This document shows, one piece after another, positions 1 through 64,000 of a stretch of DNA of 64,000 nucleotides. Source of the stretch: Ginglymostoma cirratum. Taxonomy: Eukaryota. The position numbers and the translations under genes were made by a program. Below the pieces are notes generated by a model, which saw only the letters and a list, made by a program, of their open reading frames with translations, was not told the DNA's origin and made no database searches. Position 1 is the first letter of the stretch. Each line of letters opens with the position of its first letter. Location of the stretch: the NCBI GenBank assembly GCA_024137785.1, contig JAHRHZ010000065.1:24914911-24978910 (forward strand), in the 5' to 3' direction.

Positions 1-518
1 TTAACACCTGGGCAGCCACCCTTTTCTAAGTTTGTGTTTACAGCTGAACAAAGGTACTGAGATATCTACATTTTGCAGCTACTCTTGTTAAAGGACATGG
101 GAGAAAATGCTACGATAGCAAAATTTCAGTGAAAAGATGGGCAGGAAATTCACACTAAACTATATTACTAATCAACAAAATACATCCAAAATCAAACTTC
201 ACTGCATTCACAACATTGCTGATTTGATATTTTTCAATGGTACATTGACCTATCCGCCACCTGCATTTAACCGTAAACAATTATATATATCTGCAGCTTT
301 AATTTTCCTTCTGAAATCAAATAGATTTTAAGATTTATCTTAAACACTTATTTGATATTTTCTTTGATTCCAATCACTGGATTTTTAATATGCAAAATCC
401 TGCAAAAGGAAAAGGATGATCAAATTCACCATGATTTAATGCATCAGATTGTTTGCCGCAATATTGAAAGTTATTTTCCCACTTAACATAATTTCATTGT
501 TTCACATTCGGAAATTAC

Positions 519-686
519 CTTGAGGTTTCTGGGTAGTGACTTTCCTGACTCTTGATTTGTTGGTTAGCTTTCTTCCTGGTTGCTGAATGCATGGTATAGA
601 ACTGAGGTGCTGAAGGTGACCTCTTAACTCGAAAGATGAGCTCGTCTCAGAATTGCCTGTGACGTGCAGTTGAGTGTTTGAGTAAC
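519..686 (-). CDS. Candidate internal coding exon (168 nt, phase 1-1) of an unidentified host gene
   Basis: Minus strand has acceptor cttctctgttacag| and donor CAAG|gtaatt. Length is divisible by 3 and only the phase-1 frame is stop-free: YSNTQLHVTGNSETSSSFELRGHLQHLSSIPCIQQPGRKLTNKSRVRKVTTQKPQ. GC is higher than the flanks and there is no repeat signature. Protein not recognised. Confidence 0.55.
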
Positions 687-1709
687 CTGTAACAGAGAAG
701 TTATGTTCTAATCAGTGACACAATTCAACAAGATTATTTGCACGTATCAACAGTATTAAGAAATTTATTTTACTAAGAATTAACTATACTATGTTAGCAT
801 TCTACATTAATAGCACCAGTGCAACATTTTAAAACATTTTAAAAATATTCATTGATTGTGATTAAAACTAGAAACGTCTTCTCAAGCTAATATTGGCTGC
901 AGCAGAAATTAGATTAGTGTAGTGACCTGCATTGTTTCCCAGCATGTTATCTTGCTGGAAGCCTTGGCTTTTAACTCATGTCCTTCCCCTCAAGAGGAGG
1001 ACAATAAGATGGCAAGGAAAGTCATTCTTTTTAGTCTCCCATATTATACGATAGAAGAACATAGCAGCGGTGAACAGTTTATTACTTGAACAGATTATTT
1101 TGAGAAGTGTAGAGCGTGATGTAATCCAATTGTAAACCTGTGCCTTCTTTCACTGTCCAATCTGAACCCTAGGCCTAACGTGCACTCTCCTTCAGGGTGG
1201 CAAAATCCAATGTCCAAGGTGTCTTTGGGATTAATGTATTTTACCACAGTCAGTTGGCTTAGTCGCTCCAGACTGGAAGATTTTCAAACTTCGATTTGAC
1301 TAAGTTTGCATTTTTTTTAATAAAAGGTATATACAATTTTGCCACATGTTCATCTAATGTGGTTGACCAAGTAAGATAGTTGCTTCTTTTAATTTGTTTG
1401 TGCATTGTGAGCTAAACCAGTATTTATTATTCATCTGTAATTACAATCAAGGAGATGGTGAACTCCCTTCTTGCAGAACTGCACATATGGGCTTGAAACG
1501 CCTAGTGGCCAATTCGACATTGTAATTTACAGTAATTCCTGTGCATCTGACCTACTGGAGACCAAGAAAATTTGTGGAATAGTGACTACTAGCTGAAAAT
1601 AAAATCTATTCTTTTAAAATCCAATATTTCATTGAACACTCTTGTTTGACTTCAATCATTTGGGAAATTAGCATTACGGTACTCACTTGTAACATTAACG
1701 CTTTTTCTC

Positions 1710-1795
1710 TCCACAAATACTGCCTGACCTGCGGAATATTTCTAGTATTTTCTATTTTGGCTTTCGCTTTTCAGCATCCAGAGCACTTTGCTTTT
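1710..1795 (+). repeat. Degenerate Penelope pLTR-tail-derived short repeat
   Basis: ctccacaaatactgcctgacctgcggaatatttctagtattttc resembles the tail at 16455-16505 (cacagatgctgccagacctgctgagcttttccagc). Confidence 0.45.
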
Positions 1796-1839
1796 GCAGT
1801 ATGGTCCCTACTTCAAATCAACAGAACACAAACAAATCT

Positions 1840-2465
1840 GAACGATGCAGATGTACTTTGCTTTTGGGATAAATAAAGCATTAGGATTTTAGTACAGGAA
1901 TAAAGAAGTCTTGTTGCAAGTATATAGAATCTTGGAGACCACACTGGGAGTATTGTATACAGTGCTTGTCTCCTTACCCAAGGAAGAATGTACTTTCCAT
2001 AGAAAAACTGCGATGAAAGTTCGTCAGACTGATTCCCGGGATAGTGCAATTATCCTATGAAGCCAGACTGAGAGATTGTGACTTTGTTCTCCGGAGTTAA
2101 GCAGATTGAGAGGTGGTCATCTCAAACATACACCATTCTTACATGCATCAACAGAACATAGGCAAGGTGGCAATGGCAGAGATGTGGAACGGGGTCTAGA
2201 ACCAAGGGAGACTCAAATGTAGGGTAGAGTCTGCGATGAGGAAGAATTTCTTCACTGAGCAGTTGCTGAATCTTTGGAATTCTTTACCCAGAGGTCTGTT
2301 GAAGCTTAGTCATCATATATAATCAAGTCAGAGCAATATCTTTCAAGACAGTAAAGACATCAAGGGATATGAGGATTAAGTAGGAAAATGGTATTAAGGT
2401 AGAAGTTCAACTATGATCCAATGAATGGCCAATGGCCCACTGCAGCTTCTACTTCCTGTGCTCCT
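1840..2465 (+). mobile_element. Degenerate CR1/HER1-like LINE 3' fragment
   Basis: Carries CR1 3' blocks shared with other copies in the window (gaccacactgggagtattgtatacag, gaggaagaatttcttcactgag, ctttggaattctttaccccag-like). Confidence 0.7.
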
Positions 2466-2656
2466 AACTGCAGTGATACAATCCGAACAAGCAGCATGAA
2501 CAGGACTCATCCCCAGAATCCGAATTGTTATACAGCACAGAAAGAAGCTATTTGGCCGATCATGTCCAAGCCAGTTCTCTCATATAGTAACTCACTTAGT
2601 CCCACTTCTCCATTGTTTTCCCCAAAGGCCTGCAAATGTTCTCTGTTCAGAAACTG

Positions 2657-3550
2657 TTGACAGTGAAGGTGGTTACATAAGATTACAAAGGGATCTTGAT
2701 CAATTGGGCTAATGGGCTACGAAGTGGCAGACAGGAATTTAATTTGGATAAATGCAAGGTATTGCGTTTTGGTAAAACAAGGGCTGGACTTATACAGTTA
2801 ATGGAAGGGGCCCTGGGTAGTGTTGTCAAACAGAGAGATCTAGGGGTTCAGGTACAGAGTTCTTTGAAAGTTGTGTCACAGGTAGACAGGGTGGTTAAGA
2901 AGGCATTTAGCATACTTGCCTTCATTGCTTAGACCATTGAGTACAGAAGTTGAGACACCATGTCGAGATAGTACAGGATGTTGGTGAGGCCACTATTAGA
3001 GTGCTGTGTACAGTTCTGGTGGCCCTGATATAAGAAAGACGTTATTAAATTGGAGAGGGTTCAGGAAAGATTTACTAGGATGTTTCTGGGACTGCGTACG
3101 AGTCAAGTCATAAAGGAGAAGCTGGATTTTGCTCCCCCCCCACCCCAATACATTCACCACCACCGCCCCACCATGTGACGTTCAGGGGTGACCTTACAGA
3201 GGTTTATCAAATCATAAGGGGAATAGCAAAGGTTTTGTTTTCTGATAGTGGAGGATTTCAAAACTAGTGGGCATATTTTTAAGGTGAGAGGAGAAAGGCT
3301 TAAAAGGGAACTGAGGGGCAACTTTTTCCACACAGAGGGTGGTTCATATGTAGAATGAACTGCCGGGCAAGTTGTAGATGCAGGTACAGTTAAAACATTT
3401 AAAAGATATTTGGACAGGTACATGAATAGGAAAAGTTTAAAGGGATATGGATCAAATACAGGCAAGTGGGACTAGGTTTAGTTTGTGAAATTTAGTCAGC
3501 ATGAACAAGTTGGACTGAACAGTCTGTTTCCATGCTGCGCACTCTATGAC
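2657..3550 (+). mobile_element. CR1/HER1-like LINE 3' fragment
   Basis: ORF 2696-2932 reads FNLDKCKVLRFGK...RDLGVQVQSSLKVVSQVDRVVKKA, the CR1 ORF2 C-terminus. Ends in a ctctatgac tail. Confidence 0.9.
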
Positions 3551-4765
3551 TTAGCCAAATTCTCTTTTCAAGGCTTCAAGTTAATCTATTTGCCCCACTG
3601 CATCCTAACCACTCACTGTGTACAAAGTTTTCCCTTATGCTTTCAATGGCAAAGGAACAATCATTCTGAATTGGCCTCCTCTGGTTCTCCATCCTTCTGC
3701 CAACAGGAATAATTTCTCCTGATCTATTCCTTTCAGACCACTCAAGATTTTGCAATTCTCTCAAAATTTACTCTTGAAATTTTCTTAATCTTAGGGATTC
3801 TCAAGCCAGGCAGTGCAGTAGTGGAAACATGGCAGAATCAGGCCTCTTCCCAGATACTAGCTCTCTCTTATGTGCAAATACACACAGCTAAGCATTTGTG
3901 GTTACAGTTCAAATTCTTCAAATAACTCCTACTGCTAATCTCCGTGCTGACAGTGTACACATCATTAACTTGGTACATTTGCATAGCTCGTTTACCTGTG
4001 TCTACACCTACAGTAAGTCCAGTGGCAGTGGTAAAATACAATTTAAGTCAACTGTTACAGAAACACACACGAGAATCTAATGCAGAATCTGATTTTTTTT
4101 GTTTCACATGACAAAGCCTTGTGAAAATGTATTCTAGTTTGGAAACTTAGGTTTTAAAGTCAACAGAGCCATGTATAACTTTATGTTTGATATGTAGCTC
4201 TATATTACGTATTAAGAAAGGAAGACAGATTCATTTTGAGCTCTAACAGTTGTCTGGGATGTTGTTTACATGCGCTTGAATGGGACTTTTAAAAGCCCTT
4301 AAGGTGATTGAACCAATGTTTTCGGAAACTAAGGTAGAAAAAAAGGTTAAAAGGAGTCATGATGTTGGTCAATGACACTGGGACACACACACAGAAACAA
4401 GTAATGAGAAAGACAGAATCAGTCTTAAGGTTAAGGCACATGCAGGTTTCTTTCAGAGATAAAGATGACCTGCTACTGCTTCAGCAGTGCAATTTAGCAG
4501 TCTCTAAAAAAAAACTCAAGGGGCTCATGTCAGTTGGGAAATCAGGTATGGTGGTGGCAAGACAGGAATCAGGTTTAGAGGGCAGGGAATGTTGGTCTGG
4601 ACTTGGGGGGTGGAATGGGGAACCAGTGAGGCTCAGGTCTGGCAGTGGACCCAAGTAATGAAACAAAGCACATCTGGAAAAATGGAATGGGAAAGCCTGG
4701 ACAGGGGAAGAGGGGTTGTTTCCACAGCTTTTGGCATGGGGCCAGGGTGAGGGGTTGGGGGGGTT

Positions 4766-4803
4766 GTGGGGAGTGGGGAGTGGGGAGTGGGGAGTGGGGA
4801 GTG
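4766..4803 (+). repeat. (GTGGGGA)x5 tandem repeat in a G-rich tract, potential G-quadruplex
   Basis: Five exact GTGGGGA units plus GTG, with further G-runs across about 4600-5010. Confidence 0.85.
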
Positions 4804-7522
4804 AATGCAGTGGGTTCGTAACAGACATGGGAGGGAAAGACAATGCAGACTGTTGTTAGCACAATGTCAGGTCCAGAAGTGCGTAAGTGGGTGTTGGGTT
4901 TTGGCAGGGGAAGGAGGGGGGAAATAAGGGATGTGCTGGATCAGGGTCCGCGGGAAGATGTCTGGGGGAGATGGTGTAGTTGAGTTTGAGGAGAAGTGAG
5001 TTGGGGGTTTGATGAGCAAATATTCAGAAGTTAGACCAAATACTTTTTAATCTAACTTTTCCTCAGTAATGATTAACTACAGCAGAACCTTTCAAAATAA
5101 TTGGATATTTTCAAAGAGTTCCAGGCACAAGGGAATTGCCCAGCAGAATTCTCAACTTCCCGGACAATTTCTTCAGAATCTGTTACGATGAGGACTCCAC
5201 AGGTTTCCCACGCGAAACACAGATCTACACTTCAGAAATGATTATCTGGCCATCAGAAAATCCAGAAAATGATACATAGCAGATAAAGTAAACAATTCAG
5301 ATTAAAACAAAGTTTAGATTTATCAATTGCATATCTTCATCCAAAATACATCCCACTAACCTCACAACCAGTTTTATTTCGGGCTGATTAACCCTTCCAG
5401 AATTTCAGCTTTTGTGTTGTCATTATTTACATTTTTCCTTTCTTTCAAAAAAAAGGAAGTTGATTGGAAAAAAGTTACCAAGCAAGTTGGCATTTTGCAA
5501 GCTTCATATTAAAACTGATAAATCAACCCGTTTTACGTAGAGTTCAAAGACTGAGTACCTCCTTTATGTAGCTTAAGGCACATAACAAAGATAAGAATCT
5601 GAGTTACCCAGCTTACATAGCTGTCTTGGTGCAGAAGCTCAGATAGCAATCATTTTGCACTGGCACAAACGTCACAGACTGAGTGTTGGAGGTATGCTAA
5701 CACAATGATCTCAAATTGTCTGAGCCCATACAGAAAACTCAGTTATTTTAACCTGCTCAAATACTTTCACATTGTTTTGCAAAGTCTGTACTTCGTACTC
5801 TAGTCTGCATTTAGTTTCTATCAGGCTAATGTATTTTTGTACTGTTTGTAATTGACTGTCAACTGAAACTGGAGATGACCATCTCACAATAAGTGAAAAA
5901 TATACTATTTTTAATGCAGTTAGAATCTTCTGAAAGTCGCTGCTGCAACCGGCTCACGTGGAATGTATGGACTAACCAGAATACTAACCGATGACAGGTC
6001 AGACACACAAAGCAAACCTAGAAAATGTGTGGGGCTTGAAAGATGAGGGTCCTGGTGATCTAAATATAAAAGCGGTCCTGACTAATGAAGCTACGACCAG
6101 GGGCAGGTAACAAATGAATGTGAAGGAGGCTGAAAATAACAGCTGGTGGTATCATTCTCAGAGCATCGTCTCAAAAACACATGACCTTTTATCACAACAA
6201 CAATAGTGTGTGTTAAAGTGAAGTTTATTAAAATTCATTGAAAAAAGTATCCTGACCTGAGAGTTTGATTAAAAATAGCTTTTTAAAGAGGAAGAACAAA
6301 TTAGAAGATTGTTGTTTCTACATGAGAATTAAACCACGTAAAAGGGTGACAATTTGCAGCTTAACCAGGAAAGGTGATCTGAAAATAGCTTAATGTTGTA
6401 TTACAAATTTTAAGGAACATGTGACGAGATCTTTATTTTTTTCAGAAATGAAACAAAGTGCAGAATTAAACAATGCACTCACAATCTCAAGAGCAACACA
6501 TTACTTGACTGTGGTCAATGCAGTTTCCTGCTTCAAACAAATGTAAAAATAAAAAGGGACTAAAATTGTACAACCGTCTGCAGTTTGCACAAACGACATA
6601 AGCCCCAGTTTTCTGTATGAAGCACCTATGCATTAAATAAACAAGTTAGAGTACTGACTACAAAGAAAGAGACTGGCATAAGGATGCAGCAGCAATACAG
6701 AAAATTTAATACAGCATCTGTGGGAACCCCAGCAGTAGGAGATGCAGAGGGTCAGGGATCAACTCTTCCTCTGAGGGATTGACAGGCTTGCAGCAAGAAT
6801 TTGACTTCATTAGTGATACAGACCCACAGGACAAAACTTTGTAAGCAGATATTAAAGTAAATAGGGAAACCTAGTTTTAAATTGGATTCTGCAGAGGCTG
6901 TGAGAATCTTCTGGGATTATCAGCCATAGCTGGGAACAGGAATCCTCAGATTGTCCACTATTAATTTTGGGGTTTGGAAAGTATAAATATTAGAATAGGA
7001 GGCCAAATGGATGCGTAGAAAAATAGATTATGGAGATTTTCCCTGTTCCCAGTGTTTGTAAGTTGTTTGTCTGCTTTATCGTCCGTGAGGGATTGTTTGT
7101 ATTCTGTTATTAGCACCAATAATGGATCAATGCCCTTGTCTGCACTACAACATTGCCATTCTAATTTACCTCTTGTTCTAGGATGTCCTTTGGTCTCCAA
7201 TTTCCCTTAAATATTCTGATCCACCTGGCCTTCCGCTCCCGCCTCTCCCCCACCCTCTCCTTCCAATATCATAAAACACAAGATTTTCTCACTTCATTTC
7301 CATTTTCAAAGAGTCAGTAGGCTTGAAACATCAACTTTATTTCCCTTCGCAGATGTTCTAGACCGGATACTTTTCTCTGGCACTTTGTTTTTCTTACAGA
7401 TCTCTAACATCTGCACTATTTTATTTGTATTACAAGAGATTAGGAATTACAAACAATGTATCTGTACATCGTGATTCCTCAATAAGCAGAGCTGCTCGGA
7501 CAGCTATTAACATGTTTCAGTT

Positions 7523-9795
7523 AGGAACGTAGGAACAGGAGTAGGCCATTCTGCTAGTCAAACCTGTGCCACCATTCAATTAGATCATGGCCAATCATCT
7601 ACCTCAATGCCACTTTCCTGTATCATCTTCATATCCCTAGATGTGATTTACCTCGAGAAATCTATCGATTTCTATCTTCAATATGTTCAACATTCAAGCT
7701 TCCACAGCTCCCATCAAGTACATTCCAAAGATTCACAACCACCACGTCAAAAAATTCTCATGTTAGTCTTAAAAGGCCTCCCTATCCTTTAGCCTGGGAA
7801 TGTGTCTCCTAGTTTAAGACTCACTCGTACTCAAATCCCCTTGCAATGAAGATGAACATAGCATTTGCCTTCTCGATTGCTTGCTGCACCTGCACGCTAA
7901 ATTTTAGTGACTCATGGACAAGGATATCCAGGTCCCCTCAAACTTCCACACTTCCCTCACTATTTAAGAAACATTTTGCCTTTTTGTAATCCCTACTGAA
8001 GTAACGAAACCAAGGCTGGTATCCCGTCACCAAATCACCCTTTATTTATTTGTGCACAGTACACTGGCTGTAGCCAGCCAGCTCGGAGTCAGTTGTCTGA
8101 ACCGAAGGAGGTTCTAATCTCCTGGTTATATTGGTCAGCCAGGGTTTTCTGATTGGAACCAGGTTGACCTTGTTGACTATGAGGTTGTTAACCTGAGCCA
8201 ATCACTACATCCCTCCCTCCATGTCCTGGGATGTAGGCCTGGCCTTTCGCTTGCAGCTTTTCCTGCGACAGTTTCGCCCCATGTCCGGTTCCTCTGATAC
8301 TAGACTATAGCTGGCCTCTTGCATCCAGAGCAGCTGGAGAGAATTTTCTCCTCCTCCTTCAGTGATAATGGTATCAAGGCTGCATCCATCTCAGACTCTG
8401 AGGTTTGCTCAACACAAGACAGGGTGGGAGAACCTACAGTTTCCAACAGGCCTTCAGGCTGTTCTGAGGGGCCGGGCACGTTTTGCTCCAGCCCCGCTTG
8501 CAAGGTAACAGCTTTCAGGCGATCTAAGTGTTCATTCAGGGATGTGCCACTCACCTGACTCACTTTGTAAGCGACGGGACCTGACCTCACGTCAACCATA
8601 CCTCATACCCATACAGGCCCATTTCCAAGGTTCTGACACCAAACTTCATCCCGAGTTAAACTGTGTCTCTTGCTTAAAGGTGGCATGTGCCAGCTTTGGC
8701 ATTCCTGCTGCCGTTTCACCCTCCCCCAAATTTAACCTGGCACGGAGTCTTCTCCCCATCAGTAACTCTGCTGGAGCTATCCCTGTAGTTGCGTGTGGGG
8801 TGGTCCTATAATCAAACAAGGACCAGAACAGTTTGGTATCAATTCACTTTGTAGGCTGCTTCTTTAAGGTGGTCTTTAACGTTTGGACTCCTCTTTCTGT
8901 GAGACCATCGGACAATGAATGGATGGTATGGATCTGTCCTTATGTGCCGAATGCCATTTGACTTTAGGAAATATTCAAATTCCCTGCTGATAAATGACAT
9001 CCCCTTGGTATTGGTCACAGACAATGTTTTTTGCGTACAATGTTCACAGCTTCTCAATTGTTATCCGAGCTTGCCAAACAGATTTTATGCACGTCCAACT
9101 ACTTCGAATTAGCATCCACAATGACCAAGAACATTGAGCCCACGAAAGAGCCAGCACAGTCCAGGGTTTCCCTGGCCATTCCTACAAATGTGGTGGCGCT
9201 GCTAATAGCGATTTTTGTCCTCCGTCAACTCATCAGGTTTTAGTTTCTGGTGCCTCTGGGAAAGTTAATGCCCTTATAACTGAGAATGCTGCAGTCCACA
9301 CACAGTCAGAAGGATTGCTTGTTGCTTTTCATCTGCTCCAGGTCAGTTGCCTGGAAAAATTCTTGCATTCTGGGCCCAGTCTTTGCCAGCAAAATCACGA
9401 GTCAAGCTTCCCAAATAAAAGCATGATGCCAGAAACACTTACCCCCGATTCCAAGATGACTGTTGCATGTGAATGTTCTTCGGGCACATTCTGTCTTTTC
9501 CCCGTCGCCACTGAAATAACTGCACAGAGGCTGGTATTCTATCACCAAGTCACCCTTGATTAACTTGTGCAGAAGTACTGTGGCCAGCCAACTCAGAATC
9601 AGTCACCTGAACTGAAGAGGTTCTAATCTGCTGGTTAAACTGGTCAGCCAAGGCTTTCCTGATTGGCCCAGGTAAACAACCCCAATTTAGACCTCGTAGC
9701 TAATGAGGTCAACATGGTTCCAAACACAACACCTACCAAAGTGATAAGTTTACATTTATTGAAGGTCTATTCCATCTGCCATGTTCTTGCCTATT
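7523..9795 (-). mobile_element. CR1-like LINE 3' fragment interrupted by a Gypsy element
   Basis: taggaacaggagtaggccatt is the reverse CR1 tail. The host sequence ccctac|caaagtgataag rejoins across the LTR element. Confidence 0.75.
7997..9731 (-). mobile_element. Internally deleted Gypsy LTR retrotransposon (LTRs 7997-8209 and 9512-9731)
   Basis: Two similar TG...CA LTRs and a 5-bp TSD CCTAC (7992-7996, 9732-9736). Minus strand shows PBS-like TGGCGACGGG and PPT GGAGGGAGGGA. Integrase remnants WPGKPW..AGSFVGSMFLVIVDANSK and FISREFEYFLKSNGIRHIRTDPYHP, plus a gag N-terminal remnant KQQAILLTVCG. Confidence 0.9.
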
Positions 9796-11049
9796 CAGAT
9801 TGTCTGTCTGGGTCCCATTGTAGTTGCAGGCTATGAAAAAAACCATCAGCATATGATAGAAGCACTAGTCAATCATTTCAGCCATTATCAGAAACCATCA
9901 TGCTCCTTCAACGTGATAGCCTTCCAAGGAAAGGAAAAGAGCACCATATGCCTTACACTTCTTCTAAGAGAACAGTCAATGCCATTAGTGTCTCAAGCAC
10001 AAGAGATTTGCAGGGGTGAAGTGGTGTAAAAGTTAAATGTTCATGGTTTAATGTTAGTGGTAAAAAAGGTATCATAAAACAATTGGGGGTGGAGGATGAG
10101 TAGACTAAAAGGAATTCTGCCTTTGAAAGTTGAGGCAAAAATCCCCATCAGCTTATGTACATACCCTGGATTAAAACCCTCTGAAGACAGAAATTTGCGG
10201 AAATTACGTTGGACTAAAATTCATTGAACTTTTGGACCCAAGAAACCATGGACCTCGACTGAACTGGGAGAAAGGCTGGTTGGGACAGACTGGATAATAT
10301 GAAAGCCCAGGGGCAGATGTCTGGAATAGGGGTTAGCTTGCAAAACTGAAAGGAAGACTGCACACACCCCACCTCCCCACCCACACCCCCCGCACCGACC
10401 CAACGTGCAAAGGGAGCTATGTCAGATCAGGTGGAACGGGAACCTGGATCCTAGATATCTTTCCTGTCTTATCACCCTCTGTAAATTATTATGTTCATTA
10501 AAATTGGCTTCTGCTCACCCACAAGAGTGCAGATCTCACATCACTACACCTTTCACTCCAATGGAAACATTAGCTTTGAATAAAGACAAATTGCATTCTT
10601 TTTTGGTGAATTTTCAATTAATCAACAGCCTACATATCATCAAATAGCATTAAATTAATGCAGTGGGTATAATCCTTGTGGACTTTTGAGCTTTCATGTG
10701 AGTTAGGTATGTTGAAGCAAGAGCCAAATCCAAGAACGTTGAACACACAGCTATTGTCTACTGAAGCTATTAATTAAAATAATTCTTTTGCCTGAAAAAT
10801 GTACAGAAATTCAAAGTGACCAATTTAAACAAATCAATGCAAGAGCCCTGTTGCTTTACAAAAGCAAAATATTAATTCAAATTAAGGTACTTTGAACTAA
10901 TAGCAGACTGCATTTCACCAAACATATATTTGTTGAAAACCAAAATCAGACACTATTTCTTTTCATAAGGCTGAACTTCAGGAGCTGAAGAGATCTAATC
11001 TGAAAACAAGATGATGAACTTAAAAGCAAAAGCATACAATATCATAATC

Positions 11050-11460
11050 ACACTGAGAAATGCCGACACACTCTGGAAAAGCTGAATGCCTTTTTACCAA
11101 ACGAGCCTGTGCTTGCGGCTCCAAATTTTAAAGAAATACTTAAAGTAGCCACTAATGCAAGTGGTATTACAGTACGGGCTGTCCTCTTTCAGAAAGAGGA
11201 TGTGAAATCGAGGCCGATCTGATATTTCTGAACCAGTGCTGCACAGTACTGAAGGGAACACTCGACTTATCACTGGCTCTTACTTTGAGGTATACATCCT
11301 CTGGGTACGGAGACCGCCGCCTATACTGACTGTTAAACATTTCCACAAAAGTTAAGATGCAGAATCCCACGTTATTCCACTGGAGTTTACCTCCAACTAT
11401 AAGGTTTTAAAAATCATCCACATTGTCAGAAAATGAATAGGATTGCAGATGTCCTGTCCT
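11050..11460 (+). mobile_element. Gypsy-type RT-connection/RNase H fragment
   Basis: Translates to LEKLNAFLPNEPVLAAPNFKEILKVATNASGITVRAVL and later LFHWSL...KIIHI...IADVLS, matching the Gypsy PVL.P.F...DAS..G.GAVL and ADALS motifs. Confidence 0.75.
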
Positions 11461-11590
11461 GACCCCTGCTTCAAACCAAAACAACCAACTGACCAAGGCG
11501 GGAGGATTGCGTGCATGCATCGGTTTCTTTACATTTAACACCTTGTACTGAAATGACAACACATCCCATTTCACTCATTCTGCAGAGGTC

Positions 11591-12204
11591 TGTTATGACA
11601 ATATATCAGAACCTCAAAGTATTTATTGATATTTTTAGACTTTAATGCCAAAATGAATTGATTTAAGAGACGGCTGCTACAGAGACAAAAAAGATTTGTG
11701 TTGGGCCAACGTGATGTAATACCTGAAGATGTCAAATAAACTTCAAAAAGACTGGGAGATAGTAAGAACTGCAGATGCTGGAGTCAGAGATAACAGTGTG
11801 GAACTGGAGGAACACAGCAGGCCAGGCAGCATCAGAAGAGCAGGAAAGCCGACGTTTCGGGTCGGGATCTCTTGAATATAATAATGAGATGCTGACAACT
11901 CAGCACATCAGCAAGCCACCCCCTGTGAATCACGTCTCAAAGTACAGACACATTTTGTATTTTTCCCTTTGAAGAAGGCACAAGGAAGTGGCTAAAAAGT
12001 CAGTTTCAGCTCTACTGGCATCGATTAGTGGGACTGACTGTTTACACGTGTACTTAGATTTGAGCCTTAGAATGCTATGCAGTTCACAGTTAAAGAACTA
12101 TTCCCCAGTTATCCCTGTGTAGGAAAGCAACAAAAGGGAGATCCCAGGTGAAGTTCCCAATTTTTTGTAGTTCCAGACACCGTACCCCAACCTGTCATCA
12201 TAAC
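11591..12204 (+). mobile_element. Possible LTR following the Gypsy RNase H fragment
   Basis: Begins TGTTATGA and ends TCATAACG (inverted termini), directly downstream of the pol remnant. No TSD confirmed. Confidence 0.4.
11755..11873 (-). mobile_element. Solo Penelope pLTR-tail unit with truncated hammerhead motif
   Basis: Closely similar to 26382-26505 and 37843-37968. Reverse strand reads ...cccgacccGAAACGTC. Confidence 0.8.
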
Positions 12205-13061
12205 GCACTAAAGGAAATTGAAGTTTTAGAGACATACTGCTTGGTGGTTAATAAATAGGACAAGCAACTAAAATCAATTTCAGAAGCAACTGATCAGGCT
12301 GCCTGATATTAATCAGTTATACAGCATAAGACCGTGGAATACTAATGGGTGACAGGCATGCCTGATAGAAATAATAGATTATCTTTGCTTGTCCAAAACT
12401 CAACAATCTCTGGGAAGAGATACACATTTATACAGCAGTAGCACTGGAGTATGCAGAAATTGCAAGTGTAAACCAATGTAGTAATTTATAGCTTCATCTG
12501 TACCAATAGCGTATTTTTCTGATCATCACATCGTGGATGATTTCTCCAATGTAGATTTCTGTATTTAGATTTCTGAAATCAAGGTGATTATGTATTTAAA
12601 AATGGCTCCATTTACCACACCTTAAATTATAATTGCTTTTCATAAAGAATTCAACACCATGCAATGAATCATAGTAAGCATAGTGTGTAGCCTGCATGCA
12701 AACAGCAGCTCAGGTCCAGGTATGCCCAGCCTAATTAGTCATCCAGCTATTTTCAAGTTCAAAGCTATCATTTCTAACACAGCAGCCAACTATTTACAAA
12801 CCAAAACCCTGAACAAGTAGCACCAGTGATGCAATATCAGGAATATATCATCGTCTCGACTCTCAAGCTTTCTTCCAGTGGAGGAGGAATGGGCAGGCAA
12901 ATAGAAGCAAATCTGAATTTCAGTTTGAGTTTTGACGCAAAGCTCAGAAAAAAAAAATCATAAAGGCAAGATAATATGTATGCCAGAGATCTTAAATACA
13001 AACAAATGCTGGAGATACTCAGCAGATCTGGCAGCATACGGAGAGATCTTGCCACAGATCC

Positions 13062-13705
13062 AAGAGACAAAAAGACTGCAGATGCTGGAATCCAAGGTAG
13101 CGAAAGAGGCGGCTGGAAAAACACAGCAAGCCGGGCAGCATCTGGAGGAGAAGTCGTCAACATATCAGGTATTATCCTTCTTCAGGGCTGGATGTGGGGC
13201 TAAGGGGAGCTACAGTTAAAGCGACGGTGGGGAGGGGGGTAGCAGAATGGTGGTGATAGGTGGACACCGGTAGCAGGTACGACCTGGTTGGGTGATTTGG
13301 AGAGATGAATCTGGTTGGTAGCTAGAATGGAAGGGAGGAGGCAGGGCTGTAAATGGAGCCCGGCGATTGATGGGAAGGTGATTTGAGTTAGAGAACTCAA
13401 CATCGAGTCCTCCGGGCTGTAGGCGGAAGATAAGGTGTTGTTCCTCAAATTTGCAATCCGAACACTGCAACACTGGAGATGGCCAAGGACGGACATGTTG
13501 CAGGAGGAAGAGGAATGGGTCAGGGAGTTTAGTGACTGGGAGGTTAGGTTGGTGAAGATGCTTGGCGAAATGGTCACCTAGTCTACGTTTGGTCTCACCA
13601 TTGTAGAGAAGACCACATCGGGAGCAACAGACGCAATAGACTAGGTTGGAGAAGATGCAGGTGAAACTCTCTCATCTGGAAGGACTGTTTAAGGCCCTAG
13701 ATTAA
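13062..13705 (-). mobile_element. Penelope-like element 3' fragment (GIY-YIG C-terminus plus pLTR)
   Basis: ORF 13216-13473 CKFEEQHLIFRLQPGGLDVEFSN matches the C-terminus at about 16050-16125. Degenerate hammerhead ctgaagaaggataatacctgatatgttg on the minus strand near 13158-13185. Confidence 0.8.
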
Positions 13706-15490
13706 GATGTTCCGATCTGAATTATCACAAACCAATTTTTTTTCTGAAAGATTGTCAAGTTCCTACACCTTGTACAACCTCTGACCTGATGCTACTGGAT
13801 TTAGGATTGGGAGATGAGATCAATCAACTGGCTTTCAAAACGTATAAGTCCAGTTCCTGTCATTTAGTCCTCAAAGCTAACGCTAAAATATTCTATTTAT
13901 ACAATTTATGTTCCAAATTCAACATTTACTTCAATTTATTCATGTACCAAGGTTGAAATAAAGAAATGACAAATCAATACTAGACAAACTGGGAGGAGCA
14001 CCATAATCAGTTTCATCCATTTGAAAAAAAGTAGCCACAAGAACTTGAGAGAGATTTTGGTTCAATTTTCTTTAGTGTGTCATTGGAGAGAGAGTGTTCT
14101 ACATGTTACAAAAAAAAGCAGTCACGTAAACTGTAATAGAGAATCATGGTGCCTGGTTCTGCTCCATCAAGGTTACCCTGAGATTTGTAGGACTTCACCA
14201 ATGGGATTTTTTAAAAATGAATTATTCAGTGGGTTGTGGACATTGTTGGCTATATTAATATTTATTACCCTTGATGAGGTTCCACAAAAAAACAAAAAGA
14301 TGGCGTGTTTCCCATCCTATCATTGAATTGCCTTGTTGGTTTGTCCGAAATCTGTCCATCAATGTGGCCTTCATTCAGTGCTCCTTTCAGGCAGGAGATT
14401 TTCCAGTTGCCAAAAGGCTCTGACTGTGAAGACTGTGACACCCCCAAGGCCTGCAGCAGCAGCCTTTTCTTCTAATGTTAACAAGTCTACCACGGGATAG
14501 CGCATGAGCATCTGAAGCATGGTAATGAAATTCTAGCCATTTGACACCAGAGCATATCTATTGCTTGTTCTTTGCTCTTTGTTAATCAACTGCTCATCAA
14601 TCAAGCCGCACAATAAAAACCTTCAGTTGCCCCATTCATATTTAACTCAAACAACATCTCACCCATTATTTACATTTAACCATTTAAATTTGTCACCAAA
14701 CACACGGTTGACAGAACAATCCCAACATTTAAACCTTGATTTTATTTCAGCTCCTTCCCCTTCAAAATGTAGCAGAGTTCACTTTTTAAGACATTTGACT
14801 AAACAGGGTTACAGATAACCCTCTCCTCCCATTCTCCACCTATCACTGTTCATTCAGCCAGATGGAGTTCAAATTGAATAGCATAAATGAAGCCCCATTA
14901 AAGGACAGCACAGTATACAGTCAGCCATAGACAGAGTTTAGGGCTGGGAAGTGCCAAACAGACAGAGAGGATGGACACTGAAAAATAGAGTCATGGAGGT
15001 ATACAGCACAGAAACAGGCCCTTTGGCCCAACTCGTCCATGTTGACTAGGTATCCCAAACTTAACTAGTCTCATTTTTCTGCATTTGGCTCATCTCCCTC
15101 CAAACATTTCTTTTTCATGTACTTATCCAAACATGTTTTAAATGATAACATTGTACTTGCCTCTACCACTTCCTCTGGCAATGCATCCCATATACGCACC
15201 ACTTTCTGTGTCAAAAGGGTGCCCCTCATGTCCCTTTTAAATCTGTCCCCTCTCGCATTAAACTTACGCCCTCTAGTTCTGGATTCCCCTACTCTGGGTA
15301 AAGGCCTTGGCTATTCATCTTATCTATCCCTCTCCTGATTTTATAAACGTCTATAAGGTCATCCCTCAACCTCCAATGCTCCAGGGAAAACTGCCCCAAG
15401 TCTATTCAGCCTCTTCCTATAGCTCAAACCCTCCAATTCTGGTGACATCCTTGTAAATATTATCTGCTCCCTTTGTGCAGTTTAATAACA

Positions 15491-16507
15491 AATAAAAACC
15501 GAAAGAACTGCGGATGCTGTAAATCAGGAACAAAAGCAAAGTTGCTAAAAAAGCTCAGCGGGCTTGGCAGCACCTGTGAAGGGAAAAAAAGCAGAGTTAA
15601 CGTTTCGGGTCCAGTCCACCAGGCATATATTCTCCTCCCCTCGCTTGTCCACCTTCCGTAGAGACTGTTCCCTCTGGGACACCCTGGTCCACACTTCCTT
15701 CACCCGCAACACCTACCCACAGCCCTACGGCACCTTCCCCTGTAACCGGCAAAGGTGACACACCTGCCCATTTACCTCCTCCCTCCCCAGAATCCAAGGG
15801 CACAAACATACCTTCCAGGTGTTCGCCTGCACTTCCCAGAATCTAGTCTACTGCATTCACTGCTCACGATGTGGTGTCCTCTACATTGGGGAAATGAAAC
15901 ATAGATTTGGCGACTGCTTCGCAGTACATCTACGTTCTCTCGCAAAAAAGATCCTGAACTACCTGTTGCCTGCCACTTCAACACACCACCCTGTTCCCTG
16001 ACCAACATGTCTGCCTCTGGCTTGCTGCAGTGTTCTAGCAAAGCTCAACGCAACCTGGAGGAACAGCATCTCATTTTCCACTTGGGGACCCTGCAGGCCT
16101 CCGGACTCAATATCGAGTTCAATCATTTTAGGGCCTAAACTCTCCCATGTCCCAGCCCCCCACCCCATACACCAGGCCTTGTTACCACATAGCCTGCCAT
16201 TACACATCCCCTGTTGTTAGTCATTCACAGTCCCCATTAAGAACTACTCACCCTCCCAGCCTGATCGTTAGTAACGCCTTCATCTGTCCCACTGTCTCTG
16301 TCTCTCTCTCTCTCTCTGTCTCTGGGCTCTATCCTATCGTTTACTCCCTAACCCACCCACCTCCCTATTTTCTGCATATAAACTGACGTTTTCCCAGGCC
16401 ACCATCAGTTCTGAGGAAGGGTCACCGGACCTGAAACATTAACTCTGTTTTTTCCTTCACAGATGCTGCCAGACCTGCTGAGCTTTTCCAGCAACTTTGT
16501 TTTTGTC
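15491..16507 (+). mobile_element. 5'-truncated Penelope-like element with inverted pLTR tail at its 5' end
   Basis: GIY-YIG ORF 15819-16001 NLVYCIHCSRCGVLYIGEMKHRFGDCFAVHLRS. 14-bp TSD GCAGTTTAATAACA (15477-15490, 16508-16521). Part of 15491-15614 is an inverted copy of the 3' tail. Confidence 0.92.
16407..16444 (+). ncRNA. Minimal type-I hammerhead ribozyme motif (PLE pLTR)
   Basis: AGTT-CTGAGGA-A-GGGTCACCGGACCT-GAAAC-ATT-AACT, with stem I AGTT/AACT and stem II GGTC/GACC. Confidence 0.7.
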
Positions 16508-17055
16508 GCAGTTTAATAACATCCTTCCTATAGCAGAACAACCAGAACTGTAGGCAGTATTCCAAATTTGGCCTCACTAATGTCTTGCACAGCTTTAACA
16601 TGATGTCCCAACTCCTGTACTCGATGACCTGACCAATGAAGGCAAGTGTGCCAAGTGCCTTCTTCACCACCCTGTCTACCTACAAGGAACTATGCACCTG
16701 AGCCCCTAGGTCTCTGTTTGACAACGCTCCCTACCATTAAGTGTGCAATGCCTGCCCTGGTTTGTCTTACCAAAATGTAACATCTCGCATTAATCTGAGT
16801 TAAACTCCATCTGCCATTCCTTGGCGCACCAATTTTGTTGCCATGTGCAAAACTTACTAATTATGCCTCTCATATTAGCATCCAAATCACTTGTATAAAC
16901 GATGAACAACAGTGGACCCAGCACTGATCCTTGCAGCACACCGCCTCCAGTCTGAAAAACAAGCTTCTACCACATCCTCTGTCTTCTACATCAAATCGAT
17001 TTTGTATCCAATTGGCTAGCTTTTCCTGGTCTCCACATGATCTAACCTTACTAAC

Positions 17056-17385
17056 TGTTGCCTCAAAACGTCAGGGACCAGGTTCGATTCCACCCTCAGG
17101 CGACTGTCTGATTGCAGTTTGCACATTCTCCCCATGTCTGCGTGGGTTTCAACTGGGTGCTCCTATTTCCTTTCAGTCCAAAAATGTGCAGGTTAGGTGG
17201 ATTGGCCACGCTAGCTTACTCATTGTGTCCAGGAATGTGCAGACAAGGTGAATTAGCCATGAGAAAATGCAGCGTTACAGGGATAGAATGGGCGGGGGGG
17301 GAATGAATCTGTGTGGGATGCTCCTCAGAGAGTCAGTATGATTAGATAGGCCAAATGGCCTATTTCCAAACTGTAGAGGTTCCAT
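17056..17385 (+). mobile_element. HE1-like V-SINE (5' truncated)
   Basis: B-box ggttcgattcc and V-domain gtttgcacattctccccatgtctgcgtgggtttc. Similar to 48741-49060. Confidence 0.85.
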
Positions 17386-17676
17386 ATGTTTACCACATGG
17401 TACCTTGCTGAAGGCCTTGCTAAAGTCCATGCAGATGTCTACTGCACTGTCCTCGTCTATCATCTTGGTCACCTCTTCAAAAACCTCAACCAAATTAATG
17501 AGACACGTTTCCCAAGTACCAAAACCATGCTGACTATACCCAATCAGTCCTTGCCATTTCAAATGTGAGAAGGAATAGGAGGCTGCATAGCCATCCTGGG
17601 TCTGGAAGCTGGAAGAGGGAGTCTTCACTGTATCTTTCGTCAAGGAATATAATGAACGGTTTGAATTACATCAAGT

Positions 17677-18016
17677 GGAGGTGGTAGCATTGTAATAGTA
17701 TCAGTAACGTCATTTGGTGAGAAATCCAGAAACACTGACTAATGTTCTGGGGACACGACAAATCGGATCAAATGAAAAAAAAACCTGAAATAAAAGCTAA
17801 CGTAATGGGGACCAAATAACCACTGTCAATAATCCTAACACACTCCATCTAATTCACTAATGTCCTTTAGGAATAGAAATCTACCATACCTACCTGGTCT
17901 GGCCTGCATGTAACTCCAGAACCATAGCAATGTGTTTGTCTCTGTACTGCCCTCTGGGCAATCGCGGTGGGCAGTAATTTATAGCCTAGCCAGCAATGGC
18001 CACATCCAATGAATGA
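17677..18016 (+). mobile_element. Degenerate tRNA-derived SINE (family 2)
   Basis: Aligns by eye to 54118-54475 (tacctggtctggcctgcatgtaactccaga; tail cacatccaatgaatgaa). Confidence 0.7.
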
Positions 18017-18850
18017 ATACTTGAAATAATAATTTTATTATAATAAATACTTCAAATCACACATGTATCACTGTAGTTGGAGAAGAGGAACTTAGAAATT
18101 TGTGAAGTGCCAACCTCTACCTATGCCATCTGTCTTCAGACTTAACACGATTGCCCTCCTTCCAATCCCCCCCTCCAAATACCACCAGCAACCCTTCATT
18201 CTCACCTGCATGGAACTGCAATGACTATAAAATTGCAAACTCACATTTTAACTCTCAAAAATCGTATCAATAAAATGGTAGCAAGCCAGGAGTAAAAAGC
18301 CGAATCACAGAATTATTTATTTTATTTGCTTGAAAAAGACAAAATAAACTTGTGCTGTAACAACGAAATATTATTTTTACATGATACAAGTTTTACATGA
18401 TAATTTCAACTTCCACTTCTAACAACCACCAGATGGAAGAAGATTTGAAGAAAAAAATTTAAACTGAATGCATACGCAACAAAGTGAAATCCAACATTGT
18501 TAAGTGCTAATTAATGTACATTAGTGGAAGTCACATGTCCAAGAAAACCTGGAATGAGATCTGGAAATAACCAAAGTGTTATGTTCAGTCTGTACGTGTG
18601 TCCTACAATCAAGATATTCCATCCCTCACATCCTCAATTTATCTGTTCATGGACAATGCAAAATACTTGCAGATATTGGAACACTAGAAATCGTGGAATC
18701 AAATGAACTCTCATCCTAAGTTTTAGAAAATAATTTGTGGTGCCACAAATCTGTGGTACCGTCAGCTCGACAGGATATCAAAGTAACTTTTAATTAAATG
18801 TTAAACATTTGAAATAAATAAATTCAAATTGATACACTTCAATACATTAC

Positions 18851-18951
18851 CCTGACAGACAGCATATCCAAGTCCTAGCAGCAGCAGTGACAAACAGTCA
18901 TAGTATTTTGAAGCATATGAAGAACCAACACTTGCTATGATGTTTGCCACT
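18851..18951 (-). CDS. Weak candidate exon (101 nt, phase 2-1)
   Basis: Minus strand has ctatatag| ... CAGG|gtaatg. The only open frame is VANIIASVGSSYASKYYDCLSLLLLGLGYAVCQ(G). Its end phase is compatible with exon 519-686, but the polypyrimidine tract is weak. Confidence 0.28.
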
Positions 18952-19929
18952 CTATATAGTGAGTGAATTGGAAATGAATACAAAATATGAACTTAAAGTG
19001 ATAAGTACTTCACTGTTACTATTGAAGCTATAGGATCATTGATAATTTATACTTTTAATACCTAGAGATCAAACTATAATTTTTAATTAGATCATTAATA
19101 AATCAGTTTATTCCAACTTTTAAAAAATCTTTTATCTGCTCTTCTCAAATTTCTCTGCATCTTTCTTCTTCAGAAAGAAACAGTAGCTGACTGGAATACA
19201 TGTAATTCCATGGGCATCAGTCATCCTCTGATATCTTGTCCAAAGGTCATTACTCATGCTTCAATGTTCAGTGTTGCCAGGCTGTGTAACTAGACAAAAC
19301 ATGCAGCTGACCAGAAACCAACACAAATCTCATCTGGCATTGAAACACACACATTTCAAACTAGCTCTCCAGGGATCTGCCTAGTCTGAGTGGCTCAATC
19401 ACTTGAACAGCACAGGAAGAGGTTTGGGGTTGGAGGAGGGGTGGGGGTAGAATCTTTACGCTATCTTTGATCAACATCCATGCACAGAATTCTGAACAAC
19501 ATTATTTTTGAACAGAGATTAACCGTACCACGAGGGGGAATCATTAGGCGCATTAGAAACACAAATTATATGATGCACCCAAAACCCTGGACGTCAGTCA
19601 AAGAAACCCCTTCCCTCAATCAAATGCTCCAAATCATCTTTCTCCAGAAAATTGGCAGCCACACTAAAAAAGCTTGAGAGAAAAAAACAATATCAGACCT
19701 TCCGTGTCAACAATAACATTCAGTCATATACTGTTTGATTCCTCCTTGCAGACTTCATCTGCACATCTCTGAGAAGTATTGAGCTAGCATGTGCAGATTG
19801 TAAGAACAGAACAAAAAAAAAACATTTTCCAGGGATTGTTTTCTGCAACATTCCTGTTGATTGCCATGAACTATCCTATCTCAGCTGGTGAATCAGTATA
19901 TTGCCACGTGGACCGCCAAATAAAAACAG

Positions 19930-22460
19930 AGGGGAGCAATGGTACAGCATGAGCTGTGGATGGGGAACATCAACGTTCACTAAAAAGACTAGCTCAGTAG
20001 ATTATTAGTGACTGATTAAAACTCTGACCAAAGGATATGTTTCCAGACTGGGTTTACAATAGGTGCTGAGAACACCATCACCACTGCCACCACCACCAAG
20101 TAAAAAAAAACTACTTGACCTCATCCTCAGTAATGTCCTAGTCACAGACACACTGGTATATGAGAGTATGAAAAGAACTAACCACAGGGCAATGCTTGTG
20201 AAGGCAAAATCCAGCCTTCACATGGAAGACACTCTCGAAGAGGCTGTTTCTCACTAATACCACATTCAATAGGACAAATCCTGAACAGATCTTGCTCTTC
20301 AAAACTGGGCATTCACCTGGAACTATGGGCTATCAGCAGCACGGCTGTGTTCCAGCATGGCCCAATGTATATCTCATCCTACCATTATCATCAAGCAAGA
20401 TAAATTCTTGGTCAAAGAATGTAGAACTGCATGCCAGAATAACACCAGGCATATCTATAAATGATGTCTAGTACCGGTGAAGCAACAATACAGGGACTTT
20501 AAATTGAAGCAGCATTAGCATCCTGTAAAAGAATTAAGCAATTTCACAAGCAACATATCAAATTTATGTGCTGCACATCTACAAGTAAATCAATCATGAA
20601 TAGTGATGGACAATTAAACAATTGGCAGGAGGGTACTGAAACATCCACATTCTCAACATTAGGGGACACCTAACACATCTGTGAAAAAAAAAACAGGGCT
20701 GACAAGGGCTTTTGTGGTACAATGGTAGTGTCCCTATCTCTATGCCAAAAGGTCCAAATTGAAGTCCCCACTTGCCAATGTGGTGTATTATATTATGTAC
20801 AACATTTTGCTTTTTAAGAAAAGACTGAAACATTTCTTACCATCCTTAGCCAGGAGTGACGAGTATATACTCCCCCTCCGGAGGTTTAGACAATTACTGA
20901 TGCCAGTCTTCAATTCATTTTACATTCATTCCATTTGATAAGGAAATGGTTGAGTACACTTGGTTCAGGTAAAGTTATAAGCACTGACAACGTACCTGCT
21001 GCTATGCTGAGGATTTGCATACCAGAACTAGTCCCACCACTAGCAAGATGTTTCAGGACAGCAGCAACACTGATATTTACCCAACATTGCAAAACAAAAT
21101 CTATATAGGTCCTGCCCACGAAGCCAGGACAGAAGCAATGCAGCCAATTATTGCACCACCAGTGTACTCTCAATCATTAGTATAGGAACGGCATGTGTCA
21201 TGGTCAGTGTTATCAGTGGTTCTTACTTACCAACAACCCTACAATGGATGCACAGTTTGGGTTTTGTCAGTCCCACGTGGCTCCTGACCTCATTAAGCAT
21301 AGGCAAAACAGCCAAATTCCAGAATTGAAGTGAACGATGGGCATTGAAATCCAGGCAGCATTTGGCTAAACATGGCATCCAGGAGCCCCAGTAAAATCCA
21401 AGTCAACAGGAATCAAAGGGAAAATTTCCATTCACTGAAGTTAATGTTTGTAAAGGGAGAGAGAGATTGTTGCGTTGTTGGAAAAATATCATCATCTCTG
21501 CTCCAGTTTAGCACTGGCATTCTTCAGGTACACGTCCTAGTCCCAATCATCTCTAGCTGTTTCAATGACTTTCCCTGGCTTTGAAGTTCATGAGTGGACA
21601 TGCCCACTGATGATTGCTCAGTATTCAACTTTCTTTGTAACTTCACAGATTATGAAACAGTACATGACCATATGCAACATTTCGGCAAATTTCAGGCTTG
21701 ACTGATAAATAGGAAATAACTATCATTTGATACATACAAGGCAACAGTCAACTTCTACAAGAGAAAGTATAACCATCTCCCCATTACAGTCAATATAATT
21801 CCTGCATTATAATTCCTGAATCTCCCAATATCAACTTCTTGGGTTTCACTACTGACCAGAAACTTACGTGCAGCGAACATACAATGCTGCAGCTACAAGA
21901 GCAAGTTAGAGACTGGAAATTTTGAAGCACTGAAATATCCTGATTCATCAAAGCCTGGTCACCATCTCAAAGGCATAAGTCCACTGTATGATGAAATCCT
22001 TCCCTTTGACTGGATGACTGCAGCTTCAAACACTCAAAAAGCTTGACAGAATCCAGGAGAAACCCTTAATCGCACGCAATCCATCACTTTAAACATTCAC
22101 TCCCTTAACCACTGACAGCAGGGCACACTATCCACAAGATAAGCTGCAGTATTTAACCAAGACTATTTTGACAGCACATCCCAATCCCAAGCCACCTGCC
22201 ACCTAGAATAAAATGGCAGCAGGCATAAGGAAACACCACTATCTACAAACTCCCCTCCAAGCAGGTCACCAATCTCACTTGAAAATATGAAGCAATTTCT
22301 TCATTACCATAGGGTCAATATCCTGGATCTCCTTCCCAACAGCTTGGTGACTGTACTTACACAACCTGGATTGTAGTGACTTTTGGCAACAACACGACAG
22401 CACCTTATCAAATGGCAAAGAACACTGGGCGTGGCTGCAATGCTCACACCCCACGAAGAA
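19930..22460 (+). mobile_element. Old degenerate CR1-superfamily LINE (family 2)
   Basis: Collinear with 25945-31678. Endonuclease remnant LLDLILSN...NHRAMLV (ORF 20063-20257) and RT region near 21340-21620. Confidence 0.75.
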
Positions 22461-23234
22461 AAGTCATTCACCTTGAGTCTCGAGTAGCCTAGACACGATA
22501 AATGTGGCAGGTTCTTTTCAGAGAGTATTTCAGATTAATGTTAGGAAGAGGCTGAAAGACATTTGTGAGTTAGACACAGCACTGACTGAGCAACAATTAA
22601 CAATGAATACACTGCTCACCTATTCCGCCAAACTGGTTGAGATTAAAAGTCTGAGATCACAAAGGTTAAATTTCATCATACTGTCATCAGGCTACACCTT
22701 GAATACTTTTGTTCCCATCACAAGGTACAAACTCTAGAAGGTATGGAAAGAAGGATGATTAATCCTCTGACGCCAGCAGTCAGGTTAAATTATGGAGAGG
22801 TGGGATCCAGTTCAGGGCAGGGCTGGAGTGCTAGCCTAAATGACTGAACAGACACATTCATCTTAAAGACAAAAATGCTGTCAAGATTTTGGCACCTTTG
22901 TTCATAATGAGAATGGTACAAAAGGAAAACAATGATATATCAGGTTTGTTGTTGATTAAAAGATATTAGTGATTGAACATCTCCATTCTGACCCTGGAAT
23001 AACAGAATGAAGTTTTGACCTGAAAAGGGAGGATCAGTAAAGCTTAATGTAATTAATTTAGGTTTGGCAGTGGATGCTAAGACCAAGTAGATACTACATA
23101 CAATCAGGTTGGTCCTTCTATTAGTCTGAAGGTAATGGTAGAGGTGGCATAATTCTATTTGAAAGTGCTAGATTAGGACTCCAATCTTAACAGAAAGACG
23201 CATTCAAAGCATGCCACTACCAGAATTTGAATGT

Positions 23235-23545
23235 CTTGGTTTTAGATACATTCCAGCCAGCCTCCTTTGACAGTATTTTCCAAATCCATGGTCTCTACCA
23301 TCTAAAAAGGACAAGGAGAACAGGCACATGGCAACACCACACCTGCAAGCTCCCCTCCAAGTCACATACCTTCTGACTTGAAAATATATCACTGTACCTT
23401 CAGAGTTGCTGGGCAAGATCCTGCAACTGCCTTCCTAACAGCACTGTGTGTATGTATATCACTGAACAACAATAATTCCAGAAGATAACTCAATACCACT
23501 TTGTTTGGCAGCAGCAATGGTCACATCTCACACACAATGAAAAGC
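23235..23545 (+). mobile_element. Family-2 LINE 3' end fragment
   Basis: ggcaacaccacacctgcaagctcccctccaagtcacatac...gaaaatatatcactg resembles 31425-31500. Confidence 0.7.
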
Positions 23546-23754
23546 AATAATTCTGGGTTAGAATGATCTTGAACGAGCTGGTGAGGTGAAAAAAACAAAC
23601 AGTCATCTGGAGCTCTACTTTAGTGACAAATGGAAATTTTCCAGGGGTATGAAAATTGTTAAGGCCAGAGCATGACCAGATTATTTAAAATAATTTTAAT
23701 GATACAACTGTCCTGTTTGGAAATACCATGGTCACTCTGGATAAGTGGCAAGAT

Positions 23755-24585
23755 ACAGTAACAGAAATAGGCCATTTGGACCAGAGTCAGCCCCTCTATT
23801 CAATGAGATCATGGTTAATTCAACGATCCTCAACTTTCCTGCTTTGCCCTTATAACTCTTGATTCCCTCAGTGATTAAAATCCATCTATCACACATTTGA
23901 ATCTACTTGACGGCGCAGTGTCAACAGCTCACCACAGTAAAGAATTCCACAGATTCACTACCTTCAGAGAAAAATATCCTCCATATCTCGGTTTTAAACA
24001 GGTGATTCCTTAGTCAGAGATCATGCCCTCTGGTCCTAGACTGTCCCAGAAGGGGAAACCACCTGTCCACATTCAAAATGTCAACCCCACACCCCCTCCA
24101 AAGAATCTTAGATGATTCAGTAAGGTCACCCTTTATTCTTCTGAACTACAATGAGTACAGGCCCAACTTACCCAACTTGTCCTCATAAGAAAATCCCTCC
24201 ATACCTAGAATTAACCAACTGAACCTTTTCTGGACTGCCTCAAATGCCAGTATATTGTCCCTTAGATAAGAAGATCAAACTATTCACAGTATTCCACAAA
24301 TGGTGTGATTAGTACCGTGTATAGCTTTAGCTTGACCTCTTTATTTCTATACTCCATTCCATTTGAAATAAAGGCCAACGGTCCATTTGCCTTCCCTACC
24401 ACCCACTGAATTTGTATTCTAGCTTTTGTGATTCATGTATGAGGCCCGATTCCCTCTGTGCAACAACATACTTTCTCCATTTAGAGAATATTCAGCTCTT
24501 CTATTTTTCCCGCCAAAGTGCATAACCTTACATTTCCCACATTAGATCCCACCTGTCAAGTTTTTGTCCTCTCACTTGACCTGTC
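23755..24585 (-). mobile_element. CR1-like LINE 3' fragment
   Basis: Reverse CR1 tail (agaaataggccatt...ttcaatgagatcatgg) and blocks such as aagaattccacagattcactacc. Confidence 0.8.
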
Positions 24586-26381
24586 AAAACTCCCAGTCCG
24601 TCAATGAAAGCTTCATGAAATTTCCAACGTGTTAACATGTTGTCAATTGTACAAGGCACTCAAAAATGCTTTAAAGTTTATTAGTTTTAAATACATGGCT
24701 CATAAAATACAAATAGATTGCTCCAGGCCCCCAAATAATTTTATTCTAATTATAGCAGCAAATTGCTGACTTGGGATATTTTGTATTAATTACAATTACG
24801 GCTTTTGAAATTTGGAAATTAAGTACAGAAGAACATAATACATTTACTACTGCTGACTTTCCAAGTTATTTTCCTCCCTTCTGTTGATCTCTTTGTAATC
24901 CACACCATTGTTTAGCTAAGTAAGGGAGCAATTAAGAAACTATCCATCAACATCAGTTGAACTGGCCGCTTCATGCACAGCAGTTTAGGGTAATTTCACC
25001 CCTTTCCCAAGGGAAACTTTGATTACAATGACACCAAGCAAAGTGTTGCAACTTTTCAAGAAATAACACTACATAAAATGTGAAAATTCTGCTTATTCGA
25101 AACTACAAAGCTTTAGAACTGTAAGTACTGAAAACTAAATGCAAAAGGTATACCAAAGATGTGGATGTTGGACATAAACAAATTAAAACCTGGAAACATT
25201 CAGCAGGTCTGACAGCATCTGTGCAGAATAATCATTAATTTGAAACCATAAGTGAAAAGATCTAGTTATGCAGCACAATGTGTCAGAATGCAGGTTCATG
25301 CATTCAAGTCCCTAAAGTTATACCCACCTGTAATGGTATGGGGACAAAGCACGTCCCATGGGGTAACTATAAAACGGTTAGACAGCTGTACACAGTTTTG
25401 AGATGCTCATGGGCACCTTCTAGTGGTCAAGTACATATCATAAAAATTAAGAATCTCATCCTTCCAGCAAAGATGTGTTTCATACAATCTGGCAAAACTT
25501 TCTAAAAGTCATGTTGAAGAGCTGTGGAACCGTAAGCAAGACATCGTAAGGGATGACTTGTGCATCAGTGGGGAATTTTTACATATAACGTACAAAGATA
25601 ACTGCAGTAAATTCACCGTACACATCCTTGAAGCTAATCTGAAGTATTAGATAAGGTCGGTTTTCACAAGTTAATGAGCTTTCTGCATGTGGCCAGCAAC
25701 CTTTTTTTTTGGAAATAGGTGTGGTATCTGCGGATTCTTTTCAAGTAAACACAGATTACACACTTCCCATAATTTGAATGTCCCTTGAAACTGGTGAAAA
25801 ATAATTAGCTTCAATGTCAAAACAAGACACATTTGTTTTGGAGCATCCTTGCTTTTTAGTTACCATTGCATTAAATGACACAAAAATGTCACTTACAAAC
25901 ATGCAACAGCCTGAAATTGTCTGTAAGGTGTGACTCTGAGTGCATGACTATGTCCCAGACACCACCGTCACCACCCTTCGATATGTCCTCTCCCACTGGC
26001 AGGACAGACCCAGCAGATGCAGTGGCACAGTGTTTTACAGTCAGGGGGAATTGCTCTGGGAGTCCTCAACATCAACTCTGGACCCCATGAAGTCTCATTG
26101 TTTCAGGTTAAACATGGGCAAGGAAATCTCCTGCTGATTACTTCCTACTGTCCTCCCTCAACTGATGAATCAGTACTCCTCCACGTTGAACAACATTTGG
26201 AGAAAGCACTGAGGGTGGAAAGGTCTTAAAACGTACTCTGGGTGGGGGATTTCAATGACCATCACCAAGAGTGGCTTGGCAGCAGCACTACTTGTCGAGC
26301 TGGTTGGGCCCTGCTAAACTAGGTCTGCAGCAGATGGTGAGGGAACCAACGAGAGGGAAAGACATACTTGACCTCATCATT

Positions 26382-28955
26382 CAGAGATAGCAAGAACTGC
26401 AGTTGCTGGAGTCAGAGAAAACACAGTATAGAACTGGAGGAACACAGCAGGCCAGGCAGCAAAGGAGTAGGAAAGCTCACGTTTCGGTTCAGGACCTTTC
26501 TTCAGAAATGGGGAGGGGGAAGGGAGCTCAAAAGACAAAGAGAAAGGAGGGGTTGGGCCGCAGAATGTAGGTGGGATGGTGATAGGTGAGTGCAGGTAGG
26601 CAGTGGTGGGGGTTGGTTAGTGGAATGAGTGAGGAGGATAGGTGGGAGAGAAGACGGACAGGTTGTAGTGGGTCAAAGGAGGTGGCGTTAAGAGGGAGGG
26701 TTGGACACAGGACGAGGCCGGGTTGGGGAGATTTTAAAACAGGTGAATTCCACATTTGGGCCATCGGGCTATAGGCTCCCAAGGCGGAATATGAGGTGTT
26801 GCTCTTTCAATGTGCGGGTGGTGTCATTGTGACACTGGAGGAGGCCCAGGATGGACATATCACCCAGCGAGTGGGGGCGGGGAGTAAAAATGGTTGGTGA
26901 CCGAAAGGTGTTGTTTTTTGTCATGTACAGAGCACAGATGCTCTACAAAACAGTCCCCGAGTCTATGATTGGTCTCACTGATGTAGGGGAGGCCACATAG
27001 GGAGCAACGGACACAGTTACAGATACAGGATTTACTCCAACTTGGAGGTGAACACCTGTTCAATATGAAAAGTTTGCTTTGGGCCTGGGATGGCGGTGAG
27101 GGGGGAGGTATGGGGAAGGTGTAACACTTCCTGTAGTTGCAGAAAAGGTGCTGAGTGTGGTGGGGTTAGTGGGGAGTGTGGACTGGACGAGGGGGTCGCA
27201 GAGCAAGTGGCCCCTACGAAAGGCAGATAGGGGTGAGGAGGGAAATATCTCTGGCCGTGGGGTTAGATTTTAGGTGGCAGAAATGGCAGAGAAGATGCGG
27301 AGGTTGGTGAGGTGGTATGTGAGAACCAGGGGGCTGCTGCATTTATTTATGCTGGAGGGAGGGGATGTGAGGGCAAAAGTGCGGGAAATGCAAGAGATGC
27401 GGTTGAGGGCATTTTCGATCACCCAAGGGAAGGGGGGGTTGCATGGGGTGGTAGGAGGTGGTCCTTGAAATAGGAGGACATCTGGGATGTTCGGGAGTGG
27501 AACGCCCCATCTTGGGAGCGGATGCGATGGAGGCAGAGGAATTGGGAGTAGGGAATCGCATTCTTGCGGGATGGTGGGTGGGAGGTGGTATAGTCCTGGT
27601 AGCTAAGGAAGTCGGTGGGCTTGAAATAGACGTTGGTGTTGAGGCGGTTACCGGAGATGGAGATGGAGAGGGAGAGGGGAGGGAGGTATTGGAGATGGTC
27701 CAGCTGAATTTGAGGTTGGGGTGAAAGGCGTTAGTAAAGTCAATGAACTGTCCAAGCTCCTTGTGGGAGCACGAGACACACCGATACAGTCATCCATGTA
27801 GCAGAGGAAGAGGTGGGGTATAGGGCCAGTGTAGCTGCGGAAGAGGGACTGTTCCACGTATCCAATGAAGAGGCAGGTATAGCTTGGGCCCATGTGGGTA
27901 CCCATGGCCACCCCCTTAGTCTGTAGGAAGTGGGAGGAGTTAAAGGAGAAGTTGTTCAGGGTATGGGCAAGTTCTGTTAAGTGGATGAGGGTGTCGGTGG
28001 AGGGGGATGGATTGGGCCTGCAGGAGAGTAAGAAGCGGAGGGCTTTTCGGCCATCTGCATTGGGAATGCAAGTATACAGGGACTGCATGTCCGTAGTGAA
28101 GATGAGGTGTTGGGGGCCAGGGAACTGGAAGTCTTGGAGGAGGTGGAGGGTGAGTGGTGTCCCGGACGTAGGTGGGGAGTTCCTGGGAGGCGTTAGAAGA
28201 CAGCATCAACGTAAGCGGAGATGAGCTCAGTGGGCAGGAGCAGGCAGAGACAATGGGTCAGCTGGGGCAGTCAGGTTTGTGGATTTTGGGAAGGAGATAG
28301 AAACAGGCGGTGCGGGGTTGGGGAACGATGAGGTTGGAGGCTGTGGGTGGGAGGTCTCCTGAGGTGATGAGGTTATGAATGGTCTGAGAGACAATGGTTT
28401 GGTGGTCAGGGGTGGGGTCATAATTGAGGGCCAGTAGGAGGTGCTGTCAGAGAATTGGCACCTGGCCTCGGCAATGTAAAGGTCAGTGTGCCATACCACA
28501 ACTGCCACCTCATTATCCATGGGTTTGATAGTGATGTTAGGGTTTGAGCGGAGGACTGTGCGTCCCATGGAGGGAAAGGTTGGAGTGAGTGAGAGGGGTG
28601 GAGACATTGAGGTGACCGATGTCACGATGGCAATTGGAAATGAAGAGGTCGAGGGAGGGTAGGAGGCTGTGGGGTGGTGTCCAAGAGAACGGGGTGTGCT
28701 GGAGGGAGGAGAAGGTGTCTGTAGAGGGTGGGTTAGACTCCCTGTCAAAGAAATAGGTGCGGAGATGGTGGAAAAGAGTTCGACATCCAAACGTGTACGA
28801 AATTCATCGATCTGTGGGCTCGGGGAATAAAGGCGAGCCCTTTGCTGAGGACTGTCTGTTCGTCCTCAGTGAGGGGGAGGTCTGGGGGGATGGTGAAGAC
28901 CCAGCAGGGCCTGGGTGTACGGCTGGTGTCGGAAGTGGTGGCGGCGGGAGTGCTG
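26382..28955 (-). mobile_element. Penelope-like retroelement (RT plus GIY-YIG pseudogene, pLTR with hammerhead)
   Basis: RT ORF 27648-28088 QSLYTCIP...NNFSFNSSHFLQTKGVAMGTHMGPSY...YMDD, NITIKPMD motif in ORF 28227-28790, and GIY-YIG CSLCGLPYISETNHRLGDCFVEHL. 8-bp TSD TCATCATT (26374-26381, 28956-28963) splits the host LINE LDLI|TNLP. Confidence 0.93.
26478..26505 (-). ncRNA. Hammerhead ribozyme motif in the pLTR of the long Penelope
   Basis: Minus strand reads CTGAAGA-AAGGTCCTGAACC-GAAAC-GTG. The triplet is GTG rather than NTH, so it is probably inactive. Confidence 0.55.
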
Positions 28956-29344
28956 TCATCATTACCAATCTGCCAGCTGCAGATGCATCTGTCCATGACC
29001 GTGTCAGTAAGTGACAACTCCACAAACTTTGCGGAGACGGAGTCCCATCTTCAAATTGAGAATACCATCAATTGTGTTGTGGGCACTACCACTGTCTTAA
29101 ATTGGACAGACTTCAAACAGATCTAGAAACTCAAAACTGGACATCCATGAGACGTGTGGGCCATCAACAGCGGCAGAAACTACTCCGCACAAACTATAAC
29201 CTCATGGCCCAGCATATCCCCCACTCAACCATTACTATTAAACCACGGGATCAACCCTGGTTCAATGAAGAGTGCAGGAGGGCATGCCAGGAGCAGCACC
29301 CGGCATACCTGAAGATAAGGTATCAACCTGGTGAGGCTACCAAA

Positions 29345-29548
29345 CTGTCAATGCAGTGTGGAGCTGGAAGGACACAGTAAGTCAGGCAGCATCAGAGGAA
29401 CAGGAGAGACCACGTTTTGGGTTTACATGCTTCATAGGGATAAAACGTGGTCTTTCCTGCTCTTCTGATGCTGCCTGACCTGCTGTGTTCCTCCAGCTCC
29501 ATACTGTATTGGCTCTGACTCCAGCACCTGCAGTTCTTACCATCTCCA
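29345..29548. repeat. Fold-back unit built from two inverted pLTR tails
   Basis: 65-bp arms 29354-29418 and 29442-29506 are near reverse complements, separated by a 23-bp spacer. Confidence 0.85.
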
Positions 29549-29905
29549 AAGTATCAAGCAGTACTACTTGCGTGCCAAAAAGCATTAGAGCTAAGCAGTC
29601 CCAAACCAACAGATCAGATCCAAGCTCTGCAGTGCGGCCACATCCAGTTGTGAATGGCGGTGGACAATATAGCAACCCACTGGAGAAGGCGGCTCCACAA
29701 ATATCTCCATCCTCAATACTAGAAGAGTCCAATACATCAGTGCAAAAGATAAGGCTGAAGCATTCACAATCTTCAGCCAGAAGTGCCAAGTGGAGGATCC
29801 ACCTTGGCCTCTTCCAGTGGGCCTCAGCACTACAGATACCAGTCTTCAGCCAATTCAATATCAAGAAATAGTTGGAAGCATTTGACGCTGCAAAGGCTAT
29901 GGGTC

Positions 29906-30232
29906 ATAGATCATAGGATTCCTACAGCGTAGAAACAGGCCCTTCAGCCCAACAAGTCCACACCAACCATCAGAGCATCCCACCCAGATCCATCCCCCTT
30001 TAACCCACCTAATCTGCACATCCCTGAACATTATGGGCAATTTAGCATGGCCAATCCACCTAGCCTGCACATCTTTGGACTGTTGGAGGAAACCAGAGCA
30101 CCCAGAGGAAACCCACGCAGAGACTGGGAGAATGTGCAAATTCCACACAGACAGTCACCCAAGGGTGGAATCAAATCCAGGTCCCAGGGGCTCTGAGGCA
30201 GCAGTGCTAATCACTGAGCCACCGTGCCGCCC
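29906..30232 (-). mobile_element. HE1-like V-SINE
   Basis: Reverse complement of GGCGGCACGGTGGCTCAGTG...GTGTGGAATTTGCACATTCTCCC...CAGTCCAAAGATGTGCAGG. Confidence 0.92.
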
Positions 30233-33208
30233 CATTCCAAAAATAGCACTGGAGAATTGTGCTCCACTAGTCAAACTCTGCCAGTACAGTGACAACATTC
30301 ATATTGACCCAACAATGTGGAAAATTGCCAGGACAAATCCACCCCGGCCGATTACCGGCCAACAGTCTACTCTTGATCACCAGGAAAGTGATGAACGATG
30401 TCGTCAACAGTGTGATCAAATAGCACCTTCTCAGCAATAACCTGCTCAGTGACGCTCTGTTTAAGTTCCACCAGGGCCACTTAGCTCCTGACTTCATTAC
30501 AGCCTTGGTTCAAACATGGTCAAAAGAGCCAAATTCCTGAAGGGAAGTGAGAGTGACAGCCCTTGACATTAAGGCTGCACTCAACCGAATATGACATCAA
30601 AGAGCCCAAGCAATACTGAAATCAATGGGTATGAGGGGAAACTCTCTGCTGGTTGGACTTATATCTGGCACAAAGGAAGATGGTCATGGCTGTTGGAGGT
30701 CAGTCATCTCAGCTCCATGGCATCTGTGCAGGAATTCCTCAGAGTAGTACCCTAGACCCAACCATCTTAGCTGCTTCATCAATGACCTTCCCTCCATCAT
30801 AAAGGTCAGAGGTGGGAATATTCGCCAATGATTGCACAATGTTCAGCACCATTCATGACTCCTCAGATACTGAAGCAGCCTGTGTTCAAATGCAACAAGA
30901 TCTTGACAATATCCAGGCTTGGGCTGACAAGTGACATTCACATCACACAAACACCGGCTATGACCATCACCAATAAGATACAATCTAACCACCACCCCTT
31001 GACATTCAGTCATGTTACCATCAGTCAATTCCCCATAATCAACATCCTGGAGGTTATCATTGGCCAGAAACTCAACAGGTCCTGTCATATAAACAGTGGC
31101 TACAAGAGCAAATCAGAGGCTAGGAATACTGAGGCGAGTAACTTACCTCCTGACTCCCTGAAGCCTGCCATCAAGTACAAGGCCTAAGTGAGGAGTGTGA
31201 AGAGATATTCCCCACTTGTCTGCATGGGTGCAGCTCCAACAACATCCAGGACAAAGCAGCCCACTTGACTGGCAACACATCCGCAAACATCCACTCCCTC
31301 CACCAATAACACTCAATAGCAGCAGTGTGTACTATCTACAAGATGCACTGCAGAAATTTAGATCCTTAGGCAGCATCTTCCAAACTCACAATCCATTTTC
31401 ATCCTGGAGGACAAGAGCAGATATGTGGGAACACCACCACCTTTTAAGTTCCTCTCCAAGCCACTCAAAGCCCTGACTTAGAAATATATCACTTTGCCTT
31501 CGCTGTCACTGGGTCAAAATCTTGGAATACCTTCCCTAGTGGCATTGTAGGTCAACCCACAGGAGGTCGACTGCAGCAGTTAAAGAAGGCAACTCACCAC
31601 CACCTTCTCAAGGGCAACTAGAGATAGACATTTAATGCTGGACAGCTAGCGACACCCACATCCCACGAATGAGAAAAAGTAAAAGCAGGATCCTGCATCA
31701 ACAGGTGCTGGTCTTTGCTGAAAGTTTTGAAGGGTTTTGTTCTGAACACAGGTGTCTGAAAAATCCAAATATAATCCTCATCTGATGAGTTAGGGTGGAG
31801 TCGAAACAATTCCCTAAGCTGCCAAGTTCTCACCTCCCTGGCCTTGGTTAGATCCAGAAGATCAATATACCCAAAAGGGAACAAGTGGATTCCAAGCCAC
31901 TTTGGGCACGATGTGGATCCCTGATAACAAAGGTAGACTTTTCTTTAAAAAATCTCCTTCACAACTGCACAAAAGTTTCTCCAAAGATGAAGAAACCAAG
32001 CACAGAAGATGGAATACGAGCGATTTTATAGCCTGGAGGTTAAGTCTTGACTTTGAGTCATACAGACAATTTCAATTTTCTTCTAAATTAAAATCTGTCA
32101 CATTGGGGTTGGGACATTACAGGGCACCAGCTGTTGGTAACTGATCCAAACATGTAATCCAGCAGTTTAGGCCAAAATCTTGTCTGTATGGCAATCAAGC
32201 CTTCCTATTCATTGAAAATAATGGTCAATGAGGTGTCTCAGTGGTTTAGGTTTTGAGATCCTGTATCCACAACCAATCAGCGATGGCACAATCAGAAACA
32301 ACGCTATTTGGTCTTTCTTTCATTTTCTCCACTCAACCCTGTTATCTTGAAAAGTCCTAAGTGACACCAAGTTCCAGACATGCGTGTTTGTGGCTCTTGA
32401 CTTCATGCCTGGTCATTCATCAAGTGCAGACCTGGGTAATTAGCACTGACAAGCTCTTCAATAAAGAAGACGAACACAGTTGAATCCAACCATCTTTATC
32501 CAGAATCCAAACGCAGCAGGACGGCTAGGGAAACCTTGAAAATATCTTCCTTCATTAGACCTGGAACCTGAAGGCTAACTGAAACCATTCTATTGCCACT
32601 GTGGGAAATATCAGTATGAATGTTTCAAGCTTAATTCACAAACTTAAAATGCAAACACTGAAGGAAGACAGCACCATACTTGATACAGTTTCTTTTACAA
32701 TCTCCAGCCATACAGCAGGCCAGGCACAAACATGTTTCGTGCCTAGCTGACAGGTAGTGAGATTTGCCTGGGAGTGATAGACAAGGTTATATTTCTTCCT
32801 TCCAGAGAAAAGGTTAGTTCCAATTGGGTAACACACCCAAAGACGCAGAGCACCCTCGGTAAAACTAACCGAATGACCTATTCTGAATGAATATTCTCCA
32901 ATTAAAGTAACTGCGAAACTTTAGCAAATAAGCTGAGCTTCACCAGTTGTTAAAACACTGTTGGCACACAATATGTTTACAGAATACTACATTTCAATTA
33001 GATATATTTCAAGTGCAATGCCCAAAAATATGGTTAACTTACTTTTTGAAGACTTTACATCATTTGGGTTCCAAAACATACACACCAAACCCAAATACTT
33101 TTGGCAGGAAACTATTTGAAAAGGCTCAAATCCAACATTTTATGACACTGCTTGTGCACGAAGTTTCACAGGAACTACACGTTAAAACCCTCACACGTCA
33201 TCTGTGAT

Positions 33209-33222
33209 GTTACCATGGCAGA
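33209..33222. promoter_or_regulatory. Imperfect RFX X-box-like motif
   Basis: GTTACCATGGCAGA compared with consensus GTTnCCATGGnAAC. The last two bases deviate. Confidence 0.25.
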
Positions 33223-33359
33223 TAAACTAAGAATTATCATACTTGCCAAACTTGATTTGTAGAGGGAGTTCCAGTTTGCTGAAGTCAGAAGGGATAAATC
33301 ATTAAAATCAACAGCAATAACACACAGAAAACAAATGAGATCTGTTAAAGTGATAGAAA

Positions 33360-33535
33360 AATGAAATAAAAATAGAAAACACTGGAAACATTCAGAAGGT
33401 CAGGCAGCATCTGTGAATGGAGGAAGATACAGTTAACAATTTTTGAAGAAAGGTCATCAGTCTGAAACGTTAACCCTAACTTTTCTGTACAGATGGTACT
33501 TGACTAGATGAATGTTCCTAGTATTTTCTGTTTCC
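33360..33535. repeat. Degenerate fold-back pLTR unit with central hammerhead-like motif
   Basis: Arms gaaaacactggaaacattcagaaggtcaggcagcatctgt and acagatggtacttgactagatgaatgttcctagtattttc. Centre TTGAAGAAAGGTCATCAGTCTGAAACGTTAAC. Confidence 0.7.
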
Positions 33536-33954
33536 CTGTTAGACTCCTTTTGGCTGAAGCATCACATGCAGTTCACTTTATATGAGGCACAATTTTAGAA
33601 ATTCAATCTTAAAATTAGCAGGATTTTTCCAGCTCAGAGCAGTGAAGTTCATGAATTTTGTATTTTGCCATTGTATGTGAACAGAACATAACGTGCAGAA
33701 ACTCACTCAGCATTTGGACACAAATGAATATTATGGGCATTTAAACTGCGCAGGAACTTTGGAACAGTAAAGTTACTTTTGCCATTATCATGTCAAATGA
33801 GAGTTAGGCATTTACAATAATCATTTTATCCAGATAGCCTCATGTTGAGCTAAAACCTTTGAAGTTGCAGTTGCTTCTTGCTTTATGATTAAGTACACTA
33901 ATCATATTTTTTTCTATAGTCTTTATCAAAGACAGAAATAGTGATAGGCCATGG

Positions 33955-35535
33955 TGATAGGGAAGGGAACAAAATTTATAGAGTAGCAGTGTTTGAATGA
34001 CAGTTGGTACTTAAGGTTGACAAGTCACTGGTGCCAGATGCTATGCGCCTAAGGATTTTGAGAAAAGTGAGGCGGGGGAGGGGGGTGGTGAAATTGCAGG
34101 GGCGCTATCCATCATCTTTCAGTCTTTCAAGGTAGATTCAAGAAACCAGAAGACTGGAAAATTGCAAATATTACAGCCTTCTTCAAGAATGGTCTGTAAT
34201 TGCTGGCCTTATCCTCGTAACTTGTCAGTTTAACTTCAGTGGTGGGGAAGTTTCTAAAGACAATTATTTGGGGTAGAGTCACGTGGGTTGATTAGCAAGA
34301 GCCAGCATGGATCTCTAAAGAAGAAACCATGTTTAACTAATTTGCTGGAGTTTTTTTGAGCAGTAACAGAAAGGCTCGGCAAGGGTAATACAGTTGAAGT
34401 AGTGCATTTGAATTTTCAGAAAGCATTTGACACAGTGCCGCACAACAGACTTATGAGGAAAGTTACAGGTCATGGAATAAAAGGGTCAGTAGCAACATGG
34501 ATAAAAAATTGGCTGAGTGATAAGAAACACAGAAATGGTCAATGAATATCCTTTGGTTGAGAGGAAGGTTCATACTCTTATTCGCCACGGACAAAATTGG
34601 GACACTTGCTTTTCCTGATAAACAATAGTAATTTAGTCCTTGGTGTGTAGGGATCAAAGTTTACAGATGACACAAAACTTGGGTGAACTATAAAGTAGAG
34701 GACAGTATGGAACTCCAGAAGGACATAGAAAAGTTGGTAGACAGAGCAGATAGGTGGCAGATGAATTCCAATGCAGAGAAGTATGAGGTGATGCACTTTG
34801 GAAGGAAAAGTATTGAATGACAATACAAAATAGAGGTACAAATCCAAAGAGGGTGCAAGACCAGAGGCACCCAGGTACATGTGTGCACAGATCATTGAAG
34901 ATAGCAGGCATACAGAATCTTTGGCTTCATTAACAGGGCATAGAGTACAAGAGCAAGGAGGTAATATCAACCTTGTGTAAAAAACTTGTTAGAACTCAGC
35001 CAGGGTATTATGTACAGTTCTGGGTGCCACATTATAGCAAGGAGATGACATAGTGGAGAGAGTGCAGAAGCAGTTTACAAGAATGCTCCCAGGAATGAGA
35101 AACTTCAATTATAAGGCAGAGTTGGAACTGTTCTCCTTGGAGAGAAGAGGGCTAAGAGGAGAGCTGATACAAGTTTTCAAAATCATGAGTGAGCTGGACA
35201 GCGTACATAGGAAGAAACTGCTCCAGCTTGTAAAAAGAACAAGGGGACACAGAATTAAAGTCATCTACAAAAAGGGCAAAGGTGAAGTGAGGAAAAGCTT
35301 TTTCATTTTGGCAAGTGGTTAGCATATGGAATTCACTGTCCGGAAGTATGGTGGAGGCATATTCGATTGAGACACTAAGAGAGCATTGAATGATTATTTG
35401 GATAAAAATAATTTGCAAGGAAATGGGGAAAGAGCAGGAGTTGGCATCATGTAATACTGCTCACTTACTGAGCCAGTGCAGGCACGATGGGTTGAATGGT
35501 CTTCTCCTGCACTGTAGTATTTCTGTGACTCTGTG
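33955..35535 (+). mobile_element. CR1-like LINE (RT and 3' end)
   Basis: agccagcatgga...tgtttaactaatttgctggag...aaagcatttgacacagtgcc, aagtttacagatgacacaaaactt (KFTDDTKL), and ORF 35053 ERVQKQFTRMLPGM. Confidence 0.9.
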
Positions 35536-36882
35536 CTTTTTTCAAAAATAGTATCATGGGACTTGGTAAAGCAAGTTCACACTTAATTTAAGGTTGCTGC
35601 AGAGGCCTTTTCAGACCTTCAAAATGTGCTTTGGATGCCCTTTGAACTCTACTTTTAAAAAGGAAAAATTGTTCCCTGGATTCCCAGCAAAAAAAAAAAA
35701 AATCCAGGTCTGGAAAGGGAATATTTTAAATTTAAAATTAAAATGTACACATTACTTGTTTTTAAAAGTTTTCACTATCATTTATGATACAATGAAGCTC
35801 TTGTTAGTCATGTTACAGTTTAAGTACCATGACAACTGATATATTCCGATTTCTTTACTGGATGCAGGATTTCTCTAATTCTCAACAGCTGTTGAATGAT
35901 ATCAATTGCATCCAAGGATTTTCCATTTGATGAACATTGAGATTTGTTTTAACGGTTACATTTATCTCATCATATGCTCTTCTATAACCACGTCTTAAGA
36001 CTTGCCCAGACTCAGCGGCACCACTTTTTCCACAGCCGAAGGAGCTAAAACACATCACATGAAATTTTCAAACTAACTAAACCAACAGAGCGACATTGGT
36101 GTCAAAATTCCTGAAAGGGAGCGAGCATTAAAAAAAAAGGAAAAAAAGATTTCTGAGTTCAAAAAATGAACACCTCTTCAGATACAAAGCTGTTTCACTG
36201 TTTCAATTTTAACTACTGTCATTTTTACAGTCTTTATAAGAAAGATCTGGCTTAGTTCACCTTTCTCCAATTGTCTATTAATCATTTTATGTATTTTTTT
36301 TTTAAAAAGTTACCATTAGCCCATGTATCATAATTTAAGTAATTCTTTCAATTGCCTAAAATTCTATACCACAGCCCCATTAAAATATACCAGAGGTTTT
36401 GGATGTCACAGGATTTCAATGGATTTACATGTTCCATGAGGACATTTGATTGTACATAGCAGAGAAGGAAGATAGAGTAGAATGAATCATGAAAACAGTG
36501 AACAGATGTTTTACATTTAAAAAGGGCAATTTGTGAGTTACCCTGTTTGTATGGTTTTATATTTTCCAAGTTGAAAAAAGTGCTTGGAGTACATGAATCG
36601 ACACATCCAGAGGCTTTCTAGTAGTATAAGGCGGCAGAAGTCACAGTCCTGTATCTTTGATTACATAGTCATTAAATATCCACGAAAAGTTAATTAATTC
36701 CTTGAATATGTCCCGAGGTATTTGCTTCTTTTTTTGCGACAGTGGTTTTGAAAAGGTTTCCCCACTTCAAATCATTCTACTCCCAAAACTGGTGAATTTG
36801 CATCATCCAGAATGCTCTTTCTGGCCAACATACTCTTGAGCAAACCACTTTTGCCCCCCAAGGTGGTTTGTTACATAGCATA

Positions 36883-37097
36883 AGGATCAGTAGCTCAGGT
36901 GGCCGATGGCTGGTTTGTGCCAGTGTGATGCCAATTGCATGGGTTCAATTTCCTCCATCGGCTAAGGTTATCATGAAGGTCCCACCTTCTCAACTTCACT
37001 GTCTATCTGAAACGTGGTGACCCTCAGGTTAAACTCACCCCTTGTCATCTCTCTCCAATGACAGACCAGCCTTACGGTCCTCTGAGACAATGGTAAG
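36883..37097 (+). mobile_element. tRNA-derived SINE, third family
   Basis: A-box-like tagctcaggtgg and B-box-like gggttcaatttcc. The body is unrelated to the other two SINE families. Confidence 0.55.
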
Positions 37098-37842
37098 TTA
37101 AAATTTTTTAAAATCCATGACATAGCACGAATCAATTCCAACCTCACTTTTCCAGCAAATTTCCTCAGTCATACAACATAAGCCTATTCCAATGTACCTA
37201 ATAATCAGTAACTGCTTTATTACAGTAGTAAAAAATCTTGACCACCAACAATATCCAAATACTGACCAAACGTATGGAAATTGGACATGGCAGCTATGGA
37301 GATACATATGTGTTTCTGTAGATGAAAATTGAAAATAGCAAAGTGTTGGGGAGGAAGGTGGGAGAGGCAGAATATGGAAGACTCAGCAACACAATACTGG
37401 AGAAAGCAAAGCCATTCTTGCAAATTCAGTTCTGGGCCTTTGGTGAATGGGCAGGTGAGCAGGAAGCATACTGTTAGTTCAAGGTAATGCAACAAATCAC
37501 ACTTTACCATGTTGAATGAAGGATGAATGGCTGTTGTACAGCAGCCGCACCATGCCATTTAGGCTGAATTAAACAACTGCAGCTGTGTTTCTTCTATTGT
37601 TTCATTCTGCCTCAAACTGGGGCCAATTCACTGATGCACCTGACACTTTATATACTAGCCCTTCAATCAATCAAGCAAACTCACTACAATCAAGCAATAG
37701 AGATATTTATTGTTTGTTTGTTACTGGTCATTTTATGAGTAGCACTTACAGCAGCGGTGACTGAGAATGAAGAAGGAGCTGCAAACAGCTGTTAAAATGC
37801 CTGCTGGGCTCAGACTGTTTAACAAAGTACTTCTAAAGCATT

Positions 37843-37968
37843 CAGAGATAGCAGGAACTGCAGATGCTGGAAAATCTGAGATAACAAGGTGTAGAGCTGG
37901 ATGAACACAGCAGGCCAAGCAGCATCAGAGGAGCAGGAAGGCTGACGTTTCGGGCCTAGACCCTTCTT
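37843..37968 (-). mobile_element. Solo Penelope pLTR-tail unit
   Basis: Minus strand reads (TT)AAGAAGGGTCTAGGCCCGAAACGTC, flanked by the direct repeat AAGCAT (37836-37841, 37969-37974). Confidence 0.88.
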
Positions 37969-39039
37969 AAGCATGACAGGTTGCTTAATTCATTGAGAGG
38001 TTTGCAAATGATTTTCTACCACATGATGGCAGTGTGATGTGTCCACTAAACTGCACTTCCAATTCGAAATGCACGACAACACCAAGTCATATCTCATTGG
38101 AGATGCAGGAACATGCATTTTTATACACGTCTTGATTGCTCTCACTTATCATCAAGGACTCTGTTCACAATTTCAGCTTCTCAGTGAAGGGACTGATTGA
38201 TGAGTTTGTCAAATTATTTTTAAAATCACCAGCTTCACCAATCTACTCGTGCTTTTTAGTCTCTGGTGAGCAGAACACTGGTATGAACCTCACAAGCTGT
38301 GTTAGATTTTTAAAAAATCTTTGGATGTGGTGTCATTTGATAGGCCAGCATTTATTACCCATCCTTAATCGCCTTTCAAGTGATGGACAGTCCCCTTTTT
38401 TAACTGAAGTCCAGTAGGGCAGGGGTAGGTCCTTTCACATTGCTGTTAAAAACGGAGATCCAAGTTTGAAATGACAGAACACAATGGCACCCTCCCCCTC
38501 TCTATAACATAAAATGTATAGAACCCATACCATTCAGTATCCCACCTATAATGATTTCCCACAAACTAGGAACTGAGTAAAGAATCCGTGAACATGCTGT
38601 GCAATGTGTACGGATATAAAGACAGACCAACTATAGGAAAAAAACCAAAACAAGATGGAGAAGCAGAGAAGAAAGCTAGGATGCAGGTGCATATTCAAAA
38701 TGATAGTGAAAGACAGTAAAGCAAGGAAGAACAGATCACAGGAAGATGATTTTTTTAAAAAAAAGTTAGTTAAACTGCCAGAGTGAATTTGTAAATATAT
38801 TAAGGTTTTGAGTCAAAATGGTTTAGAAATCGAAGTTACTGGAGGGAGCAGATGATAGAGAGGTCTTCTCTCTCCTTGTTAAGATTGTTTAGTTTAGAAG
38901 ATTATAATATTTTGGGACCAAGAGCTTCCGACTTAAGGTAAATGAAAGGAGTCACTTTACTGTTCCAATTGTCGGCAGATCAAAAGGAGGCTTAGGTTGT
39001 TTTACAGAGAGAAAGATGCAAGGTATTTACATTTGAAGA

Positions 39040-39400
39040 CATTGTTCCCAGTTATCGTCAGCTATCTCTCAATTTGAAGATGATGAAGTCTGCATGGGTC
39101 ACATGTTTCTGCTGTGGTTCTCTGTGACTGAACAGGCTAATTTTCAAACCACAGACCTTTCGAAACTTAAGACAGGACAGCCTGCAGAGTTTGAGATCCA
39201 GAGTGCAGGATTGCTTTGTCATTACTCTGTCTCAGCATTAGGATATTTAGACTCAAAGTATGATGCAGTTTGATGGACAAGCTGGCGCCATCTTCAACAA
39301 TTGGAAGCAATCTTACCCTAGTCATTAATGTCAATGCCACCCCACTCCAAGGAGAGTTTGGAGTGTCTTTGTAGTAGTTTCTTTGTCCTTCCTTGTTGGA
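39040..39400 (-). mobile_element. Degenerate RTE-clade LINE 3' end (probable continuation at 40125-40262)
   Basis: Minus strand encodes VCGLKISLFSHREP, resembling the RTE C-terminal C.SRIGL.SH motif. Confidence 0.5.
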
Positions 39401-39404
39401 AGAA

Positions 39405-40120
39405 GGAACAAGATAAGGGAGTACTCAATAAATGGCAGGACACTCAGAGGGACAAAAGGATCTTGGGGTGCTTATTCATACAGTCCCGAAGATGGCAGGA
39501 TAGTTCAATATGGTAGTTAAGGCAGCATACAGGACACTTGCCTTTATCAGCCATGGCTTAGATTATAGAAGCAGGGATGTCATGTGGACCTGTACAGGAC
39601 TTTGGTTAGTCCACATCTGGAGTACTGAGTGATGTTCTGTTCACTGTACTATATGGGATTGCAATGGAGGGGTTGCAAAGGAGATTGCCCCTGGGAAGGG
39701 GCAATTCAGCTACAAAGCCAGGTTAGATGAGCTCTAGTTGTTTTCGTTGAAATAGAGAAGGATGAGGGGGTACCTGATTGAGGTCTACAAGATTATGAAT
39801 GGCGTGAGCAGGGTGGATAAGAAGCAGCTGTGCCCCTTGGTTGAAGGGTCACAAACAAGGGGACATAATTTTAAAGCGAAAGGCAGGGGATTTGAGGGAA
39901 AAAAAACTTTTTCACCCAGAAGGTGGAGGAGATCTGGAATTCACTGCCTGCGAGGGTAGTTGAAGTGGGAAATCTTGCAACCTTTACAAAGTACTTGGCT
40001 GTGTGCTTGAAGTCTCATAACATTCAAACCTATGGACCTAGTGTGGAAAAGTGGGACTAGCATAAGTGGCAGTATATATTCGATGGGCCAAAGGACCTCT
40101 TCTGCGCTGTATGATTCCAT
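39405..40120 (+). mobile_element. CR1-like LINE 3' fragment
   Basis: ORF 39762 MRGYLIEVYKIMNG...TRGHNFK is the CR1 ORF2 end. Tail ctgtatgattccatga. Confidence 0.88.
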
Positions 40121-40281
40121 GAACCTGGAACATAGGCTTTTGAAAATTGAGAAAACAGAATCTGGTGCGGAGACACTTTTCAGTCATCTAAACACACAGT
40201 GTCCAGTCGATTGTATTGGCTTTGCAGAGGTATTACCTGAATGCTTATACAGATTTAGGGCAGTAGTTAGTTTGTTAGGGT

Positions 40282-42235
40282 GATTTATTGTTGTCACACA
40301 TATCAAGATGCAGTGAACAGTGTTCTTTTGGCGGACAGAGTGCAGAATGCTGTGTTACAGCTACAGATAATGTGCAGAGGGAGATCAGAATTAACATTTG
40401 AGATCCATTCAAAAGTCTGATAACAGCAGGGAAGAAGCTGTTCTTGAATCTGTTTGTGCGTGTATTCAAACTTGTTTATCTTCTGCCCGATGGAAGAAGA
40501 TGGAAGAGAGTATAACCGGGGTGGGAGGAGTCTTTGCTTGATTATGTTGTTTGCTTTCCCGAGGCAGCAGGAAGTATAGATGGTGTCAATGGGTGGAAGG
40601 TTGGTTTGCATGATGGACTGGGCTGTGTTCACAACTCTCTGCAATTTCGTACGGTTTTGGGAAGAGCAGTTGCCGTTCCGTATCGTGATGCATCACAGCA
40701 AGGATGCTTTCTATGGTGCATCTACAAAAATTGGTAAGTGTCTTTGTGGATGTGCCAAATTTCCTTAGCCTTCTGAGGAAGTAGAGGCGTTGTCATGCTT
40801 TGTTGATGTGGGTGGACCAGGACAGATTGTTGGCGATCATCACTCCCAGAAACTTGATGACGTGGACAACCTCTACCTCAGCACCATTAATGCTGACAGG
40901 GGTGCGCCCTCCACTCTGCTCTTTGAAGTCAATGACCAGTTCCTTCATTTTGCTGACATTGAAGAAATTGTCATCCTTACACCATGCCGCTAAGCACTCA
41001 ATCTCTGTCCTGCATTCTGTCTCTTCGTTGTTTGAGATTTGATCTAAAATGGTTGTTTTGTCAGCATACTTGTGAATGGAGTTAGGGTGGAATTTGGCTA
41101 CACAGCCATGAGATAGTGTAAGTAGCACAGTAGGGGGCTGAGAACACAGCCTTGCAGGACACTGGTGTTGAGGATTACGGTGGAGGTGGTATTGTTGCCT
41201 AGTCTTACTAATTGTGATCTATGAGTCAGAAGTTGAGGATCCAGTCACAGAGCGGGGAAACAAGACCTAGGTCTCAAAGTTAAGAGAGGAGTTTGTTTGG
41301 AACTATAACGTTGCAGGTGGAGCTGTAGTCAATAAGTAGGAGTCTGGCAAGTTACCCTTGTTATCCAGATGTTCTACAGATGAGTGTAGGGCCAGAGAAA
41401 TGGTGTCTGCTGTGGACCTGTTACGTCAGTAGAAGAACTGCAAAGCATCAAGGCAGTCTGGTAGGCCGAGGTTGATGTGAGTCTTGACTAACCTCTCAAA
41501 AGTACTTCATAATCAGAGATCAGGGCCACTAGGTGGTAAGTTATTGAGGCACGCTGCATGACTTTCCTTTGACGTCAGGATGATGGCAGTCTTCTTGAAG
41601 CAGGTGGGGACTTCAGATCACAGTAAGAAAACACTAAAGATGTCTGTGAATATTCCCAACTGGTCCACACAGGTTCTGAGTGCTTGGCGGGAGACTCCAC
41701 CCGGGCCGATTGCTTTCCATGGGTTCACTCTCAGAAAAGCTGACCTAACACCCGCAGCAGTAACCATGGGTACAGGTGCATCTGAGGCTGTTGGGATAGG
41801 TGACATCGTTTCACTGCCCTTCTATTCAATGGGAGCATAGAATGCATTCAGCTCATCGGGTAAGAATATATCATTGCCCACAACCCTGTTCGACCTTGCT
41901 TTGTAGCCCGTTATGTTGTGTAAGCCTTGTCACAAATGTTGGGTGTCCATGTGGTTAGTCTGGGTATCAAGCTTAGTTTGGTATTGTCCCTTGGCATCTC
42001 TGATAGCCTTACAAAGGTCATACCTGAATTTCCTGTAAAAGGTCAGGGTTGTCTGACTTGAATGGCTCAGATTTGGACTTCAGTAGGGAGTGGATCTCTC
42101 GGTTCATCCATGGTTGCCGATTGGGAAACATTTGGATTAACTTTTTGGGGGCACACAGTCTTCTACACACTTACTAATGAAGGTCTGTAACAGTAGTGGC
42201 ATACTTGTTTAGGTTGGCTGCTGAGTTTGTAAATA
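40282..42235 (-). mobile_element. Rex1/Babar-clade LINE fragment
   Basis: KAIGPGGVSRQALRTCVDQLGIFTDIF, KYADKTTILDQIS, NVSKMKELVIDF, KFLGVMIANNLSWSTH and RTNRFKNSFFPAVIRLLN. Confidence 0.88.
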
Positions 42236-42244
42236 TTGAAGTAG

Positions 42245-42678
42245 AGACTATCTTAGGAGTAGTTTGGGCCTGTAATTGTTGGAATTTAGGAAAAAAAGAG
42301 GCAGTTGTATTGAAATATACAAGATCCTTAAGGGACTTCATAGAGTAGAAGTGGAAAGTTTATTTCTCCTGGTGGGAGAGTCTAGGAACGGAGGACATAA
42401 TCTCAGAATAAAGGGGTCACACATTTTAGACAGAGATGAGGAGGAACTGCTTCTCTCAAAGGGTTGTAAATCTGTGGAATTCTTGACAGGAGAGGGCGGT
42501 CAAGGCAGGGTTGTTAAGTTCAAAGCTGTGATTTTTAATCAGTAAGGGAATCAAAGGTTATGGGGAAAAGGCAGAAAAGTAGAGTTGAGGATTATCAGAT
42601 TGGCCATGATTTTATTGAATAGCAGAGCAGACTCAATGGGCTGAATTCCCTACTTCTGACCCTATGGCTTATGGCCTT
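42245..42678 (+). mobile_element. CR1-like LINE 3' end
   Basis: ORF 42276 IEIYKILKGLHRVEVESLFLLVGESRNGGHNLRIKG. Confidence 0.88.
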
Positions 42679-42870
42679 ATTAAAATTCATCTTTAAGTGT
42701 CAATAATCTCTACAGAGATTGTAACTGCTGAGTATTTCTAGCATTGCAACGTTTGCTTTTGCCATAATAAAGGGGAACTTCAAAAGTAGGATTTAAAAAA
42801 TGTTTTGCTATTAGTACCAGCTCCAGTTTTAGAGTTATCCAATACACAACCAAAAAAAAACAACAAAAGC

Positions 42871-43000
42871 ATTTCTGATGAAGGGTTTAGGCCCGAAACG
42901 TCAAGTTTTCCTGCTCCTATGATGCTGCTTGACCTGCTGTGTTCATCCAGCCCCATGCTTGTTATCTCGGATTCTCCAGCATCTGCAGTACCTTTTATCT
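42871..43000 (+). mobile_element. Solo Penelope pLTR-tail unit beginning at the hammerhead motif
   Basis: Close reverse complement of 37843-37968. Confidence 0.88.
42872..42905 (+). ncRNA. Minimal type-I hammerhead ribozyme motif, best canonical core in the window
   Basis: TTT-CTGATGA-A-GGGTTTAGGCCC-GAAAC-GTC-AAG has an intact CUGAUGA/GAAA core, a GUC triplet, stem II GGGU/GCCC and a weak stem I. Confidence 0.75.
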
Positions 43001-43224
43001 CAGAAGTAATTAAAACTACTTGCACTGTAAATAAAATTTTCAATGATTTGCAGCTGCACTTAAAGCACATTTGCAGATCTATAGGATGAATTGTTGAATC
43101 TCTGTAATACATCAAAGTATCTCCACATTCAAAAACTATTTATCTCAATCACTGAGCTGTTGCAACAAATTTATACAACTGTACTTACCTTTTCTCTCCT
43201 TGTCCCTCCCACCCATTTTTAAAA

Positions 43225-43520
43225 TTTATTTGTGGGATTTAGGCATTGCTGGCTATGCCAGTATTCATTGCCAATAGGGTACTCAAGAGTCTGGAGTCAC
43301 ATTTAGGCCAGACCAATCAAGGCTGCAGATTTCCTTCATAAACGATATTCATGAACTAGATGGGTTTTTATGATAATTGACTGTGGTTAATTCCAGATTC
43401 TTATTGAATTCAGATTTCACTGTCTACCATGGTAGAATTTTAATCTACGCTATCAGAACGTTAGCCTCAGGTTCTGGATTACTGGTGCAGTGATATTACC
43501 ACTACTCAACCATCTCCTCA
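43225..43520 (-). mobile_element. Degenerate family-2 SINE
   Basis: Similar to 49195-49555 (ctggagtcacatttaggccagacc, ttattgaattcagatttc). Confidence 0.75.
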
Positions 43521-46500
43521 ATACAACAGCCTATATATGGACAGGTTAACAATCACCACAAGCATTAAAAATGCAAGATCAATACCGTGAATTAGCGCAG
43601 TAGAACCTGAATAAATTACATTGAGATGCTACATTAAACCCTAAATTGTACATTATTGATAACAAGCGTAACCATGCAAGTTCAGTATCCAAGGCCAGGG
43701 TACTGTTCCTTCCTCACTATTGCAATACAGTATTAAGCAGAAAATATCCATTTATTTTCATTGATAGGAGTTAAATAGAACTGTGGAATTACTGGACCTA
43801 GCCCAAGGAGACACCAAACACAAACAACAAACTAGTTAAAATGCACTTAGATATTTGACTTCTGACAGATCTAACATACAAGTTAGAAATAGGTGGAAAG
43901 GGAAATCCTTTCAGTTCATCATGGATATTTCACTGGTTTTATACTACGCAGAATTAAAACCTTTTCTGCAAATACATGTAAGGAAATATGTTTAATTTTG
44001 TAGCCAAAAATCAAATTAAATCAGAGCATCTGGATGTCAGCAAAGGACCACACATTTTAATAAACTGGCTCAGGTTTAAGTCTGGATTGTATCAAATTTT
44101 GAAATATCCCATAAAAGAAATGTGAAAGTTTTAAATGAACTCAATAACTCATAACTCCACTGTGTCAAAATCGAAAACATTTTAAAGAAGGAGGCTATTT
44201 CCAGTGATGTTTTCTCCCCTGCCATCTCTGTCATAATAAAAAGGAGTTTCGTCTTCATTTATATTTTATGTTCTGCAAATCAGAATTGTCTACATAAGTC
44301 CGTAACATTAACAATCTGATTTTAAAACAATTTTCACTTACAAAGGCAAAACAAGCATCTCTGCACCATTCTCATGAGTGAGCTCCTATGCAGATATCTA
44401 CATATACTGCAGATTCTATTTTAATCTTTCCTCCTTCAGCATGTGTGTCTGGAAATTTACTGGTCATGGATCTTCACCCTGAATCATAAGTCATAGACAT
44501 AACACTGTACAATGCCATCAGCAAAAATACATTTTAAATGAAGCACACCATGTCTAGATATATCACATAATTCATTAATCTCACAATAGGCTGCAGGATC
44601 TGCTTACGTAGACTTAATTACCCAAAATTCAAAAAATTTTACCTGAATTGTCAAGCATACGTGATAAGTGAACAAGTGTTTGTGTATAAAATATCTTTGA
44701 TCATCATTTCTGCTCAGGCTTTGTACACTTCCCTACACCAATTCATTCATTCATTCCCCTCATGAAACACAAGCAGATGACAAAGTGGTTTGGAGCTGCA
44801 TCCCTCGACCAAAGGTTACTGGGTTACTGTACTCGTACAATTGTTGTGACTATCAGCCATCTTACGATGGCAAATAATCTTATTGTGAATTAATCTGTAT
44901 TTCCATTTCTTCCCTTGTGTAATACATTATTCCAAACAATCAATACCAAATGATTTTACTAATGCCTGTTTATATTTATTTTTCATGGATTTCAATTTCT
45001 TCTTTTGAAGTGTGTTAAGAATATTCTAAAGTTTTTAATTGTTCTAAAATAAATATAAATTACTTGGAGCAACGTAACCTAACAAACCACCTTTTCCTTT
45101 GAAAAGAGGATTTTTAAAAGAAAAATGAAGAAGAATGACAAACACGCAAATCGTAGGCTATTCACAGGAAAAAAAATGCAACTTAAGCAGAGAATGCTCA
45201 GAAACGCCTGTCAGAAATATTGTCCCAAAATGTTTAAAAGTTTATCTAAATTAATTACAATATTGTCAGTAGCAAAAGTGACTAATACCAGTTCCACAGT
45301 AATGCTACAAGAGGTCTAAGTTTGAATGGAAATAGTTCAGGGTAAGGAATGGTAAATAATTTTTGGGAGGCAATACAAAGAGAACACAACTTAGAAGAAT
45401 AGATGTGTCAAGAAATACTGCTTTCAAATTGGTATTTTCAAATAGAATGCAGGAGATGAGAAAAGTCTTTTGAAGACTGAAAAATGAATGCTTCATTAAA
45501 AGGAAGCACACAGTAGTTGTAAGACTACCCATTACTTCAAGCAAATCCAAAGTACGCTGCTGAAATGGATGCTTTATTTAGTCTGGTTGAAATCTGGTGA
45601 CATGTTTAAGTTATTGCACAAATGGCTTACTGCATAAGGTCACGCAGACAGGCGGATGGATACATGGGAGTCCAAAATAAATCCTTGCCACTAGCAACCT
45701 GCAGCCTGAACAAAATACATTTAAATCCATTTTAAACTCACCCATAATCTGCTCTCATTAATCCACACTAAATCAATCAGATAAAATCAAATATATTAAG
45801 AAGGCCAAACATATTTTCTGTAAGTATATTATAACTGTTTTAACTTACAATTTCAGAAAAAATACTGCATAGTGTTAATCATATGAAAGAATTTAATTAA
45901 AGACGGACCTGAAAAGTAATTGCACGTAACACGTGCATTTGTTCCCATGGTACCCTTGTAAACATCATTCACACATTTGACACAAAATTCAAAGAACGAA
46001 GATTTCAGTCTCTTTGACATGGAGATCATTCAGTCACTGCAGCCTCACTTGTGCTGTAGTCCTTACAAAGTAAATCCTCTTTTCCTCTTCATTTTGCAAC
46101 TGTTCCTTTTCCAGAAGCTATTCTCCTCGATGTAGTCTACTGGCAGTTACATCACCCATGTGCCAGTGTCACACCACCAGAATAATACAGGGTGCTGGCT
46201 GCAACAAGTCTGCAACAATCTCACAGACTGCTGGGTTTAATTCATTTGCATATACCTTTGGCCAAGATTCACTTTGTTTCAGGAGCCAGCCACGTAAGTA
46301 TAACACAAAAGCAGTTACTGGGATGTGGGCGTTGCTGGCACTTATTGACCACCCCTCTGTAGAAATGGCCATGTTCTGACAAGTCAAAGCATAACAGGCA
46401 TGAAACCAAGGCATCATGGGGCACTGAACTAGTTAAGAATGGATATAGCTGACTCAGTTTGACCTCTTATTGCCTTGTAACAATCGATTGTGTGCTATTA

Positions 46501-48740
46501 AATGAAATGATGATAGTTTTTAAAAGGGAAAAATTAAACCATGAGACAACCATAAAAATGCAAAACAAAATGTATTTCACACTCCAGTTCTAGGATTAAT
46601 TTAGACAAATATAATTCTAGCTAGTTAATAAAAAAATCAAATTCAAAACTGTTATGCTTCACAAAACAAGAAAAGTGAGCCAACAAGTTTTGCTATGGCC
46701 AAACAATTTCAGACAGTTCTAGATGTACAATGCATACAATGACAGAACATTCAGAACAGAAATTCATCTTGCTATTTCCAGACAGTTCATTAGAGGATGG
46801 GAGCAGACTAATCTAATAAAACAATCAGATTTTCAGGTCTGACAAAGAACTCCCCAGGTGCCAGAAGAATCAAAGGAACTCAAATGTCATTTATTGCATC
46901 AGGACAAGTCCAGAACAATACCATTTTGTAGACAGAGGGATGACTGGACTTGAAGAAGAAACAAATCCCTGAGGAATTCTGCTGTGCAAAGTTTTGTACT
47001 CAAAGATTCCATTCAGGAATGAATAATAATTGTAAAATTAATTCATGAATGGTGAAAAGATGATCTCTTACAAGTCCTCAATACAATGACAAGGTGACAA
47101 CGTTAAATGGAGAAACTAATTACAGTAAGTTAAGAGTGTGGCAGCTTGTTACAAACAGTTGGAGATTGTTATTGAGGATTCATGTTTAAGAGAATAGTCG
47201 GGAGACTTCAGACCAACTAAAACAAAGTTTTGACAACAATTCTTCATACATCCGTGCACCTGGCAGTTGTTCCAGTGGACTGAGGAGCTGACAACTTTAG
47301 AACTCTATTCAGAAGGGAGAATTAAATAAAAAGTGATAATTAATCTAATATTTCTAGTGGGTTAGCTTTTGGGGAATAGTCTGGCTTAAAGAGTATAACT
47401 CAATTCGGGACAATCAAGACAAATGTCTGAACAAATTTGTCATGTCTGACAAACATTGGTGTAATCTGAAGAAACAATATAATGAAATCAGTTACTGCAT
47501 TCTCATTCATGATTTCTTTTTAGTAACAGAACTATTATTTTTAAACACAACTCAGAAAAAAGAAACAAGCAAGAGAGCTTAATGTTTAGATTTTCCATAC
47601 ACCATTGGGTAAATTTCCAAATTACCAACTAATGGAAAATCACTCTCAGCATGTTAAATTAACAAAGATCCATGGTTTTGTACAATATCTAAATCTGGTT
47701 GTTGGGGTTGAAGGATAAAATATCTCAACACAGAACTAAATTAGGACATATTTTGTCATGTTCTATGCACTTTAACAAGTTAATCATAAAAGAAATCCAA
47801 AATCTAATCTTTTTTTAAAAAAGTACAGCAGTTTATCTATCAATTTTTTCAGTTTACATATTAATTTGCTAATAGTATTACAAAACTAATTAGTATTCTA
47901 CTCTCCTTTCAACTGCATTATGAATATAGACCAAGAACTCATTTCAGACTGGCAGCAGTTGGTTCTAACCATTGATTTCTTTGTCTTGTAGGTGTAATTA
48001 CACTACAGTACAAACAGGATAATTTAGTGACAAGGATGAAACTGTTCATGGGTTAAGATACATTTAAAAGCGAATTAAAGCCATTATGAGCCATTAGATG
48101 CAGAGAACTCTCAGAATTCTGTCCCAATATAGGAACTTACTCGTCAAGCATTATTAAAATGAACACACGTCAAAGAAAGTCAAGTTGAACAAAAGTTGCT
48201 CACAGTATCTCAGAGTTTGTGCTCAGCCTCTGCAAGGTAAAGTTCTGAATGCAAAATGACAACAGCACTGGTCAGCAGGTTTGCTAATGTTAGAATCTTC
48301 ACTAATTTTTCATTATTTTAATTTTTTTAACATCAACTTTGATATAGAGCCGAGTGCTGAAAGGTGACGTTTGGATTGTGAGCAAAAGCTTGTATTAAAA
48401 AAAAAGGAGAGACAGCAAACAAGCTGATATTTGTTTGAGGCCAGGCCTGAAAGTTAATTGCAGGTTGTTTCTTGTTACAAAGTGCTCTATAGATGCTTTG
48501 ACTCCAAAAAGAGTCCTTATACAAAAGCAGATGGCAGCTGTTGAAGGTCAACTGGACTTTGGGGGCAGGTGATCAGTCTGACAGAGAGGCCAGAGTTTGA
48601 ATTAGTTTTTGAACTCTATTTAAATCAGAAGGATTGGGCCTGTGAAAGCTACAGAAAGGTGCTTGATTGCTCCTTAGTTGTACTGTCATGATATGATACT
48701 CTCATGTTCAGAGAACAGAATCCCAGTTATTGGGATGACA

Positions 48741-49060
48741 GGGGCGGCATGGTGGCTCAGTGGTTAGCACTTCTGCTTCATAGCGCCAGGGGCCTGGGTT
48801 TGATTCCCCATTGGGCAAATGTCTGTACGGAGTTTGCACATTCTCCCCGTGTCTGTGTGGGTTTCCTCTGGGTGCTCCGGTTTCCTCCCACAGTCCAAAG
48901 ATGTGCAAGCCAGGTGGATTGACCACACTAAATTGCCCATAGTGTTCAGGGATGTGTGGATTAGGTAGGCTTGGCAAATGGGTTTGGGTGGGATTCTCTG
49001 AGGGTAGGTGTGGACTTGTTGGGCCAAAGGGCCTGTTTCCACACTGTAGGGATTCTATGA
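48741..49060 (+). mobile_element. Full-length HE1-like V-SINE
   Basis: A-box TGGCTCAGTGG, B-box GGTTTGATTCC, V-domain, and 3' tail gggcctgtttccacactgtagggattctatga of CR1/HER1 type. Confidence 0.92.
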
Positions 49061-49194
49061 GTTAATAGTTAAAAAAGCAGGAACGAAAATGCAAAAAGTC
49101 AGTGGATTTTGGCGTTGGGTAAGTCACTCAGTTATGTGTGATAACGCTTCTGGGTATAAGAAAGGAAACACAAAAAATATAATAAAAATGGAAT

Positions 49195-49555
49195 TTTTTT
49201 TCTTTATTCATTCATGGGATGACCGCGTTGCTGGCTAGACCAGCATTTATTGTCCATCTCTAATTGCCCAGAGGGCAATTAAAAGTCAAACACATTGCTC
49301 TGGATCTGGAGTCACATGTAGGCCAGACCAGCTAAGGATGGCTGTTTTCTTCCCTAAAAGGATATTAGTGAACCAGATGGGTTTTTTCCAACAATCGACA
49401 ATGGATTCATGGTCATCATTAGACTCTTAGCTCCAGATATTTATTGAATTCAAATTCCATCTGCTGTGGCAGGATTCGAACCCAGTTCCGCAGAACATTA
49501 TCCAAGTCTCTGGATTAACAATCTAGCGATAATACCACTAGGCCAAAGCCTCCCC
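49195..49555 (-). mobile_element. Full-length family-2 tRNA-derived SINE
   Basis: Reverse complement of 54118-54475, with TSD ATGGAAT (49188-49194, 49556-49562). Confidence 0.9.
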
Positions 49556-49859
49556 ATGGAATCCCAATTATAATAATAAAATGAATATTCCTCAGGAGCC
49601 TACTGAAATATATTTTCATATATCAGTGTCATCAGAAACCAAGCATGATAAAATCCCAAATGCCAGTGATGTTATGGAGTCTGCTTAAATGAATTGGCCA
49701 GATACATCTCATTTATTTTTCCCTTTTGATTCATCCCTTAACTGTGTCTGTTTGCCTGTCTTTGTGACAAAGTAGAGATAGGATCAATGAAGATTGGGTT
49801 AAAATTATAACCATTAAAGAGACAACTTTAAAATGAAACAATGAATGAGAGATGTTGAA

Positions 49860-49975
49860 GACCTGAAACAAAACTAGAAATTGTTGGAGAAACTCAGGAG
49901 TTATGGCAGCATCTTTAAGGAAGGGTCACTGCCTTTTCTTCACAGATCTGAGTTTGTCCAGCAATGTGTTTTTGA
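49860..49975. repeat. Degenerate fold-back pLTR unit
   Basis: aaattgttggagaaactcag...ggcagcatct-ttaaggaagggtcact-...cacagatctgagtttgtccagcaat has the same layout as 52220-52440. Confidence 0.55.
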
Positions 49976-51029
49976 ATTAGATTACTTTGTTGTTTAACTT
50001 TGTTCCACTAAAGTATTGTTAATAAATTGTTAAGTATTTTGTTTAGCTAGAAACCTGGTATATGGAATTAGTCATTCACAAAAATCTGTCACTGGTTACT
50101 TGAAAAGTCTGGTTAGAAATCTTGGGTCAATTGAGGATCATTGAGTATTTTAGTTTTACTGTGTTGCAAATACAGTGATAGGGAGGCTGATTTGATTTGG
50201 CAGTGTCTCCATGCCATAACATTGACAAACTCAGGTTTAAACCTCAGAGAACAGACAGCAACAAGTTCAGAGAGAGAATGAGAGTTTTGGGAAGGGGAAT
50301 GGAGAAGTTAAGGTTGCCAATGTCAAGTTGACAGTTCTTAATGAAGAGTTCAAGGATAGGTGCAATGTCAAGGGAGTGTATTAGAGACTAGCCAAAGGAT
50401 CCATGCAGCAGGGAGAGGACTCTTGCCTAGAAAAGTGAGCATGGAGGCAAAGGCAACAAAAGAAGAGTTCAACATCATGTGGTGCCTGACATTTAAAGTT
50501 CAAGTGTAAAGGGATAACACGAGTCCTCTGGTAAGCACAGATTGTTCAGTGAAGAGCAAAAGGTCAGAGGCTGCAGTGAATACGTGACCAAAGAGGTGGT
50601 ATTTGAAAGAGGAAATGGGACCACACAAAAGTGGAGGGGTGGAAGGATCCAGTGAGGTGCCAGCAATGAGGGTTATTGAAGCTTATATGATTTTAACACC
50701 TGAAAAAGGAAGAGAAAAGATTTCTTGCTAAGACTTTGAATGAGATGTAAAAGAAAATGGAAGTAGGGACCAGGACAGCTTTGAGACATTGTCAGGGAAT
50801 GCTAATAGGGAGAGAGAGGTCAACAATATGAAGTGTATGCTGCTCAAGGCACTGAGCGTTGGTCTTAGAATGTGGTGAAAACAACTGTCCCAGGAGTCTT
50901 GTATCTCTCAGAGATACCCATAATCCTGGATGGATTTCAAACACAAACGATGGAACTTCAGTTGGAAGCCACATAGGGCAATTTGGAGCCAGAAGTAGAG
51001 GCAATCTCTGACGAAGTGACTGTAACGGG

Positions 51030-51860
51030 ATATGCAATTTAGAGGTCCTGGCTAATGCACTGGAGACAAGGGTTCAAATCCAATCACAACTGGTAGAAAA
51101 ATAAATTCTGGAACTCAAAGTCAGTTCAGTAATGATGATGAAAATCCACCACTAATTGTTGTAAAACCCCATCTGGTTCACTAATGTCCATTAGAAAACA
51201 AAATCTGATTTTTTGGTCTGGCGTACAAGTGATTTCAGACCAATGGCCTTGTGATTGGAATTTAACTGCCCTCTAAAATGGACTACCAGGCCATTCAGTT
51301 CAAGGGCAATTAGGGATGGATTAAAAAATGCAGGCATCTGCTGCAGCAAAGCTAACATCCCATGAGAGAATTTAGCTATAAAAATGAATTTTGGTGAACA
51401 CCTTCTCAAACACTGAGGGAAACAGAAATCAATGAAAATGAACGAGTTGAGAGAATCTAACAATGATCCCTTGAGAGTCAATAGCATCACTATCACTGAA
51501 TCACCTATTATTAACATCTTGTGGGTTATCATTGACTAGAAATTGAACTGAACTAGCCATATAAATACTGTTGCTCCAAAAGCAGGTCAGAGGCTAGGAG
51601 TTCAATGGCAGTAACTCACCTCCTGTCTCCCCAAAGCCGGTCCACCACCACCCACAAGTTTCCCTCCAAGCCAACCATCATTTTTGGAACTTTAGTCAAC
51701 AATTTTTCTACACTCGCTGGGTCAAAAATCCCAGAACTTTTCAATAGCGCTCTGGAAGTCATTACACGAGGACTGCTGCAGATCAAGTAGGCAGCAGAAC
51801 TCCATCTTTTCCAGGACAATTGGGAATGGGCAGTAAACATTCATCTAGTTAGCAACACCA
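51030..51860 (+). mobile_element. Degenerate family-2 SINE (51030-51370) followed by a family-2 LINE 3' fragment (51460-51860)
   Basis: B-box gggttcaaatcc and tail gggcaattagggatgg. LINE block aacatcttgtgggttatcattgactagaaattgaactg resembles 31040-31080. Confidence 0.7.
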
Positions 51861-52219
51861 AAATCACACAATCTTCTTTTAAAAGTGGGTGTTCTATTTG
51901 CCTACAAAATAATTTATACACTTCCAAAGTAATCCATTGGTTCTGAAGAACAATGTAATGCTCTGAGGATGTGACATGATGCAAAATGAGGCAAGTTATT
52001 TCCCCTTCTTCCAAACAAAGACAAGATTTTTAAAAAGTAAGCATCCCTATGCATTCATATTGGCGCTTGTCTACATTTCCAAGCTTAGAGACACTAAATA
52101 AATGAAAATTGCTGCTGTGTAGACGTGCTCACATGCAGTAAGAGCCTGCATTTGCGTTGTGCCTTACCATGCCCTTATGATGTACTAATATTCCCCAGAA
52201 CTAACAAATTCTTTTTTCA

Positions 52220-52440
52220 TGAACAAAAAGTTGCTGGAAAAGCTCAGCAGGTCTGACAGCATCTGCTAAGAAAAAAATCAAAGTTAAGGTTTCCTCAGTT
52301 CTGAGGAAGGGTCACTGGACCCGAAACATTAACTCTGATTGTTTTCTTCACAGATGCTGCCAGATCGGCTCAGCTTTTCCAGAAACTTCTGTTTCGGTTC
52401 CTGATTTACAGCATCTGCAGTTCTTTCAGTTTTTATTCGG
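52220..52440 (+). mobile_element. Fold-back pLTR mini-element with hammerhead and 13-bp TSD
   Basis: TSD AATTCTTTTTTCA (52207-52219, 52441-52453). Inverted arms gttgctggaaaagctcagcaggtctgacagcatctg and cagatgctgccagatcggctcagcttttccagaaac. Confidence 0.9.
52297..52334 (+). ncRNA. Minimal type-I hammerhead ribozyme motif
   Basis: AGTT-CTGAGGA-A-GGGTC-ACTG-GACCC-GAAAC-ATT-AACT, with a perfect 5-bp stem II and 4-bp stem I. Confidence 0.75.
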
Positions 52441-52624
52441 AATTCTTTTTTCAATTGCTTTTATTGTAAGTAACCTGGTCAGTTTCAAGGGAAACAGCAT
52501 CACCTGCAAGTCAATAATAACTTCATTATACAAAGGCTCTGATTACCTTATGAGTACTTACATCAAAGAATGAGCGCATTCAGATAATATTCTGATCTAA
52601 GAAGGTAGAAATAGTAGAGAAGTA

Positions 52625-53570
52625 GTGGTTTTTGGATTCAAGAAAGAAATCACAAAAAGTTGGTGGCAGGTGCAAACAATAATTAGAAAGTCCAGTGGAA
52701 TATTGGCCTTAATCTCAAGAGGGCTGGAATACAAAAGGGTGGAAGGTTATGTTACAGCTGCACAAAGCACTGGTTAGAAGCCATCTGGAGTACTGCATTC
52801 AGTGCTGGGTATTGCAACTCAAAGCATAAAATGGCCTGGAAAAAGGTGAACACAGATTAACCAGATTGAATTGGAGACTAAAATGTGTTCTATTATGATA
52901 ACAAGCTGCAAAGACTAAGCTTGTACTCCCTTAATTAGAGATTAGAATGTCATTGAGGTGTTTATAATAAAGTTAATAATTTCTTCTCTTCACTTCTCCT
53001 CTTGCAGGGCAGCATAGATCAAGTCAGTGCACACTTAAGATCACGCAATTCCAAGCGATTCTCCACACAACAGCATAAAACTGAACCAGAAAACCCAAAA
53101 AGCCTGTCAAATATAGATGGAAGGTGATATTAAATGCTCTGATTCAAGTCCACTGTGTATGTAAAAATGGCAATGCCAGATATTGGAATTTGTAATATTC
53201 ATGTTAAAGCATTAGCAGTGAGCACATAAATTTGACCTTGTAGTAACTCCTCTAGATATGGAACTGTTTTGTTTAAATCATGTATTTCCACTACTATTTC
53301 AGTTTGCAGACAGGCTTGGAAGAAATTGCTTGAGTTGATAACCACTTCATTGGCATAGGAGCCAAAGCATGGTTTCTAAGTTGCCAATGTGTGGGATATT
53401 AGACAATTAAAAATGTCAACAAATTGTGATAGACAGATTTTTGTTATGCAAGGGTACTGAAGGTTATGGAACCTAAACAAGTAAAGACAGTTGAGGGACA
53501 GACCAGATCAGATTTAAAATAAATGATAGCATAGGCTTAATGGGCTGGACAACCTCTTCTCATGTTCCCA
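52625..53570 (+). mobile_element. Degenerate CR1-like 3' fragment split by a 287-bp insertion
   Basis: gccatctggagtactgcattcagtgctgg. The tail runs to cccaaaaagc (53103) and resumes at caattaaaaat...gatagacagatttttgttatgcaaggg (53404 onward). Confidence 0.75.
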
Positions 53571-54925
53571 AAGCAGTTTAAAACTGAAAGAGATCGTTTA
53601 AAAATAAACTGGTGCTCAAAGCAAGTGCAAGCTTCAAAAATGTTACTCTCAGCACCACACAAGCACTGACCCATCTGTACACTTGGTTTATTAATGGAGA
53701 CTGAGGCTTAAATACAATTTGTGTTTACAAAGATAGCGTGCTGCAGTGCTGACCAAAGCAGCTTGTGGAATCAATGAGTCATAAACATTACTGAGCACAT
53801 ATCTGGCATCTACTTTCGACATGCGACGTGAAATCTCAAATATCATTGGGGGAGCAGGTCAATTTTCTACCCTTTACCCTAATCACGCTGTCAACATCCC
53901 TCTTTGGTGGGTCCAATGTGAGTTGGATGGTTTTTCCTCCTTTTTTTAAAAAATCCGTCTGTTGTTTCATTAGGGGTTTAGACTAGTTCCGTGGCAGGGT
54001 CCTAGCAGTATGGCCCACAATCATCTTCCTGGCCACTAATAAATCTCAATATCTTCAGGATTATTGGCTTGCACAAGTAACAGATCTCAACTAAACCAAT
54101 CAAGTTAAGAACACTCAAGCGGCGGTGATGGCCTAGTGGTATTAAATCGTTGGACTGTTAATCTAGAGACCCAGATCATGTTCTGGGGACCTGGGTTCGA
54201 ATCCCGCCATGGCAGATGGTGGAATTTGAATTCAATAAATATCTAGAATTAAGAGTCTACTGATGATCATAAATCAATTGTCAGGAAAAACCAACCTGAT
54301 TCACTCATGCCCTCTAGGGAAGGAAACTGCCACCCTTACCTGGTTTGGCCGACACGTGACTCCAGACGCACGGCAATGTGGTTGACTCTCAACTGCTCTC
54401 TGGGCAATTAGGGATGGGCAATAAATGCTGCCCTAGCCAGCAACACCCTCATCCCATGAATGAAAAAGGAAAAAACAATTCACACACTTGACATGTATTC
54501 TAAGTGGAAGCTGAAGTTTACATCCATCATAAAGCCAGTCTGAAGCCTTCCTCAATAGGAGAGGCCTGGCATAACAGAGTCCACTATTTGCTGGTCAGTT
54601 CTATACATTCCCAGCGAAGACAATCACCCAGAAATTCTCTAATATCCCACACAGTTGGCAACTGAGAAACCATACTTTGGCTCCTATGCCAATGAAGTGA
54701 TTATCAACTCAAGCAATTTCCTCCAAGCCTGTCTGCAAACTGAAATAGTAGTGGAAATACATGATTTAAACAAAACAGTTCCATATCTAGAGGAGTTACT
54801 TCAAGGTCAAATTTATGTGCTCACTGCTAATGATTTAACATGAATATTATGAATTCCAATATCCGGCATTGCCATTTTTACACACACAGTGGACTTGAAT
54901 CAGAGCATTTAATATCACCTTCCAT
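53117..54925. repeat. Long inverted repeat: arms 53117-53403 and 54638-54925
   Basis: Manual alignment gives 10 substitutions and 1 indel over 288 bp (about 96%), with a 1234-bp spacer. Confidence 0.95.
54118..54475 (+). mobile_element. Full-length family-2 tRNA-derived SINE
   Basis: A-box TGGCCTAGTGG, B-box GGTTCGAATCC, and 3' tail gggcaattagggatgggcaataaatgctg...catcccatgaatgaa. Confidence 0.9.
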
Positions 54926-54942
54926 GAGATAGGCTTGCTATT

Positions 54943-55080
54943 AATAAAACAGTGTGGATCTGGAGGAACCCAGCAGGCTGGGCAGCATCAGAGGGGCAGA
55001 AAAGCTGAGTTTCGGGTCGGGACCCTCCTTCAGAAATTTCCCATCTCTGACGCCAGCATCGGCAGTTCTTACTATCTCTA
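54943..55080. mobile_element. Rearranged pLTR unit with minus-strand hammerhead-like motif
   Basis: Minus strand reads CTGAAGGAGGGTCCCGACCCGAAACTC, followed by an opposite-orientation tail end (ccagcatcggcagttcttactatctct). Flanked by the direct repeat CTTGCTATT. Confidence 0.8.
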
Positions 55081-56548
55081 GACTTGCTATTGTACTTTTC
55101 AACTCACATGTTTCCCTGAAGCCTGAAAATTTGAAATTACGACAATAGATTAGGTTAACACATAGGTGAGATTGGATGGAAGAAGGACAATCAACAGAGT
55201 ATTCCTTAATCATTGGAATAAACATTAGAGAGACCGAAAAGCAGCGTCAACTTAAAGAAGAGAGACAAATTGTGCCTCTAAAGACAAATCAGAAACAGAA
55301 AGGAAATGAGAAGGAAGAAAGATCAAGAGAAGGACGGTATGAATGGTTTAAGTGTACAACTTGACATTTTATTAAGTGTTCCTGAAAATTTAAAAACCTA
55401 AAGGAATTAGACTTTACGCTTGCAATATTTTCGGATCCAGAAAGATCAATTGAAAGTAATTAACACTCATTTATGTTGTCAAATGGGTACTTACAGTCGT
55501 AGCAGTGTGACTTAAACTTTGTAGCAAATATAATGGGCAAATATGGCATGTTTCTAAACGTAAAGAAAAAGCCAAGGGCAAGATGCAATCTTGGCAAAGC
55601 CAACTGAAAGGCAACACAAGTCCACCACACCAACTATAAATCAGCTCCCTGCCTAAATTTGCTACATCCTTATTGACAAATAACGGTGAGCAACATTATC
55701 CTTGCTGTTATTTTGACTGCAAATTTTTGTCCATTCATCTAAAAATGTTCACGATATTCCACAGCACAACCTGACGACAAACATTGAGATAATTAGATGA
55801 CATATTGTCCAATCCGGTTTTGCTGTGTATAGAAGGTGATTCAACTGTGAACTACAGTTTTAATTTACTTTAATCCATTCAAACAATTTTTCATCAATAG
55901 ACGACTGCCTTGTTAATTATATTAAATCTGAATTTCAACTCAATTTATAATTAAAATCATTTTGCACCAAAAGACAGCAGACAAACAAGTCAGTCAAATC
56001 CTGCTAATATATAAATGGAGTAAACATTTGGATTTTTTTTAAAGCATTCAAACTGGATTATTGGATTCTGAAGCTTAAATTTTTTGCACTTTCTCTATGG
56101 GGTACAATTTTAAAAAGTCTCCACTGATTGAAGACAAAGCTAGGGAGGATTTTGTACCTTTTCATCATTCAAAATCATCTATTTATCGGTACCTGAAACT
56201 AAACCAAAGAAATGAAAGCAGCACAGACAGCCCTACCCAATATCCAGCATTTCATCTACATACTTTATCATCGTCATAAGCATTAGAACACAGCACCATG
56301 TACAAACTGTTCCTTTTGAAGTCTTCTGGAAGATCGCAGTTGTAATAAATAAAACGAAGTAATAATGAATTAATTTTTTTAAATCATCTGCATTGGCAGC
56401 TGCTGACTCCAAGTGAGAGTATGCATTATTTAAGCTGAGTAAGCTCATTTCACATTTGATAACTTGAGGTTGTCAAAGGTCAGACACCATGCTAGCAGTC
56501 CATCAAATGTAAAGCAATGTGTCAAAGGCTATTGAGGCTGCTGCCACT

Positions 56549-56562
56549 GTTGTTATGGTAAC
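56549..56562. promoter_or_regulatory. RFX X-box motif
   Basis: GTTGTTATGGTAAC fits GTTnyyATrGnAAC. Confidence 0.4.
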
Positions 56563-57417
56563 TCTATGCTCGAGTATGCATCGAGTATCAGGATAAATTC
56601 ATCACAAAAACATCCAAAAAGCCAAGGCAACTCTTAGAGTTAATCATAGGATTATACTGCATCATATGCAGCAGTTCTTGTGAGGACTATTGTTTTCATT
56701 TTTCCACATACGGAATGATTTTGCAGGTACAAGGCTTTGTGTGTAGCAAAAATCTCTTCACAACATATCAATGTGATCAAAGATATTTGTTGAACAAGTA
56801 CTTGCCTCCGGCAGAGAAAAGAAAAATCTCTGAAGCAATTCCTAACTGGCAATACATCAGACAACAAAATAAGAGACAAAACCTGCTTCACAAATTGAAA
56901 GCTCTGCAGACATTCATAGACCATTGCAAATTGAGATGTTGGAGGAAACGCAAATAAAATGGCATTCGTGAAGGCACCATTTTACAACTCAGCCACAGAC
57001 TGCAGAATCATACCCACCACTCTGAGGAAGAAGGTTTGCTACAGGTTTAAGCACGATACCAGCAACTCACCAGTTAAGCCCAGCCAGCCATCTGCCAGTA
57101 TACATCCTGGGGCCCTTTCAGATCAGAATAACCCCCATCACAGAAATGGAAAAACCTGGAAGTCGGTAGCAAGCAGTTGATTAATCAAGCTGTAGATTCT
57201 CTATTAAAACATTTTGCAGGTAATGGGTCAGCACCAGCGTTTGCCTGGCTTTCCTCTCTTAGGGCCTCCAAATAATACAATAGTCTAACCAATCCTTGTT
57301 CTGCTGCTTTATTTCAGATCCATTCACGGCCGTGGGTATACATTGAATTCTTAACAATGCCTGCCTCCATGATGAAAAAGGAAAAGTAGTTTTCTGCCTA
57401 CATAATGCCTTCCAACT

Positions 57418-57431
57418 GTTACCGTGGCAAC
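57418..57431. promoter_or_regulatory. RFX X-box motif
   Basis: GTTACCGTGGCAAC is near-palindromic, with a further GTTGCAAC half-site cluster about 10 bp downstream. Confidence 0.45.
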
Positions 57432-60129
57432 AAATGACGGTTGCAACAGGGGGGCTAGTGCAGACAAACAGACTGTACTGCAAAAGGCAGGCAATCCTGC
57501 TTCGCTCAAATATCTGCTAACAAATAATAAGTTTGCTTCCAAAACAACACCTATATAACCCTTTTAAACAATACTCCTGGTAATAAAGCTGACACTGATC
57601 AACATACAAGGATATTGCCACTTTTCTAATTAAAAACAAATACTTCTGCTCATCTTGGCTCCAAGTTACATGCTTTCTCAGACTGCACAAGGCATGATAA
57701 TCTGAAAGAACTTATTTTTCATGGCTTACATCAAGAAAAGGTAGTTACTTTTCTTAAAGGGAGAAAATTCTCAGGTGTTTAATCACCAGTTTAAAATTGA
57801 TCATAATCAGAAGATTTACTGCAATCGATAAATATTTAAAGAAATGGGAAACACAACAATGCACACTTTCAGTAGTTCAGATCTTCACCCACTCAAAAGA
57901 ATTGGCAATTACCACTACATTCATCTATTCACCTATGTCAATTTATGTCCATTAATACACGAGCTGAAACAATACTGCCAAAATATTCTTCCTATTTACA
58001 GTGGAACCAACTGGACAAGAGTTCTGAACTAATGCACCACAAAATTTAAGCAGTGAGAAATTCGTCGAATACTCCAAATGCAATTTCATGGCTGACCTTA
58101 CACTAGGTTTGGCATAAACTTGATAAATATGAGGGGGACAAAATGGAGTTACCCTTGATTTCCCAGTGGGGAAAAAGAAGTCTTATTCAATCCTGTAGAC
58201 TGAAAATAGAAAATAAATAGGCGGCAAAGGAAAATGAACTGTTGTGATGACTTCTAAATTGTCTTAATTAAATTTCCTTCAATTCTCAAATAAGAGCGGG
58301 AAGGACATCTGTGCAATTAAGATAAAACAACACATTAGGAATCCAGATCAATTTGATATGAGCATAAGCACATCCACATTGCAAAATAAATAGTCAGCAA
58401 ACATTTTTTAAAATGTGAGACACACATCACATCAGGCTTTCTGCACAGTGTTTTGGGTGTGCAAACTACAGAACATTCTACATGATTGCTGAAAAGCATT
58501 TGAGCATTTAAGTAAACTGAGGCAATGATTTTTTTCAGGAAAATGCTAATAAAAAAAATGTGACGTCAGTAGCTGTGCTTCATTACCAAATTTATCTTAG
58601 TTGTGCAAAATTAAGGCCAGTGATTTCACATAAGCATTCTGCAACAAATACGTAAAACTTTTAAATAGTCACATGTTTGGGGGCTAGTAAATAACTAGTG
58701 CAAGAGTGCTGAAAAAGCTGTGTGCTGGGTGGACAATTTAAGACAGCAATCTGTCCAACAACAGGTTTGCTAAAATTATTTTCCTTATAGTTCTCTTTTT
58801 CAGCTTGTTTTTTGTGAATATTTGTGAGCGATAAGCCGTGTAATTAGAGGAGAAAACAAACATGCCCTGGTCATCTCCAAAATAAATTGAAAATGCATTT
58901 CTACAATTTTACTTTCCAAGTATTATCAAATTGCCTTTTACCATTTTAAACTTAATTTAAGAAAACAGTCGCCTACATTTGTTTATTTGGGCCGAAGCAA
59001 ATACACACACATTCATCAGGATGTACACACTTTCAGACAGGCAGAATTTACCATTATAGCTGAGGGTGCCAAATGATTTATCATGCAACCTTTTTAGCCT
59101 GACTGATTGTAATTGTGTTTATTCTTCTGGGTCAGATAAATAAATTGATTTTCAATAGCACATTTATTACATTATTAACCCAAATGCATAATGCAAACTA
59201 ATATGCAAGTTCAATAACTAACATTTTTTCCAGTTTTCATTTCATTTTTAATTCACATTTATATTACTGTGTTACTTTTGCTGAGATGTGCAATGGGTAA
59301 CAGAATTTTAAAAGGTAATTGACTGCCCTGTTTATATGGTAATCTAGTTGGTTAAAAACTAAAGGTAAAGCTTTCTCTCAAAATAAAGATTTTTTTATCC
59401 AACTTTTTCAGACATGTACAGATTGCAACAAAGAATAGATTTAATGCTCTTACCAGTAAACATCTAAAATTTGGGTAGGTAAATCCAGTGTACCAATGTG
59501 CTGTGGCACAGCATCAACATTCTTCCATTTACTGCAAACACACAGGCCCTCACTCTAGAATTTAGCTTACAACCTTTAGGAACACCTCCTTTCAGTCTTC
59601 AAGTGTGAATAGAAGCTTTTGGTGACCTGTAAATGTAGTTCTCCCCGCTCACTCTGACCTCAGATCCTACACTGCTGCGATGACATTCAGGGTCAGCTCA
59701 AGGAACACTGTCTAGTAGCAACATAGACTGCAGATATTTCACACCAAAATGTCTGGCCCATTTCTTTGAACAGCAGCTATTGGTGATGTTTTGATTTCCC
59801 AATTGCGCTTCCTTTGGACCCATCTTTTGACCGTGATTTATTCTAATACTATCATCATTTCCCAGCACCTTCATCACTGGTGCCTTTTAACTCTCCTACC
59901 TTCCACTCAATCAAGGTCTTCTAGCACAATGGATAGCATCCCTGCCTCACAGTCAGAAGCTCTGGGTTCAAGTGCCAAAGGGATAGCTGATTTTAAGAAA
60001 ATCAGATATAAAACTTGATCAGACAGGACCTGGAGTAGATACTTCAGGTAAATCTGTCTCAGAACAGTGGGTTGCATTTTAGGAGGAAATATGGAGTGTA
60101 CATGGCCAACATGTTCCAATAAACGAAAA

Positions 60130-62030
60130 GGAGGGGACCATCAAATCCTGTGAACTCTGGATATCAAGGGATAAACAGCATTAGATTAAGACAAAAAGAG
60201 AGGCTTAAGGAGGATACCGAGGGCTCAAAACAGCAGAAGCCCTACAGGAGTATAGAATGTGCAAGAGGGAACTTAGGAGAGCCAGAACGGGTATAAGAAA
60301 GGATGCTGGAGAAAGGAAAATCTTAAATTGATTTACAGGTACATTAAGGGTAAAAAGATAATGAGAAAAAGAGTAAGGCCCAGTTAAGAACTGCAGCAGT
60401 AATTTCTGCATAGAGCCAGAGGATGTAGGAAGGGTTCTAAATTAATATTTTGTGTCAGCCTTCAATAATGAGAGGAATGATATGGGTATCGAAATCAAGG
60501 AGAAGATCAGTGATACAATTAAAGAAATTAATGTAGACAGAAAAACAGTTCTGAGTGGTCTGGTGAGTTTGGAAATAAATAAATACCCAGGGCTGAAACA
60601 AAAGTATTCCTGGTTGTTGAATCAGGCAAAGGAGAAAATAGCAAGGGTGCTTGTAAAAATTTTTAATTCCTCCCTGGCTAGGGGAAATGGGTCAGAGAAG
60701 TGAGGGACATTTGACCGGGAAATTACAGGCCAGCGAGTCTAACCTTGGTGGAGGAGAAAATGAATGGAAGCAGTTCTGAGGGACAGAATTAATCTGTACT
60801 CAGAAAGTCAGGGATTAATCAAGCTTAGTCAACATGGTTCTTATATTAAGAGGAGGTCATGTCTAACAAACTTGATTGAATTTTTTGAAGAGAAGATTAG
60901 GTATGTAGATGAGGGCAATGTTTTTGATGGCTTCTACTTGGATTTCAGCAAGTTTTTTTGCTGAGGTCCCAAATGGGAGACTGATAGCAAAGGTAAGAGC
61001 CAATGGAATCCAAGTAAGTTTGACAAATTGGGTTTACAATTAGCTGAGTGGCAGGAAGTAGCGAGTGATGGTTGAGGAGTGTTTTTCCAACTGGAAGTCT
61101 ATGTTCAGTGGGGTCCCACAGGGGCCAGTGTTGGACCCTTTGCTGTTTGTGATTTATATAAATGATTTACACTTGAATGTCGGAGGATTGATCAATAAAG
61201 TCGTAAGTTATTCAAAAAATGGCCGGGTGGTATATAGTGAGCCTTCGACTACAAGAGGATATAGATGGACTGGTCAGATGGGCTGATCATTGAGAATTGG
61301 AATTCAATTTAGATAGAATGCAAGCTGATGCACTTGGGCAGGATAAACGATGCAAGGGAATAACATAATGAACAGTAATATCCTGGGGACGCACCAAGAA
61401 TCACAAAGACCTTAGTGTGCACGTATGTTGATCCCTTAAGGTATGAGGATAGGTGGATAAAGTAGTTAAGATGGCACATGCAATACTTGGAACTATGTAG
61501 ACAGTTGATTAGGTGACAGCTAGAGTATTGTGTGTAGTTCTGGAATCCACATTATAGGAGACGTACAGAGGGGATTTAACAGGATGTTGCCTGAGCTGGA
61601 GCATTTCAGTTAGCAAGAGGGATTGGACAGACTGGGGTTGTTTTCCTTTGAGCAGAGAATCCTGAGAAGGAACATGATCGAGTTGTGTAAAATTATGAGG
61701 GCCATAGATAGGGTAGACAGGAAGAAAGTTTTCTCTTTGATGGAGGGATGAATGACCACGAGACAAAGATTTAAGGTAAGAGGCAGAAGGTTTAGAGGAG
61801 AAGTTGGGGAAAAGTCTTTTCACCCAGTGGGTGGTGGAAATCTGGAACTCACTGCCTGTAAGGGTGGCTGCGCAGAAACCCCCATAACATTTAAGTAGTA
61901 TTTAGATGCGAACTTGCGATGCCAAGGCATACAAGGCTATGGACTAATTGCTGGGAAATGGGATTCGAATAGTTGGGTGGTGGTTTTTGACTAACACACA
62001 TTCATCTGTGCTGTAGATATCTATGACTCT
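60130..62030 (+). mobile_element. CR1-like LINE, about 1.9 kb of ORF2 and 3' end
   Basis: SQHG...SCLTNLIEFFEE...YLDFSK (ORF 60764) and SGVPQGPVLDPLLFVIYINDL (ORF 61065). Tail ctatgactctatga. Confidence 0.92.
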
Positions 62031-62333
62031 ATGATCAGGACTTGATGATCAAGGAAGGTGTATTCATAAAGCGTCCAAACAGGTGGATTATGAACCTGAA
62101 AATTCTTACAACAGACACCAAAGGCAGCTGTTAAGAACAGGAGAGATTCCATGTCAACCATTTCATGCAAAAATGTTGGAGCCTCTCCTGTCACTAGCCT
62201 ACAACACGTAGGAGTGCACAATGCCACGGAAACTCAGACTTTGAGTTTATATTTGTTACATACCACTATCAACAAGCATCTTTTATTCTTCCTCAGCTAC
62301 TTTCCCCTGTATAATGTGCAACATTTTCCCATT

Positions 62334-62360
62334 CTGATGAGAGTCACCGATCTGAAACAA
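62334..62360 (+). repeat. Degenerate pLTR hammerhead-like motif
   Basis: CTGATGA-GAGTCACCGATCT-GAAAC-AA, preceded by a pyrimidine-rich pLTR-like stretch. Stem II is poor and there is no NTH triplet. Confidence 0.4.
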
Positions 62361-62381
62361 GTGAATGAATCTTACAGTATT

Positions 62382-63500
62382 TTGGCAAAGCGTCAATTGC
62401 ATCAGGTTTCATTAAGGGTTGTTCTCCACGAGGCTTAGTGAGATTTCCTGCACTATCATCTTGAACTCACCTTAATAACTACCAGTTACATCCATGGCAC
62501 CTTCTCCTCAGGTGTTATACGGACGTGTCCACTTAATGCAGTCAGAAAAACTTTCTACTGCTCAGATATCCCAGAATGGGCTGGTACCCCTGTCACTAGG
62601 CTTTAAATGCCATTGCACTCCCAGACAAGAACTGTTAGGCCAGAGCTGTCTACCACAGTTTGGACATTTGTCCTGCAGATGGCATATGAGGGGAATATGG
62701 CACTCTAGACTGCAGCCAGACACCTTGCGTGTTCTGGTCGACGGTGTGGTGCAGAGGAGGGCCACCCCCTTTCCTCGACTGGCAGAGGTGATCACAATGC
62801 CAACCCTTGCCTGCAATACAGGAAGACCTTCTCTGCTCATCCATGCTAAATGCCATTATTTTCTCTCTGCTTCCTCAGTCTTTATCTCAACTACTGCACC
62901 CACCAAGGCTCATGCTCTGCTACTTTCATAAGACATGCAGCATCTTCTCTCACTTGCTTCACCAACTGAAGGGGGTCTCCTCAGCTTGATGGGGGACTAA
63001 TGACAACCATAAGAAGCTTCCTGGCTTTCTATCTGCAGTAAATGGCAAAGCAACACAAAAGGACTGGGAGCTTGGTAACTTTGGCTGAAACAAGCCAAGA
63101 CAGGAATGCTGTGAGCATCCAGTTAGACTTAGAGCGAGTGAGTTCTACAGAGATCAAGCGAGCGGCCATGAGGTCCAATCAGTGAGCTAGGTACCTGTCC
63201 CTGCCCAAAAAGTCTCCTTGAAGCAGCATTGCACTGATTGTTGCCAGTGTGCCTGAAGGGGCACCAATAAGGTTCACCTGCGATGAAGATAGGTGGCATG
63301 TGCCCAATGCCAAGCTGTGTGGACGTGGGGTGCATGTGGCCACTGTCCATGGAGTGTATGCTCAAAGGCTGATGCAGGTACCTGAGATAGAGGTCTGAAG
63401 GTGACAACAGCAAACTGGAGTCTCCCAGAACCTGTTCAGACTTTCATTGCAGAAGTTCTCACTATCTTTCTTCATCACAGCAGCTGGTAGGATAAGACGC
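62382..63500 (+). mobile_element. Possible degenerate PIF/Harbinger-derived element (Myb/SANT-like remnant)
   Basis: GC-richer block. DTLRVLVDGVVQRRATPFP in ORF 62494-62931 resembles the first helix of Harbinger Myb-like proteins (L.VLV..V..R...LF). TIRs are only weakly suggested. Confidence 0.35.
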
Positions 63501-64000
63501 TGTATATTAATGACGTGGAATCTGGAGTTAGAGGTTGACAACAAGCAATAATCCTGTTAATAGGCACCCTACCACTCCCCAGAAAGTGTCTTGTCTCACC
63601 ATCTGGAACTCTTGGAAAATTCAAGAATTCGCTCCCAACGTTGAGAAAGGCCTTGCCCAATATCTGACTAATTGTCCCAAATTTCACACTAAAGCCCACA
63701 TTATTCAAGTCCCACCCGAGAACTCTTTCTCTCCCCTCAGGTGCTGCCTGACCTTTTGAATGTTTCTAAGGCTTTATTTCCATTTCATTTTCAATGGTTT
63801 TGCGATTGTAATGTCCAATGTACTATTCATCCTTTGAAAATCGGATCATTACTATTAAGTATTGTAGCATTTTAAATCAACCTTCTACACATTTCTATAC
63901 AATCAAACCAGTTTTACATGTATCACTTTATGAAGGTAATCAGATTTTATTGTTTTCCGTTCTGAAGCAAAGAACACACTAGAAGGTAGTAAGTCATATC

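Follow-up and report, generated by a model that had tools for sequence, protein, structure and literature searches.

The stretch analysed here (hereafter the window) comprises 64,000 nucleotides of Ginglymostoma cirratum contig JAHRHZ010000065.1 and is scattered with pLTR units of Penelope-like elements (PLEs), most of them without coding sequence. Units are listed with the position of hammerhead base C3 and with target-site duplications (TSDs) where present; two-armed units have no single strand.

1691..1789, plus strand: tail-only pLTR remnant
11756..11861, minus strand: older family A unit, starting within stem II, with a long tail
12995..13037, minus strand: tail-only pLTR remnant
13063..13703, minus strand: old PLE 3' end with an endonuclease fragment (13303-13671), a decayed hammerhead (C3 at 13185) and a tail
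15477..16521, two-armed: family B insertion with a 14-bp TSD (15477-15490, 16508-16521), an inverted long-tailed arm (15491-15615, minus), an endonuclease fragment (15618-16132, plus), TATAAA at 16377-16382 and a hammerhead with decayed stem III (C3 at 16411)
25155..25231, minus strand: tail-only pLTR remnant
26381..29050, minus strand: older family A element, 5'-truncated, with frameshifted RT, Zn linker and GIY-YIG remains (tblastn, 26694-28960) and a decayed hammerhead (C3 at 26505)
29349..29546, two-armed: older family A fold-back unit with a decayed core
33328..33533, two-armed: old family B-like unit, core at 33443 with C3 altered
37830..37974, minus strand: older family A coding-less unit, starting just within the core, with a long tail and a 12-bp TSD with one mismatch (37830-37841, 37963-37974)
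42870..43001, plus strand: young family A coding-less unit with an intact minimal hammerhead, starting 5 nt before C3 (42875)
49851..49921, minus strand: tail-only pLTR remnant, with a PLE RT fragment upstream on the same strand (50292-50476)
52207..52453, two-armed: family B coding-less insertion with a 13-bp TSD (52207-52219, 52441-52453), an inverted short arm to 52293 and a direct arm from 52295 (C3 at 52301, decayed stem III)
54930..55091, two-armed: older family A coding-less unit with a 13-bp TSD (one mismatch), a minus arm (54944-55037) starting 4 nt before C3 (55033) with a decayed core, and an inverted tail piece (55043-55078)
62334..62358, plus strand: core-like string lacking triplet and tail

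Several of these arms had not been noticed before, for instance 15491-15615, 29349-29546, 52217-52293, 1691-1789, 25155-25231 and 49851-49921. Convincing TSDs were not found for the units at 11756, 13063, 26381, 29349, 33363 and 42870 (for the last, within 3.4 kb upstream). Before the 42870 unit, which has the long 3' end with a tail of about 35 nt, stand a G (42869) and an A-rich tract; a poly(A) jump as the source of this tract appeared in a query-biased set only, was unconfirmed in an unbiased one, and was set aside.

The original prediction suggested that these units may form a dense population within a host transcription unit. Their density is unremarkable, as 22 arms in 80 kb of flanking sequence are comparable to the 18 arms within the window (thresholds differ between the two counts). 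Nor was a host transcription unit confirmed. No host-protein Pfam match above cut-off was obtained in 219 scans on the window's 257 ORFs of at least 62 aa, which would miss short exons, or among the 150 of 164 flank ORFs scanned, where only RT and GIY-YIG were found. Matches in the window are of retroelement type or sub-threshold, apart from ALKBH8_N, above cut-off at 40589-40792, whose flanking ORFs we take to resemble a LINE remnant. A PIP5K match at 55170-55361 is weak, an Atlas search with 56562-56954 returned unnamed clusters with recognition below a useful level, and a crude search for exons yielded no convincing candidate.

Parent elements and their hammerheads

The parent of the window units is an EN+ Penelope-like element, with an RT followed by a C-terminal GIY-YIG. 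RVT_1 matches at 27651-28205 (E 6.5e-5, below cut-off), and GIY-YIG is found in genome copies L035 (E 2.7e-4) and L277 (above cut-off). The L035 translation also has a CX2-5CxxC linker between RT and EN, a Neptune feature common to Nematis too (PMC8557442). Copies display the EN+ PLE layout of pLTR, inverted 5' arm, optional 30-40 nt tail and TSD. As predicted, there are at least two subfamilies in the window, A (42875, 37944, 11851, 26478, 55007 and 13158) and B (16411, 52301 and 33443); a third, C, is present elsewhere in the genome.

Ten hammerhead sites had been named in the window, and nine of them are indeed pLTR ends of endonuclease-bearing Penelope-like elements, the tenth, 62334, being a marginal remnant only. 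The core and stem II are kept at three (16411, 42875 and 52301), and motifs with a core and a stem II of at least 4 bp, three in number, exceed those in 100 dinucleotide shuffles (mean 0.16, maximum 2). Only 42875(+) is a fully intact minimal type-I hammerhead, with an intact core, 4-bp stem II, C-G stem III, GUC triplet and 4-bp stem I. The proposed PLE origin and hammerhead type are supported. At 16411(+) and 52301(+), the core, 5-bp stem II and 4-bp stem I are intact, and stem III is lost via a CG-to-CA change. The other seven sites are broken or cut. The true pLTR end at 11851(-) starts within stem II and lacks the first core half; 37944(-) is genuine and starts a few bases within the core, the letters before it being TSD. 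Also genuine are 13158(-), decayed in the second core half, 26478(-), with a broken stem II and G at position 17, 33443(+), with an altered C3, and 55007(-), with an altered A9 and a stem III short of one base. At 62334(+), triplet, pLTR tail and genomic match over the motif are all absent; as it aligns weakly to family B upstream and core sequence (score 20 versus a shuffle maximum of 18, best of 12 references), it is probably, though not provably, a very old family B remnant. Another core-like string, at 31782(+), was unmatched in the loci compared and was dropped.

An Rfam scan of the window gave no match to hammerhead models at E<=1, and its miRNA-precursor matches at 29373-29487 correspond to the fold-back unit, with scores far below gathering. 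Folding of single copies yielded no significant z-scores. Stem II had been said to change sequence between copies while keeping its pairing: this holds between families, where changes are two-sided, and fails for most of the variants quoted, which are one-sided or decayed. Three of the seven pairs of stems I and II changed on both sides and 92.9% of cells are paired, in an alignment of 10 hand-picked, related copies from three families that is descriptive only; this pair count was reached by 174 of 500 shuffles.

The three coding-linked sites originally reported (13158, 16411 and 26478) were recovered by tblastn, and the remaining copies are real, separate insertions: four window insertions, one of them coding-linked, carry TSDs of 12-14 bp. 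No head-to-tail arrays occur in the window.

A fixed 5' edge among young copies

The 42-mer core of the 42875 unit has 27,457 exact copies in the genome, 13,854 of which also carry the 13 upstream bases; about half of these young cores have no body. We examined 96 distinct exact-core copies among the matches listed (L031-L120), upstream sequence not being a selection criterion. Fifty of them stop at most 10 nt before C3, compared with 2.9 expected from the stop rate further upstream of 0.3% per nt (binomial p 7e-50); in 13 of the 50, readable sequence ends at the edge. With a shorter core query, upstream matching extends for 3-6 nt in 45 of the 52 copies that do not continue, so that the fixed 5' edge lies 3-6 nt before the hammerhead C3, spread over about 4 nt, the largest class (23/52) matching three Ts only. 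In family B, which has a different upstream sequence, 20 of 30 copies, read by eye, start at -6..0. Among copies running on into the ORF start, eight of the 14 that reach the core region also begin at the edge, as does L011. About nine of 30 copies chosen by a downstream word stop within the hammerhead region, indicating that ordinary truncation contributes too.

Could the stubs be products of hammerhead cleavage, or of recombination between pLTRs? A number of copies do start at the cleavage site (799 pattern matches, with true junctions in 66 of the 100 matches listed), and solo pLTRs without TSD in Adineta have been ascribed to recombination or deletion (PMC3846280, in the text available). 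However, the cleavage site is about 32 nt downstream of the main edge, which leaves the core complete, and the -4 and -5 classes, with 1,870 and 1,347 matches under the same filter, outnumber cleavage-site starts. The bases preceding the edge also differ: G precedes 62 of 93 copies at -4 and 36 of 89 at -5, versus 11 of 66 at the cleavage site (Fisher p 3e-10 and 1.5e-3, respectively; counted by hand on 100 matches listed per class, point mutants dropped). At -5, T (41/89) is as common as G. Re-copied element pieces can account for part of the G excess, which persisted after their exclusion by hand (about 38/63 versus 7/50). Recombination, moreover, should leave the TATA region and the rest of the body-side pLTR flank in place and add no G or T runs. 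A cleavage or recombination origin is thus largely refuted for the main class, and we regard it as highly improbable for the stubs in general. An extra G is known to mark capped full-length L1 insertions (PMC11702581).

Upstream of the edge, a TATWWA word, the sole one in the 600 nt upstream of each family reference, precedes the A at -4 before C3, at -31 in family A, -29 in B and -30 in C. It lies at -28..-32 in 39 of 44 A and 14 of 15 B body-linked copies and in the one body-linked copy (1/1) on which the promoter evidence for C is based. The TATA box is therefore outside the coding-less stub. An initiator-like word fits families A and B and misfits C, and the conserved A at -4 may be kept for stem I pairing. 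Such a TATA-upstream layout is not universal, as the D. virilis promoter is internal and TATA-less (PMC2377424). At the other end, coding-less and body-linked copies alike terminate at either of two fixed 3' ends, near +94 and +128 and separated by about 35 nt, which match the pair of internal initiation sites known for Anolis PAc (PMC11167929). Poly(A) RNA reads on a natural copy were strand-balanced, 93% of them continuing into unrelated sequence, and showed no point where many molecules start or stop; none of the indexed read sets carrying the element is recorded as RNA.

Origin of the coding-less units

We interpret the window units as separately inserted ends of EN+ Penelope-like retrotransposons, the coding-less ones probably being run-off copies, and dead ends, that cover the first ~95 or ~130 bases of a capped RNA (probability of about 0.7). 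Pol II initiation would occur on, or close to, the A that precedes C3 by 4 nt and opens stem I, and the TATA box driving it would come from the 3' end of an upstream copy. The element protein would nick genomic DNA and prime reverse transcription at an internal RNA position, +94 or +128, on a template that the hammerhead would leave mostly uncleaved. On RNA starting at the edge, the enzyme would meet the cap after 95-135 nt, where it would add a C opposite the cap or slip on the U run; on RNA extending upstream, it would yield ordinary 5'-truncated coding-linked copies. The short cDNA would then join the target (solo units), fold back or re-prime on the other strand (two-armed units), or jump to another RNA position (composites). 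Lacking both the TATA box and the downstream RNA needed by a related protein, stubs would mostly not move again.

The original prediction favoured instead non-autonomous ribozyme units. As an independent family, SINE- or retrozyme-like, these would have their transcripts made from the stubs themselves, with PLE protein mobilising them in trans. The body-less half of the 27,457 young cores would suit such a family, as would stubs with their own TSDs and fixed ends, and the long stub retains the short initiation site plus 34 nt; in the sources as available, non-autonomous PLE derivatives are known in Chlamys (PMC8557442), as are retrozymes (10.64898/2026.07.22.740005). Yet coding-less copies proved indistinguishable from body-linked ones in major haplotype (37/50 versus 32/46, p=0.66), divergence (1.1% versus 1.3%, p=0.77) and mix of the two 3' ends (p=0.41), the first two comparisons being drawn from 96 copies, a small sample of low diversity. 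All 96 were distinct on their flanks, and neither a stub-specific shared junction nor a SINE-like lineage with diagnostic variants was seen among them. Furthermore, the TATA box lies outside the stub, though stubs may have a TATA-independent internal promoter, and the window holds no array of at least two head-to-tail units each with a complete hammerhead, such as would be expected of non-LTR retrozymes; one same-strand pair 94 nt apart occurs among the 100 core matches listed. We therefore consider such a family quite improbable. It is also improbable that all copies derive from long RNAs, the edge reflecting a pause after hammerhead unwinding or at the U run rather than an RNA end. In every family the edge does fall where stem I ends, numerous copies halt inside the hammerhead region as well, and T-run extensions are compatible with slippage; but a pause leaves unexplained the extra G and the TATA that three families have at -29..-31. 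The weakness of the minimal fold (z -0.7 to -0.9) also speaks against it, and were structure to cause the stall, it should show on the 3' side of a stem.

A bolder reading, which we consider unlikely, is an obligatory, retrovirus-like strong-stop step in PLE replication. Priming would always occur ~100-130 nt from the capped end, and the short cDNA would have to transfer by homology to the pLTR at the RNA's 3' terminus, possibly trimmed by the hammerhead to its first ~33 nt; stubs, fold-backs and composites would be failed transfers. If true, this would account for pLTR regeneration, for stubs and body-linked copies being almost equally numerous (near 1:1) and for the hammerhead sitting exactly at the transcription start.

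Under the run-off origin that we prefer, tens of thousands of young insertions would form an in vivo record of the probable RNA start of a vertebrate PLE and of where copying begins and ends, tying internal priming described in vitro for Anolis PAc to genomic products. This origin would also account for single minimal hammerheads vastly outnumbering full elements, genomic hammerhead counts mostly tallying inert stubs, and makes pLTR regeneration and the role of the hammerhead testable.

Relation to known elements

Both the elements and their hammerheads are already known, and the window units belong to a known class. Minimal type-I hammerheads in metazoan PLE pLTRs were described by Cervera and De la Pena in 2014, including Xena, Poseidon and Neptune of fishes (PMC4209133), and dimer cleavage by Lunse et al. 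(PMC5785218, as cited in PMC6765202). The units described here share with the former a 4-bp stem I, an extra A before stem II, G10.1-C11.1, a palindromic C-G replacing stem III, and the occurrence of single motifs dispersed in their thousands and of close pairs on opposite strands. That study reads single motifs as probably truncated PLEs, and its accessible text mentions neither a fixed 5' edge nor an extra G nor an upstream TATA. More generally, the literature searched, which included few subscription papers and no supplements, yielded no report tracing solo pLTRs to a start site or a cap.

By domain layout, the elements resemble EN+ PLEs of the Neptune/Nematis type, with which they share a C-terminal GIY-YIG, a CX4CxxC linker, a pLTR, an inverted 5' arm, a 30-40 nt tail on one arm only, and TSDs (PMC8557442, PMC3846280). 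The Adineta Pen2a pLTR also has a TATA and an Inr-like word (PMC3846280). In the available descriptions of those elements solo pLTRs are few and partly ascribed to recombination, whereas here roughly one in two members of a very large young family is a solo pLTR. Non-LTR retrozymes likewise have a type-I hammerhead, are pLTR-derived and non-coding, and occur as dispersed monomers and in a chondrichthyan, but they are tandem units with a hammerhead in each, while window units are solo or inverted pairs (10.64898/2026.07.22.740005, as far as its text is available).

An experimental parallel is PAc of the lizard Anolis (PMC11167929, accessible portions), which has two internal initiation sites and a tail, requires 172 nt of the ORF and uses uncleaved RNA as its main template. 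The word 'solo' does not occur in that paper, and solo stubs are undiscussed there. PAc is a Poseidon element whose ORF starts in the hammerhead, whereas here the ORF starts about 170 nt downstream (L011). In both, two 3' ends one tail apart lie downstream of the hammerhead, and for PAc in vitro the RNA 5' end sets the product length.

Hammerhead motifs and element ends in the window

A descriptor made of the hammerhead core and a stem II of 4 bp or longer matches the window at three places, 16411, 42875, and 52301, whereas 100 dinucleotide shuffles average 0.16 matches; of the three, the motif at 42875 alone retains the C-G pair and the triplet, and is the only complete hammerhead. The original prediction named ten hammerhead sites. 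Alignment to natural copies of two Penelope-like element (PLE) families, A and B, identifies nine of them as ends of one kind of element, with the core broken or cut in six, and reveals additional window arms (single pLTR pieces of a unit). The tenth site, at 62334, aligns marginally to family B, and lacks the triplet, the tail, and any genomic match over the motif. Remains of reverse transcriptase or endonuclease adjoin exactly three sites (13158, 16411, and 26478), as had been predicted. Four units were inserted separately, as each lies between target site duplications (TSDs) of 12-14 bp:

15477/16508, TSD pair
37830/37963, TSD pair
52207/52441, TSD pair
54930/55079, TSD pair

The 42-mer core of the 42875 copy has 27,457 exact matches in the 4.36-Gb genome, or about 0.4 per 64 kb, so that finding a single young copy here is unremarkable; 80 kb of window flank contain 22 arms. 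The family B pattern has 863 exact matches, and a third family, C, is present among the genome matches. Stem I is AUUU/AAGU in A, AGUU/AACU in B, and AGCU/AGCU in C, and the second pair of stem II changes from G-C to A-U between families. The family C loci L284, L285, L287, and L312 combine the self-complementary stem I with an A-U pair in stem II. Among 10 hand-picked copies from the three families, 3 of 7 stem pairs show two-sided changes; the covariation that the original prediction needed is therefore present, in a descriptive sense only, as the sequences are related. Copies end in 3' at about +94 or +128 from core position C3, and the last ~35 nt, which are the known PLE tail, are usually missing from one arm in the two-armed examples inspected.

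For the putative host transcription unit of the original prediction, no host exon was detected by Pfam in the window or in 40 kb on each side. Other repeats are present:

7971-11219, decayed pieces resembling an LTR retrotransposon: integrase (8842-9060, sub-threshold), RT-RNase H (11004-11219), and a ~195-bp duplication (7971-8164/9486-9673)
53117-53408 and 54633-54925, inverted repeats of 293 bp that are 96% similar and separated by 1.2 kb, perhaps belonging to a non-autonomous DNA transposon
17054-17250, 29911-30233, and 48741-49060, first dispersed family of 200-360 bp
17845-18019, 49191-49545, and 54129-54481, second dispersed family of 200-360 bp
2725-3551 with 14989-15373 and 16509-16816; 23762-24070 with 42351-42658; 39737-39957 with 61637-61865; and 40306-41218, presumably old LINE-like fragments

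Both dispersed families are probably SINEs, as the second has a weak tRNA-like arm near 54166-54209 (Rfam, sub-threshold).

A fixed 5' edge downstream of a TATA box

Extending the core by 13 upstream bases leaves 13,854 matches, half of the core count. Of 96 distinct copies sampled at L031-L120, which take in the first 96 among the 100 matches listed, 46 run on into the body of the element, their 5' ends scattered from 25 to >1,450 nt, and 50 stop at most 10 nt before C3, against 2.9 expected from the upstream stop rate. Of 52 stopped copies scored with a shorter core, 45 match over 3-6 nt upstream, which defines the edge. The DNA preceding it, read for 37 of the 50, is an inverted arm in 12 cases and other DNA, often a TSD, in 25. 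Family B behaves identically, with 20 of 30 copies at the edge as judged by eye. Few copies (694) extend as far as the ORF start; among 14 reaching the core region, eight start at the edge, four run into the body, and two start just inside the core.

Body-linked copies carry a TATWWA word 31 (A), 29 (B), or 30 nt (C) upstream of the A at -4. It is unique within 600 nt of each family reference and present at -28 to -32 in 39/44, 14/15, and 1/1 copies, respectively; in window copy 16411 it is found at 16377. The sequence around this A is initiator-like in A and B, not in C.

An extra G often precedes the edge. Hand counts among 100 matches listed per start, from which 7, 11, and 34 point mutants, respectively, were excluded, give a G in 62/93 copies at edge -4 and 36/89 at edge -5, versus 11/66 at the cleavage site (Fisher p = 3e-10 and 1.5e-3, respectively). 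If prefixes that re-copying of the element could explain are set aside, about 38/63 versus 7/50 remain. Capped full-length L1 insertions are marked by an extra G (PMC11702581). The youngest window unit has an A-rich tract (42846-42869) directly before its extra G, and no TSD was found; within L001-L030, a query-biased set, similar A runs link internal element pieces to the edge at several loci.

Origin of the coding-less units

We favor, with a probability of about 0.72, the view that the coding-less units, or stubs, are run-off copies from an RNA start at the edge, by extension of a mechanism known in Anolis. There, as shown in PMC11167929, a PLE protein primes at two RNA-internal sites downstream of the hammerhead and requires RNA beyond them, uncleaved RNA is the template, and product length tracks the RNA 5' end. 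RNA starting at the edge would thus yield run-off cDNA of 95-135 nt, and hence solo, two-armed, or composite stubs, while RNA extending upstream would yield ordinary truncated copies. Having lost both the TATA box and the RNA downstream, stubs would mostly be dead.

Counting against this origin are the spread of the edge over 4 nt, the many copies (about 9/30) that stop within the hammerhead region, and the internal, TATA-less promoter of the D. virilis PLE (PMC2377424). That the edge is a pause site seems unlikely to us. An independent non-autonomous family of coding-less ribozyme units, as in the original prediction, is slightly less probable still: stopped and body-linked copies have the major haplotype in common (37/50 vs 32/46), along with a similar divergence (1.1% vs 1.3%) and their 3'-end mix, consistent with one source for both. 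Cleavage or recombination as the source of stubs is very improbable; starts at the cleavage site are real (about two thirds of 799 matches, judged from the matches listed), but they are outnumbered.

In 26 of 30 copies running from tail into ORF start (L121-L150), the ORF piece ends at +163 to +320 from C3, the search pattern having forced it to at least +156, and most are fused to either a second pLTR or a piece of the body. These ends may be where the enzyme re-engages RNA near its binding site. The single insertion L011:620-1655, with 15-bp TSDs on both sides, comprises an inverted short arm, a pLTR from the edge with 640 nt of ORF, five As, a G, and a second pLTR from the edge, and is a partial tandem from one event. 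Read-through tandem (or circular) templates occur too, as shown by seamless body-pLTR-ORF start junctions at L121, L125, L137, and L140.

Comparison with known systems

Minimal hammerheads in fish PLE pLTRs, with thousands of dispersed single motifs and opposite-strand pairs, are reported in PMC4209133, and a pLTR with TATA plus Inr, as well as solo pLTRs, in PMC3846280. Retrozymes require tandem units (10.64898/2026.07.22.740005), of which the window has none. A start-site run-off origin of stubs is stated in no paper found in the open-access literature. The units are mostly inert PLE end stubs of a known kind, rather than a new ribozyme family, and what is worth following is the mechanistic record kept by their ends and starts.
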